A stretch of DNA of 64,000 nt from a virus, in the IMG/VR virus record IMGVR_UViG_3300026136_000008. The stretch is one strand, 5' to 3'. Both the position numbers and the translations under genes were made by a program. The notes beneath the pieces are model-generated. The model was not told the origin of the DNA. It saw nothing but the letters and a program-made list of their open reading frames with translations, and did not search any database. Below are positions 1 through 64,000 of this stretch, one piece after another; position 1 is the first letter of the stretch; each line of letters begins with the position of its first letter.

Positions 1-613
1 TAAGAGCACGAGACTTTGCAGTCACAGTAGTCTTATCGATTGAGAACGCCATCTCAGGGATAGCAGGTGAACCTGATGTACCTTGAGCTTCAGCAGTTGC
101 CAAAGTATTACCACTACCAGGTGTGTAGTCATCAACTGTATCATCATCGTCAGAAGCAGCAGGTGCGCCACTAACAGTAGATGTATCACCAGCAAACGGA
201 TCGTCAGACTTTAATTCTGAACCACTGTCTGCACCAGAGAATGCAGTATCTGCTTCGTTAAATAACGCTTCAGTACCACCTTGAGTTGAATAACGTGATT
301 TCATTGCAAAGATTAGGCCAGTTGGTCCAGTCATTGGCTGTACGCCAACTAGATCAAATGCTAACATTGCAGGAGTTGCACGTCTAACTAGTGAGATAAG
401 AACTGGATCCCAGTTATCAACACCCGAGCCGTTACTCATATTAGCTGCAGCAGCCTCAGTTAACTGACGCTCCTCCATAAAGGCTTTTTCTTGGTTCTCA
501 AGAACAACAGCAGTTACCGAGCGCTTGTGAGCGTCTGCGATAGTGCCAGCATCTTTCGAATTAAGAACAGGAGCCCATTTTTCCTGTAATTGAACTTGAT
601 TAATAGCTTCCAT
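1..613 (-). CDS. gp23: Major capsid protein (T4 gp23-like), 5' part; runs off the window
   Basis: Not in the ORF track. Translated by hand from ATG at 613: MEAINQVQLQEKWAPVL...LENQE...DPVLISLVRRATPAMLAFDLVGVQPMTGPTGLIFAMKSRY, hallmark gp23 motifs. SD AAGGAG upstream. Confidence 0.97.
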   Translation of the reverse strand, partial: MEAINQVQLQEKWAPVLNSKDAGTIADAHKRSVTAVVLENQEKAFMEERQLTEAAAANMSNGSGVDNWDPVLISLVRRATPAMLAFDLVGVQPMTGPTGLIFAMKSRYSTQGGTEALFNEADTAFSGADSGSELKSDDPFAGDTSTVSGAPAASDDDDTVDDYTPGSGNTLATAEAQGTSGSPAIPEMAFSIDKTTVTAKSRAL

Positions 614-637
614 TTTAATTTTCTCCTTAAATATGGA

Positions 638-1726
638 TTACTTTGTACGCTCGATTGCGCTAAGATATCTCTTCATGTTATCAGAAACATCTTGTTCTTG
701 TGTATCCTCAGTAATAGCATCAACTTCCGGAGTTGCTTCTACCGTGGTATCTTTCTTAAGGTAAGATTCCTTAATTGTTGCTACTTTAGATGCAAAAGTT
801 TCATTATCATCAGCTTCAACAGCTTCTGCTAATTCTTTTACTTTTGCCGCTTCAGTTGCTGCTAAACCTTCACATGCTTCAGCTACGATTTCCTTACGTT
901 GGTAAGCTTTAACTTGCTCACCAAGTTCCATAGCTTTTGCAGTTGCGTCATTTAATTGAGCTTTAGCATCTTTAGCTTCTTCAGATAGTGCATCTAAGAT
1001 GTCACCCTTATCTTCAGGAACGTTGATGTGGTGCTCAGCAAATAACTGGCCTAGTGAATCAATAAATGACTCAGTGATTTCAGACTTCAAAGAATGCTCA
1101 ATTGCAACTTCGTTATCCTTCATCCAGTTTTCAACTACATATGTTAAGTAGCCGTCAACCTTGTCAACTAAATCTTCTTTAATAGCTTCAACTTCGCCTG
1201 CTAAATCAGATGCATAACGCTCTTCTAATTTTGCAGTTTCAGCAATGATTTTAGATTGCAGTGCAGCTTCAAAAATAGTCTCAGCTCTGGCTTTGAAACC
1301 TTCAGATAATGTATCTTCGTCTTTAATTAACGCATCAACATCTTCTTTAAATTTCTTTTCCATTACTTCGCCTTCAGAACCGTCATCAGCTTTGACTTTC
1401 TTCTTACTAGTCTTTTTAGCTTTAGGATCGGTTGCTTCTTTCTTAGCTTTACCTTCTTCTACATCGCCTTCATCTTCATCGCCTTCATCGTCCTCTTCTT
1501 CTTCATCGTCTTCGACCTTAGCTTGTGCTTCGGCTTTCTTCGCTGCTTCAAAAATGGCGTCAAGGCCCTCTTTAGACATTCCTGCCATAGAGGCTTGTAT
1601 TGCTGATACTGTACGAGCTTCCGTAAGAGGTGCTTCAGGTGTTTCCACCTCAGCTTCTACTTCCGTATCCTCTACGATAACCTCTGCTACATCTTCAACA
1701 ATCTCGTCTTGAATTTTCTCAGACAT
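638..1726 (-). CDS. gp22: Prohead core scaffolding protein (gp22-like)
   Basis: Acidic coiled coil with KVDGYLTYVVENWMKDNEVAIE and FAEHHINVPE motifs; sits between gp21 and gp23. Confidence 0.92.
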   Translation of the reverse strand: MSEKIQDEIVEDVAEVIVEDTEVEAEVETPEAPLTEARTVSAIQASMAGMSKEGLDAIFEAAKKAEAQAKVEDDEEEEDDEGDEDEGDVEEGKAKKEATDPKAKKTSKKKVKADDGSEGEVMEKKFKEDVDALIKDEDTLSEGFKARAETIFEAALQSKIIAETAKLEERYASDLAGEVEAIKEDLVDKVDGYLTYVVENWMKDNEVAIEHSLKSEITESFIDSLGQLFAEHHINVPEDKGDILDALSEEAKDAKAQLNDATAKAMELGEQVKAYQRKEIVAEACEGLAATEAAKVKELAEAVEADDNETFASKVATIKESYLKKDTTVEATPEVDAITEDTQEQDVSDNMKRYLSAIERTK

Positions 1727-1744
1727 TGTATTCTCCTATAGAGA

Positions 1745-2395
1745 TTATAGTTTAGAGAGGAAATGCTCAAAACCTTTAGTTTGTTGCTCTTCAGAGAACT
1801 CAACTTTAGATTCTTTCACTTCTGTCTCACCTTCATCAATTACCTTAACGAAATGACCAGGTCTATCCTGCTCAAAAGAAACACCTTCCATAATGCCATT
1901 TACATAAGCATTAGGGGCAGATGGATCTTGAACGATATCAACTGTGTTTAGCATAAAATCATCTGCTACATAGTTGGCACCATTTTTCATTGTAAGGCTT
2001 CCCATACCACGACTTGACACTCCTAGTTGAACGCCACCTTCAACAAGACCTTTTACAATCTTACCCATAGGTGTATCCAAAATAAGTGCTTTTCCTAACA
2101 CATTATTACCGTCCCATTTAAGTTCAGTAATTCTGTGCGAAACTTTATCCAAATTAATGGAAGGACCGTCCGGGTGATTAAGCTCACCTACCGCACGTCC
2201 TGTAAGTACTTGCTCGTTAACGAATTTGTCAACTGCCTTTGTAAGAACTTCTCTGGTATAAATTCTACCATTCTTATTCTTATTCTCAGCTTGCATAAAG
2301 ACACCTTCTAAAAAGGTACTCTTCTTGCCAGTTTTCGCATCCTCTTGGATAGAATAACCCAACTGATTCTGAGTATACTCTGTGATTAACTTCAT
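1745..2395 (-). CDS. gp21: Prohead protease (gp21-like)
   Basis: MKLITE, NKNGRIY, GELNHP, GVSSRGMGS, DIVQDPSAPNA motifs. Confidence 0.96.
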   Translation of the reverse strand: MKLITEYTQNQLGYSIQEDAKTGKKSTFLEGVFMQAENKNKNGRIYTREVLTKAVDKFVNEQVLTGRAVGELNHPDGPSINLDKVSHRITELKWDGNNVLGKALILDTPMGKIVKGLVEGGVQLGVSSRGMGSLTMKNGANYVADDFMLNTVDIVQDPSAPNAYVNGIMEGVSFEQDRPGHFVKVIDEGETEVKESKVEFSEEQQTKGFEHFLSKL

Positions 2396-2653
2396 TTATG
2401 CTCCCATTAATTTGATGAATTCTTTTATTGCCGCTTCAGCAGCAATTTGATCTTTATATGTATCAAGTTTGAGACCGTCTATATACAAGTTAAAATTCTT
2501 GTTTCCCGCTTTCTGTTGTGTAATAACAGCCTCTATATTTTTCTTTTTGCCAAGCTTTTTAAATTGCTTGACTACTTTTTCTCCACCACCGAGCTTTAAT
2601 TTAGCTTCTAATACCTCATTAAATGATTCCTTAAACGTCAGCATCCGCTTCAA
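2396..2653 (-). CDS. Small basic prohead core protein (gp68 position)
   Basis: Syntenic position between gp67 and gp21; MLTFKESFNEVLE resembles a capsid-targeting N-terminus. Confidence 0.5.
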   Translation of the reverse strand: MKRMLTFKESFNEVLEAKLKLGGGEKVVKQFKKLGKKKNIEAVITQQKAGNKNFNLYIDGLKLDTYKDQIAAEAAIKEFIKLMGA

Positions 2654-2861
2654 CTTCTCCTGTTACTTCGACTTCAGTCTCCGCAGCAGGTTCTTCAACT
2701 GCAGGAGCGTCATCAGATGCTCCATACATTTTAGAAGCAACTTCTTGTTTATGTGTATCCAATGCGTCAATCAATTTATCATGCATAATACTATTAAAAG
2801 TATTGTTGCTTGCTTGCGCATCGCCCGATTTTATATTATCAATTAAGTCTCTTGTGCTCAT
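2631..2861 (-). CDS. Small acidic prohead core protein (gp67-like)
   Basis: Immediately downstream of portal; short helical body with acidic tail. Confidence 0.6.
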   Translation of the reverse strand: MSTRDLIDNIKSGDAQASNNTFNSIMHDKLIDALDTHKQEVASKMYGASDDAPAVEEPAAETEVEVTGEVEADADV

Positions 2862-2876
2862 AATCTCTCTGTTAAG

Positions 2877-2884
2877 TATTTATA
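2877..2884 (-). promoter_or_regulatory. T4-type late promoter TATAAATA
   Basis: Exact consensus upstream of the gp67-like gene. Confidence 0.8.
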
Positions 2885-2927
2885 AAAATGTTTATTTCCA
2901 GTAAACTTTTTGTAATACGACCTGTAA

Positions 2928-4439
2928 TTAGATCGTACCACGTGCCAAATCAGGGTTAAAGTCATCTGGAGTAACAGGATCATCAATGTTTTGCTTCGCA
3001 ATATCTTTGATCTCATCATCAGTCAACTTAAGAATATTTCTACGTACCCAGTCTTTAGACCAGAACGTACCAATATATTCGTCCATCATTTGAACTGTTT
3101 CTATACGTTCTTTAAGAATTTCAGCATCCTTAAGTTCAGAATAGTAATTGTCTCTGGAATATTCTACAACAATATCTTCACGGATATTTACCCAGTCACT
3201 TGGCACAATAATCTTTTTAAGGATTAATTGCCTCTTCAGTGCTTCATAGAATAATGTTGAGAATTTAGTTCGGCAACGATCAATAAATTTCTGGAATTTA
3301 AGTTCGTCACGCGTAATTTCTGAAGATCGACCGACAGAAAATGCATCTGCTTCAGTCAATCTTGACATAGGAACATTTAATGCCCTATATAATTTTTGTT
3401 GGAAGTATTGAATATCTTCAATCTCACCAAGGTTAGAACCTCCTGGAAGAGTGTCAATTTCAGTACCACGACCACCCTCTCTACGAGGTAGCCAAAAGTC
3501 TTCCATAATATTACGATGAATCTTTTCGTCTTTTAGATTACCAGTAGAAGGATCATATACGACCTTATTACGATATCTGTTCATCGTGTTATTTAAATAT
3601 TCTTCAGCTTTCTGCTTAGGTAGATTACCAACATCTATATAAAATATTCTACGTTCAGGCGCTCTCGATATACGATAGATAACTAACGAGTCTTCCATCA
3701 TACTTAATTGGTTAATAGGTTTAAGGGCTTTATTTAAGTAGCCAATAACCTTATTGCGTTCTTCGTTTAATAGACCTGAGTTAACCTGAATAATAGCATC
3801 AGTATTAATACGTAATCCTTCGCCAGATTGTGTCATCTGATCATCTTGATATAGGTAATATTCTCCTACCTCTTTTATAAGCTCAGCACCAGTCTTAGGA
3901 TCTTTAACCTTCTCAGTTTCTTTGACCTTACGAATTTTTGTAGGATCAACTTGTCTCATCTCAATTATACCAGCATCAAGCTTTGAATCATTAATAATAA
4001 CATGATAGAATAAACGTCCATCAATATACCAACGTCTAAATATATCGTATGCTGTATCTTTAAAGTTAGTTAAACTAAGAATCCTATCAAATTCATCTTG
4101 AATAAGCTCTTTAACTTTATCTGCTTGGTCTAAGTTATCAAGGTTTAGCTTAGCTATGACACCACTTTCTTCTGTAATTGCCTCATTACATATATCTTCA
4201 ATAGCCATATCCACTTCAGGATATGAAGCTACCGAACGGTATTTCATAATTAAGTCTTTGTCTGATTTATATTTGTCACCATGTACATCCATGTACTGGC
4301 CAAAATAGCCACCGGTCGGTGATATCTCGTATGCACCATCCTCATTATCCGCTGCGAATGATACCGGTTTTTTGTTTGTCTCTATTGCTTTCCTTTTAAA
4401 TTGGAAACCGAATAGTGATCTTCCTTCGTTTTCTGCCAT
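2928..4439 (-). CDS. gp20: Portal vertex protein (gp20)
   Basis: YRISRAPERRIFYIDVGNLP, EDFWLPRREGGRGTEI, EITRDELKF motifs. Confidence 0.98.
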   Translation of the reverse strand: MAENEGRSLFGFQFKRKAIETNKKPVSFAADNEDGAYEISPTGGYFGQYMDVHGDKYKSDKDLIMKYRSVASYPEVDMAIEDICNEAITEESGVIAKLNLDNLDQADKVKELIQDEFDRILSLTNFKDTAYDIFRRWYIDGRLFYHVIINDSKLDAGIIEMRQVDPTKIRKVKETEKVKDPKTGAELIKEVGEYYLYQDDQMTQSGEGLRINTDAIIQVNSGLLNEERNKVIGYLNKALKPINQLSMMEDSLVIYRISRAPERRIFYIDVGNLPKQKAEEYLNNTMNRYRNKVVYDPSTGNLKDEKIHRNIMEDFWLPRREGGRGTEIDTLPGGSNLGEIEDIQYFQQKLYRALNVPMSRLTEADAFSVGRSSEITRDELKFQKFIDRCRTKFSTLFYEALKRQLILKKIIVPSDWVNIREDIVVEYSRDNYYSELKDAEILKERIETVQMMDEYIGTFWSKDWVRRNILKLTDDEIKDIAKQNIDDPVTPDDFNPDLARGTI

Positions 4440-4471
4440 TTAATATTCCTTTAACACTCTTTCCTAAATAT

Positions 4472-4479
4472 TATTTATA
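4472..4479 (-). promoter_or_regulatory. Late promoter TATAAATA
   Basis: Exact consensus upstream of gp20. Confidence 0.8.
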
Positions 4480-4486
4480 ACACTTA

Positions 4487-4510
4487 GAAAAGAGTGCCCG
4501 AGGGCACTCC
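4487..4510 (-). terminator. Intrinsic terminator after the tail tube gene
   Basis: GAGTGCC-CTCG-GGCACTC followed by TTTT on the minus strand. Confidence 0.75.
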
Positions 4511-4529
4511 TTAATGTTATATCGATGAT

Positions 4530-5057
4530 TTACGTTGTCTTATTAGACTCCCAATACTGAACTTGCATTTCAACTTCAAACTCTTCGATTGTGTCACCTG
4601 TCTCATAACTTAGTTCAATAGCACCTAAGTTAGTTGGGAAAACACCACGAATGTTATAAGTTTTCTTTGTTGTACCATCTTTGTCCAATTGCTCAACGAT
4701 CATATCCGCCATATAAGAACTAGGTTGTGTTAAACCTGTATTCTGTTTATGTTGGTTAATACCGTTCATCCATTGTTCAAAAGAATTACGTACATTAAAG
4801 TCAGTATCGTTAATCACAGTCACAGACCATGGATCAAACGTTCTGTCACCAGCTACTTTCAACTGACGGCCACGAAATGGAACTTCGATTGCCGCAATTT
4901 GTGATGCTGGCATACTTGTCGCTTTACACATGTATGATGCCAATTCTACATTCGCAGTTACATAACTTGGGAAAGCCATTGTAACTTTGAATAAATTAGG
5001 TCTAGCACCGCCGCCAATTAGTTTGGCTTTCATATCATCTACGCCTAATATTGCCAT
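4530..5057 (-). CDS. gp19: Tail tube protein (gp19)
   Basis: GGARPNLF, VPFRGRQLKVAGDRTFDPW, FEQWMN motifs; follows the sheath gene. Confidence 0.96.
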   Translation of the reverse strand: MAILGVDDMKAKLIGGGARPNLFKVTMAFPSYVTANVELASYMCKATSMPASQIAAIEVPFRGRQLKVAGDRTFDPWSVTVINDTDFNVRNSFEQWMNGINQHKQNTGLTQPSSYMADMIVEQLDKDGTTKKTYNIRGVFPTNLGAIELSYETGDTIEEFEVEMQVQYWESNKTT

Positions 5058-5059
5058 CT

Positions 5060-6733
5060 TTAATTACCTCCTGCGATTTCAGTAAACTCTACACCCGTAC
5101 GAGTAGCGATAAAGTTTAGTGTGATATAATTAATCGATCTTGCAGGTTTAACATAAATGTCTGCAACAAACTTGTTTGTGTCAATAATAGCACCAGTATT
5201 ATTAGTACCATCACAAACAACTCTAAAGTCTGTAATACCTCTACGACCCTGAACATCTCTTAAGAAAGGCTCAACCATATTTCTAAATTGTGCCCTTGTA
5301 AATTCATCATTAAATTCGAATAATGATGCTTTCGATGCTGTACTTACTGCTTCCTCAAGAACAATGAATAGTCTCCTAACATTGATTCTATCGAATGCAC
5401 TTGGCTTAGCTTGTATCGTTTTATCACCAAACAACACTGTACCTTGACCAGGGAAAGTCACTATAGGGTTAACACCTGTTTTATATAGTGCATCTCTATC
5501 CGCTTGGTTAGGGTTCCATGCTAGTTTAGTAACGTTACGAACATTACCTCTTGTAAATCCAGCCGGTGAGAACCATGCATCAGCAACTAAATCAGCGTTA
5601 GCTGTTAGTCCCGCTGTTGATCCTGCCGCACAAATCCAACGATATACATCATTGTACTTGTCATACACATATAAAGAACCACTATCTGCAAAGCCGTAAG
5701 ACGTTGAAGTTAGTCCAGTTCTCCATGTTGCTACCGTCGAGATTGGATTTGCTGCGCCAACTGTTGCCGCTCTTTCAGGAGAGACAAAGCCTACCGCATC
5801 TTTTCTTGCTGCACATAGTGCAGTTATATGATTACTTAGTGTGATATTATCACTTGCACTAAAGCCAGAATTGGCTTGGAACACTAAGTTAACATCTACT
5901 GTCTCTGCATCAGAGAAGAGATCATACGCTGTTGTAGTTTCACCTACAGTTAGCGTGTTATCTTCAATGCCGCCCGATAAGACGATAAAAAACGAAGCTA
6001 CAGCAACAAACGCATTGTTTGTGGCCGATTGACCCGCTTTAGTCATTGTTGATTTGTGGTTACCAAAATAGATCCAGTCAGATCCGTTATTAATAACATC
6101 GTGATAATATAAAGTAGAACCATCTGCATCTTTAACATCACTAGCTTGTGATAGATAAGTCCAACTTTCAAGTACTTCTCCAATATTACCGGTTATTGTA
6201 CCATCTGCGTCATAAACCCATACGTGCATTTCATCATTTGAACCACCAACTGCTGCTGCTCCAGGAGATGTTCCCGGAATTGACTCAGCATTAGCTAGCT
6301 GAAATGCTGTACCTGTTTGACCAGCAGTAAGGATTGATACACCTATTGAGTTACCTCTAACACCAGGATATCTAGCTTGCACATAGTCTCCTGCTGCAGG
6401 TGATTGACCGTCAAATACGGTCTTGTTTTGTGTTAGAATTCCAGTACCTGACGCTGTCGCGTTACGTGCTGAAGAACCAACTGCTCTGACAACTTTTAGA
6501 TTATTGCCATAGCTTAGAAATTGGCTAGCAGACAAAACACTTTCGAATGTGCTCGCATCTGGCTTTCCGAATTTCTCGACCAATTCCGTCTCTGATGTAA
6601 CAGTAACAATTTCATCAGCTGGACCCCACGTAAACGCACCGGCCATAGCTCCTATTGTTGATGATACTGACGGAACGACATTGGTCAAATCGATTTCTTT
6701 TACCTGTACTCCAGGCGAAACTAGATTAGCCAT
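5060..6733 (-). CDS. gp18: Tail sheath protein (gp18)
   Basis: SPGVQVKEID N-terminus; WFSPAG, FDRINVRRLF, FEFNDEFTR. Confidence 0.97.
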   Translation of the reverse strand: MANLVSPGVQVKEIDLTNVVPSVSSTIGAMAGAFTWGPADEIVTVTSETELVEKFGKPDASTFESVLSASQFLSYGNNLKVVRAVGSSARNATASGTGILTQNKTVFDGQSPAAGDYVQARYPGVRGNSIGVSILTAGQTGTAFQLANAESIPGTSPGAAAVGGSNDEMHVWVYDADGTITGNIGEVLESWTYLSQASDVKDADGSTLYYHDVINNGSDWIYFGNHKSTMTKAGQSATNNAFVAVASFFIVLSGGIEDNTLTVGETTTAYDLFSDAETVDVNLVFQANSGFSASDNITLSNHITALCAARKDAVGFVSPERAATVGAANPISTVATWRTGLTSTSYGFADSGSLYVYDKYNDVYRWICAAGSTAGLTANADLVADAWFSPAGFTRGNVRNVTKLAWNPNQADRDALYKTGVNPIVTFPGQGTVLFGDKTIQAKPSAFDRINVRRLFIVLEEAVSTASKASLFEFNDEFTRAQFRNMVEPFLRDVQGRRGITDFRVVCDGTNNTGAIIDTNKFVADIYVKPARSINYITLNFIATRTGVEFTEIAGGN

Positions 6734-6792
6734 CTAAACTCCTTCATATTAATTATAAGATTTATTCATAATAAGGTTTTTCTCAATATACT

Positions 6793-6800
6793 TATTTATA
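6793..6800 (-). promoter_or_regulatory. Late promoter TATAAATA
   Basis: Exact consensus upstream of gp18. Confidence 0.8.
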
Positions 6801-6801
6801 C

Positions 6802-8370
6802 TTATTTAAATCTATAGGTTTCCCATCCTACTCCGAACGGATGATTACCTTCTTCTCTTTCAGGCATAATTCCTACTGGTATGACTTCATCTTCTAATTG
6901 TTTAACTTTTTCTTTATATAACATGTTTTTCATATTTACATCTGTTGATTCTGCAAAGAACTGAGTGGATGTAAACCATCCAAACATCACTAAATTCATC
7001 ATGAGATCATCATGTGAGTTATGATCTGCCTGATATGATGTACCCTTTGCTACAAATGTACTCATTTCTCTTATAGTTTCTTCATCTTTTATTATTAATT
7101 TTTTCTGTGCCATGATGTCTCTTATATTAGAACAGCCTATACGTTTAGTTTTAGCTGTCATAGTAACACCGATTGCATTTGCTTTTACCATAGACTCTAC
7201 AAATACGTTTTCATATTCTAAATCATAATATAAACCATTACATACAACTTGTCCTGCATCGTTTGATTCAACTACTACATGAGCCTCGTTATAATGATTA
7301 GCATATTTGTATAACAGGTCAGGAAATAGTAATGGGCTTATCATATTATCTCGATATGTACATACCTGTACAAATGGATTAACACTTACATCTATGATTG
7401 TAAATGTTGAATAGTCTTGTCCTCTACCTCTCGATACATCAACAAACATATGATAATTATGGCCTTCTTGAGGATGGTCAAAGATCTTTACATTATTCTG
7501 AAACTCTAAAGGATTTGTAGCTCTTAACGCCAATAAGACATCGGCAGTAATTAATGTGTTTCCTGTACCGTGAAAACTATTACCGAATTCCTGGTCAAAC
7601 TGGAGTTCGGATGTGTTCTCAATCGTCATCTTCTTCCATGCTTCATCTCTTCCAGGAACATCCCACCAGTCTACTCGAGTCGGTGTAAATTCGTTTGTAC
7701 CTTGTATTGCACCTTCATATAGTTTATGAAACATATTACCTATGCCATTGGCTGTGGATGTGATAATAATCTTAGATGTTTTACCAGATGAGATAACTGG
7801 ATATGTTGATGTATAAAATTCTGCAGCATTTTCTACAAATGCAAACTCATCGAGGTAAACAAGATTAAGTGACATACCACGAATAGAGCTTGATGATGTA
7901 GCTGCTGCGATGATTCTACTATTATTAGAGAATCCTATAGATCCTTTATTGAGTGCAGTACATCCTGGTTGTAGAAAGAATGGTAGATTTTCTAACATCA
8001 GAGTAATACGTGCTAACATTTCTCTTGCAATAGCATTCTTATTTGCAAGTACACCTACAACTTGTTCACCAAAGAATATAGCATACCATAAAAGATACGC
8101 GACCACAGCAATGGATTTACCACTCTGGCGGCATGCCAGAACTATATTAAAACGATTGCGGGTAAATGTATCAAACATTTCCTCTTGATACGGGTATAGG
8201 TCAAAGGGTATTAAACCTTTGTCGAGGTGGATTACTTTACAATACTTTTTAGCGAAATATTTAGGGTCATCTAAACACTTCTTGTATTCTATTAATTCCT
8301 CTTTAGTCCATGGATGTTCTACATCGGCACCCCGAACATTCGGATTGCCTAAGTAGTTTGTTTCTCTCAT
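6802..8370 (-). CDS. gp17: Terminase large subunit (gp17)
   Basis: YLGNPN, Walker A RQSGKS, Walker B YLDEFAF, nuclease motifs VDVSRGRGQDYS and HDDL. Confidence 0.98.
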   Translation of the reverse strand: MRETNYLGNPNVRGADVEHPWTKEELIEYKKCLDDPKYFAKKYCKVIHLDKGLIPFDLYPYQEEMFDTFTRNRFNIVLACRQSGKSIAVVAYLLWYAIFFGEQVVGVLANKNAIAREMLARITLMLENLPFFLQPGCTALNKGSIGFSNNSRIIAAATSSSSIRGMSLNLVYLDEFAFVENAAEFYTSTYPVISSGKTSKIIITSTANGIGNMFHKLYEGAIQGTNEFTPTRVDWWDVPGRDEAWKKMTIENTSELQFDQEFGNSFHGTGNTLITADVLLALRATNPLEFQNNVKIFDHPQEGHNYHMFVDVSRGRGQDYSTFTIIDVSVNPFVQVCTYRDNMISPLLFPDLLYKYANHYNEAHVVVESNDAGQVVCNGLYYDLEYENVFVESMVKANAIGVTMTAKTKRIGCSNIRDIMAQKKLIIKDEETIREMSTFVAKGTSYQADHNSHDDLMMNLVMFGWFTSTQFFAESTDVNMKNMLYKEKVKQLEDEVIPVGIMPEREEGNHPFGVGWETYRFK

Positions 8371-8756
8371 TTTTCAAATAAGTCCGGTTCTGTTTCTATT
8401 ACCTTTTCATCACGTAACATCTTTTGTAGCTCTGCTGTGCTACCTATAAAAACATTATTATTCGTTGGTGCTTGTTGAGCAATTGCAGGAACATCTTCTT
8501 TATCCTGTTCTTTCTTGCTCTTGTGAAGCTTTAAAACTTTTTCACCTATCTCAGCGTTTTGTTTAATTAATTGCCCAAGAACTTCAAAAGCTCTTGGGTG
8601 CTCAGACTCACGTGCAAGTTCCATCATAAGCTCTATAGCTTCTTCACCTTGCGTTGACAAATCAAATAAATCTCTACGGACTCTTTCGAAGTCCTGATCG
8701 ATTTTACTTTTCGTGCCAGTCAATGTGGGCTTCTGGATTCTCGTCTCCGTGCTCAT
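8367..8756 (-). CDS. gp16: Terminase small subunit (gp16)
   Basis: ESEHPRAFEV and NNNVFIGSTAELQKML motifs; likely start MSTETR at 8756. Confidence 0.9.
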   Translation of the reverse strand: MSTETRIQKPTLTGTKSKIDQDFERVRRDLFDLSTQGEEAIELMMELARESEHPRAFEVLGQLIKQNAEIGEKVLKLHKSKKEQDKEDVPAIAQQAPTNNNVFIGSTAELQKMLRDEKVIETEPDLFEK

Positions 8757-9183
8757 GGTCGTCGTCGTGTTCTTGTGGGTTTTCATAATATGTATTCCAT
8801 AATTCTAATACACCATGCTTCGTGCGGCTTTCTTCTTTATTGCCACCTTCGTATGGTATAGCTAATTGTTCTTCAATAAGACTTTGGTTAGCATCTTTGC
8901 CATTAACCTCAATCGTACCAAGTACTCTTCCGAATTTACCTTTCTCCATATCTTCGGTTACTAGAGTAAAATGGCCATCAGTTTCTGCCAATAATTCAAT
9001 TAATCTATGCTTAGCAGCGAGTCCCCATGATTTCTCTGCTAAATTTCTTGTTCTACTCTCAGGTGTATCTATACCCATTAAACGGATGCGATCCCTCATG
9101 AATACAGAAAAACCTAATTCTATATCTGCATCGATGGTATCTCCATCGACAACCTTTACTAATCGTGCATTAAATCTGTACAT
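8704..9183 (-). CDS. Staphylococcal-nuclease (SNase/thermonuclease)-like protein
   Basis: VVDGDTID, RIRLMGIDTPES, KGKFGRVLG motifs. Confidence 0.88.
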   Translation of the reverse strand: MYRFNARLVKVVDGDTIDADIELGFSVFMRDRIRLMGIDTPESRTRNLAEKSWGLAAKHRLIELLAETDGHFTLVTEDMEKGKFGRVLGTIEVNGKDANQSLIEEQLAIPYEGGNKEESRTKHGVLELWNTYYENPQEHDDDHEHGDENPEAHIDWHEK

Positions 9184-9194
9184 TCTATTCTCCT

Positions 9195-9962
9195 CTATAC
9201 ATCAGTGTCAAAAAAGTTAATCGTTTCGGTATATGGCTCTTTAAAACCTCCCGCACCATCAGATGTGGTTCTACCGTCTATTGCTAACGTCTCAAATTTA
9301 TGAGTAGTAGGATCAACATTTTCTGAAAAATCAACTTCTGTTTGGAGAATTTGTTTGCTCTTACCAATACCTCTATAATAACGAATACGAGTTGAGAAAT
9401 CTAATGTGTATATAATAGCTCTCCTCGTAACTAAATCACCCTCATACTCATCATTTAAGGTAACACCCTCTAATACAATAGGAGTGTCTGTTTTAATATC
9501 CATTGTAGGAATATCTTTTATTGTTACTGTATATTCTGGCTGGAACATTGGAAGTATCTGCTCTAATAACTGTAGACCTTCATCTTGGGTTGCAGCCATA
9601 ATATTTAATTCGAATCCAACTTTATAAACAGCGGGTGCTCCGAGTTTATTTAATTGTAATGTGTCCCCTGTTATAACCTTCTTATAATTTTTATGTTTAG
9701 ACACACGCGCATTTGCATCATATTCCATAGACGTTATTTCAAATGACAACCTAGGTAAATTAATTGCTAGCTTAGGATCACTTGTTTGTTCTGCCATTCT
9801 TGCCAATACTTTTTGGCGTGGAGCATAAGCTAAAGGAACTTTAATTTTTTGTAATACTTTACCGGCCGAATCTGTTTTAACAACTTCTAAGTCATTAAAT
9901 AAAGATCCAAAGACAGAAACCATTCTGCGAGTTGATTGATTATAAAAATGATTAGAAAACAT
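9195..9962 (-). CDS. gp15: Tail sheath stabilizer/completion protein (gp15)
   Basis: HFYN...FGSLFND, KVPLAYAP, LPRLSFE, EQILPMFQP. Confidence 0.94.
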   Translation of the reverse strand: MFSNHFYNQSTRRMVSVFGSLFNDLEVVKTDSAGKVLQKIKVPLAYAPRQKVLARMAEQTSDPKLAINLPRLSFEITSMEYDANARVSKHKNYKKVITGDTLQLNKLGAPAVYKVGFELNIMAATQDEGLQLLEQILPMFQPEYTVTIKDIPTMDIKTDTPIVLEGVTLNDEYEGDLVTRRAIIYTLDFSTRIRYYRGIGKSKQILQTEVDFSENVDPTTHKFETLAIDGRTTSDGAGGFKEPYTETINFFDTDV

Positions 9963-10909
9963 TATGGATCTCCAAACGGATTAGTTTCTGAGAAATCAAT
10001 AATGTCATCACCTAACAATTCAAAATCATCATTATCTGCATATACACTAGTGTTATATTCAGTCTTAGTAGTGCCTGTTAAGTCTACTGTAATTTGTCTT
10101 GAGCTGCCGGATTTTTGACCGACAAGTAATCTTGTAGCATGTACAGCATTTTGCATAAATGTACCGTCACCATTTGTTGATTGATGTGGAGATACAAGTG
10201 TGACTGTATATGTTGTATCATTTACATATTCGTATCCAGCAACCTTTGCAATTATATTAATAGCATCACCATTACCATCAACACTTCCTGTATCTTGATG
10301 GACATATTCTCCAATTTCAAAATGATTAGTATCAGATGCAGCCGTAGTTGTGTATGAATAAGAGTTTGCATGTTTTAATTCTATATCATCAATCTCTGGC
10401 ATACCAGTATCAAAATTCTGATCATTATATTCAAACAACTCAGCTGTTAGAGTATATGTAGGTAGATCTGCTATTTGGAAGAATGGTAGTTTAGGTTCTA
10501 CATATTTGATTTCAAATAACCTATCAGTCATTGGCATGTATACAAGATCACCTTCACCAGGTTTAGATAATAATTGATGACCTTGTGCTGTAGAAAGATT
10601 TACACCTACAATATGGTCCCAACGTTTCTTAGGTATTACAAATGTACCTTGGTCACGAATCTCTAAACCAAATTTATTTAATAGATTACCATCACCTTCA
10701 AATCCTTCAGTGTTCTCTATAAAGCATTCTATTGGATAGGCGGAACGATATTGATTATATGTTTCGTTTAAGATTGCATCTTCGTATATCTGTTCACGCG
10801 GAATGTATATAACATCTTGACCAAACATTTTAATGCTTTCAAGTACTAAATCTTCGTAAAGGTCCTGCTCAGATCGTACAGCACCGTTAAAATATACACT
10901 AGTTGCCAT
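9962..10909 (-). CDS. gp14: Neck protein (gp14)
   Basis: EQDLYEDLVLESIKMFG, KFGLEIRD, PGEGDL, DFSETNPFG. Confidence 0.94.
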   Translation of the reverse strand: MATSVYFNGAVRSEQDLYEDLVLESIKMFGQDVIYIPREQIYEDAILNETYNQYRSAYPIECFIENTEGFEGDGNLLNKFGLEIRDQGTFVIPKKRWDHIVGVNLSTAQGHQLLSKPGEGDLVYMPMTDRLFEIKYVEPKLPFFQIADLPTYTLTAELFEYNDQNFDTGMPEIDDIELKHANSYSYTTTAASDTNHFEIGEYVHQDTGSVDGNGDAINIIAKVAGYEYVNDTTYTVTLVSPHQSTNGDGTFMQNAVHATRLLVGQKSGSSRQITVDLTGTTKTEYNTSVYADNDDFELLGDDIIDFSETNPFGDP

Positions 10910-10912
10910 TTA

Positions 10913-11656
10913 TTATCCCATTATGAAGTTGTCAGGAGTCATCCATGCCAACCTGCATTCTTCTTCTAATTCTTTTATTTCCTCTATGGCATCATCAAAC
11001 ATTTGACGGCCATTCAATGTTATACCACCTGGCAATTGGAAGCCTTCGAATTTCATCATGTTCGCTCCCCATTGACGTTTAATTAATGCGGTAAGATATT
11101 TCTTTAAAAAGTGATCGTTAAAAACATCAGTGTATGTTGAAGGATCTAAAATAGAATATACTTCTAATACAATATACTCACCAGCAGCTAGTCCGCCAAA
11201 TCCTTCATCCATATGTATTCTATTCATATGTCTACTAAATCTTATATGCTCTTGGCTATTTAATCTGTGGTCAACTAACGATAATTTTTGTTGAGACATT
11301 TCATATTCTTGCATTTGAGTGCTTAAACCTTGTAATAAGAATATATCATTTTGTCTCATATGATAACCCATATCAAATAATGAACTACCTGTTGTTGCAT
11401 TAATTTTAAGCATGCGTACTACAGATGTAACCGAATCATTTAAAGTAATATAATTATTTGTTATATCAGATGCAGTAAGCTCATGCTTTATATATTCACG
11501 AATTACACCATCAGAATGGTATTCTTGATAGAATTGTAATGCATCGTCAGTACGATCTTCAATTTGGTCATCGTCCACGTTGACTTCTATCACTGGAGAT
11601 CCTAATGATCTCAAGCAATATTCTTGTAACGTAGCTCTCGAGTTCGGTTTTGCCAT
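10913..11656 (-). CDS. gp13: Neck protein (gp13)
   Basis: YCLRSLGSPVIEVNVDDDQ, KRQWGANMMKF, LPGGITLNG. Confidence 0.94.
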   Translation of the reverse strand: MAKPNSRATLQEYCLRSLGSPVIEVNVDDDQIEDRTDDALQFYQEYHSDGVIREYIKHELTASDITNNYITLNDSVTSVVRMLKINATTGSSLFDMGYHMRQNDIFLLQGLSTQMQEYEMSQQKLSLVDHRLNSQEHIRFSRHMNRIHMDEGFGGLAAGEYIVLEVYSILDPSTYTDVFNDHFLKKYLTALIKRQWGANMMKFEGFQLPGGITLNGRQMFDDAIEEIKELEEECRLAWMTPDNFIMG

Positions 11657-11679
11657 GATGTTTCCTTGTTATATAGACT

Positions 11680-11687
11680 TATTTATA
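11680..11687 (-). promoter_or_regulatory. Late promoter TATAAATA
   Basis: Exact consensus upstream of gp13. Confidence 0.8.
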
Positions 11688-11693
11688 TAAAAC

Positions 11694-12524
11694 CTACCAC
11701 CCAAACCGCGCTTTGATAGTGTCAATTAGTCCACTATATCGTGATTTTTCTATTTCTTTTAAAAGCGAATCCGCTAAAAGAGCTCCTGGAAGCACATCTT
11801 TTAATTGGATAGTTGTTTGTTCCGCGGTTCTATAATGTACTGTAAAGAATCCAGTCAATCTATTCAATGTTGCAGCGTCTGGATTTGTATGGTGATTATT
11901 TGTATATAAATCTTTTGCTGCTGTTACATCACCAAAGGATAACAGTCTAAAATTAGAGTCTTTAGATTTTTTACTATGTAAATGCACAAATGCTAACGCT
12001 AATTGTTGGTCATACGTTAATGCATTTAATTCGGTCTCATGATGATATGTGCCGTTATCTATTTTTTGTTTTAGGTTAGATATAAAGAATGGCGTACTAA
12101 TAGTTCCTAATGGACGACTATACGGTTTCCATGTTCTTACATCTTTCCTTGCATTAAATCTATCTAAATGCCCAATGTATCTATTCACTGCGGTTTCTAC
12201 AGAGTCAACCGTAAACTGTACATAACCATATGCTGTAGTGCTACTTGCCGCTGCATCTTTTTTCCAATCTGATTCTATACCAACTAACTCATCCATAAAC
12301 CATAATACATTACCTTCAAACGCATGATATTTAAAATCATCAAGTTCTGCTTGAGTGAAATATCCTTGAGATGATGTTTGGAATCTTCGTATATCGTCGT
12401 ATACTAGTTGTGTTGCCTGGGTTAAGAATGAACCAGGTGATTCTCTTAGATTTGCTTTCGCAGAATAGTCATCGGCTGTCGAGACGAAGCGAATCGTTGC
12501 TTGAGTTGGTATTGATACTGCCAT
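11694..12524 (-). CDS. Hypothetical protein with a lytic-transglycosylase/lysozyme-like motif
   Basis: GIESDWKKDAAASSTTAYGYVQF resembles the SLT motif ES....A.S..GA.G.MQ. Confidence 0.45.
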   Translation of the reverse strand: MAVSIPTQATIRFVSTADDYSAKANLRESPGSFLTQATQLVYDDIRRFQTSSQGYFTQAELDDFKYHAFEGNVLWFMDELVGIESDWKKDAAASSTTAYGYVQFTVDSVETAVNRYIGHLDRFNARKDVRTWKPYSRPLGTISTPFFISNLKQKIDNGTYHHETELNALTYDQQLALAFVHLHSKKSKDSNFRLLSFGDVTAAKDLYTNNHHTNPDAATLNRLTGFFTVHYRTAEQTTIQLKDVLPGALLADSLLKEIEKSRYSGLIDTIKARFGW

Positions 12525-12541
12525 AATTAAAAAGGCAAGAG

Positions 12542-12832
12542 CTAACTTGATTTTTTTCTCGTCGGGGCATTCCGTCTTTGATTTACATCTTTCGCATCAA
12601 TGCCCATCTTTGCGGCATCCCCATATTTTTTCATAGTCTTTTTCAGATAAGCTTGTTTTTTAGCTCTACGAGCAGCTGGACTTAATTCATCTAAGTCATG
12701 TACATAACCCATCTTCTTCATCTTTATATGGTCATCATGTGTTTTTGCTTTATAACCCTTCTTTGTTTTAGGGTCATACATCATATGAGGTACAAACTCG
12801 TCTTTATTTTCGAATGCTTTAAATGATTTCAT
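12542..12832 (-). CDS. Basic hypothetical protein, probable head-internal protein
   Basis: N-terminus MKSFKAFE; Lys-rich. Confidence 0.55.
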   Translation of the reverse strand: MKSFKAFENKDEFVPHMMYDPKTKKGYKAKTHDDHIKMKKMGYVHDLDELSPAARRAKKQAYLKKTMKKYGDAAKMGIDAKDVNQRRNAPTRKKSS

Positions 12833-12834
12833 AC

Positions 12835-13266
12835 TTATACTTTATCAGCCAAATCTTTATCAGCTCCACCCCATGTACCTTTAGATTTTGTTACAAATGA
12901 GTTTACTCTTGCATGGCCCCACTGTTCAGGTGTTGTTCCAGGTCTATGACCACTCTTCCACGCAGCAACACCACGATTATAAACTTGTCTTAAAATGCTA
13001 ACTGGCATACCAGAAGCTTTAGCTTTCTTTGCTAATGACTTATCTTCTTTACCTTCATATACATCAGGATACATCTTCTGCATCTTTGTTGTATGGGTAG
13101 ACTTACGAGTCTTTGCTGTTTTATCTCCTACCGCTGGCTTATATGCATTTGGATCATCGTCATCCATCTTGGCTTGCTTTTTAAATTGAGCTTGCCTCTT
13201 TGCTTTACTTGATTTAGATAATCCTGAATGATATGCATCATTCTCAAACATCTTAAAACTTTTCAT
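12835..13266 (-). CDS. Basic hypothetical protein, probable head-internal protein
   Basis: N-terminus MKSFKMFE; conserved-looking LRQVYNRGVAAW...QWGHARVNSF domain. Confidence 0.6.
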   Translation of the reverse strand: MKSFKMFENDAYHSGLSKSSKAKRQAQFKKQAKMDDDDPNAYKPAVGDKTAKTRKSTHTTKMQKMYPDVYEGKEDKSLAKKAKASGMPVSILRQVYNRGVAAWKSGHRPGTTPEQWGHARVNSFVTKSKGTWGGADKDLADKV

Positions 13267-15266
13267 TAGTAACTCCTACGAGCCATTAACTCTTTCTTTT
13301 TCTTCTTACCTGCATTAGGTGCCATATCAACATGGCCATCACCAGCATTATTTGCTGCTGCATCTTCAGGTAATTTTTTACCAAACATAACTGAGTTTGC
13401 GGCTGCTAAAACAGTATCTACTTCACCGTCATAATCATAACGTGCATCAAGTTCAGCTTGGTGTTTCTTCTTTTCTTGTTTAGCTTTTGCTTTTTCACGT
13501 TTAATCTTTGCAGCTTCTTGTCTCTTTAATGCTTCTTTAAAACCTTTTGTTCTGCGATCTACAGTAGCTTCATTGACATCTTCAGTTCTCATACCCATAG
13601 CACCTAAAAATTTATGGACATCATCACCTTTACCCCAAACTGATATATCACCATCCTTATCATTACGTATAGTAACCTTATGCTTTTTCATTAATTTATC
13701 TTGTTTAGGAGTAAGCACTAATGTATCACCATCAACTTTAATTTTTAAAGCTTTTGCAGTAGTAACCTTTGTTGATTTATCATTATTACCTTTAAGCTTC
13801 TTATGCATGTACTCTTTGTCATGAGCCATCTGGCCTTTAGACATTGCTTCGTTAACAGATTCATTAGCCTTTCTAAGAATATCCATTACAACTGGATTAT
13901 CGCCTAAACCTTTTTTAAGCTTTTCAATATCTTTTAAAGCTCTTTCCATATCACCAGAATGCTTTTTCGCAATAGCTTTAACCTTTCTTTGAGTTAAAGC
14001 ATCTAATACAGGATATGCTTTATCTAATTTAGCACCTTTAACAGGTGGCATTTCTTTAGCACCACGACGAGCTTTCTCACGTGATCTCTTACTAGCGCCT
14101 GACAAACCAATGCTACGTGTAGAAAACATTTCATTAACTGATTCAAGCTTAATAGCTTTTTTAACTAACTCGACTTCTTTAGGAGTAAGAGATACACCAG
14201 CAACATCATCAACATATTCATCTTTCTCTTTTTTATCTGTAATATTATTTCTGCGTATAGCAGCAAGAGCTAAATCAAATATCTTTTTTGATGGTTTATT
14301 TAATTTTTTAGAAAACCGATTAGCTTCTTCAACTGATTCATCACGTTGCTTATTAGTTATATTGCTAGCTCCTTTATACTCAGGTGTGATATGATTATAG
14401 GTTTTTTTAATATCATCCTTTGACATTCCCATAGCCATAGCAAATTTATGAAGATCTTTTGGCTTACCAGCAACCCATCTAGGATCTCTTTTATCAACTG
14501 TTACATTAAATTTTTTCTTCAATGCAGCCCATTTTGATTTAGGTGCAAACTTTGCTGCACGCAATTTCGATAAATGAATCTCAGATTCGTTCATGTGACC
14601 ACAAGCACCTTCTTCATGCATCTTACCGCAATGCTCACACATGACCATCTTCTCGTTCATATCATAAGCTTCTTCTAATGCATCACCCGAGACTTTATTT
14701 TGACGAATAATGCTTAAAGGCTTTGGGTAGTGACTCTCCAATAACTCTGGGAATAGATCTTCGATATCCTCATCATCCATACCGTAATCGTCAGATGTTA
14801 ACCATGCAATAATTTTCTTTTTATCACCTGATACAAATGCTTGTCCATCACCTTTACCTTTGATGTTAATCTTCCATTTAGTAGAATCAAATTTAATATC
14901 TTTTCTATCACCCATGTAATCGATATCAATTGCATCTCTTGGTGCTAGCTTACCACGACCAGCCTTTGCAATAAGCTTACTTAAAGCTTCTGTTACCTGG
15001 CTAGCAGCTTTATCAGCTTGGTCTTCATCTGCATCTGCGTCAGTGTCAGGATCTAAATTATCTGGATCATCATAACGTTCATTCTTTTCAGGCTTCTCGT
15101 TATCTCCATCCCACCCAGCATCTAGCGCATCGTAAAATTTCTTCTTTTTATCACCTTCTAATTCGCTAGGCGATGATACTCCAAACTTTTTAAGAAGAGA
15201 ATTGAAGAATTTTTGGTAGGCTTCTTTGCCACCGGATGCTTCTCTAATTTGTTTAAGTGATTTCAT
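13266..15266 (-). CDS. Large Lys-rich modular protein, probable protease-processed head-internal polyprotein
   Basis: MKSLKQIRE N-terminus; repeated ESVNE/ESVEE/EDVNE junctions; CxxC...H...C module. Confidence 0.55.
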   Translation of the reverse strand: MKSLKQIREASGGKEAYQKFFNSLLKKFGVSSPSELEGDKKKKFYDALDAGWDGDNEKPEKNERYDDPDNLDPDTDADADEDQADKAASQVTEALSKLIAKAGRGKLAPRDAIDIDYMGDRKDIKFDSTKWKINIKGKGDGQAFVSGDKKKIIAWLTSDDYGMDDEDIEDLFPELLESHYPKPLSIIRQNKVSGDALEEAYDMNEKMVMCEHCGKMHEEGACGHMNESEIHLSKLRAAKFAPKSKWAALKKKFNVTVDKRDPRWVAGKPKDLHKFAMAMGMSKDDIKKTYNHITPEYKGASNITNKQRDESVEEANRFSKKLNKPSKKIFDLALAAIRRNNITDKKEKDEYVDDVAGVSLTPKEVELVKKAIKLESVNEMFSTRSIGLSGASKRSREKARRGAKEMPPVKGAKLDKAYPVLDALTQRKVKAIAKKHSGDMERALKDIEKLKKGLGDNPVVMDILRKANESVNEAMSKGQMAHDKEYMHKKLKGNNDKSTKVTTAKALKIKVDGDTLVLTPKQDKLMKKHKVTIRNDKDGDISVWGKGDDVHKFLGAMGMRTEDVNEATVDRRTKGFKEALKRQEAAKIKREKAKAKQEKKKHQAELDARYDYDGEVDTVLAAANSVMFGKKLPEDAAANNAGDGHVDMAPNAGKKKKKELMARRSY

Positions 15267-15268
15267 AT

Positions 15269-15619
15269 TTAGTTCCTTGTGTCTTGTTCGAAATGATTTG
15301 TCATCATTACTTCCATTTTAGTTAATTTTATCATGATCTCATTGTACCTTTCAGTACTACTCAATCTGAATTCTGTATTTACTTTAACATCATCAACGAT
15401 GTTCATTTGAGTATTTGTTATTTCAGATGCCCACCAAACCGCTGTCATTGTTTGACCGATGAGTGTAATAAATAACGCAAACCCAGCATTTCTAATCCAA
15501 TTAGGAACTCTTACACTTCGCTCTCGCCAAGAGTCCAATTCTTTTTCTTGACGTTGTAAAGCAGCGTGCATTCTCTCTAATTTATTCTCGATTTCGAGAA
15601 GTTTTACATCTGAATCCAT
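15269..15619 (-). CDS. Membrane protein with one TM helix and flanking coiled coils (holin-like?)
   Basis: Hydrophobic AGFALFITLIGQTMTAVWWAS segment. Confidence 0.5.
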   Translation of the reverse strand: MDSDVKLLEIENKLERMHAALQRQEKELDSWRERSVRVPNWIRNAGFALFITLIGQTMTAVWWASEITNTQMNIVDDVKVNTEFRLSSTERYNEIMIKLTKMEVMMTNHFEQDTRN

Positions 15620-15650
15620 TTATTTTCCCGAAATTGAGTTCCTATGAATG

Positions 15651-15658
15651 TATTTATA
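15651..15658 (-). promoter_or_regulatory. Late promoter TATAAATA
   Basis: Exact consensus upstream of the 15619 ORF and the internal-protein genes. Confidence 0.75.
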
Positions 15659-15661
15659 CAA

Positions 15662-16417
15662 CTACCAATTTTCAATATGTTTAACATATTCGGTCATAGC
15701 ATGGTCAGAAAAGTTATCAACTTTAAGCTGTTTTATACCACCCCACATACCTTTCATACGATCTTTAAACAAAGACAATCCGTTTAATTTAACAGGATAA
15801 TGAACTGTTCCATCATGTCCAATATACATACGTGTGCCATCATGCTTATAGTTCATAAGTCTTAATGGAACTCTTGTAACAATATCATTATTATTTTGCC
15901 ATCTATAATGACATATTTTTAATGATTTAACATAGTTTGGCCATCCAACTCTTGGAGAACCGTATGTAAATAAGCAATCAACCTCTGGAAAATCATAGTT
16001 AAGAGCACATCGACTAGCCATAATAGTAGCCATTGCAGCACCTAAACTGTGTCCACAAAACCATAAAGGTTTCTTTACATTGATTACATCGACAGAAACT
16101 TCAGGCCAAAGATCATCTACCTCGGCTTTAAATCCACGATGGACTCTACTTACTGTTTCTGATTTGACTGGAAATGCTTTCAGATCTGCTTTGAGATCAT
16201 TAAATTCCGTAGGTTCTGTGCCACGACAAGCAATTACAACATCTGTTTTATTCTCAAATCTATATGCTTGTGCTCCACCGATATCATAAAATTTTGTTTT
16301 AGTAAAACCATGTTCTTTCGCAAGCTTTTTCATATCCTTTTCATCGTTATATGCATCTCTTGCAAGTTTAGCAAAAAGTAAACTTTGCTCCTTTAAACTC
16401 ATTTCACGTATACTCAT
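15662..16417 (-). CDS. Lipase class 3 (alpha/beta hydrolase)
   Basis: CRGTE lid, GHSLG nucleophile elbow, TYGSPRVG, DIVTRVP, DHAM. True start likely ATG 16417 (TAATG overlap with the upstream small ORF). Confidence 0.9.
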   Translation of the reverse strand: MSIREMSLKEQSLLFAKLARDAYNDEKDMKKLAKEHGFTKTKFYDIGGAQAYRFENKTDVVIACRGTEPTEFNDLKADLKAFPVKSETVSRVHRGFKAEVDDLWPEVSVDVINVKKPLWFCGHSLGAAMATIMASRCALNYDFPEVDCLFTYGSPRVGWPNYVKSLKICHYRWQNNNDIVTRVPLRLMNYKHDGTRMYIGHDGTVHYPVKLNGLSLFKDRMKGMWGGIKQLKVDNFSDHAMTEYVKHIENW

Positions 16418-16548
16418 TACATTGCTCCCCAATCTTGGTAAGCTTTCCATGCACCCCAACCTATTGCAGCGATCGCAGCAATCTTAATAAATGATGTAGC
16501 AAATAACGCAATAAGCCCAAAGGCTATTAATCCCCAATTACTTCCCAT
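16417..16548 (-). CDS. 43-aa membrane peptide (not in the ORF track)
   Basis: MGSNWGLIAFGLIALFATSFIKIAAIAAIGWGAWKAYQDWGAM; TAATG couplings at both ends; GGAG SD. Confidence 0.7.
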   Translation of the reverse strand: MGSNWGLIAFGLIALFATSFIKIAAIAAIGWGAWKAYQDWGAM

Positions 16549-16820
16549 TATAGTTTCTCCTCTATTTCTGTTTCTAAATCTTCAATACGCATTTCTAATT
16601 GCTCGATCTTTGCAGCAATCTTTGGATTGACTTTCTTCCAAGCATCTTCATCTTGGTTTAACCAAGTCCATCCATACTTGTCTCTAAAATAATCTACTGT
16701 ATCATCAATCTTACCATATGCCCATAAGCCAATACGTGTATCTTTAATATACGCTAGAAAAGCTGCACCTAATAATGCTCCTGCAATACTCGTATAAATC
16801 CATAGTCTATCTTCAAACAT
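16548..16820 (-). CDS. Small membrane-anchored coiled-coil protein
   Basis: N-terminal hydrophobic helix; GAGGAG SD. Confidence 0.65.
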   Translation of the reverse strand: MFEDRLWIYTSIAGALLGAAFLAYIKDTRIGLWAYGKIDDTVDYFRDKYGWTWLNQDEDAWKKVNPKIAAKIEQLEMRIEDLETEIEEKL

Positions 16821-16821
16821 A

Positions 16822-17001
16822 TTAACTCTCCTCGAATGGTGACATTGCTCCTAACGGTGGAAGTCGTACTTCTCCTGTACACACCCCGTTATTATATGAT
16901 TTAAAATCTTTCCCTAATTCTTTTTGATATACATCTTTCATATATGTGTCTTGCTCATTAACTTCTTTGAGGTTTTCTTCATCGGCTGTTTCAAGCACCA
17001 T
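16822..17001 (-). CDS. 59-aa hypothetical protein (not in the ORF track)
   Basis: MVLETADEENLKEVNEQDTY...PFEES; AGGAG SD; fills the gap exactly. Confidence 0.6.
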   Translation of the reverse strand: MVLETADEENLKEVNEQDTYMKDVYQKELGKDFKSYNNGVCTGEVRLPPLGAMSPFEES

Positions 17002-17010
17002 GCCTATCTC

Positions 17011-17280
<270 letters not shown>

Positions 17281-17283
17281 TTA

Positions 17284-17306
17284 TATTTATAATATTGCTA
17301 TTTATA
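17284..17306 (-). promoter_or_regulatory. Two tandem late promoters TATAAATA (17284-17291, 17299-17306)
   Basis: Two exact consensus copies upstream of the ferredoxin gene. Confidence 0.7.
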
Positions 17307-17318
17307 AGGCGGGTTTTC

Positions 17319-17326
17319 TATAAATA
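17319..17326 (+). promoter_or_regulatory. Late promoter TATAAATA driving the curli-like operon
   Basis: Exact consensus, divergent from the ferredoxin promoters. Confidence 0.8.
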
Positions 17327-17356
17327 TAGTAATGAATATATAAGGAGATTAGTGAT

Positions 17357-17635
17357 TTGGAATATTTAGATCTAGTAGCGGAAGTGGGTTTCCCTATAGT
17401 TGGAGCAGGAGCAGCAGGATATTTTGTATATTTAACGCTTAATTTTATCTTAGATGGTGTATTAGATGACATTAAGCAACAAAGAATGTTTGCTCAAGCT
17501 TTAGATAATAGGGTTAAAACTATGAATAGCGAGTTAATTCGAATCGATGTGAAGATGTGTCAGGCATTTGGTATAAGACCTGATACAGATAGAATCGCAA
17601 GAGCAGATGGTAAGACTGATGCGAGGAGGGATTAA
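17357..17635 (+). CDS. Small single-TM membrane protein (GFPI motif, YvrJ/holin-like)
   Basis: TTG start after AAGGAG; VGFPIVGAGAAGYFVYL; paralog of the next gene. Confidence 0.7.
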   Translation: MEYLDLVAEVGFPIVGAGAAGYFVYLTLNFILDGVLDDIKQQRMFAQALDNRVKTMNSELIRIDVKMCQAFGIRPDTDRIARADGKTDARRD

Positions 17636-17952
17636 TGGAAGTTCCTGAAGTAGTAGTTGAGCAACAATCCACAATAGGTTCATTAATTAGTGATTATGGG
17701 TTTCCCATTATTGCCGCATTTGCAATGGCCTACTTCATATATTTTATATGGACATGGGTATCTACAAAGGTAGACCCAGTTATAGGTGACAGTCACATGA
17801 CGTTAATTGCATTAATTGATAGGGTAAGAATGTTAGATAACGATTTAATTCGACTTAATGCTAAGTTGGATATGATATTACAGGAGAGGGAAAGACGTGA
17901 AAAAAATAATAGCGATAATAGCTATAACACTGACGACGATTTGCCAGGCTAG
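17635..17952 (+). CDS. Small single-TM membrane protein, paralog of the preceding gene
   Basis: YGFPIIAAFAMAYFIYFIW...RVRMLDNDLIRL vs RVKTMNSELIRI. Confidence 0.7.
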   Translation: MEVPEVVVEQQSTIGSLISDYGFPIIAAFAMAYFIYFIWTWVSTKVDPVIGDSHMTLIALIDRVRMLDNDLIRLNAKLDMILQERERREKNNSDNSYNTDDDLPG

Positions 17953-18379
17953 TCAGCTAACCTTTGATTTTAGTAATCCTTCGTTTAGCGGCGACGGATA
18001 TTCAAGTCATGTATTATCTATTTCTCAACTTGAGTACAATAGAAAGGAAGCAGTAAAAGACGATTTAATAGCTGCGCAAAAGGCAGCCGAAAGGGCAGAA
18101 TCGAATACAACTCTTGCTAAGTTTGTAACGAATGTTGAAAGTCGTATATTTGCAAACTTATCTAAACAAATGGTTGATAATATGTTTGGTACGAATTGTA
18201 CTGAAGATACTACAACAACCGAAGTAGAATGTCCACTAAGTGGTGAAGCAAAGTTACCTGATGGCTCGACAGTTTATTGGGCAAAAGATGAAACAGCAGA
18301 AACAATTACGTTAACTGTTACTGATGCTAATGGTAGTATAACTGAATTAGTAGTACCAGTTGGAGACTTTAAATTTTAA
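17897..18379 (+). CDS. csgF: Curli assembly protein CsgF
   Basis: Signal peptide followed by SQLTFDFSNPSFSG (CsgF N-terminal FxNPxFxG); C-terminal ITLTVTD..G.ITELVVP. Confidence 0.85.
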   Translation: MKKIIAIIAITLTTICQASQLTFDFSNPSFSGDGYSSHVLSISQLEYNRKEAVKDDLIAAQKAAERAESNTTLAKFVTNVESRIFANLSKQMVDNMFGTNCTEDTTTTEVECPLSGEAKLPDGSTVYWAKDETAETITLTVTDANGSITELVVPVGDFKF

Positions 18380-18383
18380 AATT

Positions 18384-19289
18384 ATGAATATGGAATATTT
18401 GGCGATAGCATTTTTAAGTTGTATTATAGCTGGTTGTTCAGTACAGAACACAAAGGCAATAGAAGGAGATATGCCTTTTGTTCAGGGTACACCCACAAAA
18501 CAATTGCTAAAAGAGATGCCTAAGCTAATAAATACTCCTACGGATGGCGAAGGCAATCCAGTAAAGATTACAGTTGCGGTATATGATTTTCCTGATGAAA
18601 CAGGACAAAGGAAGCAAGTAGGATTATCAACAGCGGTTTCTCAGGGAGCTGATGTTTGGGTTATACAATCACTCATGGCAGTTAATAATGGTGGTTGGTT
18701 TACAGTTGTTGAAAGAGCGAGTTTAGATAATTTAACGAAAGAAAGACAACTGATTAGAAGTACAAGGGAACTATATGATGGTTCTCAGGCGACAGATTCT
18801 TTATCGCCTATGTTGTTTGCTGGCCTAATATTAGAGGGTGGCATTGTTGGATATGATACCAATACAACAAGCGGTGGAGCAGGAGCAAGGTTTCTAGGTT
18901 TAGGAGCTAACGATCAATATAGAACTGATCAAGTAACTGTTTCATTAAGACTCGTTGCGGTGCAGACAGGAGAGATCTTATTGACTGTATCATCAACGAA
19001 AACAATTGCGAGTACCAGTAATGGTGCAGATGTGTTTAGATTTTTAGATTTAGGAACACGTGCACTGGAAATAGAATCTGGTAATGCAGCTAACGAACCG
19101 GTGAATTATGCGATTCGTACAGCTATTGAATATGCAGTCTTGCAAATGCTATATGAAGGAAGAGAGTGTGGTTTATGGGAGTGGGCAGAACCAGTTATGG
19201 CAGAACGCGTAGACAAAGATGTCTTAAATTCTAATATACCACTTGATGATTGGGTAAAGCATCCAATTGAGGCAAAAGAAGGAGAGTAG
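18384..19289 (+). CDS. csgG: Curli secretion channel lipoprotein CsgG
   Basis: Lipobox IIAGC; VAVYDFPDETGQRK, STAVSQGA, WFTVVER..LDNLTKERQLIR, LEGGIVGYD, YRTDQVTVSLR. Confidence 0.95.
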   Translation: MNMEYLAIAFLSCIIAGCSVQNTKAIEGDMPFVQGTPTKQLLKEMPKLINTPTDGEGNPVKITVAVYDFPDETGQRKQVGLSTAVSQGADVWVIQSLMAVNNGGWFTVVERASLDNLTKERQLIRSTRELYDGSQATDSLSPMLFAGLILEGGIVGYDTNTTSGGAGARFLGLGANDQYRTDQVTVSLRLVAVQTGEILLTVSSTKTIASTSNGADVFRFLDLGTRALEIESGNAANEPVNYAIRTAIEYAVLQMLYEGRECGLWEWAEPVMAERVDKDVLNSNIPLDDWVKHPIEAKEGE

Positions 19290-19292
19290 TAA

Positions 19293-20402
19293 ATGAAATT
19301 ACTAACATTCTTTGTTATGACTTTGATGAGCATGCCATTAATGGCTGTAAATAAAATTTATGTAACGCAAGCTGGTGCCTCATTAGTTTTTGATGTACTA
19401 CAAGATGGAGATGGTAATATGGTCGGTAATTCGACTACGGCATCAACGGTTAATGGATCAGCTTCAAACTTTAATATCGACCAAGTGGGAGATAGTAATA
19501 TAATCACCTTTGATATAAATGGTGATAACTTTGTTGGTACATGGAGTACCACAGGTAACAGTAACAATATTGATTTTAATTGTGACCCAGCAGATAATAC
19601 AAGTGGTTGTGATGATGTCAATGCTGTTATCACATTTACTGGTAACTCACAAGACATTGATATAGATGTTGGTGGTACTACATCTGGTGATAATGCTGAT
19701 ATTGATATTGTTGGCCAATCAGGTACTGATAGTACTGTTGTTAATGCTACTATTGATGGTACAAGTGCAATACTAAGATTAACAGTTAACGGCGACACAA
19801 ATAACTATTTAATAGACATAGATGGTAATGGAGATGTTAATGGTCATACATTAATTATGACTCAAACTGGTATTACTGCTGATGTTGATGTTACTCAATC
19901 TGGTACAGATGATAACTCTATAACATTTACATCAACGGGCGATTCACAAAACATTGATATTACACAAACCTCTGGTGGTACAGTTACGGCAACAACAAGC
20001 GGAAGTACATCATCTGCGGTAAAGACAGTTAATATTAATCAGACTGCGGCCGCAACATTTAATACAGATGGTACTATCCTTGGACAAACGTCATCTGGTC
20101 TTGCTGGTGCTGGTGGTACATACGATATTGACCAAACAGCTGCTGGTACAATTAACTTAGATGTAAATGGTGCAAGTGCGGATGTGAGTATAGAACAAAC
20201 AAGTACAGGAACAGTAAATATTGATGCTGCTGGTGCAAGTTTTACTGCTGACATTGACCAAGATAACGCAAGTACACTTTCATTACATCATGATGGTGCT
20301 AGTGGAGATTATGTTATATTGCAAACTGGTGGTAATGGAGATATATTAACCCTAACGGTTAACGGTGCTTCGGCAAACGTAGATATTATCCAAAGAGATT
20401 AA
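19293..20402 (+). CDS. Curlin-like (CsgA-type) secreted beta-solenoid repeat protein
   Basis: Signal peptide; many x-I-x-Q-x-G-x-x-N repeats (LQDGDGN, IDQVGDSN, VTQSGTDDN); adjacent to csgG. Confidence 0.75.
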   Translation: MKLLTFFVMTLMSMPLMAVNKIYVTQAGASLVFDVLQDGDGNMVGNSTTASTVNGSASNFNIDQVGDSNIITFDINGDNFVGTWSTTGNSNNIDFNCDPADNTSGCDDVNAVITFTGNSQDIDIDVGGTTSGDNADIDIVGQSGTDSTVVNATIDGTSAILRLTVNGDTNNYLIDIDGNGDVNGHTLIMTQTGITADVDVTQSGTDDNSITFTSTGDSQNIDITQTSGGTVTATTSGSTSSAVKTVNINQTAAATFNTDGTILGQTSSGLAGAGGTYDIDQTAAGTINLDVNGASADVSIEQTSTGTVNIDAAGASFTADIDQDNASTLSLHHDGASGDYVILQTGGNGDILTLTVNGASANVDIIQRD

Positions 20403-20403
20403 T

Positions 20404-21504
20404 GTGCGATTATTTGTTATATTATGGTGTTTAACATTTTCATCATTCGCTAGTATAATTGGCGATGTCATTAAGACAGAGGGCAGCGCTGCTATTCAAA
20501 GAACGGATGGTGAAGATGTTGAATCTGAATTAGATTTAGATATATTTCAGTATGATACTGTAAAGACAGGTAAAGGTAAAGTCGCTATTGGCTTTATTGA
20601 TGAAACGAGAGTAGATGTAACCCAACATTCAAAATTAATTATTGATGAATTTGTTTATGACCCAAATACAAAGAAAGGTTCGTTATCACTAAAAGCAGCA
20701 CTTGGTACAGTAAGATATGCTTCTGGCCAAATAGCAAAGACCAGTGCAACAAATGTTCAAATAAAAACGCCCACCGCAACGATAGGTGTTCGAGGTACAG
20801 ATTTCTCGATGACGATAGACGAGCTAGGTAGCTCTACTATTATTCTTTTACCGTCATGTGATACAAATGGAAACTGCTTCGTAGGTGAAATAATAGTTGA
20901 ATCTGATGCAGGTATGGTTATTATGAACCAAGCTTTTCAAGCTACGCTTGTAGATACAATTGATAGTAAACCTATAAATCCTGTTATTGTAGAGCTAGAT
21001 GAAAGTTGGATCAGTAACTTACTTATTATATCAAAACCAAAGGAAATTGAAGAAGCAGTTCAAGAATCAGAATTTAATAAAGTTGCAACTGCCCTTGATA
21101 TAGACTTTCTAAAGTTTGAAGAATTAGAAATAGATTATTTAGAAGAGGTAGAAGATGATGCAGTAACAATGCTTGATATTAATTTTTTAGATCAGAATTT
21201 TTTAGCAGATGTTTTAGAACAACTCAATCGTCAATTGGCATTACAAATGCAATCTGAATTTGATAAAAAGAAAGGAGTTGTGTACGATTTTAAATTAGGT
21301 AAAGACAAGGAAACAGGAATTACAATACTAGACGAAGATCCACAATGGTATTGGCATAGAGAAGCTGCAAGTGGTAGTGTGGTTGAATTAAGGCTTGAGA
21401 AAGAAAATAGTTATATGATGAATATACAACAAGGGGATTTCTATTTAATAGATTTTGAATTAGGAGGAACAGAAAGTGAAATCACTATTATTCAAAGTCA
21501 GTAG
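20404..21504 (+). CDS. FecR-domain periplasmic protein
   Basis: Signal peptide; DTVKTG, F.DETRV, IKTPTATIGVRGTDF FecR motif. Confidence 0.88.
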   Translation: MRLFVILWCLTFSSFASIIGDVIKTEGSAAIQRTDGEDVESELDLDIFQYDTVKTGKGKVAIGFIDETRVDVTQHSKLIIDEFVYDPNTKKGSLSLKAALGTVRYASGQIAKTSATNVQIKTPTATIGVRGTDFSMTIDELGSSTIILLPSCDTNGNCFVGEIIVESDAGMVIMNQAFQATLVDTIDSKPINPVIVELDESWISNLLIISKPKEIEEAVQESEFNKVATALDIDFLKFEELEIDYLEEVEDDAVTMLDINFLDQNFLADVLEQLNRQLALQMQSEFDKKKGVVYDFKLGKDKETGITILDEDPQWYWHREAASGSVVELRLEKENSYMMNIQQGDFYLIDFELGGTESEITIIQSQ

Positions 21505-22258
21505 TATATTACTATTATGCTTACCTGTATTTGCTAACAACGAGATATACATTTCGCAAGTTGGCACAAGTAATAACTTTACATTAGATATAACCCAAGA
21601 TGGTGATGATAATGTAGTAAATTTTTCTGTATCACACGATGATAATACAATTACAATTGACCAAGAGGGTGAAGATGGTTATGTAGGTTATACTACGGCA
21701 TGGGGAACTCAATCTAATGGAGATTTAGATGGTTCTGACAATAATATTAATATTAAGCAATACTGTAATCAAACTGTTTGTGGTGGTGATAGATTTGAAT
21801 TTCACATAATGGGTAATGATAATGATGTTGATTTTTATCAAGGGTATAGTGTAAATACTTCGAATAATCCAGGAACTCCAGATTTATTTGAAGCAGGTGG
21901 TCACTTTGTAAGATTAGATATTCATGGTTCTAATAATAGATTTTTAGGAAGTCAAAGATCACATAATACAGGACACGAACACTCAAATACTTCAAACATT
22001 TATGGTAATTATAATGACATTTATATGAGGCAAGATAGCAATCAAGATAAAACAATGACTTTAACTGTCAATAATTCTAATAATGATATTGATATGATAC
22101 AAACTGGAAGTGCTGAACATAGTGCTACTATTACATTGAGTGGTTCTTATGCTACAGATTTAGATTTATTACAAAAAGGTGGTACAGCACAGTCATATAC
22201 TTTAACACAAACGTGTACGACTGCGAGTGGATGTTCAGTTCAAGTTACACAACAATAG
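21476..22258 (+). CDS. Second curlin-like (CsgB-type) secreted repeat protein
   Basis: Signal peptide; ISQVGTSNN, ITQDGDDN, IMGNDND, IQTGSAEH repeats; C-terminal CTTASGC. Confidence 0.7.
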   Translation: MKSLLFKVSSILLLCLPVFANNEIYISQVGTSNNFTLDITQDGDDNVVNFSVSHDDNTITIDQEGEDGYVGYTTAWGTQSNGDLDGSDNNINIKQYCNQTVCGGDRFEFHIMGNDNDVDFYQGYSVNTSNNPGTPDLFEAGGHFVRLDIHGSNNRFLGSQRSHNTGHEHSNTSNIYGNYNDIYMRQDSNQDKTMTLTVNNSNNDIDMIQTGSAEHSATITLSGSYATDLDLLQKGGTAQSYTLTQTCTTASGCSVQVTQQ

Positions 22259-22266
22259 TATAAATA
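22259..22266 (+). promoter_or_regulatory. Late promoter TATAAATA for the cyclase gene
   Basis: Exact consensus, 5 nt before ATG 22272. Confidence 0.75.
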
Positions 22267-22271
22267 GGTTT

Positions 22272-24113
22272 ATGAAGAAAATATTATCACATTGGTCTAT
22301 AGCATTTGTTACTCTTATAGCATTAACCTATATCGGTTTACAAGATCCATGGGTCAAAGAGATACTACGACTTAAATCATTTGACTATGTATTGCAAAAT
22401 GAAGAGAAGACTCCTTCTCAAGCAATATCAATAGTTACCATAGACGAAGCAGCGATCGAAGAACATGGTCAATGGCCATGGGATCGTGATACGCTTGCTA
22501 ACCTCATACTTCAATTAAGGAATGCAGAGACAGGTATTATTGTTATGCCTATATTGTTTAGTGAGGAAGATAGGTTTGGTAGTGATGATACATTCTGTGA
22601 AACATTAACGTATGGTACAGTTATTGCCCAAACAGGTACAGCACAAGAAAGAACATCTAATCCAGTACCGAGAGGTGTGGCAAAGATAGGAGATCCGTTA
22701 CCATATTTGTATGAGTGGAATGGCATGGTTGGTCCATTACCTAAACTTGCAGAATGTGCAGGTGGTGTTGGTGTCATTAATACTGCTCCTGAGATTGATG
22801 GTGTTGTAAGACGAGTTCCATTACTTATGAAGATAGGTGAAGAGGTATATCCGAATATGGCAATAGAAACTATTCGTGTTGCTGTAGGTGACCCATCATA
22901 TCAAGTCAAAGCTGATGAGACTGGTATTGTGGCTATGAGAGTTCCTGCTTATGCTACAATTAATACAGATACAAATGCTCGTGTATGGGTAAGATGGAAT
23001 AAAGAATTCAAAACAATGAGTGCCGCATCTGAAGACTTCACGCCGCTTGCGGGTACCACAGTCATTATTGCTATGACAGCAGAGGGATTAGGTGGAGTGA
23101 TTGCAACGCCTGTGGGTGAACAATATGACTATGTTATATCTGCACAAACCCTTCAAACAATATTAGATGGCGAAACAATAAAGCGATACGATAGCCTTAT
23201 AGAGATACTGGCTGGATTCGTATTAGGTATAATCATCATACTTATTACTAGATTTACACCATATTGGATAATTGGTGTATCTTTATTAGGTGTATTTGGT
23301 GGAGGTATATATTACTTCCAACATATGTTTAGTACACAATTAGTTCTTGTAGATATTACATGGGCATTATTAACATTCTTTATTGTAGGATTCCATGCTA
23401 CATTCAATAGATTCATATTAGAGTTTAGGCAGAAACAACAGATTAAGAAACAGTTCGAACACTACTTAGATCCAAGACAAGTCAAAGAACTACAGAAAAA
23501 TCCTGACTTATTGAAGTTAGGTGGTGAGAGAAAAGAAATGTCTTATTTGTTTATGGACATTATTGGATTTACACCTATATCAGAATACTATAAAAACAAT
23601 GATGACCCAGAAGGATTAGTCGTTCTTGTTAATGAATTCTTAGATGAGATGACAAATATTATATTGGCTAATGGTGGTATGGTCGATAAGTTTATGGGTG
23701 ATTGTATTATGGCAGTATTTGGTGCACCACTTGATATGCCTAATCATGCTGAGATGGCGGTGAAGTCTGCTATTGAAATAGAAGCAAAGACATTAGAACT
23801 AAAACAAAGATATAAAGATCGTGGCTTACCTGATATAAACGTAGGTACAGGTGTAAATACTGGACCAGCAATTATCGGTAATATGGGTAGCTCTACACGA
23901 TTTGATTTTAGTGTAATAGGTGATGCTGTTAATCTAGCAGCAAGACTAGAAGCAACAGCAGGAAGGGGAGATTATTCAAAATATCCAACTATATATTCCT
24001 CAATGACAATGGATCAGTTACCTGATACTTATAAATCTAAAAAGATTGGCGATATAAAAGTTAAGGGGAAAGAAGACGTAATAACTATTTATGCCGCTGT
24101 TCCCTCTTCATAA
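22272..24113 (+). CDS. CHASE2-domain class III adenylate cyclase
   Basis: CHASE2 (IVTIDE...GQWPWDR, DGVVRRVPL), three TM helices, cyclase motifs FMDIIGFT, DKFMGDCIMAVFG, GNMGS, IGDAVNLAARLE. Confidence 0.95.
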   Translation: MKKILSHWSIAFVTLIALTYIGLQDPWVKEILRLKSFDYVLQNEEKTPSQAISIVTIDEAAIEEHGQWPWDRDTLANLILQLRNAETGIIVMPILFSEEDRFGSDDTFCETLTYGTVIAQTGTAQERTSNPVPRGVAKIGDPLPYLYEWNGMVGPLPKLAECAGGVGVINTAPEIDGVVRRVPLLMKIGEEVYPNMAIETIRVAVGDPSYQVKADETGIVAMRVPAYATINTDTNARVWVRWNKEFKTMSAASEDFTPLAGTTVIIAMTAEGLGGVIATPVGEQYDYVISAQTLQTILDGETIKRYDSLIEILAGFVLGIIIILITRFTPYWIIGVSLLGVFGGGIYYFQHMFSTQLVLVDITWALLTFFIVGFHATFNRFILEFRQKQQIKKQFEHYLDPRQVKELQKNPDLLKLGGERKEMSYLFMDIIGFTPISEYYKNNDDPEGLVVLVNEFLDEMTNIILANGGMVDKFMGDCIMAVFGAPLDMPNHAEMAVKSAIEIEAKTLELKQRYKDRGLPDINVGTGVNTGPAIIGNMGSSTRFDFSVIGDAVNLAARLEATAGRGDYSKYPTIYSSMTMDQLPDTYKSKKIGDIKVKGKEDVITIYAAVPSS

Positions 24114-24240
24114 GATTCTTTAAACTCTTTACGAGATTCTTCTTCTTATTGGATCTATCATGACCCATCTCATGTAACTTTTGTTTTGTATGTTTTAATT
24201 GTACTTTCTTACTTATATTACGACTAGTAGTCTGATTCAT
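24085..24240 (-). CDS. 51-aa very basic peptide (not in the ORF track)
   Basis: MNQTTSRNISKKVQLKHTKQKLHEMGHDRSNKKKNLVKSLKNLMKREQRHK; TATAAATA (24246-24253) 5 nt upstream. Confidence 0.55.
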   Translation of the reverse strand: MNQTTSRNISKKVQLKHTKQKLHEMGHDRSNKKKNLVKSLKNLMKREQRHK

Positions 24241-24256
24241 ATATTTATTTATAAAG

Positions 24257-24283
24257 AAAAAAAAAGGCTCCCGAAGGAGCCTT
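24257..24283 (-). terminator. Intrinsic terminator with C(UUCG)G tetraloop
   Basis: GGCTCC-TTCG-GGAGCC followed by T9, directly after the nitroreductase stop. Confidence 0.9.
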
Positions 24284-24290
24284 AGAAATG

Positions 24291-24971
24291 TTACGCGTGA
24301 ACTTCGTAAGTCCTCATATTTGGCTTAGAGCCGAACTTGAAAGACGCATCTGAATGATGTTCTTGTCTTGAGCGAGAAGTATCAGCGATACCAACACCCA
24401 TTAACAATACAGTCTTCTTACCTTCAGGAACACCCAGTATTTCGTTAACTTTTTCTACATGGAAACACTTGCAACATCCAGTTGAATAACCCATCATTGT
24501 TGATACAAGGTTTACATAACCTGCAGCAATACCTACTGCCTGGTCACGATCTTCCTTATATGAAAAATGTTCTTTTGAACCACCCATCTTTTCAGACTCA
24601 CTAATATTACGAACTTCTTCGCCATATTGTTTTACATCGTCTTCAACAAATGCATATACTGTATGAGCAGATAGTTGTGAGTTAGTTGGTCCCGTACCTT
24701 CGTCATAACCTTGTAGACCATCAAATCCTAAGAATGAATTGTCTTCACTACCAAACTCAGGAATAGCAGTAGCAGCTTCGATTTGTTCAATCATAGCACG
24801 ATCTGTTATCACGTGGGTTTTATAGTGGTTAAGGTTTTGCTTAGTAGGGCATTGAGTAGCCGCTTCAGTTATCAAGTCGATATCTTCTTGTGGCATTTCC
24901 TTGCTTAAATCCCAGTTGCGATTGCAATGCTGAGATTTATGTATAGATTTTTTAATCATTGATCTAAACAT
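24291..24971 (-). CDS. Nitroreductase-family flavoprotein
   Basis: KSQHCNRNW...AATQCPTKQN, AVGIAAGYVNLVSTMMGYSTG, LLMGVG. Confidence 0.75.
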   Translation of the reverse strand: MFRSMIKKSIHKSQHCNRNWDLSKEMPQEDIDLITEAATQCPTKQNLNHYKTHVITDRAMIEQIEAATAIPEFGSEDNSFLGFDGLQGYDEGTGPTNSQLSAHTVYAFVEDDVKQYGEEVRNISESEKMGGSKEHFSYKEDRDQAVGIAAGYVNLVSTMMGYSTGCCKCFHVEKVNEILGVPEGKKTVLLMGVGIADTSRSRQEHHSDASFKFGSKPNMRTYEVHA

Positions 24972-24990
24972 TTTTTTCTCCTTATGTTAT

Positions 24991-25073
24991 AAAAACGTAA
25001 GATTGCAATCATGAGATTATTCCGGATAGTCCTTCTCCGTTGTTACTGAACGATTTCGAATAATTGCTCTTAC
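24991..25073 (-). ncRNA. Putative structured leader or small RNA of unknown class
   Basis: Nested complementarity GTAAGA/TCTTAC, GCAAT/ATTGC, TATTC/GAATA; starts 5 nt after a TATAAATA and ends in GTTTTT. Confidence 0.45.
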
Positions 25074-25078
25074 AGGTG

Positions 25079-25086
25079 TATTTATA
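25079..25086 (-). promoter_or_regulatory. Late promoter TATAAATA
   Basis: Exact consensus. Confidence 0.75.
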
Positions 25087-25533
25087 CTAATCTTTACTTC
25101 TACGTGCAGCTAATTCAGCCTTCATAGCATCATACTTATCTTTCCTACGCTGATCTACTGCTGCTTGTTCTGCCTTTCTTCTTGCTCTTCGTTGTGCAGC
25201 CCATGGACCGACAACATTAGTAAATATTAAAAATCCGATTACGCCGTATAAAACGGTTTCTGTTAAATTTGCAAACATAAATGCCCTCAGTTGTTCTTCA
25301 TTTCCAGCTTCTATCTCACTTATTTGTGGTTTGTCATCAGGTAATACTGAATCGACTGCTACTGATGTTGCTGCATTCACTGCCGCTGGAATAGGGCCTG
25401 CTACAACGTATGTGGCACCAGTAGTTGCCGCTGTTTTAATTAAATTCTTGGGATCTAATGCGTTGAATCCGCCTAACATACTACATCCACTTATAGAAAG
25501 GGCTAATGTGCCCGCTAATATTTTCTCAATCAT
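25087..25533 (-). CDS. Lipoprotein with a C-terminal TM helix
   Basis: Lipobox LSISGC; TM VLYGVIGFLIFTNVVGPW followed by a basic stretch; own late promoter at 25539-25546. Confidence 0.65.
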   Translation of the reverse strand: MIEKILAGTLALSISGCSMLGGFNALDPKNLIKTAATTGATYVVAGPIPAAVNAATSVAVDSVLPDDKPQISEIEAGNEEQLRAFMFANLTETVLYGVIGFLIFTNVVGPWAAQRRARRKAEQAAVDQRRKDKYDAMKAELAARRSKD

Positions 25534-25537
25534 ACAC

Positions 25538-26524
25538 TTATTTATATGGTTTTAGCGGTGCAATGCCAACTATATGTATTCGCGGTTCAAGTGATGAATT
25601 AATTGCTGTATGTGGTTTAGTAGTATCAAAGTAATATGGATAACCATTATCAGGTACATGGAATAATCTCCACTTATCATCTGTCATAAAAGCCCATTCA
25701 TTTGTTTCTACTACTAAATGTATACGTGGAGTAGGATCAAAATGGAATGTATAACAACCTTTAGGTGGTAGAACCATTAATCTAGTTCTTGTTAAGCCTT
25801 CAGTTTGTATAAACCTTGCAATCTCTGAATCTTCAGGGACGTTAAGCTTATTAAAATCATTTTCAGAAGATCCATCTGGTAACTTATCTATTTGTAATAA
25901 ACCAGTATAGAAGTCTTTACCATCACGTGATTGTAACATAATTTGATTATCATGTAAATCAGGTAAGTCTTTTATTTCTTCACGTATTCTTGTAAGATTA
26001 TATTTACGGTTAATCTTTTTATGTTGCGCTGCATACATGCCAGAATACTTATATAGCTTATCTGATCTTTTCATTTGTTCGCTTGACCTATCATCATCAG
26101 GTAGTATTGTCATTTCCTTTACACGATTTGGATTTAATAATACCCATTCAATAGTATCAAGAACAGATTGAAGTGTCATTTTATTGTCAGATATATCAGC
26201 AACTCTTTCAGTATCTAACCAACCAAAACGTAAAGCTGTGGTATTCATGCCTAAATAGAATAGTTGTTCGTTTGCTTTATCTAATGCAGCTTTCTCAACA
26301 GCGTATACATGCTTCCATTTTTTAAAGCCATCCCCGCTGTTTGAGCTTATGTTAATTGCAGTTTTATTTAAGTCATAAGCTTTATATAACATTTCTACTT
26401 GACTAAATCCATCATGCTTACAATTAATAAACACATCACATTCTTCGAGAGACTCAACTGTATTTAATCTATCGTGAAGGTACTTACCTAACCCTCGTCT
26501 AATCCCCGTTATATAAAACTTCAT
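25538..26524 (-). CDS. Fusion of a minimal SDR-like Rossmann domain and an Asp/Asn beta-hydroxylase-like Fe/2OG domain
   Basis: ITGIRRGLG, NISS, YAVEK (YxxxK); C-terminal HFD...FDTTKPHTAIN...PRIHIV. Confidence 0.75.
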   Translation of the reverse strand: MKFYITGIRRGLGKYLHDRLNTVESLEECDVFINCKHDGFSQVEMLYKAYDLNKTAINISSNSGDGFKKWKHVYAVEKAALDKANEQLFYLGMNTTALRFGWLDTERVADISDNKMTLQSVLDTIEWVLLNPNRVKEMTILPDDDRSSEQMKRSDKLYKYSGMYAAQHKKINRKYNLTRIREEIKDLPDLHDNQIMLQSRDGKDFYTGLLQIDKLPDGSSENDFNKLNVPEDSEIARFIQTEGLTRTRLMVLPPKGCYTFHFDPTPRIHLVVETNEWAFMTDDKWRLFHVPDNGYPYYFDTTKPHTAINSSLEPRIHIVGIAPLKPYK

Positions 26525-28004
26525 TTAAATCGCCATTGTAAAATATGTATTGTTTATTATTAGGATATATAATCTCTAATTTTTCTGGGTGTACTTGCCA
26601 TGATGTAGAATCTTTAATGTCTTCTTGAACACCAAAAATATGAGGAAGTTCTTTTAATAATTTATGAAAAAACAGCGGTGATTTATCACGTGACCAATAA
26701 GCTACTTTATGTTCTTGAAAGTATCCTAATAATTCAAATACGTATTTAAGCTCTTCCCAATCATCTACTTTATCTAATAGTGTTGATCCATCTGTTTTAT
26801 ATTGGTCAAATTCAAAATACCTTGAAAAAATCCTTGCTGCTTTACCATGTTCTTGTACACCACTTGCAAACATCGGTGGTAGTTGTCTATGGTATATTTC
26901 TTTGCCTCTTACATCATGCTTATATCTTTTATGTTTTAGTAATGGACCAAATACAATATTGTATACCCACATCTTATCTAGGTGCAATCCTTTTTCTGAA
27001 TAGTTATCTGCTAATCTATGGTTGTGCCTCTCTTTTTCCATTAATTTAAATGCATTTGCGCACAGCTCAAGTTCTTTATAAGTTAATTTAGGATTTACTT
27101 TTCCTCTCCATATATAAGGTACTACCTTTTCGCCCTTAGGTAAATATCTAATTGGAGGTATTCTATCCCATTCTTCTATAGGTAATTTATTATATTGTGG
27201 ACCACATAAAATTCCATGTATATCTTTTTCAGTCCATGTTCGTGATCTTCTACCTTCAGATCTATAACATGTGATATGAGCAATTAATCTACGTCCACTA
27301 AATATATCGCAATCAGTTACTACATCTTCATAAGCATGATATTTATTTTTATAATGAAGCTGTACTGAATTTGCTATTGTATTTAATTCTAAGCCATCTC
27401 TCCAAACCCTTTGATCTTTCATAGGCTCTTGTATGATAGCATGACGAGCCCCATATGCTTGTTGTATATCTTGAAAATATCTCTGATGTTGTTGCGGTTC
27501 ATATAATAAAACACCTGACCATATTAAACAATCAACTTTATAATCAACTTGATAGGCAACTTCTACATTAGGTGTTGCGTCACTTGCAAATATATCATCT
27601 ATAAATTTATATGTACCAACTTTATATTCTATGCCTGGAAATTCTTCCCACACCTTTTGTGCGTATTCAATAGATTCTGTACTTGTATCAAATCCAAAGT
27701 AACGATAATCCTCGTCGATATAACCTCTCTCATATAATATATCATTTACTGGGCCGTGTCTACAACCAATATCGACTATGGTCTTATGACCAAATTTCAT
27801 TATATAATCTGCTTGAGCTTCGAATATAGGTTTAGCTTCATCACTATCTAAATAATCCATACTATAATGCCTATATTCTTCTTGCAAAGGAACCTTATCG
27901 TACTCACCCTCCGGCAACCTAGGCCAAGGCATTCCATTTACAAAGTGCGGTTCTTTAGTTTCTATTTCAGGAGTATGTTTTTTCCACATGTTCTTTAAAT
28001 TCAT
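26499..28004 (-). CDS. Class I SAM-dependent methyltransferase fused to an unknown domain
   Basis: IVDIGCRHG, YFGFDTS, WSGVLLY. Confidence 0.7.
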   Translation of the reverse strand: MNLKNMWKKHTPEIETKEPHFVNGMPWPRLPEGEYDKVPLQEEYRHYSMDYLDSDEAKPIFEAQADYIMKFGHKTIVDIGCRHGPVNDILYERGYIDEDYRYFGFDTSTESIEYAQKVWEEFPGIEYKVGTYKFIDDIFASDATPNVEVAYQVDYKVDCLIWSGVLLYEPQQHQRYFQDIQQAYGARHAIIQEPMKDQRVWRDGLELNTIANSVQLHYKNKYHAYEDVVTDCDIFSGRRLIAHITCYRSEGRRSRTWTEKDIHGILCGPQYNKLPIEEWDRIPPIRYLPKGEKVVPYIWRGKVNPKLTYKELELCANAFKLMEKERHNHRLADNYSEKGLHLDKMWVYNIVFGPLLKHKRYKHDVRGKEIYHRQLPPMFASGVQEHGKAARIFSRYFEFDQYKTDGSTLLDKVDDWEELKYVFELLGYFQEHKVAYWSRDKSPLFFHKLLKELPHIFGVQEDIKDSTSWQVHPEKLEIIYPNNKQYIFYNGDLNEVLYNGD

Positions 28005-28548
28005 TATATGTTTTATTTATACCTCTCCAGGCAAAGCAAAATATAGCTCGAGGTGCTTCAACCACTTGTACATCATGTAAGTAAGCAGTGTTTAATAATA
28101 CTGGCTTGTCAACCAGTATTTCCCCCATCTGTATTGCTGGATATTTGTCTTGCAACATATTCCAATGAGTCTTGCCATGCCTATATTCTAATTGATGTTG
28201 ATGTGTTTCGTATATGCCAATCTTTGCTTGACCAAACATAGGTAATAATAAATTAAATTGATTGCCTTCTCTCTCATCAAAATCTATATGAGGTGGAACA
28301 CCCGATCTTAAAGTACCATTTAAGTTAAAGCCCGTACCGTGTTCGCACATACCCATATGAGCGTCTGATCCCCATGTTAATAATCTATCCCATTGTCTAT
28401 AATAATCTGGGTTAGATATAAGAACATGTGATTCAGTACCACATTCGATATACTCTAAGGCTGTCTCACCACGAACTTCATTATGCATTCGTATAAGCCA
28501 ATCTTTATCATAATCGACATTAACATATTCAGCTATTCCACTTAGCAT
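27967..28548 (-). CDS. Fe(II)/2OG-type double-stranded beta-helix oxygenase-like protein
   Basis: PPHID...LLNTAYLHDV...PR. Confidence 0.6.
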   Translation of the reverse strand: MLSGIAEYVNVDYDKDWLIRMHNEVRGETALEYIECGTESHVLISNPDYYRQWDRLLTWGSDAHMGMCEHGTGFNLNGTLRSGVPPHIDFDEREGNQFNLLLPMFGQAKIGIYETHQHQLEYRHGKTHWNMLQDKYPAIQMGEILVDKPVLLNTAYLHDVQVVEAPRAIFCFAWRGINKTYNEFKEHVEKTYS

Positions 28549-29164
28549 CCCATTCCTTATATTGTTCTACCCATTTTTGTGGTCTATCTTTCATGTCAGG
28601 TTTTCTTTCTTTCGGTTCATTTAACCAATAATTATTATGGTCAAATATTTCAATACATACATCTTTGACCCATTCATAATTACCTGGCACACATTCTTTC
28701 CAGCCATTGTTCATGCAAAAAGTATCATAAACTATACCACCCATTTTCTCTATTAAATGTCTTGTCATATCAAAATGTCTATGCCCAGCATTTTTTGTTA
28801 CAGGTGTAAATGTTATTACATAGATAGGTTTATTTGAGAATGGTCCATCTTGACCAAGATCAGAATTAAAATGTGTTGAACATATTATCCAATCCATTGC
28901 ATTCTTAAATCCAACAGAATAATGAGCAGTAGCTTCAGGTACTGCAAACACTAATATATCTGCCTCTTTAATAACCTTTAAAAAGTTATGTACACGAGCT
29001 AAGACTTTACCATCAGCACTATTCTTATTACAAATAGGCATATTAAAATCTGTCATGTCATACACGTAATCAAGACCCATTAATCCTAGGCCTCGTGTGT
29101 TCATGGAATTTTCTGCGTAACTAAAGGATATTCCTGTAATTACACTTTTAGTATGCGCCGACAT
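28529..29164 (-). CDS. NAD(P)H-dependent FMN reductase (flavodoxin-like)
   Basis: SFSYAENSMN, ADILVFAVPE, FKNAMDW, NKP. Confidence 0.8.
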   Translation of the reverse strand: MSAHTKSVITGISFSYAENSMNTRGLGLMGLDYVYDMTDFNMPICNKNSADGKVLARVHNFLKVIKEADILVFAVPEATAHYSVGFKNAMDWIICSTHFNSDLGQDGPFSNKPIYVITFTPVTKNAGHRHFDMTRHLIEKMGGIVYDTFCMNNGWKECVPGNYEWVKDVCIEIFDHNNYWLNEPKERKPDMKDRPQKWVEQYKEWDAKWNS

Positions 29165-30068
29165 TTTTAAATTTGTTTTTAAAGCCTTTCATACCTTTTT
29201 TTAATTCTTCATTACTCAACACATTATTATAGAATTCTGGTAATGGCATAATAGTACTATAATCAGTTGCTATTCTCCATAGCTCACGATCTAAATCACT
29301 TATTGCTGTTCGTCTATGTAGTGAGGCAAACTGGTCCATAAGTATTAAGTCGCCCTTTTTAAATATGTGATGATCCATATATTTAGATCTCATTATTTTT
29401 TTATATAATGTATCAACAAATTCATCTCTGTCAATTTGCTTTCTCTTTCCACCTGGTGGTGTATACCATACCTTTCTAATAAAATGATATGAGAAATAGA
29501 TATAGTCTTCATTAGTATGCGGATGCTTACCACACAATGGTCTAATTTGACCACTATGACTATCCATCACTTCTAACTCTGGATCATCATCTTCTATTTC
29601 CATCATAGTATTATTTTTGTATTTAAAATAACAAATAATATTATTATAATAATCTTTCTCTTCTTGTGAAAAATCTTTAAATACATCTCTTGTATTTACA
29701 ATCGATAAAGTAGTATCTTCACATTCCTTGTGACAATATAATCCTATTAGTATTTTTTTAATATCTTTCCTTGAGTTTCCGTTTGAATGCCAACCTAATT
29801 CTTTTTCACCAAACATACCTACTTTCTTTCCATCTATTTTTTTGCCAGTGACAATAAAGATTTCTGGATTCTCTGGAGGATTCATCCAAAGCTTTGGTGT
29901 TTCAGGTTCACCAAACCTTTTCATTACTTCAACATATTCTGACTGAGTAAAGTCTTGCTCATAAAAGAAAACTGGCTTACCGGTTTGAACTTCTTTTGCA
30001 ACTTCTAATAGTTCTTCATTAGAAAAATCTAATAATTTTTTGTCAGAATTTGATGTTTGTGTAGTCAA
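29148..30068 (-). CDS. TauD/TfdA-family dioxygenase
   Basis: LGWHSN, HPHT, GDLILMDQFASLHRR, RELWR; probable TTG start at 30068 after GGAG. Confidence 0.82.
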   Translation of the reverse strand: MTTQTSNSDKKLLDFSNEELLEVAKEVQTGKPVFFYEQDFTQSEYVEVMKRFGEPETPKLWMNPPENPEIFIVTGKKIDGKKVGMFGEKELGWHSNGNSRKDIKKILIGLYCHKECEDTTLSIVNTRDVFKDFSQEEKDYYNNIICYFKYKNNTMMEIEDDDPELEVMDSHSGQIRPLCGKHPHTNEDYIYFSYHFIRKVWYTPPGGKRKQIDRDEFVDTLYKKIMRSKYMDHHIFKKGDLILMDQFASLHRRTAISDLDRELWRIATDYSTIMPLPEFYNNVLSNEELKKGMKGFKNKFKNVGAY

Positions 30069-30912
30069 ATGCAGTTCTCCATAATTGTCTTTCAAGGTAT
30101 TGTATCGGCGATCTCCTATGAATAGTATGCAACTGGTCCATAATTAATAAGTCGCCTCGTCTAAATACATGATGAACCATATATTTTGATTTAAATAATG
30201 TTTGCCATAAATCATCTTTAAAATGTTTAAATTCGTGACCAGTTAATCTTACACCGTTTCGACTAGCACCCACCATAAAAGGCACACAAAAATATAAGTA
30301 TTCTCTACCATCAACTGGATGTACACCTACGAGTGGTCTACGATCAAGATCCTCATGATGATTGTTAGCATTTTTATCTCTATAATGTTTTATACCAGTT
30401 CTAATTTCACCTGATGGTTCCGGATCATCTTCTGAGTCATGTTCAGATATAGCATATATAGCATCATTTACATGGTCAAGATGTATATCAAATTCTCTAA
30501 AATAGTTTTGTCTTTCTTCAGATAATTCAGCAAAGCAATCTACTTGGCTACATATAGAAAGAACTGTATCAATGCATTCCTCAACACAATACAATGATAC
30601 TATTATATCCTCGAACTCGTGCCGTGCCGATCCATTCTGATGCCACTCTAATTCAGTATCACCAAACATTCCAATACGTTTACCTTCCTCATTCCTCTGT
30701 CCAGATACAATACTAATTTCTCTGGCATTTACTGGATTCATAAAGTATTCATTACGATCCATTTTACCGAATCGCTTACATGCTTCAATGTGTTGTTGTT
30801 GTGTTAGATTTTGTTCGTGAAGTACTATGCTACCATCTTGTACTACTTTTAATGCTAAATCTTTTATTTGTTCGTCGCTATAATCTAATATCTGTAATGT
30901 CATCTTGTCCAT
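30043..30912 (-). CDS. TauD/TfdA-family dioxygenase
   Basis: LEWHQN, LVGVHPVDG, GDLLIMDQLHTIHRR, RQLWR. Confidence 0.82.
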   Translation of the reverse strand: MDKMTLQILDYSDEQIKDLALKVVQDGSIVLHEQNLTQQQHIEACKRFGKMDRNEYFMNPVNAREISIVSGQRNEEGKRIGMFGDTELEWHQNGSARHEFEDIIVSLYCVEECIDTVLSICSQVDCFAELSEERQNYFREFDIHLDHVNDAIYAISEHDSEDDPEPSGEIRTGIKHYRDKNANNHHEDLDRRPLVGVHPVDGREYLYFCVPFMVGASRNGVRLTGHEFKHFKDDLWQTLFKSKYMVHHVFRRGDLLIMDQLHTIHRRSPIQYLERQLWRTAFDYTNIKF

Positions 30913-31510
30913 CCAAACTAAACATAAAGGCTATACGTGGTTCTTCACTTTGATTAAATACTCCGTGTGCAAATCCAGTATTAAAGAAATATGCTTTGCC
31001 TGCTTCTAAATGTGTCTCTATAATTTCACCTTTTACCTTAAATCTATTTATCACTTTCTTATTTGTATAAACTGGTATCACAACCCTTGTTGCATAGGTA
31101 GGATCATAATCGATATGCATCGGAACATCAGTATTCCCATCAAGTTTAGTAATACGAATTCTCATCTTATCGCATTTAAATTGATTAGCTATTTCTTCAA
31201 AGTAACTTCCAATAAATTTATCGTTTGGCTTATTATATAATTTCTCTTCGTTTCTTCTCAATCTTTCTTTTATATCATCAGTATATGGTAACTCTTCACC
31301 GTTAAGCTCAGTTAAGTTTATTTGTTTAAAGTTATCGTATACAGATTTACTCAACGCCATATGGTTATCACATAGTGCTTTGTTCGCAGTTTTAACATCA
31401 ACATATTCGGCAGCTAAAACATCTGTTGCTGCTTGAAGCTTGCCAAGATCTATATTGATATGTTTTAATTCACCATGTGTTGGTAACTTATATTTTGTTC
31501 TTGGTTTCAT
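30878..31510 (-). CDS. Asp/Asn beta-hydroxylase-like Fe/2OG oxygenase
   Basis: PMHIDYD...FNTGFAHGVFN...PRIAFMF; start MKPRTK 5 nt after TATAAATA (31516-31523). Confidence 0.75.
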   Translation of the reverse strand: MKPRTKYKLPTHGELKHINIDLGKLQAATDVLAAEYVDVKTANKALCDNHMALSKSVYDNFKQINLTELNGEELPYTDDIKERLRRNEEKLYNKPNDKFIGSYFEEIANQFKCDKMRIRITKLDGNTDVPMHIDYDPTYATRVVIPVYTNKKVINRFKVKGEIIETHLEAGKAYFFNTGFAHGVFNQSEEPRIAFMFSLDGQDDITDIRL

Positions 31511-31526
31511 ATACTTATTTATATGG

Positions 31527-32471
31527 CTATACAACATAGTTATGATGTTTCCTTAAATGCGATTTATACCATTTAGCCGTACGCAATAATCTACGTGGCT
31601 TATCCTTTAATATGTCTGGTCTTCTATGTATACCTATTACATTATCAAATAAACATATGTCGCCTTCCTGCCATTTGTGTTTATATGTGTACTTTTCATT
31701 ACATACATAATCTTCCCATAACTCATAAAATAATTTTTTAGAGTGTTCATACGGTTCACCATCTTTTAAAAATCCGTGTACTTCATACGGGCTAAAGAAT
31801 AAACCTTCAGGGCCGACTGGATGATCAGGTACAAGTTTATGGTTATTCATTATACCACGAGATGCACCAAACTTATGTTTATTCTCAGGCTCCATGTTTA
31901 AACAGTTAACTATCTCACGAGTATTTCTATTCTTATTAATCTCATCAAGAACTTCTTGACCATATATTTTTTTAAATGATGGTTGCCAAGCTTTTTTAAT
32001 AACACCTAATTCCCTTTTAGGATCAAGCACAACAGTAAGTTGTCTCAATAAATCTTTCTTATGTTCATGTAATTGTTTAAAATACGGCAGTGAATTAGCA
32101 AACCAAGTTTCAGTATCATATGTGATTGTCTTTGCGTATAAGCCTATGACTTCCTCAGCATCAGCAACTGGTGTCATATTTGTATGCCAATCTAATTCAT
32201 AGTCACCAAACAATCCTTGGTTCCTATCATCCATCATCTCATTTGTTACAGTCCAGAATAAATCAGAATGTTCCTTATCAGTACACCATATCTCTGGACT
32301 TAAATGATAACCCACACCAAGCGACCACTCAGCATATTCTTCAGGTGTTGCACCGCTATCACGTATAACAACAACTCCAGCATGAGCAACCATTCTTGCT
32401 ATATTATCTGGATCTAAATCTTCTAATGGAATTTCTAAATAAGTTGGTACTACCATAGTGGTGTTAAGCAA
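31527..32471 (-). CDS. TauD/TfdA-family dioxygenase
   Basis: LDWHTN, ETWFAN, HKWQEGDICLFDN..GIHRR, RRLLR. Confidence 0.85.
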   Translation of the reverse strand: MLNTTMVVPTYLEIPLEDLDPDNIARMVAHAGVVVIRDSGATPEEYAEWSLGVGYHLSPEIWCTDKEHSDLFWTVTNEMMDDRNQGLFGDYELDWHTNMTPVADAEEVIGLYAKTITYDTETWFANSLPYFKQLHEHKKDLLRQLTVVLDPKRELGVIKKAWQPSFKKIYGQEVLDEINKNRNTREIVNCLNMEPENKHKFGASRGIMNNHKLVPDHPVGPEGLFFSPYEVHGFLKDGEPYEHSKKLFYELWEDYVCNEKYTYKHKWQEGDICLFDNVIGIHRRPDILKDKPRRLLRTAKWYKSHLRKHHNYVV

Positions 32472-33274
32472 AGCCTCGCTGTTGGATTATCATGCATTCG
32501 TCTTCTCCTTTTATAATATTTATCACCGCTCTGGGCAAGGAAAAAAACGTCAGATGGTACTAAACTATACTCTGAACATAGAGCTAGTTGTCTTCCTCTA
32601 TTTTCGTGAAACATTTCATCGACATGAAAATTGCTCATAATAAGATCCATTGTTTTTACTGATGCATAATTCCAATTCTCAAACTGCTTGAGTAGATGTA
32701 ATGTCTTATGTGGTTTCTTTGTATAAACTAAACCACATCTGTTACCTATCATGCCGAATCCTTTTGAGAAACTAAACATTACTTGTTCAGTATTTTTTGG
32801 TATATGTATTCTTTGTGTATCTGTGCTAGATACATATGTGCAGTCTAATATAACAGGGCAATTAACTTCTACATCTCTAAACATACCATCGCCAGCAAAT
32901 GGATTAGATAGATATAATACTTTGTGCGGATCAATAAAATACGAATGTTCTATCTCTGTTCCTGCATCAATCATATTAGGATATTCATAATCACCTTTAA
33001 TGTATTGCCATTGACGATCTTCTGTTTGTAACCAATGATGAATTGCATCTGTTGTACCATTTGTAACATAGCAATATGGAAAGTCACTTAAGTCAGTAAT
33101 CTCATGAACCCAGTTTCTATGCGTAGCCTCAACCCATTCTAATTCTTGGGTGGCTTTACCTGATCCACGTTGATAATAAGTATCGGATATGCGTTGTTCT
33201 TTCAGCAGATGCCAAATATCTTCTGACATAGGTACATCTACCCATCTATTATTTTTTAAAGTCTCTTTTTCCAA
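32450..33274 (-). CDS. PLP-dependent aminotransferase class I/II-like
   Basis: TNGTTDAI, LSNP, ILDCTY, FSFSKGFGMIGNRCG (PLP lysine motif). Confidence 0.8.
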   Translation of the reverse strand: MEKETLKNNRWVDVPMSEDIWHLLKEQRISDTYYQRGSGKATQELEWVEATHRNWVHEITDLSDFPYCYVTNGTTDAIHHWLQTEDRQWQYIKGDYEYPNMIDAGTEIEHSYFIDPHKVLYLSNPFAGDGMFRDVEVNCPVILDCTYVSSTDTQRIHIPKNTEQVMFSFSKGFGMIGNRCGLVYTKKPHKTLHLLKQFENWNYASVKTMDLIMSNFHVDEMFHENRGRQLALCSEYSLVPSDVFFLAQSGDKYYKRRRRMHDNPTARLCLTPLW

Positions 33275-33900
33275 AATCTCTCTGCCAAATGTCCACCTAA
33301 ATCGTATTTACCTAATATCAACCTACGCGGTTCATCATGGTGTACTTTGTGATAACCATCGCCACCTAAAATCCAATTCATCCATGGACCATCTGTCGGA
33401 CCATTCCAATGACCAAATATATTTAACATACCAAATCCTACCTTTGCAAATAGGTATGGCATAAATGCTGCACCCCACCAGAAGTATGGTGATATAGCCA
33501 TACATACTGCCCAATATAACCATAAGAATGTTTCCCAATTCTCATGAGCCCATACAAGTCTTGGGTTATTGTATAAGTCTTTTGCAAACCTTACTGGAAC
33601 ATGTTTTAAATCCCAAGTAGTAGTTGCTACTTTCCAGTAACCTATTCGTTTAGCGTCATGTGGATCTAATGGTCCCTCTGTATCTGCATGGTGCATTCTA
33701 TGAGAACTTATCCAACCAATAGGTGTACGAACACACGCAATGAGTATGCCTATAATAAAGCCCCATTCGTGAAATACACTTGTTCTAAATTGTCCGTGAG
33801 CAAAGTATCTATGTAATCCCACGGAGACAGCGTAATGTGTAATTACCTGACACCATAAGAAGCCTAAGCCTGTTGCCCATAAAAATAATTCTAAATCCAT
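33256..33900 (-). CDS. Membrane fatty-acid desaturase (delta-9-like)
   Basis: His boxes HRYFAH, HRMHH, HKVHH plus TM segments. Confidence 0.88.
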   Translation of the reverse strand: MDLELFLWATGLGFLWCQVITHYAVSVGLHRYFAHGQFRTSVFHEWGFIIGILIACVRTPIGWISSHRMHHADTEGPLDPHDAKRIGYWKVATTTWDLKHVPVRFAKDLYNNPRLVWAHENWETFLWLYWAVCMAISPYFWWGAAFMPYLFAKVGFGMLNIFGHWNGPTDGPWMNWILGGDGYHKVHHDEPRRLILGKYDLGGHLAERFWKKRL

Positions 33901-34631
33901 TTTCCCATTGCCATATATCTATTCCAAAAATTATATGTCTTACCTTCTTTACTTTTCATTGTTCGCCATCCACCATTTAATAATTGAATGCCATTCTTTT
34001 CTGCCAGCTCTTGCTCATTTTCTACACAATTAATATGATCGTCTTCATCCGTTTTATTATTACTTTGTAAACATAATAAGGTTCTTTCAGGATCAAAATA
34101 ATATTCTTTCATACTCAACATATCTGGCATATGTTCACATGAGGTATTAATTATTAAATGAGCTCTACGCTTCTCTTTATAATTAAAATAATCACCCATG
34201 CTATTGCTAAATATTTTAACATCTTGTATATCTACCCACCATGTACTTAGATATACTCCAAACACTTTTGCCGCAAATGGATCCACATCAAAAAAGTCAA
34301 TAGCTCTTATCTGATCACCGTATTTATTATATAACAAATCTATAAGAGGAAAGCCAAACCAACCACCAACAATTTCAACCTTAAATCGACCTTCCTGATC
34401 ACGTGGTATTTGTACCTTATCTAATTCTTTTACTAACCAATTCTTACCTTCTATCTGATTAGGTGATATGCTTTCAATAAATCTATCCATCTTATCTGGA
34501 TAATTTCTATTAAACCATTTGAGCATATTATAATATATTTCAGGATCTACTGGTTTTTTTACATCATGACCCATATGATCTGCGTCACGTGGTCCTAATT
34601 CTTTTTCTAAATCTACTATTCCTAATTGCAT
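33891..34631 (-). CDS. Class I SAM methyltransferase-like protein
   Basis: IVGGWFG, FDVDP, IINTSCEHM. Confidence 0.6.
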   Translation of the reverse strand: MQLGIVDLEKELGPRDADHMGHDVKKPVDPEIYYNMLKWFNRNYPDKMDRFIESISPNQIEGKNWLVKELDKVQIPRDQEGRFKVEIVGGWFGFPLIDLLYNKYGDQIRAIDFFDVDPFAAKVFGVYLSTWWVDIQDVKIFSNSMGDYFNYKEKRRAHLIINTSCEHMPDMLSMKEYYFDPERTLLCLQSNNKTDEDDHINCVENEQELAEKNGIQLLNGGWRTMKSKEGKTYNFWNRYMAMGKWI

Positions 34632-35119
34632 CCGTATACCACATAATATTTACCTTTCCATCTATTAAATTCATTAAATGTCCAGATTTCTTTTAATTCA
34701 TTTTGTTCCGCTAATTGTTTATTACCAGTAATAGGATTACAATCACCGTTATGATGTTCATTATCACCTACTAATATAAATTCTCTATCCTTATACATCT
34801 TACCTAACGGCCACATCTTTTCACAAGCATAATTTATAATGAGCTCTTCTTTTAGTTCAATATCAAATACAACATCAGCAGTAATAATTTCATCGCAAGC
34901 TCTTTGAGGATCGTAGTCGTACATATTTACTGTAAGTCTATCAATAGCATTAAACTCATCATATAAATTTCTTTTATCCGCTGGGCCCACGATAGCAATA
35001 GATTCAGCTTCACTAAATGTTGTTATTTGTGTATATATCCAGGCATCAACTTGCGTCATAACTTGTCCAATATTCCCAGGGCCATTGACCCTCTGTTTCA
35101 TGTAATTCAAATGCTTCAA
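34622..35119 (-). CDS. Methyltransferase-like paralog of the adjacent gene
   Basis: YDYDP, IINYACEKM, N..H..DCNP..QLAEQN parallel motifs in the 33891 gene. Confidence 0.5.
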   Translation of the reverse strand: MKHLNYMKQRVNGPGNIGQVMTQVDAWIYTQITTFSEAESIAIVGPADKRNLYDEFNAIDRLTVNMYDYDPQRACDEIITADVVFDIELKEELIINYACEKMWPLGKMYKDREFILVGDNEHHNGDCNPITGNKQLAEQNELKEIWTFNEFNRWKGKYYVVYGCN

Positions 35120-35849
35120 TACCCATTCTTTGTATTCGAATGTGTGATGTATTAAATAATGTCATCCTTGCTTCTTCTCTTTCGGTATGAGGCGGCTCAC
35201 TAAAATTATAATTATCTACAATGCCTTCTTCCCAATACGCTAATCTATCGTTACGATAATGCTGGTAATATAAGTATTTATCTAAAGACTTGTAGGTGAA
35301 CATGAGCTTCTCTAGATTTTCATTTGTATAATCAAATAACCATTGAGCATCTTGCCATGCCACAAAGCTTGAGTTAACGTGACAATCTGATCCTTTACCA
35401 AACCATTTGTGTGCACCTTCTTTTTTTATATTCCAGTGGTTTAGAATAAATGTTGGCTTATCAAAATCTCTACTTACTAATTCTGTTATATCACCGTGAA
35501 TTAAATTATCTAAGTCTACCCACAGCTTTGTGCCTGGAAGATCTAAATCAAATAGACATAATTTTTCACGAGTAAAAATTTTATCTTGACCATAAGATCT
35601 CCAATGATCTGGACCAAATGTATTATAATCTATTAAGCCTACATCAGGATTAATCCCACTAGGGTTATCAGTAATACAAGTAAAGTTAAAATCCAGATCA
35701 CAAAACCTCTTTATACTTCCGTATAATCTATTAACATATTCTGGTCCATATAATGTTCCCCACTTAAACGTAAAGAAGTTTAATTTTACTTCCGGGTTCG
35801 ACTTCGCTAGGAAATCCTCCGTACTCAATAATATACCATCTGATGACAT
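35046..35849 (-). CDS. Glycosyltransferase (GT-A, DxD)
   Basis: KWGTLYGPEYVNRLY, FTCITD, WVDLD, VNSS. Confidence 0.75.
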   Translation of the reverse strand: MSSDGILLSTEDFLAKSNPEVKLNFFTFKWGTLYGPEYVNRLYGSIKRFCDLDFNFTCITDNPSGINPDVGLIDYNTFGPDHWRSYGQDKIFTREKLCLFDLDLPGTKLWVDLDNLIHGDITELVSRDFDKPTFILNHWNIKKEGAHKWFGKGSDCHVNSSFVAWQDAQWLFDYTNENLEKLMFTYKSLDKYLYYQHYRNDRLAYWEEGIVDNYNFSEPPHTEREEARMTLFNTSHIRIQRMGIEAFELHETEGQWPWEYWTSYDAS

Positions 35850-35994
35850 TCTTGTAAAATTCCTCTGAGTTATGATTTGCTTTAAATTGTTTTATCCATA
35901 TATTGTTTGCATTATGCGAACTTATAACTCGTGCGGCTTCTAACTGAAGTTCACGTGTATCAAAAGTATTTATAAGCTCTTCTATTGCGTCCAT
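35764..35994 (-). CDS. Hypothetical protein
   Basis: Fills the gap in the operon and overlaps both neighbours. Confidence 0.5.
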   Translation of the reverse strand: MDAIEELINTFDTRELQLEAARVISSHNANNIWIKQFKANHNSEEFYKNVIRWYIIEYGGFPSEVEPGSKIKLLYV

Positions 35995-37115
35995 AATGGG
36001 ATCATATTTCCTGGCTTGCGTTTAGGTATCTTACTATCGGCTGAAGATACACAAGCACTTGTTGTACATATCTTGGGTCCATCATATAACTTAAACCCAG
36101 TTTCTATTTGGCCTAATGGTTCATCATGGCAAGAATAACTTCTTTTGATTGTACCATCTGGTTCACGTATAATAATACTTCTATAACCTGATGAACATTC
36201 CCATCCATTAAAGTTATTAAAGTTAAATGCATTGAATCTTTCTGCCTGATCCATATACCATTTCTTACCATGCTTATCTGTAAATTCTATTTCAAAGTGA
36301 GCAGGTACTTTACCATATCTATTATCTACTGCTTTGTTTCTCCACTTATAATGTGGTCTATCAACTTTAGATTTTTCTTGAGTGTATGCTCGTTGTGGCA
36401 TTCCTTTATGTAAAACTGCTAATTGTTCATCTGTATATCCATCTACAACAAATGAAGCGGTAGGATCTGATTGAGGTTTAAGTGTTACATTTATATCTCT
36501 GCTATGAAAGTACAATGCTTCCTCATAAAATTTCTCAAAGAACTCAGGCACCATAACTATATTAATAGTAACTTGTATATTATGTTCTTGACAGAATTCT
36601 AATTTGTCTGCAAATTCTTTTACCTTCTTTGGTGTGTTTACATGTTCTCTATGATAAGAAGCTGTAATCGATACACGATGCATATCTTTAGATGCTTGAT
36701 AATATTCCTCGAACCATTTTAACGGTCGAGAAATATTTGAGGTCATGTGAAGTGAGTGAAAATTACATCTGCTAACATCATCATTGAGATGACGTACAAT
36801 ATCCAAATACTGTGGATGAAAGGTTGGCTCTCCACCAGAGAGGCTAAAGTGGAACGAATTAAACCCCCTTTCCCTTGCTTGTCTTTTAATTTCATCTATT
36901 GTTCCTATAGTTGCTTTAAGTGGTCTATGGTCTTTCTTATCTGATCTTGCATACGGCCAGCAATAAGAACAGCGGTAATTACAGAATCTTCCTAGTAACC
37001 AAGATACTGTAAATGTATCTCTATCCAACATAGAACGTGTACCAAAATGTTCTATATCATCAAAAGGTATTTGACCGAAGTCATATTCACTCCACTTTAA
37101 TTCTTTTACTGCCAT
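35982..37115 (-). CDS. Radical SAM protein with C-terminal twitch-like domain
   Basis: CNYRCSYC, SGGEPT; C-terminal CSSG...DGTIKRSYSC...C....C. Confidence 0.92.
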   Translation of the reverse strand: MAVKELKWSEYDFGQIPFDDIEHFGTRSMLDRDTFTVSWLLGRFCNYRCSYCWPYARSDKKDHRPLKATIGTIDEIKRQARERGFNSFHFSLSGGEPTFHPQYLDIVRHLNDDVSRCNFHSLHMTSNISRPLKWFEEYYQASKDMHRVSITASYHREHVNTPKKVKEFADKLEFCQEHNIQVTINIVMVPEFFEKFYEEALYFHSRDINVTLKPQSDPTASFVVDGYTDEQLAVLHKGMPQRAYTQEKSKVDRPHYKWRNKAVDNRYGKVPAHFEIEFTDKHGKKWYMDQAERFNAFNFNNFNGWECSSGYRSIIIREPDGTIKRSYSCHDEPLGQIETGFKLYDGPKICTTSACVSSADSKIPKRKPGNMIPLWTQ

Positions 37116-38155
37116 TGTGCTGCAAATGGGTCAAATGCTTTATTACATTTAAGAGCACAAACCTTTAATCGGTTAGGCCCAACTTCCCATGCTTCCTCTA
37201 TTGAATTAAAAAATGTATTTATAATTTCTTCTATAGGTGTAGTGATTGCATTAATATCGTACTGATCTATGTGTTCCCATATCTGTGCTTCACCTGGTTT
37301 TTGCCACCATTTATACATTTGTCCTGCTGTCCAACAACAAGGGAATACAAATCCCTCAGCTGAAATATAAATCTCTTTTTTCTTTATGCATTTAGGCTCT
37401 ATGTCAGCCACATCCAGATAAGAATCCATAGAACCAAACTTCCTAGTAATCTCATCAAATGTTGTGCTTGCCTTGTTCTTAAAGCGTTCCATAGTAGGTG
37501 GCTCCAAGAGTTGTGTGTGTTGCTCATGTCTGTCCTGTGATTGATGTGAATCTTTTTTCTTTAACGTTGCACTAGAAATATATCTACCTGATTTCTTTAC
37601 ACTAAATGTTTTAACACCTAATGTCTTTGACCATAACTCAGCCTCTTCAAGCTGATGTTCGTTATGTTTAAATACTAAGAATTCCCACTTCGCGTTACCA
37701 CCTGCTTCACAAAAGGCGGCCATATTTTCTTCTACTTTATTCCAACTAACACCTTGTCTATACAAATGATTAGTGTCATCTAAACCATCAACAGAGAATG
37801 TTACATGGTCTACAACCTTTGCTAACTCTCTCCACCAACCAGGTGTTCGTGCACCACCATTTGTATTCATTGCAAGACGTATCTTCGGATTAACTTCCTT
37901 TAACCATTGGCATATCTCTAATGTTTCAGGTGCCATCATCGGATCACCATGATTACCACACATATAGAGGTTCTCAAGCTGGCGTACAAAAGCTTCAGGC
38001 ATCATAATCTTGACATCCATCAATGATAGATCAGCATTAGTTAAATGATAATTATCTTTACCACCATTCACATTACGATCACACATTGGACATCTTGCCT
38101 GACACTTCTGCGTTGGCTCAAGATGAACCTGTTTTATATCTTCGTATTTGTACAT
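37106..38155 (-). CDS. Radical SAM protein with C-terminal SPASM/twitch domain
   Basis: CQARCPMC, GNHGDP, FSVDG; C...GFVFPCC...CALKC. Confidence 0.92.
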   Translation of the reverse strand: MYKYEDIKQVHLEPTQKCQARCPMCDRNVNGGKDNYHLTNADLSLMDVKIMMPEAFVRQLENLYMCGNHGDPMMAPETLEICQWLKEVNPKIRLAMNTNGGARTPGWWRELAKVVDHVTFSVDGLDDTNHLYRQGVSWNKVEENMAAFCEAGGNAKWEFLVFKHNEHQLEEAELWSKTLGVKTFSVKKSGRYISSATLKKKDSHQSQDRHEQHTQLLEPPTMERFKNKASTTFDEITRKFGSMDSYLDVADIEPKCIKKKEIYISAEGFVFPCCWTAGQMYKWWQKPGEAQIWEHIDQYDINAITTPIEEIINTFFNSIEEAWEVGPNRLKVCALKCNKAFDPFAAQWQ

Positions 38156-39054
38156 TATACCCCTGGTTCAGTAATCCCTGGATAATATTTTAATGCTTCT
38201 TTAGGATCATTATTCCAAATATGAGCGGTAGCCCATTGTTTTTCTATACACCACCAACAGCGTTTACATTCTGTTTTAAATCCATCTGTTCTTTCCCATG
38301 GTCCTTCACAACTTCTTGTTAATGGACCAAGCTCTAATAATAACCCATACTTTTTATATAAAGCTAGTACAATTCTTTTATCATCGTGTATAAACGGAAG
38401 ATTTTCAAAGAACTTATAATTAGAAACTTTTCTACCTTGATCACACAAATCATCTATTGCTTTTTGATTCCACTCTTTTCCACATAAAGCTTTTGCTTCA
38501 GGTCCAAATTCATTATCAATAATTGGAAGGTGTATCTCTTTAATTTCTTCTTCATCCCAACCAGCAGTATCATCATCACGATTCAAAGCTCTTTTTTCCC
38601 ATGCTACACCCCAATATTGTTGTTCATGTTTTGATGGATTTAGTGTTACACCGTTAAATAATTTTGTTATTTTCCAATCATAAGCCATTTCCCATGATAA
38701 TTCTGTACCATGATCCACATATTCTATTGAATTGGCTACGCTAGTTCTATGCTCTCCAAATTCAACATTAGGGAAAGAATCTTTTACAAATTGAATAACT
38801 TTCTTTGCGTGATGAACTTGAAAAGGTCTTTCGTCAAGGCAGACCGACCATTGATGTATTGTTGTATCCCAATTATTTTTATCAATATGATATGCAAGTA
38901 ACCACAATAACATGGCTGAATCCATTCCACCTGACATGCCTATTCCGATATGTTTATCTGATTTATCAATATTTAATTTTATATTATATGTTTTTTCATG
39001 AGGTATTGTTTTTGCTTTACCTCTTCCGTATATTACTATATTTTCCTCAATCAT
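38155..39054 (-). CDS. QueC-like PP-loop ATPase (adenine nucleotide alpha-hydrolase)
   Basis: SGGMDS; LTRSCE...CKRCWWC Zn site. Confidence 0.8.
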   Translation of the reverse strand: MIEENIVIYGRGKAKTIPHEKTYNIKLNIDKSDKHIGIGMSGGMDSAMLLWLLAYHIDKNNWDTTIHQWSVCLDERPFQVHHAKKVIQFVKDSFPNVEFGEHRTSVANSIEYVDHGTELSWEMAYDWKITKLFNGVTLNPSKHEQQYWGVAWEKRALNRDDDTAGWDEEEIKEIHLPIIDNEFGPEAKALCGKEWNQKAIDDLCDQGRKVSNYKFFENLPFIHDDKRIVLALYKKYGLLLELGPLTRSCEGPWERTDGFKTECKRCWWCIEKQWATAHIWNNDPKEALKYYPGITEPGV

Positions 39055-40211
39055 TAACTTAGCCTCTCGCTTAATTCAACATTTAGTTTTGAGCACCGCT
39101 TTGTGCAAACTTTTAATTTAGGCATGACCTCATCGTCATACGAATTAGACCAAGATTTCTCTAAGTCTTCTGTAAAGAATGGATGATTTACTATCTCATC
39201 CCATGTATGATAATTTATATTATTCCAATTCTCGTCATAGTTATCCATAAATCTTTCCCAAGCATGTTTATCACCTGAGTTTAATCTTGTCCAATAGTTA
39301 TAATTAGACTGATGCCAACAACATCTATATACTCCACCATCGTGTGATATTTGCCACATACCATTTTCAGACCATTCACATACTATACCAGATTTTTCTT
39401 TTGCATTATCTAGATTCTGTTCTACACTTAAAGCAGGATTAATCTCAACATCTTGTATGAGTGTCTTCGCTTTTTCTGCCACCTCATCTAAATTACTCTT
39501 AGGTGATAAATTGATTTCTGCATCACGCATATCTTTATAATCTGCATCTTCACCTTTCATAGCTTTAAAGATGGCTAACTTACTTGCTACTTGTTCTATT
39601 CGCTGTACTCTATCTCTATGAAATTCTGCAAACCCATATTCTGTGGCTAACTCTTTTGCTCTTTCTTCTAGTGGTTCATTAAATTCAAATGGAATCATTT
39701 TCCAACATGCAGTACCACCCGCACCTATAAATGCTTTTGCATTTGCAATAATCTTATCAAAGCTAGTATTGATTCTATACATTTCTTGTGTTTCATTATC
39801 GACACCATCTAAATCAAAAAAGATTTTATGACGATCTACACCATCAACAGTAGGTAAATGCTCACTTAATATAGCACCAAGTTTTGCCCACCATTTTGGA
39901 TTACGCATAGATGCATTAGTAGATATAGTAAGCATCTCTATATCTTTCTTTGCTGCGTATTCTATCATCTCTAGAAATTTTGGATGAAGAGGAGAATCAC
40001 CAAATCCACCATCGTATGATATATACTTTAATGGAGAAGCCTCATCAAGTAATTTGTTATGAGCTTCTAATGTCATATTAATATTTTTTGGCGGACCGCC
40101 AATTTCATCTGTAACAGAATTAATTACTTTATGGCGTATACACCCAGGGCATTTTGCCTGGCAATTTGATGTAACCTCTATGGTTAATTGATCTAATCTA
40201 TTATCAAGCAT
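39054..40211 (-). CDS. Radical SAM protein with C-terminal SPASM/twitch domain
   Basis: CQAKCPGC; C...DGGVYRCC...CTKRC. Confidence 0.9.
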   Translation of the reverse strand: MLDNRLDQLTIEVTSNCQAKCPGCIRHKVINSVTDEIGGPPKNINMTLEAHNKLLDEASPLKYISYDGGFGDSPLHPKFLEMIEYAAKKDIEMLTISTNASMRNPKWWAKLGAILSEHLPTVDGVDRHKIFFDLDGVDNETQEMYRINTSFDKIIANAKAFIGAGGTACWKMIPFEFNEPLEERAKELATEYGFAEFHRDRVQRIEQVASKLAIFKAMKGEDADYKDMRDAEINLSPKSNLDEVAEKAKTLIQDVEINPALSVEQNLDNAKEKSGIVCEWSENGMWQISHDGGVYRCCWHQSNYNYWTRLNSGDKHAWERFMDNYDENWNNINYHTWDEIVNHPFFTEDLEKSWSNSYDDEVMPKLKVCTKRCSKLNVELSERLS

Positions 40212-41382
40212 TTACATAATCCCATATTTTAGGAGCCATCTCTTTTGCAGATACATCATATAATTCATCTTGTAGTTTTACTAGTTCTTTAAACTTATAT
40301 GTATCTATTGTTCTTTTACCTGTCAATCTCTTTAAGAATTCTTTTGTAAAATCATTTTCATCTGTATTTGCTAACAAATGAAGCTTGACATCTTCTTCAA
40401 GATTTACAATATCCATAACCTGAGGCCAATGAACAAATGTAGCTCTTATATTTGCAGGTGTATCAATTGAGTCTCTTATATCACACAAGTCTTTATATAT
40501 TTCATTCATATAAAAAGCCTGATATGATGATGTAGTACACACAAATAAAAACTTAGTTACATATGGTGCAATCTCTTTTATATTATTTATAACTGTTTGG
40601 TAATCTCCCCCAGTTCTAAAGTAATTAAACAGATCGCCTGTGCCATCCATAGATACTGTTACATTTACACCTTTAAAATGCGGCCAAAGATCTTTAACAT
40701 TATATCCTTTATATTCTAAGATACTCATATTTGTATTGTATATAAGTTGAATCTTTTTCGTATCAATGTTTGGATCATCTATCATTCTATGTAAGTGTTT
40801 ATACATATCTCGTGTATAGAATGGTTCACCACCAGAAAATTCTATTCCTTCTACTCCACGCGGTATAACATTTTTAAATAAATCATCAATAACTTCAGTA
40901 GCCGGAACAGGAATCTTTTCTTTAGGTGTAGATATATGTGTGAATTGAAAATCCTTTCTTAATTTTGTTTCTATCTCAGGGAATTGTCTACCAGTTAATT
41001 CGAATCTTGAATTAGATGCTGTGTCACAATGTCTACACTGATAGTTACAAGCTCGGGTTGCTTTGATCTGTAAATCTTTTATATAGATATTATCACTATC
41101 ATAATCAGGTTCAGATATATGAGCAATGTCTAGTGATCGTGTTCTATACGAAGATACTCCAGCCTCTTCTTGTATTTTACAATCTATACAACCATTTGGA
41201 AATACACCATTACGAAGTTGCTGACGAACCTTTACAAAGTCACTATTATTAATTACTTCAGAAGGAAGTTTATCACTACCTGATTCTACAAAGTCATGCC
41301 TTTTAAAACGAAAGCATGGAGCATATCCACCTTTCTTGAAGTCTAAATGACCCCAAGCATATTTACATTTTAGCATCCCCAT
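40204..41382 (-). CDS. Radical SAM protein with N-terminal twitch domain
   Basis: CKYAW...PC...CIDC followed by CNYQCRHC, SGGEPF. Confidence 0.92.
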   Translation of the reverse strand: MGMLKCKYAWGHLDFKKGGYAPCFRFKRHDFVESGSDKLPSEVINNSDFVKVRQQLRNGVFPNGCIDCKIQEEAGVSSYRTRSLDIAHISEPDYDSDNIYIKDLQIKATRACNYQCRHCDTASNSRFELTGRQFPEIETKLRKDFQFTHISTPKEKIPVPATEVIDDLFKNVIPRGVEGIEFSGGEPFYTRDMYKHLHRMIDDPNIDTKKIQLIYNTNMSILEYKGYNVKDLWPHFKGVNVTVSMDGTGDLFNYFRTGGDYQTVINNIKEIAPYVTKFLFVCTTSSYQAFYMNEIYKDLCDIRDSIDTPANIRATFVHWPQVMDIVNLEEDVKLHLLANTDENDFTKEFLKRLTGKRTIDTYKFKELVKLQDELYDVSAKEMAPKIWDYVNA

Positions 41383-42608
41383 CCTTCTTCAATAAACTCA
41401 GCAAGCTCAGGATTATAATCTTCTAATTTTGAATCATAATATTTATCTAAAGCAACAATCTTTTCTTTGAATCTTGCCCATCGTTTATGGTTATACTCTT
41501 CTTTTTTAAATAATTTATGTCTTTGACTATCAAGTTTTAACATAGCATCATCTGACATCTCGACTTTACTCCATTCTTCTTCTAACCAATCTAAATATTC
41601 AGCGGGCGCATAATGAGGACAATAGTCACCATCTTTTACTATTAATCTTGACACACTACACTCTGGATAATTCTCAGCAAACCATACTATATCACCAGCT
41701 AATCCATTTAAATTTAATAATGAATATGTTGAATGCACATGATGTTTAACCATTTTATAAATTTTAGAATGATACCATTTATAAATTTCTAATGTCTCTT
41801 TCCAACCAGGAGAACCCCAACGTTGATATGAATTATAATCATTGCACCCATCTAATGAGCAAGTAAGAATAATTTCTTTAAATAAATTTAACTTATCTAT
41901 TATTCGTTCATCGACTTTATTTGTACAATTACTTACAATCTCAAGTCTTAAATTTTCTGGTTTAGCTTCTTCTATTAAATGATCTAATAGTTTTTCAAAA
42001 TTAGGTGAATAAAATGGTTCACCGCCAAGGATTTTAAGATGCTGTAACTCGGACCAATCTACACCAAGAGATTTAATAAATTCAATTCTTTGTTTAGGAA
42101 TCTTTGTAGGTTTTCTACTTCCAAGATTAGTTACTTTATCATTATATACAAATTCTACGTTTATTAGATGTTCATCTCTTCTATATAAATTACTTGAAAA
42201 CATTGAGTCACACATCTTGCATTGAAGATTACATATATTATCAAGGCTAATTTCCATGCCTTTTAAACCAATAAAATTTTCATCTAAATTTTGTAAGTCT
42301 AATCTATAGTCAGTATTAGCTTGTCCTCGCATAGACATAGGTTGCATTTTATCTGGGTAAGATGCTTCATTTAAATAACATTCATTACATTCTTCTATCT
42401 TTTCACCAGCAAGCATCTTTACTCTCATCCATTTAAATGCATCTTCTAAGGTATCATTAGTATTCTCACCGAGTTTTACAGTGCCTCTACCACGCAGACT
42501 AATACCACAGCATGGTCTTAAAGAATTTTCCATTGTTACAGTAGTATGAACCCAAGGATACATGCATACTACACCATTATCTTTACCATCATAATCGTAT
42601 CTACTCAT
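41370..42608 (-). CDS. Radical SAM protein with N-terminal twitch domain
   Basis: CMYPW...PCC...CNEC followed by CNLQCKMC, GGEPF. Confidence 0.92.
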   Translation of the reverse strand: MSRYDYDGKDNGVVCMYPWVHTTVTMENSLRPCCGISLRGRGTVKLGENTNDTLEDAFKWMRVKMLAGEKIEECNECYLNEASYPDKMQPMSMRGQANTDYRLDLQNLDENFIGLKGMEISLDNICNLQCKMCDSMFSSNLYRRDEHLINVEFVYNDKVTNLGSRKPTKIPKQRIEFIKSLGVDWSELQHLKILGGEPFYSPNFEKLLDHLIEEAKPENLRLEIVSNCTNKVDERIIDKLNLFKEIILTCSLDGCNDYNSYQRWGSPGWKETLEIYKWYHSKIYKMVKHHVHSTYSLLNLNGLAGDIVWFAENYPECSVSRLIVKDGDYCPHYAPAEYLDWLEEEWSKVEMSDDAMLKLDSQRHKLFKKEEYNHKRWARFKEKIVALDKYYDSKLEDYNPELAEFIEEGWGC

Positions 42609-43734
42609 TTATTATATCCTCAAATCTGTCATCTAAATCTAATATATTTTGATTTCTAATTTTATCTTGTTTAGCTACAACATGTTTAAAAGCATAATTC
42701 TTTTCTTTGTCAAATTTGCTGGCTTGTAAAATACTAATAGCTTCTTCAGCTTCTAGAGTTTTTCTTCTCCATACTTCACCCGTTTGCTGATGTCTATCAT
42801 CATAATTTTCAATCCATCTTTTTAACCAGGCTATTTGATAATCTTTATATTCATCTGGTATAGCATCAAGATTATATTCTACTGGCCAAAATACAACACC
42901 AAAGAATAATGGAATATTAAATTCCATCAGCTCATCCCACCATGTATCAAGCACTGGCATATTAATAGCAGTAGCAGTTAATTGAATTTGTAAATTCTTA
43001 AAATGCTTTTTATATTTCCATATATTTTGTTTAATTTCATTCCAATTACTTTTATGTCTTTGGTATTCTTGTACAGGGCCTGCGGCATCAACAGATAAAG
43101 TTATTTCAAGTTTGCCAGTAATAGAGTGAAGCTTATTAAACCATTTATCAGATGCGTTAGTTGCATTAGTAGTTATACCAACATACATATCAAGATCTTT
43201 AATATGGTCAATCCACTTTCTTATTTCTAAATCAATAGAAGGTTCACCGCCTAATATCATAAGTTTTTTACAATTAGACAAATCTATATCATAAGCATCT
43301 GAAGTATCTAAGTGCATTACTTCAACTCCCTTTTCTTCTTCAATCAAGCTAGATGCACCTTCCCAACACATGCGACACATTAAATTACATTTATTACCTG
43401 GTCTATAATCGAATCTTACTACTTTGTTTTCACTATTGAAGTCTGCAGGATAACCTTCGTATTTCTGTCTTCTTGATAAAACATTAGGAATATTTCTCTC
43501 TTCGGTATTAGTACACTCAATACATGCCGGATGAATTTCATCTTCATACATTAACTGTTTAAAGTCTTTTAAGTAATCAGAATCCTTATAGTCTGTATAT
43601 GTACCTTTAAAAACATCACCTTTCCATTCACAGCAGGGTTTACATCCTACTGTACCTTCATAAGCTAAGCCTAGCCAGGGTGCTTTACAATATGGTTTAG
43701 TTCGCATCAAACATTTCTCTGTATTGTGGTACAA
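42601..43734 (-). CDS. Radical SAM protein with N-terminal twitch domain
   Basis: CKAPW...PCC...CIEC followed by CNLMCRMC, GGEPS. Confidence 0.92.
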   Translation of the reverse strand: MYHNTEKCLMRTKPYCKAPWLGLAYEGTVGCKPCCEWKGDVFKGTYTDYKDSDYLKDFKQLMYEDEIHPACIECTNTEERNIPNVLSRRQKYEGYPADFNSENKVVRFDYRPGNKCNLMCRMCWEGASSLIEEEKGVEVMHLDTSDAYDIDLSNCKKLMILGGEPSIDLEIRKWIDHIKDLDMYVGITTNATNASDKWFNKLHSITGKLEITLSVDAAGPVQEYQRHKSNWNEIKQNIWKYKKHFKNLQIQLTATAINMPVLDTWWDELMEFNIPLFFGVVFWPVEYNLDAIPDEYKDYQIAWLKRWIENYDDRHQQTGEVWRRKTLEAEEAISILQASKFDKEKNYAFKHVVAKQDKIRNQNILDLDDRFEDIINE

Positions 43735-45034
43735 TATCTCTTATATCTTGACCTCGTATCTCATCTAGTTGATTTGTTATATCAATGAAGCCTTGTAAAT
43801 GATCTTTAGAATAATCTTCTGATTGCATGAATCTTATTGTACTATCTAATACTTGATAGAAATGTTTTTTTACTTTGTCTGAATAGTCAGTACCTTTCAT
43901 CCATTCTTTATACAATTCATAATGATCTTCTACGTCATCTTTCAACATTTGAGGAAGTACTTTAATGTTATAATATTTTGGTGAGTGGCACATATGCTGA
44001 GTTATAGTCGGCCGTAAACCATCAATAGGATTATATCTGTCTAATCCACTCTCTTCTAATTTCCATTTAATAAACTCAGGCATATGATATACATTATATG
44101 GTGTAACAGTAAATGTAAACCAGCATTTTAGATTTACATCACGATTGTCATTTAGCTTTTTCATATGGTTATACACGGAATCCCATTTAGCTGGTGTACG
44201 TTGATAATCAAATACAGCTCCATATCCATCAACAGATGCACCTACACGGATCTGTTTAAACTGTGACCATAACTCCATGTATTTGTTTGTTACATTTGTT
44301 AGATTAGAATTATATTCTATTTCGATATTATGCGCATTACCACCATCAACTAATCGTTGTAAACTCTCTTCGTGTTCTTTAATAATAAGAGGTTCACCGC
44401 CGACAATATAAAGTTTTTTTGCTGTATGTGCATATTTTTCAAAGTTATCCCAGTAAATAGGAGCATCTTTAAACCAATCATATTGATCAGTCGTCCATTT
44501 ACCTGTAGGAGTTTGATGTAGTTCTATACGAGTGTGAGTATCTTTATATGTTGTTGCACCACTTAGTTTAACATAATCAGGATACCACATATGAGAATCT
44601 GTTGGTCCACACATTCTACATTTAAGATTACAGAAATTACCATAACGTATATCAAAGAATTCAATAAGTTGTTTATCTACATCAAGAGTTCCATCCTCCA
44701 TTGTGATTGGAATAGCTGTTTCTTTTTTTATTTCCCAATCGTTATTCTCATATTCTCGACGAGATGGAATACCATTAATCTCTTCTTGTCTACAGCGTTC
44801 ACATTCAGGATGCCATTCATCTTTTAGCATAGCTGCACGAACTTCCTTTAATATGTCAGCGTTCCTTGCCTCATTAAAGTCATCTTTTCCAGCGTTATAT
44901 ATTGTACCATCTTCCTTACGCATTATACCTTTTTTAGGTGAATATGAATTTGTATTACAACAAATCCTCATATCACCATTATTTCTTAGGTTAATAGAGT
45001 TCCAAGGAAGTGGACAGAAGGTATCTTTTTTCAT
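43697..45034 (-). CDS. Radical SAM protein with N-terminal twitch domain
   Basis: CPLPW...ICC...CERC followed by CNLKCRMC, GGEPL. Confidence 0.93.
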   Translation of the reverse strand: MKKDTFCPLPWNSINLRNNGDMRICCNTNSYSPKKGIMRKEDGTIYNAGKDDFNEARNADILKEVRAAMLKDEWHPECERCRQEEINGIPSRREYENNDWEIKKETAIPITMEDGTLDVDKQLIEFFDIRYGNFCNLKCRMCGPTDSHMWYPDYVKLSGATTYKDTHTRIELHQTPTGKWTTDQYDWFKDAPIYWDNFEKYAHTAKKLYIVGGEPLIIKEHEESLQRLVDGGNAHNIEIEYNSNLTNVTNKYMELWSQFKQIRVGASVDGYGAVFDYQRTPAKWDSVYNHMKKLNDNRDVNLKCWFTFTVTPYNVYHMPEFIKWKLEESGLDRYNPIDGLRPTITQHMCHSPKYYNIKVLPQMLKDDVEDHYELYKEWMKGTDYSDKVKKHFYQVLDSTIRFMQSEDYSKDHLQGFIDITNQLDEIRGQDIRDIVPQYREMFDAN

Positions 45035-45073
45035 ATAAATAAACTTATGTTAATCAATTTATTATTATTTATA
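45034..45073. promoter_or_regulatory. Face-to-face late promoters (+ 45034-45041; - 45066-45073)
   Basis: Two exact TATAAATA on opposite strands, each overlapping the start codon of the other strand's gene. Confidence 0.7.
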
Positions 45074-45750
45074 TGAATTATAAGACTACTAAAATAGAAA
45101 TACCAAAGACTGGAAATTTACTTTTGTGGGTATCTGGCGGACTTGATTCAGCATTAGGATTATATACTATAGCTAAACATATTAAAGAAAATAAACTAAA
45201 GAATAAAATTGTTGTAGCTACATGGAAAAGAGACGCAGATGATAATCCTAAAAAGGGTAAACCTGCTAAAGATTGGAATGTTACCCACGCTAAAAAAGTT
45301 ATGACATGGGTTGAAAAAGAATTAAAATTAACAAAGACTCAGAAGTTTCAACATATTATTGTAGATACTCCACCTAAAGATGGTTTAAGAATTGATAACG
45401 ATCAATGGCAGAAAGTATTTGATGATAATAAAAAGAAATACAAATTAAAAGAGTGTTACGGATTTGTTACTAAAAACCCATCTAGACCTGTTATGATAGA
45501 ACATGATTTATATACTGATGATAGACCTGCTTATAGAGATGGTGCAAAAAGATATCATCCTGAAAAACCATTTCAAAATCATGATAAAGCTTGGGTAGCC
45601 CGTTGTTTTGAATCGGAAGGTTTAATGAAAGGTTTATTTCCTTTAACAAGATCTTGTGAAGGCCAGGCAGATGAAACAAAAAACTTTACTAAACCATGTA
45701 AGAAATGTTGGTGGTGTAAAGAGAAATACTGGGCTTTTAAACAGTATTAA
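45073..45750 (+). CDS. QueC-like PP-loop ATPase, paralog of 38155-39054
   Basis: SGGLDS; LTRSCEG...CKKCWWC. Confidence 0.8.
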   Translation: MNYKTTKIEIPKTGNLLLWVSGGLDSALGLYTIAKHIKENKLKNKIVVATWKRDADDNPKKGKPAKDWNVTHAKKVMTWVEKELKLTKTQKFQHIIVDTPPKDGLRIDNDQWQKVFDDNKKKYKLKECYGFVTKNPSRPVMIEHDLYTDDRPAYRDGAKRYHPEKPFQNHDKAWVARCFESEGLMKGLFPLTRSCEGQADETKNFTKPCKKCWWCKEKYWAFKQY

Positions 45751-47173
45751 TTACTAGCGGAAAGTCATTGTTTGGTTTATGATAGTCTTGAAGCCAAGAT
45801 AGTTCTGGGAAGATTGCATTAAAATCTTGTCCTCTTTCTTCTGCAACACGATAACACCATTCAGCAGTCTCAGGTAATCGTACAGACCAATCTTCTGCAT
45901 TCATGAATGAGGCAATACCTTTAAGTCTATCAATAGTATAATTGTTTTCCATGAAAGCTTCTTTTGTTGGTGCACCAGATAATTCCCAGTTCTCTTCTAA
46001 CCATGGATAGAAAGCCTCATACTTTTCAGTAACCTTCTTCTTAAAATCTAATGGCAACGCTTTACAATTTAATTGAGGCGGCCAATATGCCAGATGGTTA
46101 TCAATCATACCTCCACCCTGAGGCCATGTATTTAACAGCTTCCATTTATTTGTTAATTTCCATTTAACGAAATCTGGTATAGACCATATGTTGAGTAGTT
46201 GTATAGTATAAGCTGTTGTAAGCCTAAGGTTTCCATGAGGATAGTTATCTAACTCCCTCATTTTTTCAGTGAGATGGTCGAATGTTGCAGGATATCTTAT
46301 ATAATGCAACCTATCTCCCATATCATCAATAGAGAAATGAAATATAACTTCCTTAAAATGCTTCCATAAATCGAACAAGTTGTCGTCCCACTCCATTCCG
46401 TTTGAGTTATATCTCACTTCAATCTCGCTAGCATAACCATCTTCAATGATTTGCTCTAATAATTCATAATGTTCTTTCATTACAAGTGGTTCACCACCTG
46501 CCCAATACAATTGTTTTAGTTTAGGTATTTGTTCGTATAGTTCATCAAAGAACATAGGATTCTTTTTATGCCATGCATAACTTGCACCTACGAAGGCTAA
46601 CTTACCTGTCTCCTTCTCCCAACGCATTGTTTTTTCTAAATTTTCATTCTTTAATTTAGGATGTATTTTTTTATGTTCTACAATCCAACCCGAAGAATCG
46701 TTCGGTGAACACATAACACAGGCTAACTGACACTTAGACCCAAGGCGAAGATCCACGTATCGGATTTGTGGTGGTACTGAACCAGTCTCTGGATCGTAAC
46801 CTTCTAATACTGACTCTAAACCTAATTTATTAATCCATTTTGTGGTCTCCCACATCCTCTTAGATCTATGTCCTGCATCTTCCTCTTTGTAACACTTAAT
46901 ACAACTATTAGGTTTCTCACCACGCATCATTGCTTTACGTGTACCTCTCATATAAGCATTATTCCATGCTGATTCTAATGATGTATTGGCAAGATTAGAA
47001 GGCATACCATCATCATTCTTTAGAATGCCAATGTCTGATTCTATCTTATCTTGAGAGTCTGGATTCTGAACACCGGAAGCGTTAGCTGTACAACATACGC
47101 GCATGTGTCCGTTTGGTCTTGTTGAGAGGTGTACCCATGGAAGAGCACAAAAAGTTTCACTTGGATAATTCAT
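45737..47173 (-). CDS. Radical SAM protein with N-terminal twitch domain
   Basis: CALPW...VCC...CIKC followed by CQLACVMC, AGGEPL. Confidence 0.93.
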   Translation of the reverse strand: MNYPSETFCALPWVHLSTRPNGHMRVCCTANASGVQNPDSQDKIESDIGILKNDDGMPSNLANTSLESAWNNAYMRGTRKAMMRGEKPNSCIKCYKEEDAGHRSKRMWETTKWINKLGLESVLEGYDPETGSVPPQIRYVDLRLGSKCQLACVMCSPNDSSGWIVEHKKIHPKLKNENLEKTMRWEKETGKLAFVGASYAWHKKNPMFFDELYEQIPKLKQLYWAGGEPLVMKEHYELLEQIIEDGYASEIEVRYNSNGMEWDDNLFDLWKHFKEVIFHFSIDDMGDRLHYIRYPATFDHLTEKMRELDNYPHGNLRLTTAYTIQLLNIWSIPDFVKWKLTNKWKLLNTWPQGGGMIDNHLAYWPPQLNCKALPLDFKKKVTEKYEAFYPWLEENWELSGAPTKEAFMENNYTIDRLKGIASFMNAEDWSVRLPETAEWCYRVAEERGQDFNAIFPELSWLQDYHKPNNDFPLVINTV

Positions 47174-47178
47174 AACAA

Positions 47179-47186
47179 TATTTATA
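47179..47186 (-). promoter_or_regulatory. Late promoter TATAAATA
   Basis: Exact consensus 5 nt before the radical SAM ATG. Confidence 0.78.
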
Positions 47187-47206
47187 AGGGCTCCGAAGAG
47201 CCCTTA
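47185..47206 (-). terminator. C(UUCG)G hairpin after the tail fibre gene (terminator or 3' stabiliser)
   Basis: TAAGGGCTC-TTCG-GAGCCCTTA; weak U-tract. Confidence 0.6.
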
Positions 47207-47218
47207 GAATTTTACTTA

Positions 47219-49510
47219 TTAGTTAAGTAATGAACCTGCAGCGTTGTAGATATCTATACGGTAATGAGAACCGTGTTGACCATCTAGTAAGTCAGCATCT
47301 AAACCTGAAGAAGCACCATCAACTGTCTTAATAGCAGTTAAGATTTCTGCAGCTGTTTGGTCAGCCGTTGCAGAAGCTTCAATACCATTTAGTTTAGTGT
47401 GGTCTGCATCTGTGAATACATTACTGTCCGTCGCTGCTTCAACCGCTGCTCTAATTTCAGCATCAGTTTGGTCAGCTGTAGCAGAAGCTTCTATACCATC
47501 TAGCTTAGTATGATCAGCGTCAGTAAACACATTTGAATCCGAAGCAGCTTCAACCGCTGCACGTATCTCAGCGTTTGTTTGATCAGCTGTTGCACCAGAC
47601 TCAATACCATCTAGCTTACTACCGTCAGTGGCTAAGTCACGTCCGTCAACCGTACCACCAATTGTCAAGTTACCTGATGAAGGATTATACGCTAATCCAG
47701 TATCACTTTCAAGACCTTGTGTACCTGTAGCACCATCAACAAATACTGGATAAACAGTCTCATCAGTAGAGTTATTTGCAGTAATTGTAACAGTAGTTGC
47801 TAAAGTTGCTGTATCAGCATTACCTGTAACTGCACCCGTAACATCACCTTCTAAGTTAGCAACTAAAGTACCAACTGCATAGCCAGTACCAGAAGTATTA
47901 ACTGTTGTAGTAGGCTCAGCTTGGTTGTCTTTAAAGATCTTCCACTTACCTGAATCAGAAGCATCTCTAAAGATACCACCATAAAGGTCTTGTGAACCTG
48001 ATGTATCATACAATCCGTATAGACCAATATCCACTGCATCAGCCGAACCATTGTTGGTAGCTAGTGATAATAGTGGATCAGCAACTTCGATTGTTGTTGA
48101 GCTAACTGAAGTGTTCGTACCAGATACTGTTAGGTTACCAGCAATTGTTACATTATCTGGTAGACCGACTGTGATTGTTCCTGAAGACTCAGCAACTGTA
48201 ACCTCGTTGGCAGTTCCGGCGAAAGTAACTGTACCACCGAGAGCTGTGGCTGTTGAGTTTGAACCATCACTTACAGTAATAGTTGAGTTAGCAAGTTTAG
48301 CGTTAGCAATTGAACCACTTAAGTGTGAGTTATCAACTGAACCTGCAACTAGATGCTCACTATCAATTTGAGCGTCAGCAATCAATGCAGATGTAATTTG
48401 ATCAGCTGCTATATGTGCAGTGTCAATTGAACCATCTACATAGTGCTCTGAGTTAATTGAATCATCAGCAATCTTAGTTCCATCTACCGCATCAGCAGCT
48501 AGACGAGCAGTATCAACCGCACCATCTGCTATCTGAGCTGTGTCAATTGCATCATCTGCCATCAAAGCGTTTGTGATTTGATCTGCAGCAATGTGAGCCG
48601 TGTCGATTGAACCATCAACATAGTGTTCACTATTGATCGAATCATCAGCAATTTCTGCACCAGTAATTACATCAGCACTAATGTTTGTTACACCCGCATT
48701 AGTCATTGTTACATCACCACTTAGTGAAGCAGCAGTAAATCCAGTGCCATCACCAATTAGTATTTGAGTATCTGCAACAGCTTTAGCTGAAAGAACACCA
48801 GAACTATTTGCATCTCTTACTATAACTGTGTTAGCAGCTTGAGAAGCAATCTTTGCTAATGTTACATTTGCATCTTGAATATGTGCTGTGCGTACTGCAT
48901 CATCAATAATAGCATCAGTATTAATAGAGTTTGGAGCTAAATGCTCAGCATCAATTGAATCTGCAACGATATGCTCTGAGTTAATAACATCATCTGCAAT
49001 CAATGAAGCAACAATCTGATCTGCAGCAATATGAGCCGTATCGATAGAACCGGCGGTGATATGCTCTGAGTTAACTGCGTTATCTGCTAGATGAGTACCA
49101 TCAATAACATCTGCGCCTAGTGTTATTACACCACCATCTGTCATTGTAGCATCACCAGACATCACATTGTCGATCCACATTGATGTTCCTGTGTCATATA
49201 ACAACATAGATCCATCGGCGGCAGATGTGATATTTACATCGTTATCTTCGGCAAGAGTATTCTCAGCGCCAATTTGTGCATCAACGTAAGCTTTGACGGA
49301 TTGTTGCGATGGTACCTTCGTGGCAAGGTTAGATGCCATGTTATCTTCGTCAATTAACCAAGAATAACCGGAAGCATCAGATTGTGCTGAAGTTACAATC
49401 GTACCGGCGTCGTCCGGTAGAGTTATTGTTCTATCAGTATTTGAATTAGGAGAAGTTAATGTAAATACACCAGTTCCGCCTGAATCACCCTGAATTTTTA
49501 TCTTTGACAT
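47219..49510 (-). CDS. Tail fibre-like repeat protein
   Basis: Ala/Asp/Thr/Gly-rich; decapeptide IxxxxIDxxH repeats; 37-aa KLDGIE repeats; DADLLDG motif. Confidence 0.8.
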   Translation of the reverse strand: MSKIKIQGDSGGTGVFTLTSPNSNTDRTITLPDDAGTIVTSAQSDASGYSWLIDEDNMASNLATKVPSQQSVKAYVDAQIGAENTLAEDNDVNITSAADGSMLLYDTGTSMWIDNVMSGDATMTDGGVITLGADVIDGTHLADNAVNSEHITAGSIDTAHIAADQIVASLIADDVINSEHIVADSIDAEHLAPNSINTDAIIDDAVRTAHIQDANVTLAKIASQAANTVIVRDANSSGVLSAKAVADTQILIGDGTGFTAASLSGDVTMTNAGVTNISADVITGAEIADDSINSEHYVDGSIDTAHIAADQITNALMADDAIDTAQIADGAVDTARLAADAVDGTKIADDSINSEHYVDGSIDTAHIAADQITSALIADAQIDSEHLVAGSVDNSHLSGSIANAKLANSTITVSDGSNSTATALGGTVTFAGTANEVTVAESSGTITVGLPDNVTIAGNLTVSGTNTSVSSTTIEVADPLLSLATNNGSADAVDIGLYGLYDTSGSQDLYGGIFRDASDSGKWKIFKDNQAEPTTTVNTSGTGYAVGTLVANLEGDVTGAVTGNADTATLATTVTITANNSTDETVYPVFVDGATGTQGLESDTGLAYNPSSGNLTIGGTVDGRDLATDGSKLDGIESGATADQTNAEIRAAVEAASDSNVFTDADHTKLDGIEASATADQTDAEIRAAVEAATDSNVFTDADHTKLNGIEASATADQTAAEILTAIKTVDGASSGLDADLLDGQHGSHYRIDIYNAAGSLLN
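47345..47620 (-). repeat. 111-bp (37-aa) tandem repeat, about 2.5 copies
   Basis: KLDGIExxATADQTxAEIRAAVEAAxDSNVFTDADHT repeated. Confidence 0.8.
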
Positions 49511-49527
49511 TTATCGTCTCCTAAAAA

Positions 49528-52500
49528 TTAAACCACTACCCAAGTAGATCCGCTAGGGACCGTCACTGAATAGCCTGAGTTAATGGTTATTGGTCCAGCA
49601 GTTAACGCGTTGTTACCAGAAGTTATTTCATAATCTTCTGCAACTGTATAACTGTGTTCCCACATAACCTTTCCTGTAGTGTTTCCACCACCAACTAATC
49701 CCCACTCACTTCCATCATAGATTTCCGCACTTGAAGTTGTTGTATTCCATCTAAAGAAACCAGCACTTGGAGATCCATCTCTCTGTGCTGTAGTTCCTGA
49801 AGGTATCTTCGCAGATGCGTTAGCACCTGATTCCATTACCGCGCCAGCAGCTTCTACATTTGTAGCATCCGTGACATCTGCTAATGCTTCAATACCACCT
49901 AGTTTTGCTAGTGCAGCATCTGTAAAGTCATTAGTACTTTTAACGTGTGTTGTACCATTATCAATATCATCTAATGTACCGCCCATTTCTGATAAATGAT
50001 CTTGTGTTGCATCAGCGGCAGTATATGCAGTTGTAATTGCAGCTTCACGTGCATCTACATATGCTTTAATTGATTGTTGTGTTGCTAATTTAGTAGCAGA
50101 ATCTGACGCCATATTATCTTCATCAACAACAAATCCCATTCCAGAAGTTGTTGTATCTGATAACATAACTGCACCAGCAGCATTAACATTTGTTGCATCT
50201 GTTACATCAGCATTAGCTTCGATATTTGCTAGCTTAGTAAATTGCGCATCTGTAAAGGCTGAGGTTTCTGCCTCATATAATGCTTTAATCTCAGCACCAG
50301 TTTGGTCTGCGGTTGCAGCAGATTCAATGCCATCTAGTTTTGTACCATCTGCAGCAACATCACGTCCGTCAACCGTACCACCTACTGTTATATTACCAGT
50401 AAGACTTGCAGTTGCACCTTCAAGGTTAGCAACCATAGTACCAGTTGTAATTGTTAAGTTACCGGTTGAAGCACCTGTAAATGATCCTGTACCAACTATA
50501 AATTTATCTGCACTCTCATCAAATCCGATAAAGGCATTATCTGATGAACCACGTTCAAATACTAAACCTAAATCACCTGATGGTGAACCAGTTTGACCAT
50601 TACCAAGTTCGATTAACTTATCAGTAATAACAGTGTTTGTCGAAGCGGCTGTTGTTGTAGTACCATTAACTGTAAGGTTACCACTAACAACTACATCATC
50701 AAACGTTACATCAGCATCGGTAGCAACTGATTGTCCAATAGATATTGCACCACCTGAATATGTAACACCCGTGCCAGCACTTAAATGAGCCCGTACTTCA
50801 GCAGCACTTGGCCCTGTATATGTAATAACACCAGTAGAATTATTGTAAGCTAATGAACCATCACCTCCAGAATCAGTAACACTAATATGTGCTCTGGCTT
50901 CTGCAGCACTTGGACCAGTATAAGTTATTACACCGGTAGAATTATTATAAGCTAATGAACCATCACCACCAGCATCGGTAACACTTACCTTACCTCTAAT
51001 AACAGCATCTGTAATTGATAGATCTATTGCACCATCACCATTATCATCATATGTTGCTGTGATATTTGTGTGTGAACCATTAGTAGCAATTTGAGCACCT
51101 GCAGCATCTTGTGCTCTCTCGTCTGTGAAGTATAAGTTAGCTGAACCTTCACTAAGGTCATCTGTATCGTTAGCAGCTAGATCATAACCACTTGCACCCG
51201 TTGTTGCTGATATTGTTAATCTATTATTAGCATCATCATATGTTGCAGTTACGTTTGTACCACCAACAATCAATGCACTTACACGATCATCAACTCTTTC
51301 CTCTGTGTAGTATAAGTTATTTGAACCCTCAGCAGTTTCGTCTGTAGTTTGTGCATCAACATATGCCTTAATAGATTGTTGAGTAGCAAGATGAGTAGCA
51401 CTATTTGATGACATATCATCTTCATCTTTAACTGCTGAACCACTAACACCCGTATTTAATACTGGTGAAGTTACTGTTGGACTAGTTAATGTCTTATTAG
51501 TTAATGTCTGTGTGCCTGTTAATGTAGTAACTGTTGAGTCGATAGCAAATGTAACAGCGTTTCCAGAGCCTGATGTATCAATACCTGTACCACCAGTAAA
51601 TGTTAATGCTTCACTATCTAAATCAATTGATAATGAACCACCGCTGTCGGCAGCAAAGTCTAAGTCTTGAGCAGTAACTTGAGAGTCTACATAAGCTTTA
51701 ATTGATTGCTGTGTTGCTAGTTGAGTAGCAGAATCACTAGACATATCATCTTCATCTAATATAGCTGTACCACTTACTCCTGTATTTAGAACAGGTGAAG
51801 TTAATGTTTTATTTGTTAATGTTTGTGAAGCTGTATTTAAAGTAATAGCACTCGTATTAGATAAATCAGTTGAAGCAATTGTAATATCAGCAGAACCATT
51901 AAAGCTTTGACCCGCAATTGTTCTTGCAGTTGCTAATGTAGTTGCTGTATCTGCATTTCCAGTTACGTCACCTGTTACATCACCTGTTAAATCACCAACA
52001 AATGCTGTTGATGTAATACTTGTAGCACCCGTAACTACACCTGCATCAACATTAATTGCACCATCTAATACAATTTGTTGTCCAGCGAGTGGAGTAATAT
52101 TTAAATCTGTACCCGCAGTAGATGAAATAGTATTTCCATTAATGTTAATATTATCAACATCTAACGCTGTTAATGTACCTAATGAAGTAATAGCAGTTTG
52201 TGCAGCACCTGTAACTGTAGCTGCTGTACCAGATACATTTCCTGTTACATCACCTGTAACATCACCCGTTAAATCACCAGTTACATTACCTTCAAGGTTA
52301 GCAACTAATGTACCAGTCGTATGGCCAGTAGCACTTACATTAACTGTAGTAGTTGGTTCGGCTTGTGAATCCTTATATAGTTTCCACTTACCAGAATCTG
52401 ATGCATCTCTAAATAGACCTGAGTATAAATCTTGTGAACCGCTTGTATCATATAAACCATAGAAACCTATGTCAACTGCATCTGCAGAATCATTATTTGT

Positions 52501-53745
52501 AGCTAATGATAACATTGGATCTGCAACATTAACAGTAGTCGATGAAACAGTTGTTTGTGTTCCTGATACTGTTAAGTTACCACCAATCGTAACGTTTCCA
52601 TTAATACTAGCAATAGTAGGATTGGTTAGTGTTTTATTCGTTAATGTTTGTGTACCTGTTAATGTAGCAACAGTAGAATCAATAGCAATCGAGATGTCAT
52701 TATCAGATACTGTTGTATCAATACCTGTTCCACCAGTAAAGTTTAATGTATCAGTGGCAAGAGCTACTGTATCATCAGAACCTGAATCAGCTCCAACCGT
52801 TAATGATGTTGTAATAGACGCAGTACTCGCTGCTGTAATTAAACCTTTAGCATTAACCGTAATAACTGGAATTGCTGTTGTAGAACCAAATGAACCTACG
52901 TTTGAATTAACTGTAGCAAGAGTAATTGCACCTGTATCAGCTAGAGTAGCATCGCCTGACATGACATTATCAATCCAAACAGAATTACCAGTGTCATATA
53001 ATAACATTGAACCATCTGCTGGAGATGTTATAGTTGTATCGGCTAATTCACTTAATGCATCGGCTGTATCTACTTGAGCATCAACATATGCTTTAATTGA
53101 TTGCTGCGTAGCAAGATGAGTAGCTGAATCACTAGCCATATCATCTTCATCTTTAATTGCAGTACCAGAAATTCCTGTATTTAATACTGGACTTGTTAAT
53201 GTTTTATTTGTTAATGTTTGGGAGCCCGTTAATGTTGTAACAGTGGAATCAATAGAGGCAGTAATGCTATTACCACTACCTACAGTGTCGATACCTGTAC
53301 CACCTGCGATTGTAAGTGACTCTGAATCTAGGTCAATGCTTAATGCACCACCTGAATCACCTTGAAAATCTAGGTCTTGGGCAGTTACTTGTGCATCCAC
53401 ATAAGCTTTAATTGATTGTTGTGTAGCTAAATGTGTTGCTGAATCTGTTGATAAATCGTCTTCATCTAATACTGGAACTACAAAATCAAGTGTTCCATCT
53501 GAGTCATCATAGGTTACTGAGATAAATGTTTCAGTATTTGAGGTGACCATTGCACCTACTAAATCCTCTACATTCTCAATATTTTGTGTGAATTGTGGTA
53601 ATGAATTCCAAGCAGTTGAACCATCACCCATTTTAATAAAGTTATTAGTTTGGTCAAGCCCCATCTCACCAGCGGCAAGGGTTGGGTTATTAGACGACCA
53701 ATTGGCCGCTGTATCTCTTCTTATCTTAAATATTGTTCCTGCCAT
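49528..53745 (-). CDS. Long tail fibre-like protein with an Mtd-N-type N-terminal domain
   Basis: IRRDTAANWSSNNPTLAAGEMG...KMGDGSTAWNSLP; five DEDDMxSDSATxLATQQSIKAYVD modules; QTLTNKTLT repeats. Confidence 0.85.
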   Translation of the reverse strand: MAGTIFKIRRDTAANWSSNNPTLAAGEMGLDQTNNFIKMGDGSTAWNSLPQFTQNIENVEDLVGAMVTSNTETFISVTYDDSDGTLDFVVPVLDEDDLSTDSATHLATQQSIKAYVDAQVTAQDLDFQGDSGGALSIDLDSESLTIAGGTGIDTVGSGNSITASIDSTVTTLTGSQTLTNKTLTSPVLNTGISGTAIKDEDDMASDSATHLATQQSIKAYVDAQVDTADALSELADTTITSPADGSMLLYDTGNSVWIDNVMSGDATLADTGAITLATVNSNVGSFGSTTAIPVITVNAKGLITAASTASITTSLTVGADSGSDDTVALATDTLNFTGGTGIDTTVSDNDISIAIDSTVATLTGTQTLTNKTLTNPTIASINGNVTIGGNLTVSGTQTTVSSTTVNVADPMLSLATNNDSADAVDIGFYGLYDTSGSQDLYSGLFRDASDSGKWKLYKDSQAEPTTTVNVSATGHTTGTLVANLEGNVTGDLTGDVTGDVTGNVSGTAATVTGAAQTAITSLGTLTALDVDNININGNTISSTAGTDLNITPLAGQQIVLDGAINVDAGVVTGATSITSTAFVGDLTGDVTGDVTGNADTATTLATARTIAGQSFNGSADITIASTDLSNTSAITLNTASQTLTNKTLTSPVLNTGVSGTAILDEDDMSSDSATQLATQQSIKAYVDSQVTAQDLDFAADSGGSLSIDLDSEALTFTGGTGIDTSGSGNAVTFAIDSTVTTLTGTQTLTNKTLTSPTVTSPVLNTGVSGSAVKDEDDMSSNSATHLATQQSIKAYVDAQTTDETAEGSNNLYYTEERVDDRVSALIVGGTNVTATYDDANNRLTISATTGASGYDLAANDTDDLSEGSANLYFTDERAQDAAGAQIATNGSHTNITATYDDNGDGAIDLSITDAVIRGKVSVTDAGGDGSLAYNNSTGVITYTGPSAAEARAHISVTDSGGDGSLAYNNSTGVITYTGPSAAEVRAHLSAGTGVTYSGGAISIGQSVATDADVTFDDVVVSGNLTVNGTTTTAASTNTVITDKLIELGNGQTGSPSGDLGLVFERGSSDNAFIGFDESADKFIVGTGSFTGASTGNLTITTGTMVANLEGATASLTGNITVGGTVDGRDVAADGTKLDGIESAATADQTGAEIKALYEAETSAFTDAQFTKLANIEANADVTDATNVNAAGAVMLSDTTTSGMGFVVDEDNMASDSATKLATQQSIKAYVDAREAAITTAYTAADATQDHLSEMGGTLDDIDNGTTHVKSTNDFTDAALAKLGGIEALADVTDATNVEAAGAVMESGANASAKIPSGTTAQRDGSPSAGFFRWNTTTSSAEIYDGSEWGLVGGGNTTGKVMWEHSYTVAEDYEITSGNNALTAGPITINSGYSVTVPSGSTWVVV
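50780..50990 (-). repeat. Tandem ~34-aa duplication within the fibre gene
   Basis: SVTDxGGDGSLAYNNSTGVITYTGPSAAExRAH twice. Confidence 0.8.
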
Positions 53746-53749
53746 TTAG

Positions 53750-54016
53750 TTACGCTCCCCCGCCATCATAGCTGTTAAAAGGTGATGCCATTAATGCTTC
53801 TCCAGAAGTTCCTGCATCAATAAAAACATCGCCGTTAGAATCACCCATATCAAATACCTGTTGTGTTGTCACTTGAAAGATATTTCCATTTCCGTCTTTT
53901 GAATACAATGCATGGTCGGCTGTGTTAAGGGCTAACTCGCCTTGCTGGAGGTCGCTTGCTGATGGTTTCTTACCAGCAACCGCCGATTGCTTGATTTTTA
54001 CTATTGTTCCTGCCAT
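53750..54016 (-). CDS. Short tail-fibre adaptor-like protein
   Basis: MAGTIVKIKQS...LQQGELALNTAD..LY fibre N-terminal module; ends in DGGGA. Confidence 0.7.
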   Translation of the reverse strand: MAGTIVKIKQSAVAGKKPSASDLQQGELALNTADHALYSKDGNGNIFQVTTQQVFDMGDSNGDVFIDAGTSGEALMASPFNSYDGGGA

Positions 54017-54065
54017 ATCTATGTGCTCAAATTGTAATGTAGTGATTATATAACCACTATGTTCT

Positions 54066-54073
54066 TATTTATA
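54066..54073 (-). promoter_or_regulatory. Late promoter TATAAATA (second copy at 54103-54110)
   Basis: Exact consensus upstream of the fibre genes. Confidence 0.72.
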
Positions 54074-54105
54074 ACAACCGAATATTCAGCTGTATATACC
54101 TTTAT

Positions 54106-54777
54106 TTATAATCCGCCTTGTCCGTTAAGCAAACAGATTGCAGCGCTTTCTAAAAAATAAGGCTCATCGGGAGGGTTATACCAAGACTCTTCTTTAATCC
54201 CATAGTATCTTGAATAGATTCTTCCTTGCTTCCAGTAATTAGAAGGAGCAAAGCCTTCACAATATATAAAGCCATCTATTCCAGGATAGGTTATCATATA
54301 GTCATCGGGATTTTCCCAGAAATGTTCCCATATATGATAGTTCTCATCATTCCAAAATACCATTACACTTGAGTTTATATCATGATCTCTTATTGTTCGA
54401 CCTTCGAATACCCAATCAGATCTTAATTGTTCTATAGGTTTCCAATAACATTTAACCATTGTAAACTCGTGTGCCATATAGATTTCATCTAATCTACCTT
54501 GTATAACAACATCTAAGTCTAGATATAACCATTTACCTTCAGGTAATATGCCAGGCTTAAACAACATAAGCTTATTCCATACACCGTGCAGATCCATATC
54601 AATCAACGGTATCCAATGAATATGTGGATGTAACCCTATTGAATCATCGGTATAACAATAGAATTGTATAGAGTTCTCGTGTTCACCCCATTGCAATTGA
54701 TTTCGAATACTATAATATAGCTTATTGACATCATCGGCACTATATTTGTCACCCCATTTTACTGTTACAATGTTAAT
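54106..54777 (-). CDS. Glycosyltransferase (GT-A, DxD), probable ATT start codon
   Basis: In-frame upstream extension NIVTVKWGDKYSADDVNKLY matches the paralog at 35046; YLDLDVVI, INSS. Confidence 0.78.
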   Translation of the reverse strand: MNIVTVKWGDKYSADDVNKLYYSIRNQLQWGEHENSIQFYCYTDDSIGLHPHIHWIPLIDMDLHGVWNKLMLFKPGILPEGKWLYLDLDVVIQGRLDEIYMAHEFTMVKCYWKPIEQLRSDWVFEGRTIRDHDINSSVMVFWNDENYHIWEHFWENPDDYMITYPGIDGFIYCEGFAPSNYWKQGRIYSRYYGIKEESWYNPPDEPYFLESAAICLLNGQGGL

Positions 54778-56087
54778 GGTACTCTCCTTGGAAATAATTT
54801 TACTTTTGCTAATGCTTTTAAACTTTTATCATGCCAGTTATTCCAATACATAATATAATTATCTGGATCAATATCTATACCATTATTTATTAAATAATCT
54901 GGGTTATATAACTTATCAAATGTTACTTGTATTATTCCCATGTGATCTCGAACCTTATGATTCTTTTCCCAAAAATCAATAGTGACTCTTCTTGCTCTAT
55001 CAGAATCTGGCCAATTCATATCGTGTGGACTTATTTTATCGCCCATTGCTTTATGAACTTTTTCTAAATCTTGTTCTTTCATCTCAAGTCTTTTTACATT
55101 AACTTCATCATTCTTAAAATATGATATTGATATCCTCGGCCAAAATTTAGATACCATAACACCATAAACTATATTATTTAATGTGATACAATCCATTTGT
55201 TCTATGTTTACACCAAAGTTATTATGCTGACCTATTATATCTAAAGTCCTATAATACAGGGGAATAGTATCATCATCTAAAATTGGAGCAAGGTACCTAC
55301 AATATCTATCTATATTTTCTTCAGTAGTATATTCTGGTTCCCAATCTTTTTCAAGATAATACGCATTACTTTTCTCGCCCCAAATACCAGTAATTCCTTT
55401 TTGATATCTCCAATCAGCAACACGAATTGCTTCTAGCTTACGTTCATATTCCCATTCAGGTTGAAGGTATACTTTCATAGTTTCTAACATTTGAATGTAT
55501 TCTTGATAGTCACCGCCACTAATAGAAAAATATTTTCCTTTTGGACCCCAACACATTGTAAGAGGAGTAATTCCGTGTGTTCGTATTAGATACGGTTTAT
55601 CTTGATTTGCAAATGCATCTCGTATTTCAGATAATGCATCATCCATAATTTGTGGTCTTTCACTATCTGGATCTTCTCTATTTTTTATATGATCGTATAA
55701 TAATCCAAATGGATTTTCAAGAGTCTCTTCAGGTATTATAGGTATATTCTCATACTCTGGTACCCAACAATGAGAAGTATAAAGATTATCAACACCGTCA
55801 AGTACAAATACATCTGCAAACAAAAAATCAAAAAAGGTTTTTTGCCTATGTGAACTAGGATTTAATGCAACATCATTACCTTTTGAGCCATCAATCATAG
55901 CCATAAGATTTTCAGGTATTAAGTTTTGGTCATAAGACATTTTAATAACTTCTTTATTAAAAAATAAATCGGTCTCTTGTGTTAACCAATTACATAAACC
56001 TTCACCACCTGCTCCACCCTGATATGATATGACTACAAACTTATGTGCATTCTCTTCACACCATTTTATAAATTTATTTTTATTCAC
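54765..56087 (-). CDS. Hypothetical protein (possible P-loop/sulfotransferase-like N-terminus)
   Basis: VISYQGGAGGEGL and LIRTH; the functional call is weak. Confidence 0.5.
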   Translation of the reverse strand: MNKNKFIKWCEENAHKFVVISYQGGAGGEGLCNWLTQETDLFFNKEVIKMSYDQNLIPENLMAMIDGSKGNDVALNPSSHRQKTFFDFLFADVFVLDGVDNLYTSHCWVPEYENIPIIPEETLENPFGLLYDHIKNREDPDSERPQIMDDALSEIRDAFANQDKPYLIRTHGITPLTMCWGPKGKYFSISGGDYQEYIQMLETMKVYLQPEWEYERKLEAIRVADWRYQKGITGIWGEKSNAYYLEKDWEPEYTTEENIDRYCRYLAPILDDDTIPLYYRTLDIIGQHNNFGVNIEQMDCITLNNIVYGVMVSKFWPRISISYFKNDEVNVKRLEMKEQDLEKVHKAMGDKISPHDMNWPDSDRARRVTIDFWEKNHKVRDHMGIIQVTFDKLYNPDYLINNGIDIDPDNYIMYWNNWHDKSLKALAKVKLFPRRVPLTL

Positions 56088-56706
56088 TTTCTATTTCTTC
56101 TACGAGTTGATCTCTCATTGTTTCATTACGCATATAGAATGCTATACTCCATCTTGGTTCATTAGTCATAGCACAATGAAATGTTGATTCTTGACCTGGT
56201 CCATACCAACCAGTTTTGCAAGTCCAGCCTGGTCTATCTTTAATAGTATGTATCTTACCAGTTTTCCAATCACGATATCTATAAAAGGCATCACCGCCTT
56301 TACTCCAATTAAATAATACTGTATAACCTGGAGCATCACGATTATCATGCCAACCTATATATCCATCTTCAGGATAATAGCAGAATAATGCATTTTGTTG
56401 TGCACCTAATTCCTGTGCAAAAGTAAAGCTTACATCTTTCATTAAATCCTGCCAGTCTTTTGCTATATTATAATTATTACATAAATCAAATAACTTCGCT
56501 ATTTCAGGCGGACCTCTAAATTCTTTTTTCTTAGTTTTCTCAAGAATATAATTTAAATATTCTTTGGATGTTGCATAGTGTTTATGTTTATCACCACGTT
56601 GTTTTATTCGGCGCTGGATGTATCCTATATCCATACTATTAATAGTATCAATAAACCCATCAAGTCTTTCTAATATCTCTTTATTTTTAATTAATACTTC
56701 GCGCAT
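56080..56706 (-). CDS. Fe(II)/2OG oxygenase-like protein
   Basis: YYPEDGYIGWHDN...FHCAMTNEPRWSIAF. Confidence 0.65.
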   Translation of the reverse strand: MREVLIKNKEILERLDGFIDTINSMDIGYIQRRIKQRGDKHKHYATSKEYLNYILEKTKKKEFRGPPEIAKLFDLCNNYNIAKDWQDLMKDVSFTFAQELGAQQNALFCYYPEDGYIGWHDNRDAPGYTVLFNWSKGGDAFYRYRDWKTGKIHTIKDRPGWTCKTGWYGPGQESTFHCAMTNEPRWSIAFYMRNETMRDQLVEEIESE

Positions 56707-57406
56707 CTGCTGGTTTTTTTAATGGTAATGTATAATGCCATACTACTATTGGTCCTTTGCATTCATCTTCTTTATATATGTAAACAAAATTCCATCTTGC
56801 ATCATCTTCGTATATACTTATATCTAAATCAGAATACGTATTTTCAGTTAACCACCATAATGTTAATTGATCCCAATTTACTAATCTCTCTTTTGGTTGT
56901 ACACCTTCGGGCCACCAAGAGCCATCACGTTGTTTATTATAGTATTTCCACCAGTCATCCATAAATTCTAATACACGTGGTGTTGACTTATAACCGAATA
57001 CACCACCATGAAGAACCATTTCACCTCCAATAAATTTAGCTATCTTACCTGCGTATGGTCTTATGTTAGTAAATACTAAATCGGAATCGAAGTCAAACAT
57101 CTTAGATACATCTTCATGTTGCACAAATGTATCAGCATCTAAGTATACAGTTTTATCAAATGGGGTTTTAGAGAGGCAAGCCAACTTGGCTCGAACATGA
57201 TTAGGACAATCATCAACCATATAGAGATCATCACAGCGTGGATCAGATTTTGTCCATTGTTCATGAGCGAATAAGGCTATATTTGCCTCTGGCATATAAT
57301 CTAATAAGGAGTCAATAAGCATATGAGCTGCCTCATAATACTCATAAAACTGACTTGCTACAATTATAAAACCGTTAGGCTTTTGGTTTTTCTGCTTCCT
57401 TACCAT
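56687..57406 (-). CDS. Glycosyltransferase (GT8-like, DxD)
   Basis: TPFDKTVYLDADT, HGGVF, WDQ, ARWN, VWHY. Confidence 0.78.
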   Translation of the reverse strand: MVRKQKNQKPNGFIIVASQFYEYYEAAHMLIDSLLDYMPEANIALFAHEQWTKSDPRCDDLYMVDDCPNHVRAKLACLSKTPFDKTVYLDADTFVQHEDVSKMFDFDSDLVFTNIRPYAGKIAKFIGGEMVLHGGVFGYKSTPRVLEFMDDWWKYYNKQRDGSWWPEGVQPKERLVNWDQLTLWWLTENTYSDLDISIYEDDARWNFVYIYKEDECKGPIVVWHYTLPLKKPADARSIN

Positions 57407-57830
57407 TTTCTTCTATAATAATAGCAGCGGAGTACGCCATAATCTCAATCATGTTTGTTGCTTTACGTACTTTAGATTTGAGTGCTCTATTTTTAGAAGC
57501 TTTAATTTCTGGTATTTCAAATGAATCAACCTTTGCAGCAAATAAAGCTTCATTTTTTGCTTTATCCATTTCGGCTTTTTGTTCAGCTGCGCGTACTGCT
57601 TGATTTTCGTGATGTGCCTCAGCCTTCTTTTTAGTGATGGCTTTAATTTCTTCGTGAGTGAACGTATTAAAGATCTCCTTCCAATCAGGATTATCTTTTT
57701 GTCCATCGGGAGTGTTACTTACTGAAACGGTTTGATTTGTGCCATCTGCAAATTCAAAATTACATACGATGATATCACAACTCTTGTCCGCGTAATACGG
57801 CTCAAGTATTTTTCTGCCTTCTACAGCCAT
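57375..57830 (-). CDS. Hypothetical protein
   Basis: ORF in operon; GAGG SD; late promoter at 57862-57869. Confidence 0.6.
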   Translation of the reverse strand: MAVEGRKILEPYYADKSCDIIVCNFEFADGTNQTVSVSNTPDGQKDNPDWKEIFNTFTHEEIKAITKKKAEAHHENQAVRAAEQKAEMDKAKNEALFAAKVDSFEIPEIKASKNRALKSKVRKATNMIEIMAYSAAIIIEENGKEAEKPKA

Positions 57831-57861
57831 GATTTACCTCATTATATTAAATTATTAAAAT

Positions 57862-57869
57862 TATTTATA
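57862..57869 (-). promoter_or_regulatory. Late promoter TATAAATA
   Basis: Exact consensus ahead of the small modification island. Confidence 0.72.
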
Positions 57870-58268
57870 TCAACTCAAAAGATGCCATCCATCTATGTGT
57901 TCTACTCCTGTATCAGGGTTAATGTCTTTTGATGAAACTGTCCAGCCACCGGTTTGCAAACCAGAAGTATCCGTTGACCCGTTTGCTATAATGTCTGCTT
58001 TAAGTACATCTTCTGTCCATATTTGTTTAATAGCGTATCCATTACCTGCAGTTCCGCTAGATACTGGCTCACCATTAGATGTTAAGTATCTTGTTGATGT
58101 AACTCCAGTTGGCGGACTTGATTCAGCTGATCCAGCAGCATAACTATTATAATCTGCTATTGTATCGCCATTTCCTATACTAGCAAAATGTGCTTCCATT
58201 GCTTCATCAGCTGTATTAAATGCAGCTCCTTCTTTTTCGAAGTTAACTATTATATGATGATCTGCCAT
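57870..58268 (-). CDS. Hypothetical, probably virion-associated protein
   Basis: Gly/Ser/Thr-rich; follows 58270-59250 directly; AAGGA SD. Confidence 0.6.
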   Translation of the reverse strand: MADHHIIVNFEKEGAAFNTADEAMEAHFASIGNGDTIADYNSYAAGSAESSPPTGVTSTRYLTSNGEPVSSGTAGNGYAIKQIWTEDVLKADIIANGSTDTSGLQTGGWTVSSKDINPDTGVEHIDGWHLLS

Positions 58269-58269
58269 A

Positions 58270-59250
58270 TTATGCCGTCCTTAGCCACAATGAAACAGTA
58301 GAAACAGTTTCATTTGACGATTGAATTGTTGCACCGGTATAGTTACCAGTATATGTGCCAGAGTAATAACCTGTATATGTGCCAGTATATGTACCGGAAT
58401 ATGGACCTACCTGACGTCCTGAGTAGAATGTTGAATATGAACCAGTATAGTTACCAGTATAATCACCTGCATAAGCACCAGTATAATCACCAGCGTATGA
58501 TACATCTGTACGTTCTTTTCTTGTATCAGAGAAAGCATCGCCAACTCTTTGCCATGTTCCTGAAGCAGGAGCAGATGCTTGTAGTACATACTTACCAATA
58601 CCTGTATCTACAATAGACTCTTGATATATTTCTACTAAGTCATTAATCTCAGCATCAGATAATTCACTTAATCTGCTGTTACCTGCATCCCAAGCTAATG
58701 GACGTGTAGCAGTTGTATTCGAACCGGTTGTTCTCTTCCAAAGTTTAGTAGAGTTATTTACACCTGATTGAAACTTATTATTAATAGTAGCAACCTCAGA
58801 CCATGTACCTGTACCAGGAGCACTTGGTTGTAATACATATGAACCTACACCACCAGCAGCAATTTTAGCATTAACTCTGTCAATAATATCAGCTCTCATT
58901 TCAGCATCTGTCATTTCGATAATACCATCATAAGAACCAGAATCATATTTAACCGACATTGGTCTCCTTGTTGGAGTAGGAGTAACATCAGTTAGGTTTT
59001 GTCTAAAGACATAGTTATCTGTATGAATAGTTGTGTTAGCTGGGTGAGTACCAACAGCTTGATCACGTCTTGTATCTGCGAATGTACCAATGTCTGTCCA
59101 ACCTGATTCTGCATTCATAGCAAGGTGACCAGTATTATTAGAAGTCATTCCAGAAAAATGGTCTAGAATTAGATCTACATTGTCATCAATTTCTGCAGAT
59201 GACATCTCTTTTAACGAGCTTGATCCATTCCACTTTAAAGGTTTTGCCAT
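58270..59250 (-). CDS. Virion structural-type protein with three internal repeats and a (Y-x-G-x)13 insert
   Basis: KPLKW..EMSSAEI / RPMS..EMTDAEM / RPLAW..ELSDAEI repeats; YAGD YTGA YAGD YTGN YTGS... Confidence 0.7.
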   Translation of the reverse strand: MAKPLKWNGSSSLKEMSSAEIDDNVDLILDHFSGMTSNNTGHLAMNAESGWTDIGTFADTRRDQAVGTHPANTTIHTDNYVFRQNLTDVTPTPTRRPMSVKYDSGSYDGIIEMTDAEMRADIIDRVNAKIAAGGVGSYVLQPSAPGTGTWSEVATINNKFQSGVNNSTKLWKRTTGSNTTATRPLAWDAGNSRLSELSDAEINDLVEIYQESIVDTGIGKYVLQASAPASGTWQRVGDAFSDTRKERTDVSYAGDYTGAYAGDYTGNYTGSYSTFYSGRQVGPYSGTYTGTYTGYYSGTYTGNYTGATIQSSNETVSTVSLWLRTA

Positions 59251-59289
59251 AGTTATTTCCTCTTTATACTATATATATATATATCTTAA

Positions 59290-60900
59290 TTAAAACGTTC
59301 CGCCATCAATTGTTGATGTAGCGGTTGGGACACCTGATGAGTTGAATCCCATAACTTGGTATTGAGTACCTGTCTCAAATTCTAGAGCTGTACCACCAGT
59401 GTTGGCTATGAGTACACCGTTGGATGTAAATGCACTTAATCCTGTACCACCATGTGCTACTGCAACATCTGTACCTTGCCAAACACCTGTAGCAATAGTA
59501 CCAAGTGTTGTTATTGTATTTTGACCAGCATATGTATTTGCAATAGTAATCGCATCAGCACTTACAGTAATTTTATCTGCCGTACCGACTACATCAATCG
59601 TATTACCATTCTTAGTTAAACCATTTCCTGCTGCTATTTGACCAGCACCAGAGAATTGTTCAAAGTTTATTGCTGTTGAACCTAGTGTGATAGCACCGTT
59701 TGTACTTAATACATAACCATTATCAGCATTCGCAGTACCTTCTTCACAGAAAGTAAATGCGCCTGAAGTTAATTCAGAAGCAGCATCAGCATCTGGTGTT
59801 CTTGTTAGTACCCAATTTGATGAACCATCACCAACAGTTGTAACCTTATAGAAACCGTTTTGTGCTGCAGTTGACTGATCTTTAACAAGAACTCTATCAT
59901 TAACACTTAGAGTTACGCCGTCAATTTGAATAGCAGCTTGTGATCCTGAGTTAGTTAGTGTGCTTGGTGCAGTATTTACATAAGTTGCACCTAAGTTAGC
60001 AGTTGTTGCAACCTTAACAGATTTTTTAACATCTAATCCGTTTGCAACACTATCAACATATGTTTTATTAACAAGTGAATCTGAAGTAAATCCAGCACGA
60101 CCTTCATAACCTGAAGGAACCGTTACTGAACCTGTACCATTTGGTGCAAGTGCAATATTTCCATTGTTATCTGTTGATGATAATGTATTGCCATCTAATG
60201 TTAAGTTATCAACATCAACAGAGGTTAATCCATTTAAGTCTGTAATTGTGTCGCCTAGAGATGTATCATCACTACCAATTGTTATACCATCATTTACTAG
60301 TTTAGCATTAGCAATAGAAGTATTAGGAATATTAAGAGTGATTGTAATTTCATTATCTGATACTGCAGTATCAATACCTGTACCACCAGTATATGTTATT
60401 GTTTCACCAGTACTTACTGAATCATTTGAACCTGAATCAGCTGCTATACTTAATGTACTTACAACGGTACCAAATGATAGATTACCTGAACCGTCTGTTT
60501 TTAAGAATTGCCCAGCTGAACCATCCGCTGTTGGATGTGATAAACCATCGATAATGACATTACCAGATCCGTTTGGTGTAATTGTAATATCACCGTTTGT
60601 ATCTGTTGATGTAATGGCATTACCATTTAATGTTAGGTTATCAACATTTAATACATCAATTTTTGAATTCGCGTCTACTATAATTGCAGATGACGCGGTT
60701 AGCGTTCCTGCAGTGTGGTCCATCATATCGGTGAAGTGTTGTCCACCGATGACTCTTGCTACTACATCTGAGCCTGAAGTTTCACCTATAAAAAGTTTAT
60801 CTGAGCTAAATGAATAAGCTTGTTCACCTACCGCCAGAGCATCTGTTGCCGGATTGCCAGACGCTAAACTATATTTTGTGATAATGACTGTGCCTGCCAT
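59290..60900 (-). CDS. Tail fibre-like protein
   Basis: MAGT..LAVGEQAYSF N-terminal module; DRVLVKDQSTAAQNGFY fibre domain; VAHGGTG; ends in DGGTF. Confidence 0.8.
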   Translation of the reverse strand: MAGTVIITKYSLASGNPATDALAVGEQAYSFSSDKLFIGETSGSDVVARVIGGQHFTDMMDHTAGTLTASSAIIVDANSKIDVLNVDNLTLNGNAITSTDTNGDITITPNGSGNVIIDGLSHPTADGSAGQFLKTDGSGNLSFGTVVSTLSIAADSGSNDSVSTGETITYTGGTGIDTAVSDNEITITLNIPNTSIANAKLVNDGITIGSDDTSLGDTITDLNGLTSVDVDNLTLDGNTLSSTDNNGNIALAPNGTGSVTVPSGYEGRAGFTSDSLVNKTYVDSVANGLDVKKSVKVATTANLGATYVNTAPSTLTNSGSQAAIQIDGVTLSVNDRVLVKDQSTAAQNGFYKVTTVGDGSSNWVLTRTPDADAASELTSGAFTFCEEGTANADNGYVLSTNGAITLGSTAINFEQFSGAGQIAAGNGLTKNGNTIDVVGTADKITVSADAITIANTYAGQNTITTLGTIATGVWQGTDVAVAHGGTGLSAFTSNGVLIANTGGTALEFETGTQYQVMGFNSSGVPTATSTIDGGTF

Positions 60901-60933
60901 CCTATATCTCCTCTAATTTATATTTAAGCGGCA

Positions 60934-61185
60934 CTAAAATGTACCACCATTAATTTTTGTATTACTGTTCGTGTCTTCCATCACAGGTTTAACCTTAAAA
61001 GTACTTGATGACGCATCATATTGTATGATCGATCCATCAACTCTTGCAGATACATCAACATCTGTTAATGTGGATAACTGAGTAGTAAATGTTGAAACAG
61101 AAATATTTCTTGCAACTATTTCTTTTTGTTTCATTCCAGCACCTTGTAACGGCCTAGTTGCCGTAATCTTACCTTGTAATGCCAT
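60934..61185 (-). CDS. Small structural or fibre adaptor protein
   Basis: LSTLTDVD...DGSIIQYD module; ends in NGGTF. Confidence 0.65.
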   Translation of the reverse strand: MALQGKITATRPLQGAGMKQKEIVARNISVSTFTTQLSTLTDVDVSARVDGSIIQYDASSSTFKVKPVMEDTNSNTKINGGTF

Positions 61186-61520
61186 TACTGTGTTACTCCT
61201 GGAGTCACTGTTACTTGTCCTTCTATTACCCTAGTTTTTTCACCCGAAGATGTTTTTGTTATCTCTACATCATAAACATAACGCCCAGCTTTCATACCAT
61301 TTGTTACGCTATTAGCCAATGTTATTGTAATTTCACCTGCAGTAGCATTTGATACAGTTGCTCCAAAATCTATTGCAGTACTTGACGAATAGCTTTTTCT
61401 TATTTGTCCTGCAACAGTATATCCTGTTAAGTTTGCTACATTACCTGCAGCATCTTCTACAATAACCTCAGCACTATAATCTGCACCCTGATCTATACTT
61501 AAATTACTTAATATTGCCAT
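61185..61520 (-). CDS. Ig-like baseplate/fibre attachment protein (BppU-N-like)
   Basis: LSIDQGADY, GRYVYDVEI, RVIEGQVTV. Confidence 0.7.
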   Translation of the reverse strand: MAILSNLSIDQGADYSAEVIVEDAAGNVANLTGYTVAGQIRKSYSSSTAIDFGATVSNATAGEITITLANSVTNGMKAGRYVYDVEITKTSSGEKTRVIEGQVTVTPGVTQ

Positions 61521-61536
61521 TTTCTATGTATACCTC

Positions 61537-61544
61537 TATTTATA
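61537..61544 (-). promoter_or_regulatory. Late promoter TATAAATA
   Basis: Exact consensus. Confidence 0.72.
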
Positions 61545-61555
61545 TTTTTGTTGTT

Positions 61556-62764
61556 TTAGAACAGTTGGTTACCAGCGACATCAAAAACATCTAGCTTTGT
61601 TGATGTAGACGCTGTTGTTGTGATGCTAACATTACCTAAGTTTGTCATTGTTGCAGAACCTGTAACCGCACCAGTCAAAGTGATGGTTGGATCATTAACA
61701 TTAAAATCAAGTGTTCCGTCACCATCTTCGTAATCAACTGAAATACCACCTTCAGTATTACCTGATACCATTGCTCCGATAATATCCTGTACTTCTTCTG
61801 TAAAGTTATCGATATTACCTACAACGTGAGCGTGTCCATCATCAGCAATTGCTAAATTAATATTACCATTTGTATCATCATATGTAGCCGAGATACCACC
61901 TGTTTCCGTACCATCAAACATAGCACCTACAGCATCTTCAAAGGCTTCGCCTTGTTCAAAGAATACTGATTTTAAATCTGTTCCGCCATAACTTAATGTA
62001 GTCGCATTTAAATTACCTGATACATCTACTTTATGTGATCCATGCGCTGCTATACCAATACCAATTCTTTGATTTGAGTCAACTGTTATCGCTGTTCCCG
62101 AACCAGTACCTAATGTTAATGATGTTGCAGCACTTACACCAGCATTTGAACCACCTAATCCTGATGATGCAGTAATTAATTTACCAGTCATTGTATCACC
62201 GGCTACTGCTACAAAATTACTACCAATTGCTGCAATATCTGCTGTAGCTGTGGTTACTTCACCATGTAATTCTAAAATAGCAGGACCAACAGTGGATGCG
62301 GTTGTTCCCATTGCCGCTGCTGATATTGTACCTAGCTTAGTATTTATTGCAGCAATATCCGTGTCATTGCTTGTTATATTAGCTGTTTGAGTATTGTCAA
62401 CTGCATATTGAGCATTAAGAATAGCAACTAGAGTTGTCTCTGAACCATTATATCCAGATAAGCTTGAGCCTGCTAAGTTAATACCAGCGGTTGAAGCAAT
62501 TGTTTCAATATCTGCATGGTTTTTATTTGCAGCAAGTACTAACGCACCGTAATTTGATGTATCCCATAAGTCACCTATTGTACCGATGGCAGCCGCGGCC
62601 GCTTCAGTTGCAGTATCATGTATATTCAGCGCTGCAACAACCGTAGTTGCACCCGAATCATTTGCAGTTAGATTAGTTAAGTCACCAATCGCAGTACCTA
62701 ACTGGTTGGTTTTAACTCTCCATTCTTCAAATGTATTTGCTGTTGTTACGTTTACTGTTGCCAT
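61556..62764 (-). CDS. Fibre/whisker-like structural protein
   Basis: NTFEEWRVKTN N-terminus, coiled-coil segments, GDTMTG, HAH, VQDIIGAMV modules. Confidence 0.7.
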   Translation of the reverse strand: MATVNVTTANTFEEWRVKTNQLGTAIGDLTNLTANDSGATTVVAALNIHDTATEAAAAAIGTIGDLWDTSNYGALVLAANKNHADIETIASTAGINLAGSSLSGYNGSETTLVAILNAQYAVDNTQTANITSNDTDIAAINTKLGTISAAAMGTTASTVGPAILELHGEVTTATADIAAIGSNFVAVAGDTMTGKLITASSGLGGSNAGVSAATSLTLGTGSGTAITVDSNQRIGIGIAAHGSHKVDVSGNLNATTLSYGGTDLKSVFFEQGEAFEDAVGAMFDGTETGGISATYDDTNGNINLAIADDGHAHVVGNIDNFTEEVQDIIGAMVSGNTEGGISVDYEDGDGTLDFNVNDPTITLTGAVTGSATMTNLGNVSITTTASTSTKLDVFDVAGNQLF

Positions 62765-62765
62765 A

Positions 62766-62966
62766 TTATCTCTCTATTAATTGTTTTAACATATCTTTAA
62801 TTTCAGATACATCTTGTTCTACTTTATCCAAACGTTCTTGATGCACTCTTGCTTCTTCTTTAAGCGCAGCTCTATTCATAGAGTGTATCTTACTGTTACT
62901 CATATTTATAATCGCTCCAGACTTTGGATCTCTTGCTAAATTAGTATATCCTTCAACTTTTATCAT
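62766..62966 (-). CDS. Small conserved T4-like hypothetical protein
   Basis: IKVEG...LARDPKSGAIIN plus C-terminal coiled coil. Confidence 0.7.
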   Translation of the reverse strand: MIKVEGYTNLARDPKSGAIINMSNSKIHSMNRAALKEEARVHQERLDKVEQDVSEIKDMLKQLIER

Positions 62967-64000
62967 TATACTTGAAGTGCTATAGCTCTAAGTTGTTGAA
63001 CCATCGGTATATCACTTGTATTAGTAGATCTCATTACAATCTTAATAGCAAATAATGTAAATGTTGCTGCAGGTGTAATAGTATATACCGTCTCATTAAA
63101 TTCATAACCGTCTGAGAATGCAACTGTAGTTTCATCATTTGTTGCTAACACCCATGACTCTGTATCAAAATCTGCTAAGTTATTACCAGTCTTATGATAT
63201 ACGTCAATAAATGTATTATTCGGACGATGTAAATCCATAATTAGTTTAATTCCATCTGAATCATTTTGTAATTCAACAGTCTTTGTTACGTACTTCGCTA
63301 AGTTAGCACCACCCGCTGCTGTATCTTCACCACTTGTTACATTATCAATACGATTTCCAATAGTAATCAATGAACATCTTTCCATATCAATAACTGGTGA
63401 TAGGTAACTATTGCTTGATGTAAATGTAGACTCAAGTTCTACTGTGTGAGTTCCACCTGATTTAATCACCTTCGGACTTAACGGTGTATAATCTTCATTT
63501 GCTCTTATTGCTAATGCTGTCGTTCCAATAGTTGTACCATTACCTTGAGCTGTATCTTTAATTGTATACGTTGTTCCAGTATCAGGTAATATAAGTTCTT
63601 GAATAATTGGTTTAACTGTATTCCAAGCTAAATGCTGTGTTGCAGTACACGCTGCTCCACCACCAATACCTGTAGCACTACCGGTTCCAGCTGATACAAA
63701 TGTATATGTATCATGAGTCACAGCAGTAATTGTATGTGCTTTATTTAGATGCGTAGTAGTATGACCGTTAATCGTTGCAGCAACTCCAGCTATAGTAACT
63801 GAATCGCCAACTGCATGACCATGATCACGATGAGCAACAGTAATATTTTGTGAACCACTAGTTGTTGTAATTGGATTATTACCTAATGCTCTTGCTTCTA
63901 AAGTGTCATTTCTTAATACCGCATTACGTGTTTGCGAAGTATCAAACTCAGCTCTATGCATAACAAATGTTAAGTCTTTACCTTGCTCAGCAGTCCATGT
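62966..64000 (-). CDS. C-terminal part of a large virion structural protein (DUF4815/VrlC-like); starts outside the window
   Basis: Frame is open to the window edge (TWTAEQGKDLTFVMHRAEF); SPVID, KYVTKTVEL, FAIKIVM...LRAIAL. Confidence 0.75.
   Translation of the reverse strand, partial: TWTAEQGKDLTFVMHRAEFDTSQTRNAVLRNDTLEARALGNNPITTTSGSQNITVAHRDHGHAVGDSVTIAGVAATINGHTTTHLNKAHTITAVTHDTYTFVSAGTGSATGIGGGAACTATQHLAWNTVKPIIQELILPDTGTTYTIKDTAQGNGTTIGTTALAIRANEDYTPLSPKVIKSGGTHTVELESTFTSSNSYLSPVIDMERCSLITIGNRIDNVTSGEDTAAGGANLAKYVTKTVELQNDSDGIKLIMDLHRPNNTFIDVYHKTGNNLADFDTESWVLATNDETTVAFSDGYEFNETVYTITPAATFTLFAIKIVMRSTNTSDIPMVQQLRAIALQV

Follow-up and report, generated by a model that had tools for sequence, protein, structure and literature searches.

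The phage from which this DNA comes is a marine T4-like phage related to the SAR11 phages, and we propose that a 23-kb island in it (24291-47173 of the window, the whole 64,000-nucleotide stretch that was analysed) encodes one cytoplasmic pathway that would build or edit an unusual sugar, be it a nucleotide-sugar or a glycan. We favour this reading at slightly better than even. The core of the island consists of five N-terminal-twitch radical SAM enzymes, g17, two further radical SAM enzymes, g13, g11 and the PP-loop ATPases.

Layout and gene content of the island

The island holds 26 tightly packed genes, all intact, of which 25 lie on the minus strand and one on the plus strand (45073-45750). 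An earlier note had described dense packing with overlapping starts and stops next to the tail fibres, and both points hold: in the ORF listing most island genes overlap an adjoining gene, the sole gaps are 115, 38 and 45 nt, and the tail fibre genes at 47219-49510 and 49528-53745 abut the island. The minus-strand unit ends in a predicted intrinsic terminator (24264-24283; 8-bp stem with 5 GC pairs, then a T-run). At the other end, on the same strand, a hairpin after the tail-fibre gene (47185-47206) is followed by TATAAATA, 5 nt before the ATG of g26, the whole spanning 47179-47206. A divergent pair of TATAAATA copies (45034-45073) stands between g25 and g24, each copy 31 nt before its own gene on the plus and minus strand, respectively.

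The window contains 25 copies of TATAAATA, where 12.05 +/- 3.7 would be expected and 0 of 100 shuffles reach 25; the copies are strand-matched and placed at gene starts. All four exact copies previously read as late promoters (47179, 45066, 45034 and 31516) are present, with further sites at 25079, 25539, 28014, 35967, 37216 and 40584, while sigma-70-like sites show no enrichment (40 found versus 63.5 expected, and 50 versus 59). The island appears to be transcribed together with the fibre genes. The step from TATAAATA to expression during morphogenesis is, in our reading, weaker than the earlier note stated, and the motif is no proof of it in this lineage, because in T4-like marine phages without MotA/AsiA the middle genes are reportedly driven by combined early and late promoters (PMC2984593).

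Family searches bear out the eight radical SAM/twitch genes first read from the sequence. Five of them exceed the 170-bit cut-off of NCBIfam NF033640 (N-terminal twitch), with all cluster ligands invariant: g26 (45737-47173; 391.5 bits), g24 (43697-45034; 363 bits) and the paralogues g23 (42601-43734; 182 bits), g22 (41370-42608; 198 bits) and g21 (40204-41382; 206 bits). To our knowledge, this family has no characterised member and no known reaction. The most conserved member is g26, with invariant C9, C27, C91, C94, CxxxCxxC and GGE; its identity is 93-99% to the versions in related phages and falls to about 50% in Bdellovibrionota. Its AF2 model (pLDDT 90.7) resembles only the generic radical SAM core, with BlsE, anSME, CteB and viperin tied at Z 11-12. 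In Bdellovibrionota, g24 is found at 35-43% identity with an adjacent g11-like gene, and g21, g22 and g23 share 19-25% identity with one another and only 49-60% with their counterparts in the collinear relative G002. The remaining three are g17 (35982-37115), g18 (37106-38155; PF04055) and g20 (39054-40211; PF04055), a g18 paralogue at 26% identity. The core member g18 is 41-44% identical in Bdellovibrionota, where it adjoins g17 and g26 homologues. BlsE/viperin/MoaA-like g17 carries CNYxCSYC, GGEP and a C-terminal Cys cluster (invariant C307, C329, C350 and C355), and is 56-64% identical in Bdellovibrionota. Its AF2 model (pLDDT 88.4) matches BlsE best (Z 17.4, rmsd 3.9, 275 residues), a lead of only about 1.4 Z over the next rows at Z 16.0, with the peptide-modifying EpeE, SkfB and PqqE close behind.

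Two PP-loop ATPases accompany these genes, g25 (45073-45750, the sole plus-strand gene) and its 26% paralogue g19 (38155-39054). Both have an SGGxDS motif (SGGMDS in g19), but their QueC likeness is weak (phrog_1550, E 1e-5 and, for g25, 1e-4); g19 also has weak ATP_bind_3, Asn-synthase and TilS matches. Its identity to the G002 counterpart is 38%, and tandem homologues of g25 adjoin radical SAM genes in predator (Bdellovibrionota) loci L039 and L062.

The oxidative enzymes are also largely as first described. The desaturase, FMN reductase and nitroreductase all score above Pfam cut-offs: g12, a membrane fatty-acid-desaturase-like di-iron enzyme (33256-33900; PF00487, E 3.3e-8), g06, NADPH-dependent (28529-29164; PF03358, E 8.7e-14), and the flavoenzyme g01 (24291-24971; PF00881, E 3.2e-13). 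Three TauD-family Fe/2OG oxygenases were confirmed as g07, g08 and g10 (29148-30095, 30043-30912 and 31527-32471; PF02668, E 4e-19, 9e-21 and 3e-25). Three other Fe/2OG domains had been counted and two were found, in Asp_Arg_Hydrox/LpxO-like g09 (30878-31537; PF05118, E 1.6e-7) and, weakly, in the C-terminal half of g03 (25538-26524; E 7e-4). Candidates exist for the claimed methyltransferase, PLP aminotransferase, SDR and glycosyltransferase, but their assignments are weak. The SDR is called by motif only, from a TGxxxGxG-like, Rossmann-like stretch read at the N-terminus of g03. The class-I SAM-methyltransferase-like core member g13 (33891-34631) has GGWxG, DxD and NTSCEH invariant across 15 phage and predator homologues, and its homologue in Ralstonia phage RsoM2USA lies two genes from an N-twitch radical SAM gene; g04 (26499-28004; 501 aa) is a weak methyltransferase match (PF13489, E 1.4e-3). 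Core member g11 (32450-33274), a short fold-type-I PLP-enzyme-like protein (family match E 0.004; aminotransferases in PDB at E 0.003-0.01), keeps D144 and S168-x-x-K171, the SxSK lysine. The soluble g15 (35046-35849; no TM segment) is tentatively a GT8-like (GT-A) glycosyltransferase (phrog_1962, E 2e-4), with viral GT8 and nucleotide-diphospho-sugar transferases as Atlas neighbours at 0.95-0.96.

Of the other genes, g16 (35764-35994) encodes a conserved 76-aa protein that recurs at 40-50% identity in five divergent phage contigs, each time next to the radical SAM core. The lipoprotein g02 (25087-25533; lipobox ...SISGC at the N-terminus; phrog_19883, E 2.4e-19) has a 49% homologue in phage contig L027, where it ends the block of radical SAM genes. 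There is no family match for g14 (34622-35119; 77-97% identity in G002 and G001) and no assignment for g05, within the g03-g05 stretch (25538-28548). As the earlier note had it, no NRPS/PKS, dpdA, queD or precursor-like gene appeared in any family search of the island. Export machinery, flippase, GT-C and polymerase genes were not recognised in it either.

Conservation and sugar context

Two related phage contigs have the full set of 26 genes in collinear order: G001 (55-100% amino-acid identity, 20 of 26 genes at 90% or more) and G002 (38-93%). The flanks are shared as well, with fibres on one side in both and a CHASE2 cyclase on the other in G002 (G001 ends before it). Homologues of g26, g17, g18, g24, g13, g11 and g25 cluster in many chromosomal loci of Bdellovibrionota, at least four of which have g11 next to g24-like genes. 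Two loci, L037 and L093, add homologues of g01, g03, g07, g09 and g12 to this core cluster; the g12 homologues adjoin N-twitch genes in both, g03 homologues also occur in L050, and g01 homologues (39-43%) adjoin N-twitch genes in L028 and L093. Of 121 Bdellovibrionota genomes sampled, 26 have the NF033640-type family, at most 11 copies in one genome, against 0 of 14 control genomes; a 1.9-Mb genome searched separately from this sample has about 17. Considering the whole-island collinearity in two relatives and the co-occurrence of the genes in Bdellovibrionota chromosomes, the comparison indicates that the island is one coherent system, as had been suggested, rather than loose auxiliary genes. 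Radical SAM cassettes have already been noted in the literature for pelagimyophage host-recognition clusters.

In predators and other phages, the neighbours of these genes are GT2, GT-C/PMT_2, UDP-sugar dehydrogenase, epimerase/dehydratase, DegT, RmlD and carbamoyltransferase genes. Seven N-twitch genes and a g17-like gene in L054 adjoin Asn synthase, GT2, UDP-sugar dehydrogenase and PMT_2, and L038 combines two GT2 genes with PMT_2 and an SDR. In a set of 148 non-redundant predator neighbours, the most frequent families are GT2 (5) and epimerase (4), then carbamoyltransferase, UDP-sugar dehydrogenase, GDP-Man-dehydratase-like and Asp_Arg_Hydrox (3 each), and DegT and RmlD (2 each). The phage-contig scan (106 proteins: 99 phage neighbours and seven of the island's own) gave UDP-sugar dehydrogenase (2), Asp_Arg_Hydrox (2), carbamoyltransferase, epimerase, DegT, RmlD and GFO_IDH_MocA. 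The arrays thus lie amid nucleotide-sugar and glycosyltransferase genes and lack RiPP hallmarks, which favours glycan tailoring over RiPP maturation. Of the earlier 'RiPP-like or glycan-tailoring' proposal, the glycan half fits this conserved neighbourhood, but the RiPP half has neither hallmarks nor room for a precursor. The GT8 likeness of g15 and the match of g17 to BlsE point the same way. The sugar context is nevertheless guilt by association, since it is drawn from relatives and predators; in the island itself no nucleotidyltransferase, UDP-sugar dehydrogenase, epimerase, DegT or sugar-activating gene is recognisable. The weak glycosyltransferase, PLP and methyltransferase calls also count against the sugar reading, and for the desaturase, LpxO-like hydroxylases and lipoprotein a lipid target would fit equally well.

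Alternative readings

First, the radical SAM enzymes, Fe/2OG hydroxylases and methyltransferases may act directly on side chains of fibre, capsid, curlin or an unrecognised precursor, which we consider unlikely. Most characterised SPASM/twitch radical SAM enzymes have peptide substrates, the peptide maturases SkfB, CteB, EpeE, anSME and SuiB reach fold-search scores close to those of enzymes that act on sugars or nucleotides, the Asp_Arg_Hydrox family comprises protein hydroxylases, and the adjoining fibre genes and late-promoter motifs would suit this reading. However, the gaps within the island total less than 200 nt and are thus too short to accommodate a precursor gene, and g16 lacks Cys and is conserved over its full length. 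Family searches of the island gave no RRE/PqqD, protease, cyclodehydratase or exporter match; RiPP hallmarks number 0 among the top 25 families of the predator neighbours or the phage-scan proteins, where sugar enzymes dominate; and the N-terminal position, at which RiPP maturases carry a recognition element, is here an auxiliary cluster domain.

Second, the desaturase, LpxO-like and TauD enzymes, flavin reductases and lipoprotein may alter the lipids of the host membrane or its lipid A, or else produce a diffusible metabolite; the substrates of the radical SAM enzymes would then be acyl chains or head groups. This is improbable in our judgement, although several observations would suit it: g12 is an FA_desaturase, the lipid A hydroxylase LpxO belongs to PF05118, the lipoprotein gene g02 has a promoter motif to itself, and one of the distant TauD matches is ScoE, whose substrate is a fatty-acid derivative. 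The predator PMT_2 neighbours, too, could be ArnT-like lipid A transferases. Alteration of the host surface has also been proposed for pelagimyophages as a block to co-infection (PMC7029224), but the promoter pattern is late and not early, which is odd for superinfection exclusion. Moreover, the predator and phage neighbour tallies contain no recurring acyl carrier, acyltransferase or lipid A gene, and soluble enzymes make up the conserved core.

Third, the host-recognition cluster may simply tolerate insertions, so that unrelated auxiliary genes with separate host-metabolic roles collect there. In pelagimyophage and cyanomyophage genomes a hypervariable region around the fibres gathers accessory genes (PMC7029224), cyanomyophages commonly carry several 2OG oxygenases (PMC3037559), and neither the cultured pelagimyophage HTVC008M nor the Melnitz phages have the radical SAM genes. 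The collinearity of 26 of 26 genes, the co-occurrence of genes from both island halves in Bdellovibrionota chromosomes, and the overlapping genes with terminators and promoter motifs in common make such a hot spot very unlikely. Least probable is a modified base or sugar for phage DNA made by the PP-loop and radical SAM enzymes: T4-like phages glycosylate their DNA, both ATPases have a QueC-like PHROG match, albeit weak, and viperin and MoaA, among the neighbours of g17, act on nucleotides, but family searches of the island gave no DpdA, QueD, FolE or QueE-level match, periplasm-facing GT-C transferases adjoin the family in predators, g15 is GT8-like and not a T4-type DNA glucosyltransferase, and the promoter pattern is late.

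Proposed pathway and comparison with known systems

In the sugar or glycan pathway that we favour, each radical SAM enzyme would abstract hydrogen from a sugar carbon, for oxygen-independent oxidation, epimerisation, decarboxylation, deoxygenation or C-C/C-methyl chemistry; g17 may decarboxylate, by analogy with BlsE on uronic acid. The PP-loop ATPases would amidate or ligate a carboxylate, and the Fe/2OG oxygenases, desaturase-like enzyme, flavin reductases, methyltransferases and PLP enzyme may add further decorations, before the GT8-like g15 would, still in the cytoplasm, join the product to its acceptor. Phages that are otherwise near-identical have exchanged single tailoring genes, and thus the product probably varies between strains, like surface glycans: identity to G001, otherwise ~95%, drops to 55% at g08, whose neighbouring genes are at 92-94%, and in G002 the interior genes are 38-60% identical versus 85-93% for the flanking genes. 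Given a glycan pathway, a virion protein is our first guess at the acceptor, held at somewhat less than even, because the island is without flippase, GT-C or polymerase and seems to be co-transcribed with the fibres; the next candidate would be a host envelope glycan reached via host machinery.

Among known systems, proteusin pathways operate in the manner of the side-chain reading, and the deazaguanine and glycosylated hydroxymethylcytosine systems are counterparts of the DNA-modification reading. BlsE, which g17 resembles most closely in structure, is a radical SAM enzyme that decarboxylates a nucleoside-uronic acid.

Gene content and boundaries of the island

The window belongs to a T4-like marine myophage, with strong matches to the corresponding PHROGs for the portal (2928-4439), the tail sheath (5060-6733) and the large terminase (6802-8370); the cultured phages nearest by portal are cyanomyophages, at no more than 52% identity to any of them. 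A curli-type operon on the plus strand (17319-24113) encodes a CsgG-like protein, curlin-repeat proteins and, at its end, a cyclase. Since the CsgG-like protein is 62.7% identical to that of Pelagibacter phage HTVC008M, the phage is pelagimyophage-like. The last gene of the operon is a CHASE2-adenylate/guanylate cyclase (PF05226, E 1e-37; PF00211, E 2.7e-18), 91% conserved on the same island flank in the related phage contig G002. The island itself, 26 genes at 24291-47173 numbered g01 to g26 from low to high coordinate, ends just past g01 at a terminator, a GC-rich hairpin with a T-run (24264-24283) that closes the minus-strand unit. At the g26 side it adjoins the tail fibres (47219-53745), with a hairpin (47185-47206) between g26 and the tail-fibre gene. 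A nucleotide search of the island against cultured phages returned no match.

All but one of the 26 genes lie on the minus strand, and most overlap their neighbour, as an earlier note on this DNA had read, leaving gaps of only 115, 38 and 45 nt. Pfam, NCBIfam and PHROG searches of all 26 proteins bear out the tailoring-enzyme island which that note described. Eight are radical SAM proteins (g17, g18, g20-g24 and g26) and three are TauD oxygenases (g07, g08 and g10). The Asp_Arg_Hydrox/LpxO family is represented by g09 and, with a weaker match, by the C-terminal half of g03; thus the other Fe/2OG domains number two and not the three claimed, while the rest of the claimed inventory stands. The searches also assigned g01 as a nitroreductase, g06 as an FMN reductase and g12 as a fatty-acid-desaturase-like protein. 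The two genes listed as QueC-like ATPases, g19 and g25, do carry the PP-loop motif SGGxDS and are paralogues of each other at 26%, but their likeness to QueC is weak.

For several proteins the assignment is less direct. The protein g15 is a putative GT8-like glycosyltransferase, with a weak match to phrog_1962 (E 2e-4), Atlas language-model neighbours that are GT8-like at 0.95-0.96, and neither a Pfam match nor a PDB sequence match. The alignment of g11 to homologues of about 300 aa keeps the Asp and the S-x-x-K lysine typical of fold-type-I PLP enzymes, and a PDB search with its profile gives aminotransferases at E 0.003-0.01. GGWxG, DxD and NTSCEH motifs are kept in g13, which looks like a class-I methyltransferase by sequence; its profile search against the PDB gave nothing useful, and g04 has a weak methyltransferase match. 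No family was found for g05, g14 and g16 in the Pfam, NCBIfam and PHROG searches, and PDB sequence searches with g26, g17, g25, g15 and a 440-aa neighbour gave marginal or zero matches. Every island protein is predicted to be soluble except the desaturase-like g12 and g02, which has a lipoprotein signal; no flippase, GT-C, polymerase or polytopic membrane protein is found among the island proteins.

The window has 25 copies of the exact T4-type late-promoter motif TATAAATA, where 12.05 +/- 3.7 would be expected; no shuffle attains 25, whereas sigma-70-like sites show no enrichment. The strand with most genes, the minus strand, holds 22 of the 25 sites, and the three plus-strand sites each precede plus-strand genes. 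Within the island the motif precedes g26, g24, g25, g04, g02 and g01, and further copies fall in the 5' ends of g09 and g16 and inside g18 and g21. The late-promoter motifs claimed for the island are therefore enriched, correctly oriented and placed at gene starts, but their meaning for late timing is less firm, because MotA/AsiA are missing from marine T4-like phages, whose "middle" genes reportedly carry both early and late promoters (PMC2984593).

At five of the 25 sites (22259, 24253, 25546, 31523 and 47186) an ATG exactly 5 nt past the motif opens a long ORF, namely the cyclase (an internal start), a 51-aa ORF, g02, g09 (internal ATG at 31510) and g26; at g04 the gap from motif to start is 9 nt. 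The 5-nt spacing suggests leaderless late mRNAs or wrongly set starts. The 51-aa ORF is Lys/Arg-rich, lies directly past the island terminator (24088-24240, minus strand) with its own TATAAATA, and is kept at the same place in G002 and a second related contig, G001 (71-75%); its end overlaps the convergent cyclase gene.

The NF033640 family in phages and predatory bacteria

Five of the eight radical SAM proteins belong to the NCBIfam family NF033640 (N_Twi_rSAM, "twitch domain-containing radical SAM protein"), scoring above its curated cut-off of 170 bits: g26 (391.5), g24 (363.3), g21 (206.3), g22 (197.8) and g23 (182.1). The proteins g17 (38.1 bits) and g18 (58.7 bits) fall far under the cut-off and g20 has no match, so these three are not members. 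In the members, an N-terminal four-Cys auxiliary (twitch) cluster sits ahead of an intact CxxxCxxC / GGE core, and C9, C27, C91, C94, C148, C152, C155 and G226-G227-E228 do not vary across 53 sequences, among them all five paralogues. NF033640 is a sequence-only model with no member of known substrate or reaction; in the island its five members are old paralogues (19-29% identical), arrayed together with three radical SAM enzymes that belong to other types.

Unexpectedly, the family also has a home among predatory bacteria. Scanning one genome for each prokaryotic species gave 74 loci, by far the most of them in Bdellovibrionota (Bdellovibrionales, Bacteriovoracaceae, Halobacteriovoraceae and Oligoflexia). 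Members occur in 26 of 121 sampled Bdellovibrionota genomes, several with 7-11 copies, and in none of 14 control genomes above the cut-off. We found no paper tying Bdellovibrio to the NF033640 family in a literature search. A Bdellovibrionales genome of 1.9 Mb (G010; chromosome OZ220490.1, locus L054), searched separately, has about 17 N-twitch genes in two tandem arrays, an extreme expansion for a genome of this size.

It is not a single gene that the predators share with the phage. Their chromosomes carry a g26 homologue (about 50% identical) alongside homologues of g17 (56-64%), g18 (41-44%) and g24 (35-43%), and the same clusters also hold g13 and g11 homologues and tandem g25-like PP-loop genes. 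Two loci, L037 and L093, additionally carry homologues of g01, g03, g07, g09 and g12; since these loci hold homologues from each half of the phage island, the two halves belong together. The best matches in "MAGs" from outside the predators, at 52-62% identity, look like phage contigs that were binned wrongly; two of them group with a phage clade in the g17 tree, and all were excluded from the cellular count. That tree contains two supported phage clades, separate from the predator clades; because its backbone is unresolved, we claim no direction of transfer between phages and predators.

Among phages, all 26 genes are collinear in the IMG/VR contigs G001 and G002. Most island proteins of G001 are 92-100% identical to those of the window, with g08 (55%) and g19 (79%) as exceptions. 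In G002, the flanking genes g26, g24, g17, g18 and g11 are 85-93% identical and the interior genes g19, g04, g22, g23, g07 and g20 only 38-60%. From these uneven identities we infer that tailoring genes are singly exchanged or fast-diverging in a stable frame. Given this collinearity and the joint occurrence of both halves in L037 and L093, the island is one coherent system, as the earlier note had held in rejecting a set of separate auxiliary genes.

Arrays of up to 13 radical SAM genes surround the same core in other large phage contigs. Proteins of the g26 type have more than 3,900 metagenomic homologues, none with a name, and their Atlas clusters are 88-100% viral. Another viral contig, G004, has a more divergent form of the radical SAM core with a 4,641-aa ORF (L023:67-13992) upstream of it, possibly a giant structural protein like VrlC. 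The sole cultured phage with a family member is the Ralstonia jumbo phage RsoM2USA, whose distant gene 349 is 25% identical. Its locus (L102, 209363-226529) is a minimal set: besides that single N-twitch radical SAM gene it has, two genes away, a g13-like methyltransferase (gene 347), and every neighbour is annotated as hypothetical.

A candidate sugar- or glycan-editing pathway

The neighbours of the shared genes point to sugars. On a complete Bacteriovoracaceae chromosome the cluster adjoins two GT2 transferases, a PMT_2 (GT-C) transferase, an SDR and a flavin amine oxidase; at L054, seven N-twitch genes and a g17-like gene adjoin an asparagine synthase, a GT2, a UDP-sugar dehydrogenase and a PMT_2. 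Among 148 non-redundant predator neighbours from 17 loci, the commonest families are GT2, NAD-dependent epimerase/dehydratase, carbamoyltransferase and UDP-glucose/GDP-mannose dehydrogenase, with GDP-mannose-dehydratase-like, Asp_Arg_Hydrox, DegT and RmlD proteins also common. A scan of 106 phage proteins, of which 99 are neighbours drawn from ten phage loci and seven belong to the island itself, shows these families again, with tail-collar and S74 fibre domains besides. Family searches found no sugar-activating or nucleotide-sugar enzyme (nucleotidyltransferase, dehydrogenase, epimerase/dehydratase or DegT) in the island; in predators and other phage contigs, such enzymes do adjoin these sets.

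Predicted structures were compared for two radical SAM proteins. The g26 model (pLDDT 90.7) matches only the generic radical SAM barrel (TM about 0.3), with BlsE, anSME, CteB and viperin tied at Z 11-12, and because of these ties on a generic core the search is silent on substrate. The g17 model (pLDDT 88.4) has BlsE (PDB 7vob) as its top match (Z 17.4, rmsd 3.9 A over 275 residues), followed by EpeE, SkfB, PqqE, viperin and MoaA at Z 15.4-16.0. BlsE is the radical SAM decarboxylase of cytosylglucuronic acid, a nucleoside-linked glucuronic acid; both it and g17 are radical SAM proteins with a C-terminal auxiliary cluster, and uronic-acid-forming UDP-sugar dehydrogenases recur beside g17 homologues. 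With 13% sequence identity, a margin of about 1.4 Z over peptide-modifying enzymes, and a comparison of folds and not of catalytic residues, the likeness of the modelled g17 to BlsE is a lead, neither an assignment nor a membership.

In the best-supported reading, the island encodes a cytoplasmic pathway in which serial radical SAM steps make or modify an unusual sugar or glycan. Further decoration would come from the oxygenases, the PLP enzyme, the methyltransferases and an ATP-dependent amidation or ligation, and the product would be transferred by the GT8-like g15. The absence of a flippase, GT-C and polymerase means either that the product decorates something cytoplasmic (virion proteins or, less likely, DNA) or that the modified sugar enters host envelope pathways. 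The fibre-side position and the late-type promoters tip slightly towards the virion as acceptor, whereas the GT-C partners in predators and the role proposed in print for pelagimyophage glycosyltransferases, changing the host surface glycan (PMC7029224), favour an envelope glycan. We consider it rather improbable that the whole of a more specific picture holds: in marine T4-like phages the radical SAM array would make a strain-variable, heavily edited glycan, put on fibres or virion proteins late by the cytoplasmic GT8-like transferase, and the same set would serve the attack surface of Bdellovibrio-type predators. If true, two kinds of bacterial killers would have in common a new class of radical glycan-editing chemistry.

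The earlier note had left the choice between a RiPP-like and a glycan-tailoring line. The coherent pathway stands, and the neighbour families favour glycan tailoring, but the RiPP reading is disfavoured, because the island lacks room for a precursor gene, as well as any recognition element, protease or exporter, and g16 is not precursor-like. No precursor-peptide gene was found in or beside the island, the gaps being as short as stated; no RiPP recognition element, leader protease or dedicated exporter was matched by Pfam or NCBIfam in the 26 proteins; and no RiPP hallmark is present among the 25 commonest families of either the predator (148 proteins) or the phage (106 proteins) list. The precursor candidates examined were rejected: g16, the only small gene, has no Cys and is conserved end to end; the 51-aa ORF past the terminator, being Lys/Arg-rich, is not core-like; and two small ORFs that sit in a gap of the L054 predator array match no family and do not resemble precursors. 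A 7-deazaguanine (queuosine-type) DNA modification finds little support in the family searches, with no match to QueD, FolE or DpdA, only weak and C-terminal matches to the QueC-like PHROG, and QueE models at 15-17 bits against cut-offs above 200; the absence of DpdA, QueD and a precursor peptide agrees with what had been claimed from the sequence.

An enzyme family without a known reaction takes up about 23 kb of a streamlined phage genome and as many as about 17 genes of a 1.9-Mb predator genome, and the g26 type has thousands of homologues in marine metagenomes, nearly all viral. If the enzymes edit sugars, they would bring new radical chemistry to glycobiology and could help explain surface variation, their own or their hosts', in abundant ocean phages and predators; such variation bears on host range and superinfection in SAR11-type systems. 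There are two culturable entry points, the Ralstonia phage RsoM2USA and the family-carrying Bdellovibrio isolates.

Comparison with known systems

Proteusin-type RiPP pathways combine a radical SAM epimerase and C-methyltransferases with an Fe/2OG hydroxylase and an N-methyltransferase, and are defined by a leader-bearing precursor; the island has a similar mix of enzyme classes but lacks the precursor peptide. The gtrABC-type phage seroconversion cassettes, consisting of a flippase, a bactoprenol GT2 and a GT-C, alter the host surface glycan. The role proposed for pelagimyophage glycosyltransferases is of this kind, but the island has no polytopic membrane protein and shows a late-type promoter pattern. 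Virus-encoded virion glycosylation is known from the glycan pathways of chloroviruses and mimiviruses and from the capsid and tail glycosylation of mycobacteriophages. The island would resemble these systems under the glycan reading, in that each virus brings sugar-modifying enzymes of its own and cytoplasmic glycosyltransferases whose expression accompanies that of structural genes. To our knowledge, none of them has a radical SAM array, and we know of no glycosylated virion protein shown for this phage group.

In the literature, the pelagimyophage host recognition cluster is a hypervariable block of the structural region, in which "radical SAM cassettes" lie with fibres and glycosyltransferases (Zaragoza-Solas et al. 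2020, PMC7029224); a T4-like environmental genome has 12 radical SAM genes (Nishimura et al. 2017, PMC5332604). Both papers mention the genes, as Fe-S proteins or cassettes, without offering a function, and neither describes the NF033640 family, the conserved core or the link to predatory bacteria. Cultured pelagimyophages have no radical SAM array. The window also carries the curli operon, and its island and fibres fit the published description of a host recognition cluster: a variable block in the structural module (portal, sheath and terminase at 2.9-8.4 kb, fibres at 47.2-53.7 kb), combining fibres with accessory enzymes, in a curli-encoding T4-like marine phage whose CsgG is 62.7% identical to that of HTVC008M.

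Follow-up and report, generated by a model that had tools for sequence, protein, structure and literature searches.

The minus-strand gene at 58270..59250 encodes a 326-aa protein, here called YLAD, which we read, on balance, as probably a fibre or whisker that a T4-like marine myophage expresses late and carries on its virion, and as functionally tied to a cassette encoding p151, a GT8-like glycosyltransferase and a 2OG-oxygenase-like (2OG-like) protein. The architecture of YLAD has not been described before. Its location in the virion is most likely, as judged from genes and models. Throughout, the window is the whole stretch of 64,000 nucleotides that was analysed.

YLAD carries an aromatic ladder in the last of three repeats

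58270..59250, minus strand: YLAD, putative 326-aa fibre protein (ORF and translation, repeats, AF2, homologues)
aa 1-250 and 309-326 of YLAD: base, three repeats (AF2 pLDDT >90)
58330..58497, minus strand: ladder (hairpin) of YLAD, aa 252-307; 7 rungs, G-R-Q-V-G-P tip, 6 rungs

A first-pass annotation had described YLAD as 7 Y-x-G-x rungs, a turn and 6 further rungs, lying in the third of three internal repeats, and the translation agrees with this in full. The ladder, aa 252-307, reads YAGD YTGA YAGD YTGN YTGS YSTF YSGR-QVGP-YSGT YTGT YTGY YSGT YTGN YTGA, so that 13 of the 20 Tyr of the protein recur at an exact period of 4. The repeats were established by matching them to one another: repeat 3 shares 45% identity with repeat 2 over 42 aa (E 6e-12) and 33% with repeat 1 over 66 aa (E 4e-7). 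In repeat 3 the ladder is inserted after a conserved F-x-D-T-R motif and before the closing L-W-L-R-T-A strand.

The YLAD family comprises more than 900 metagenomic proteins in 90% clusters (534 representatives at 50% identity), of about 300 to 3347 aa, and is confined to phages in the collections searched. At E <= 0.01 YLAD had no match in Pfam or PHROG, fibre models included. When bacterial and archaeal genomes were scanned with the single YLAD protein, a search that detects close relatives only, no relative was returned. Since the ladder is retained, at varying length, in hundreds of homologues, it is not a chance feature.

Both arms of the ladder vary in lock-step. Arm 1 is longer than arm 2 by exactly 10 residues in 38 of the 48 aligned homologues; these cover 12 length classes, 23/13 at the shortest and 67/57 at the longest, separated by steps of 4 residues. 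A cruder regex extension gave the same constant offset, with arms up to 135/138; applied to the whole family it mis-assigned many tips, and the informative part is 19 constant-offset cases. The number of rungs ranges from 8 to >400 and correlates with protein length (r = 0.91). The very long members retain the base at the N-terminus and the closing strand at the C-terminus, and globular inserts are present in long ones. No domain was assigned to these inserts by Pfam in four long members and the 3347-aa protein of Phage C48C1, and phmmer of P0192 against the PDB gave no match. A lectin/LamG-like reading of one insert of the family was dropped, as neither Pfam nor phmmer supported it.

One could ask whether the ladder is merely a slippage-prone, low-complexity tract, disordered and devoid of specific structure or function. 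Both arms are indeed degenerate 12-bp tandem arrays in the DNA (58333-58407 and 58441-58493), and the pLDDT is low at the tip. The rung number nevertheless changes equally on both arms over the 12 length classes, which disfavours random slippage because two separate arrays would not change in step. Moreover, the tip motif and the residues Y252, G254, Y304, G306 and T308 flanking the ladder are invariant in the 48-sequence alignment. Slippage is therefore an extremely improbable explanation.

Y252 and Y304, among these invariant residues, lie at the hairpin's foot. Over 9131 rungs of the family the aromatic residue is Y in 70%, F in 27% and W in 3%, and one member with a ladder of 24 Phe to 4 Tyr retains the full cassette. 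The Tyr hydroxyl is thus not the conserved feature, and the ladder Tyr hydroxyls, on which the first-pass annotation had focused, cannot be a universally conserved modification target. In short forms of the family a tip motif, aromatic-aromatic-x-G-R-x-x-G, is conserved.

Predicted structure of YLAD

YLAD was modelled as a monomer by AF2 with the 48-sequence alignment (mean pLDDT 87; base >90). The model establishes a predicted fold for the base, in which a secondary-structure pattern is repeated alongside the three sequence repeats. Two strands, E240-272 and E284-324, are predicted to form a long beta-hairpin on this confident base. The long protruding hairpin proposed earlier is thereby predicted by AF2, and the lock-step variation of the arms across homologues supports it independently. 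With pLDDT of about 49-63 over aa 261-300, the model does not fix the register, Tyr opposite Tyr versus Tyr opposite Gly.

The four best VIA matches to the base were all MABP-type beta-prisms (8b6v, Z 7.3; 2qp2, Z 7.2; 3tow, Z 6.2; 6sb1, Z 5.5), middling values which, at about 10% identity, do not establish MABP homology. Foldseek of the YLAD model against the PDB and BFVD gave no significant match, and an ESM Atlas shape search returned nothing beyond the family's own unnamed viral clusters. A complex prediction of YLAD with p151 scored 0.00, which counts neither way on binding.

The weak Foldseek rows, with E between 0.1 and 1, were mostly hairpins of pore toxins, and the base is similar to the beta-prism domains found on MACPF proteins. 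Both would suit a membrane-inserting hairpin, with YLAD oligomers forming a beta-barrel pore or needle as do aerolysin-type or MACPF-associated proteins. However, the Foldseek matches are limited to the hairpin and are not significant, and no ladder face is aliphatic or amphipathic as in barrel stems. A membrane-spanning stem is also a poor fit because the rung number is so variable (8 to >400) and long members carry globular inserts. We thus regard a pore as very unlikely.

Taken together, these data suggest the following architecture for a fibre. The three tandem repeats of ~90 aa in one chain would form a pseudo-threefold base, probably a beta-prism, docking to the particle. The final hairpin of repeat 3 would extend as an antiparallel ribbon of two strands, in which every fourth residue, Tyr, Phe or rarely Trp, would lie on the same face as the Gly two residues on, with small polar residues (Thr, Ser, Ala, Asn, Asp) on the opposite face. 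Ribbon length would be set by gain or loss of whole four-residue rungs on both arms together. It would be about 9 nm here, from about 28 residues per strand at roughly 3.3 Å, and far longer, with globular inserts in addition, in the relatives of 1000-3300 aa. The tip motif is a likely contact point with the host surface.

Among known folds, the MABP beta-prism of MPEG1/perforin-2 (P2), of the C-terminal domains of Plu-MACPF and Mpf2Ba1, and of MVB12B is comparable to the YLAD fold proposed here in being a pseudo-threefold prism with one greatly extended hairpin. The elongated hairpin of the MPEG1 MABP domain binds acidic lipids through its tip (PMC6753088), and a hairpin tip with aromatic and basic residues is common to MABP domains and YLAD. 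In contrast, YLAD has a long helix in each repeat and a hairpin built as a periodic aromatic-x-Gly-x ladder of evolvable length, and it is phage-encoded and stands alone, without a MACPF domain.

Classical phage fibres are homotrimers of three intertwined chains (triple beta-helix, beta-spiral or coiled-coil). Classical fibres and whiskers (T4 gp12, gp34-37, fibritin) share with the proposed YLAD fibre a genomic position between the genes for baseplate and neck, an elongated shape, a distal part that varies and nearby assembly-factor-like genes. They differ in that the putative threefold unit of YLAD is fused in one chain and its two-stranded, single-chain shaft would return to the base; no sequence or fold match to fibre families was found in Pfam, PHROG or Foldseek. 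Cross-strand aromatic ladders, with 'aromatic rescue of glycine' in single-layer beta-sheets, are known from OspA-based self-assembly mimics, in which flat sheets exposed to solvent gain stability from aromatic side chains lined up beside Gly. Those ladders are engineered or short, whereas that of the YLAD family is natural, predicted to be two-stranded, and tens to hundreds of rungs long.

YLAD occupies a conserved slot in the fibre region

62966..64000, minus strand: VrlC-like giant structural protein, C-terminus (phrog_358, E 2e-51)

The YLAD gene has the VrlC-like gene on one side and gp13/gp14/gp15 on the other, lies among PHROG tail-fibre genes, and occupies the same slot in all related loci. 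The VrlC-like gene is found upstream of YLAD in 62/82 loci and marks the upstream border of the fibre region. In compact relatives, e.g. L029, YLAD is the sole long fibre-like gene in that slot.

This region corresponds to the host recognition cluster of pelagimyophages and cyanomyophages, bordered by VrlC and gp14, in which fibres, GT8 glycosyltransferases and variable radical SAM cassettes lie between VrlC and the neck genes (PMC7029224). That description includes neither a ladder protein nor an invariant four-gene block, and assigns the glycosyltransferases to modification of host LPS.

Late-promoter motifs, TATAAATA, were enriched (25 versus 12 expected), and one, at 57862-57869, lies directly upstream of p151. 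Scans for sigma-70 promoters and terminators remained at background level.

The neighbouring genes

57870..58268, minus strand: 132-aa ORF between YLAD and p151, outside the conserved block
57375..57830, minus strand: p151, conserved 151-aa partner, directly after YLAD in the block
56687..57406, minus strand: GT8-like GT-A glycosyltransferase (invariant DxD; 79/82 loci)
56080..56706, minus strand: 2OG-oxygenase-fold (DSBH) protein (H-x-N...H...R; 76/82 loci)
54765..56087, minus strand: 440-aa ORF, lineage-specific insert in the block (no family match)
54106..54696, minus strand: 196-aa glycosyltransferase (phrog_1962 glycosyltransferase, E 3e-12; 70/82 loci)
35046..35849, minus strand: 267-aa paralogue of the 196-aa glycosyltransferase (homologues in 71/82 loci)
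33891..34631, minus strand: p246, 246-aa protein accompanying the cassette (homologues in 58/82 loci)

The first-pass annotation had placed two glycosyltransferases, an Fe/2OG oxygenase and a possible sulfotransferase-like protein downstream of YLAD. The glycosyltransferases stood, one as a GT8-like protein below the Pfam cut-off and the other as the 196-aa PHROG match, as did the 2OG fold, with an H-x-N motif. The sulfotransferase-like reading of the 440-aa gene fell away: it has no Pfam or PHROG match, and its homologues occur in just 4/82 loci, closely related ones. Similarly, the 132-aa ORF matched neither Pfam nor PHROG and has homologues in 5/82 loci, all close relatives.

p151 is present in 79/82 loci found from YLAD and in 80/80 found from the GT8-like gene. 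It is without enzyme features and gave no Pfam, PHROG or (profile) PDB match; an Atlas feature search yielded sub-threshold leads only (0.80-0.81), to tail-assembly-chaperone families.

The GT8-like protein matches Pfam Glyco_transf_8 (PF01501) with E 3e-4 and 20.9 bits, below the gathering cut-off of 24.3. In a mixed Pfam scan of 123 proteins from six cassette families, 10 rows matched at E <= 0.01, the tally being pooled over the families. D90-x-D92 and H224 do not vary across 29 sequences. Searched against the PDB, the profile matched glycogenin-1 best (E 0.004, over 97/236 positions); the match spans the nucleotide-binding half, with the DxD motifs aligned. Glycogenin is a retaining GT-A enzyme of GT8 which uses a protein Tyr as acceptor (self-glucosylation), whereas Phe-rich YLAD ladders keep the GT8-like gene. 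Acceptor specificity cannot be read from this match.

The 2OG-like protein was modelled with pLDDT 95, and its predicted fold is established by Foldseek, with 203 PDB matches at E <= 1e-3, led by a Pseudomonas P4H (7e-6) and followed by PolD, AlkB and PHD2. A sequence profile search of the PDB gave no match, the fold coming from the structure search. H120, N122, H177 and R185 are invariant in 29 sequences; R185, 8 residues past H177, was assigned as the 2OG-binding basic residue by spacing only. The H-x-D/E...H iron triad is absent, and since Asn replaces the iron-binding Asp/Glu in 29/29 sequences, the protein may not work as a hydroxylase.

The 267-aa paralogue of the 196-aa glycosyltransferase adjoins the 2OG-like gene and p246 in most other phages, often in 3 copies; in the window, fibre and radical SAM genes separate it from the block. 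p246 has no PHROG match.

YLAD and the cassette are found together

All assessable loci kept the gene order YLAD, p151, GT8-like, 2OG-like: 79/79 of those found from YLAD and 78/78 of those found from the GT8-like gene, whose ORFs form 25 clusters at 70% identity. Among 50,697 GenBank phage records each of the four genes matched Phage C48C1 only, where they are adjacent too. Given this invariant block and the single shared record, no YLAD without p151, GT8-like and 2OG-like genes was found in the assessable loci, although homologues in phages lacking the enzymes had been named at the outset as evidence against the link. The four-gene block stays whole while the rest of the region is reshuffled. 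Gene order and co-distribution are thus established. Within one phage lineage, part of the conserved adjacency could stem from the block being inherited vertically and not from an enzyme-substrate relation.

The co-occurrence with an enzyme island that had been anticipated holds for the p151, GT8-like and 2OG-like genes and fails for the radical SAM genes. The latter had been invoked in a RiPP-like scheme in which ladder Tyr would be cross-linked by radical SAM/SPASM enzymes, or hydroxylated or glycosylated by the adjacent enzymes. The same window does contain eight radical SAM genes, 11-22 kb downstream of YLAD, Tyr is the commonest ladder residue (70%), and in the PDB the GT8-like profile matches a Tyr-O-glucosylating enzyme best, albeit with E 0.004. 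However, at most 8/82 loci have a radical SAM homologue within 10 kb of YLAD, and such genes are variable add-on cassettes of the host recognition cluster (PMC7029224). In addition, Phe or Trp occupies 30% of the aromatic positions, members with about 86% Phe retain the cassette, and a leader peptide or RRE-type element is not evident in the 326-aa YLAD sequence. A RiPP-like core is accordingly a highly unlikely description of YLAD.

More weight is due to another reading, still an unlikely one, in which YLAD is a fibre and the enzymes either act late in infection to remodel host surface glycans, LPS or capsule, or make a glycan bound by the fibre, fibre and enzymes being one host-recognition unit. 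Many GT8 enzymes are LPS transferases, and the cassette persists where the ladder is nearly without Tyr and one arm offers few hydroxyls. In the pelagimyophage host recognition cluster, likewise, the GT8 enzymes have been read as O-chain modifiers (PMC7029224). Against this, the co-distribution of YLAD and cassette is strictly one-to-one in both directions, and the four genes are missing from all other GenBank phages, even from cultured pelagi- and cyanomyophages which carry other glycosyltransferases. The block is unbroken amid a reshuffled region, a late-promoter motif precedes p151, and p151 itself does not look like an enzyme.

For a fibre functionally tied to its cassette, the enzymes would most likely glycosylate, and perhaps hydroxylate, YLAD, or be needed for its maturation; further glycosyltransferases usually accompany the cassette of p151, GT8-like and prolyl-hydroxylase/AlkB-fold genes. 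In cluster F1 mycobacteriophages (Che8, Rita), phage-encoded glycosyltransferases glycosylate capsid proteins (Freeman 2023, as cited in PMC11256854). The glycans are placed there, in the account of PMC11256854, on major capsid proteins, whereas the target in the YLAD case would be a fibre. With the phage's own structural proteins as targets, the mycobacteriophage system is the closest parallel to the role proposed here. The mycobacteriophage enzymes are unrelated to the YLAD cassette, whose set includes a DSBH protein. Glycans are reportedly also present on tail-tube proteins of the cluster F1 phages, at C-terminal tails.

Implications for phage fibres

Host-recognition fibres determine which bacteria a phage infects, and few of those encoded by the abundant T4-like phages of seas and fresh waters are annotated. 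The design of YLAD, with its putative fused pseudo-trimer base, two-stranded ladder of four-residue steps and optional globular inserts, differs from known trimeric fibres. The ladder would also be of interest to protein design as a naturally occurring model of a two-stranded beta-ribbon that is long and exposed to solvent.

With YLAD so strictly linked to a glycosyltransferase and a DSBH protein, virion modification by the 'auxiliary' glycosyltransferases of marine phages becomes a testable idea. The link also calls into question what has been assumed in the literature, that the region's GT8 genes are host LPS modifiers. Tentatively, and with rather little confidence, YLAD could represent a new class of phage appendage, a 'ruler' fibre made of a single-chain beta-ribbon, in which the glycogenin-like GT8, the atypical H-x-N protein of prolyl-hydroxylase fold and as many as four additional glycosyltransferases decorate the exposed ladder. 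If so, it would be a glycan-coated bottle-brush fibre, possibly with Tyr or Thr O-linkages, and its cassette would be without precedent as a system for fibre-specific protein glycosylation in a phage infecting Gram-negative bacteria.

The ladder probably forms a hairpin on a three-repeat base

The ladder protein (hereafter YLAD) is encoded by a single ORF, and each aromatic-x-Gly-x unit of its ladder is referred to as a rung.

58270-59250, minus strand: YLAD, ORF of 326 aa
58330-58497, minus strand: ladder, aa 252-307; seven Y-x-G-x units, a G-R-Q-V-G-P turn and six further units

The ladder string read in the first-pass annotation matches residues 252-307 exactly, and the proposal of three internal repeats with the ladder inserted in the third was borne out by repeat alignments, repeat 3 sharing 45% identity with repeat 2 (E 6e-12) and 33% with repeat 1 (E 4e-7). 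The insertion lies in repeat 3 after an F-x-D-T-R motif and before the final L-W-L-R-T-A strand; in repeats 1 and 2 the equivalents of these two elements are joined by a short loop. At the DNA level each arm of the ladder is its own degenerate 12-bp array, the two arrays being separate.

An AlphaFold2 model of YLAD, based on a 48-sequence alignment, has a mean pLDDT of 87, exceeding 90 in the base, where a strand-strand-helix-strand-strand-strand pattern occurs three times. The hairpin is modelled as strands 240-272 and 284-324, with pLDDT of about 49-63 over aa 261-300. Evidence for the hairpin that is independent of this model comes from arm lengths in the homologues. Arm 1 was measured between the conserved D242 column and the first Gly of the tip, arm 2 between the tip's second Gly and the T308 column; arm 1 was the longer by exactly 10 residues in 38 of the 48 aligned sequences. 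Both arms step by four together through twelve classes (from 23/13, 27/17 and 31/21 to 67/57), and a cruder regex analysis, reaching arms of 135/138, recovered that same offset. Such lock-step change of two separate arrays is what a paired antiparallel ribbon demands. The long protruding hairpin suggested earlier is thus well supported by both model and covariation.

The tip motif of short forms is conserved (aromatic-aromatic-x-G-R-x-x-G), and residues Y252, G254, Y304, G306 and T308 at the hairpin foot are invariant. If G278 faces G282, a candidate register, these foot residues would pair up, and Tyr would lie across from Tyr and Gly across from Gly.

No Pfam or PHROG family matched YLAD and no PDB relative was found; a Foldseek search of the whole model against PDB and BFVD likewise returned no relative. 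An alignment-independent structure search (VIA) gave MABP-type beta-prisms as its four best matches, with middling Z scores:

Mpf2Ba1 C-terminal domain: Z 7.3
Plu-MACPF C-terminal domain: Z 7.2
MVB12B MABP: Z 6.2
perforin-2 P2: Z 5.5

The MABP beta-prism is a pseudo-threefold fold, in agreement with the expectation from the three repeats, and the MABP domain of MPEG1 carries a strikingly long beta-hairpin that binds acidic lipids at its tip (PMC6753088). We treat this likeness as a working analogy, not as membership.

Aromatic rings, not tyrosine hydroxyls, are conserved in the ladder

YLAD relatives number 931 among 90% clusters (E <= 1e-3), or 534 representatives at 50% identity, and the related clusters of known taxon are viral. 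The three-repeat base and the C-terminal closing strand are retained throughout, while the ladder between them varies in size, with a few rungs in some members and over 400 in others, rung number correlating with protein length (r = 0.91). Its composition was determined over 9131 rungs from 190 non-redundant members:

Position 1: Y 70%, F 27%, W 3%
Position 2: T 38%, S 19%, A 13%
Position 3: G 58%, R 8%
Position 4: variable (T, S, A, N)

Judging from positions 1 and 3, the conserved trait is an aromatic ring at every fourth residue, followed two positions on by a small one; the Tyr hydroxyl is not the conserved feature.

The longest members are a 2089-aa ORF in locus L081 and the 3347-aa CDS0201 of Phage C48C1 (Kyanoviridae), whose ladders are broken by several non-ladder segments, presumably globular, in which no known fold was recognised. 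CDS0201 (OQ984149; L084 12-10055, annotated 'hypothetical protein') has the YLAD base at its N-terminus and the closing strand at its C-terminus, with about 3000 aa of ladder between; much of this is Y-x-R-x-R-x-S-x or F-x-G-N-Y-x-R-x, of period 8, and two of the interruptions are near-duplicates. In many relatives among loci L032-L082 (e.g. L066 6953-12795, L081 7112-16528), apparently from fresh water, YLAD is present as two or three paralogues in tandem (600-2090 aa), and the same cassette comes after them, with three copies of p267, a 267-aa protein.

YLAD is strictly linked to three cassette genes

57375-57830, minus strand: p151
56687-57406, minus strand: GT8-like
56080-56706, minus strand: 2OG-like

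All window proteins were compared with the ORFs of 82 related loci, 80 of them IMG/VR loci retrieved with the YLAD alignment, the other two lying on one long metagenomic contig. YLAD (one to three tandem paralogues), p151, GT8-like and 2OG-like were adjacent in this order in 79/82; in the remaining three the block stops at the contig border. Its surroundings are reshuffled: the upstream neighbour of YLAD is VrlC itself in some loci and a 536-aa fibre, a 402-aa protein or a further fibre fragment in others, and downstream there are, in either orientation, varying numbers of p246 (a 246-aa protein), p267 (often three copies) and a 196-aa glycosyltransferase. A reciprocal search from the GT8-like gene gave 80 further IMG/VR loci; in 78 of them YLAD and p151 precede that gene and 2OG-like follows it, and two loci are cut just upstream. 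The co-occurrence with p151, GT8-like and 2OG-like held in both directions. Since the GT8-like ORFs form 65 clusters at 90% identity and 25 at 70%, the linked loci are not one clone. Among 50,697 GenBank phage records, each of the four proteins matched only Phage C48C1, where their genes are again adjacent.

Homologues of the radical SAM genes occur in at most 8 of the 82 loci, of the 440-aa gene in 4 and of the 132-aa gene in 5; these are not conserved YLAD partners. Of the modification enzymes to which the ladder had been linked, p151, GT8-like and 2OG-like are strictly associated and further glycosyltransferases more loosely, the link to the radical SAM array being unsupported. The 132-aa (57870-58268, minus strand) and 440-aa (54765-56087, minus strand) ORFs, which matched no family, are inserts in the otherwise invariant block, found in the closest relatives only.

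GT8-like retains an invariant D-x-D and C-terminal His; its Pfam GT8 match falls below cut-off, and its sole PDB sequence-profile match is glycogenin-1 (E 0.004, nucleotide-binding half). The 2OG-like model (pLDDT 95) is a double-stranded beta-helix closest to Pseudomonas prolyl-4-hydroxylase, PolD, AlkB and PHD2, with invariant H120-x-N122, H177 and R185 at canonical spacing. As Asn replaces the iron-binding Asp/Glu in 29/29 sequences, its chemistry is uncertain; this DSBH protein may be non-canonical, or may not be oxidative. No family was recognised for p151. The p267 and 196-aa proteins are paralogous glycosyltransferases; PF03407 and GT2 each matched some members in a pooled Pfam scan of six cassette families, the matches not being split by family. 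The 196-aa ORF (54106-54696, within 54106-54789, minus strand) is shorter than its homologues (202-295 aa), and its first ATG/GTG/TTG may not be the true start.

YLAD lies in the host recognition cluster

The window belongs to a T4-like marine myophage. Reading the minus strand, the order is:

62966-64000: end of a VrlC-like giant protein
next: fibre genes, then YLAD and the enzyme genes
47219-53745: two large fibre genes
35982-47173: eight radical SAM genes, directly after these
after the region's remaining genes: gp13, gp14 and gp15 (neck/sheath-stabiliser), terminase, sheath and portal

This is the 'host recognition cluster' known from pelagimyophages and cyanomyophages between VrlC and the neck genes, for which GT8 glycosyltransferases and variable radical SAM cassettes are mentioned (PMC7029224). 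DNA-level likeness to cultured phages (e.g. Melnitz, Mosig) is confined to the neighbouring 536-aa fibre gene. The radical SAM genes match PF04055 at E values between 1e-7 and 1e-16, one of them also matching SPASM weakly, and are interspersed with two other genes; as their homologues lie beside YLAD in few related loci, they form a variable add-on cassette. A 111-aa protein (61185-61520, minus strand; 'L-shaped tail fiber protein assembly' PHROG, E 1e-28) has homologues adjoining the cassette in 45/82 loci, as a rule immediately ahead of the fibre gene that follows.

The T4 late-promoter consensus TATAAATA is two-fold enriched in the window (25 copies, 12 expected), mostly on the coding strand. 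Several checked copies (4472, 6793, 11680, 57862, 61537) lie just upstream of genes. That at 57862 directly precedes p151, a match at the consensus level only, consistent with expression alongside structural proteins.

In some relatives, such as L029, the fibre slot holds no long fibre-like gene other than YLAD, and on this ground we interpret YLAD as a virion fibre or whisker. The earlier proposal that ladder Tyr hydroxyls are the enzymes' substrate is weakened: Phe is common at position 1, and on one 139-kb contig a member whose ladder has 24 Phe to 4 Tyr is still accompanied by p151, GT8-like, 2OG-like and a further glycosyltransferase. If the cassette modifies YLAD, the target would have to be some other conserved feature; from conservation we infer as candidates Thr/Ser of the polar face, the invariant foot Tyr, or invariant base residues such as H69-P70, P145 and P228. 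The chief alternative is the published interpretation that glycosyltransferases of this kind remodel host LPS (PMC7029224), which accounts for co-location in a host-recognition region but less well for the one-to-one co-distribution with YLAD.

Our literature search found no description of the YLAD family or the four-gene block. Fibres and virion glycosylation are already known kinds; the architecture of YLAD, a single-chain pseudo-trimeric base bearing an evolvable two-stranded aromatic ladder, well supported as regards the hairpin, is unusual enough to concern structural and marine phage biologists.
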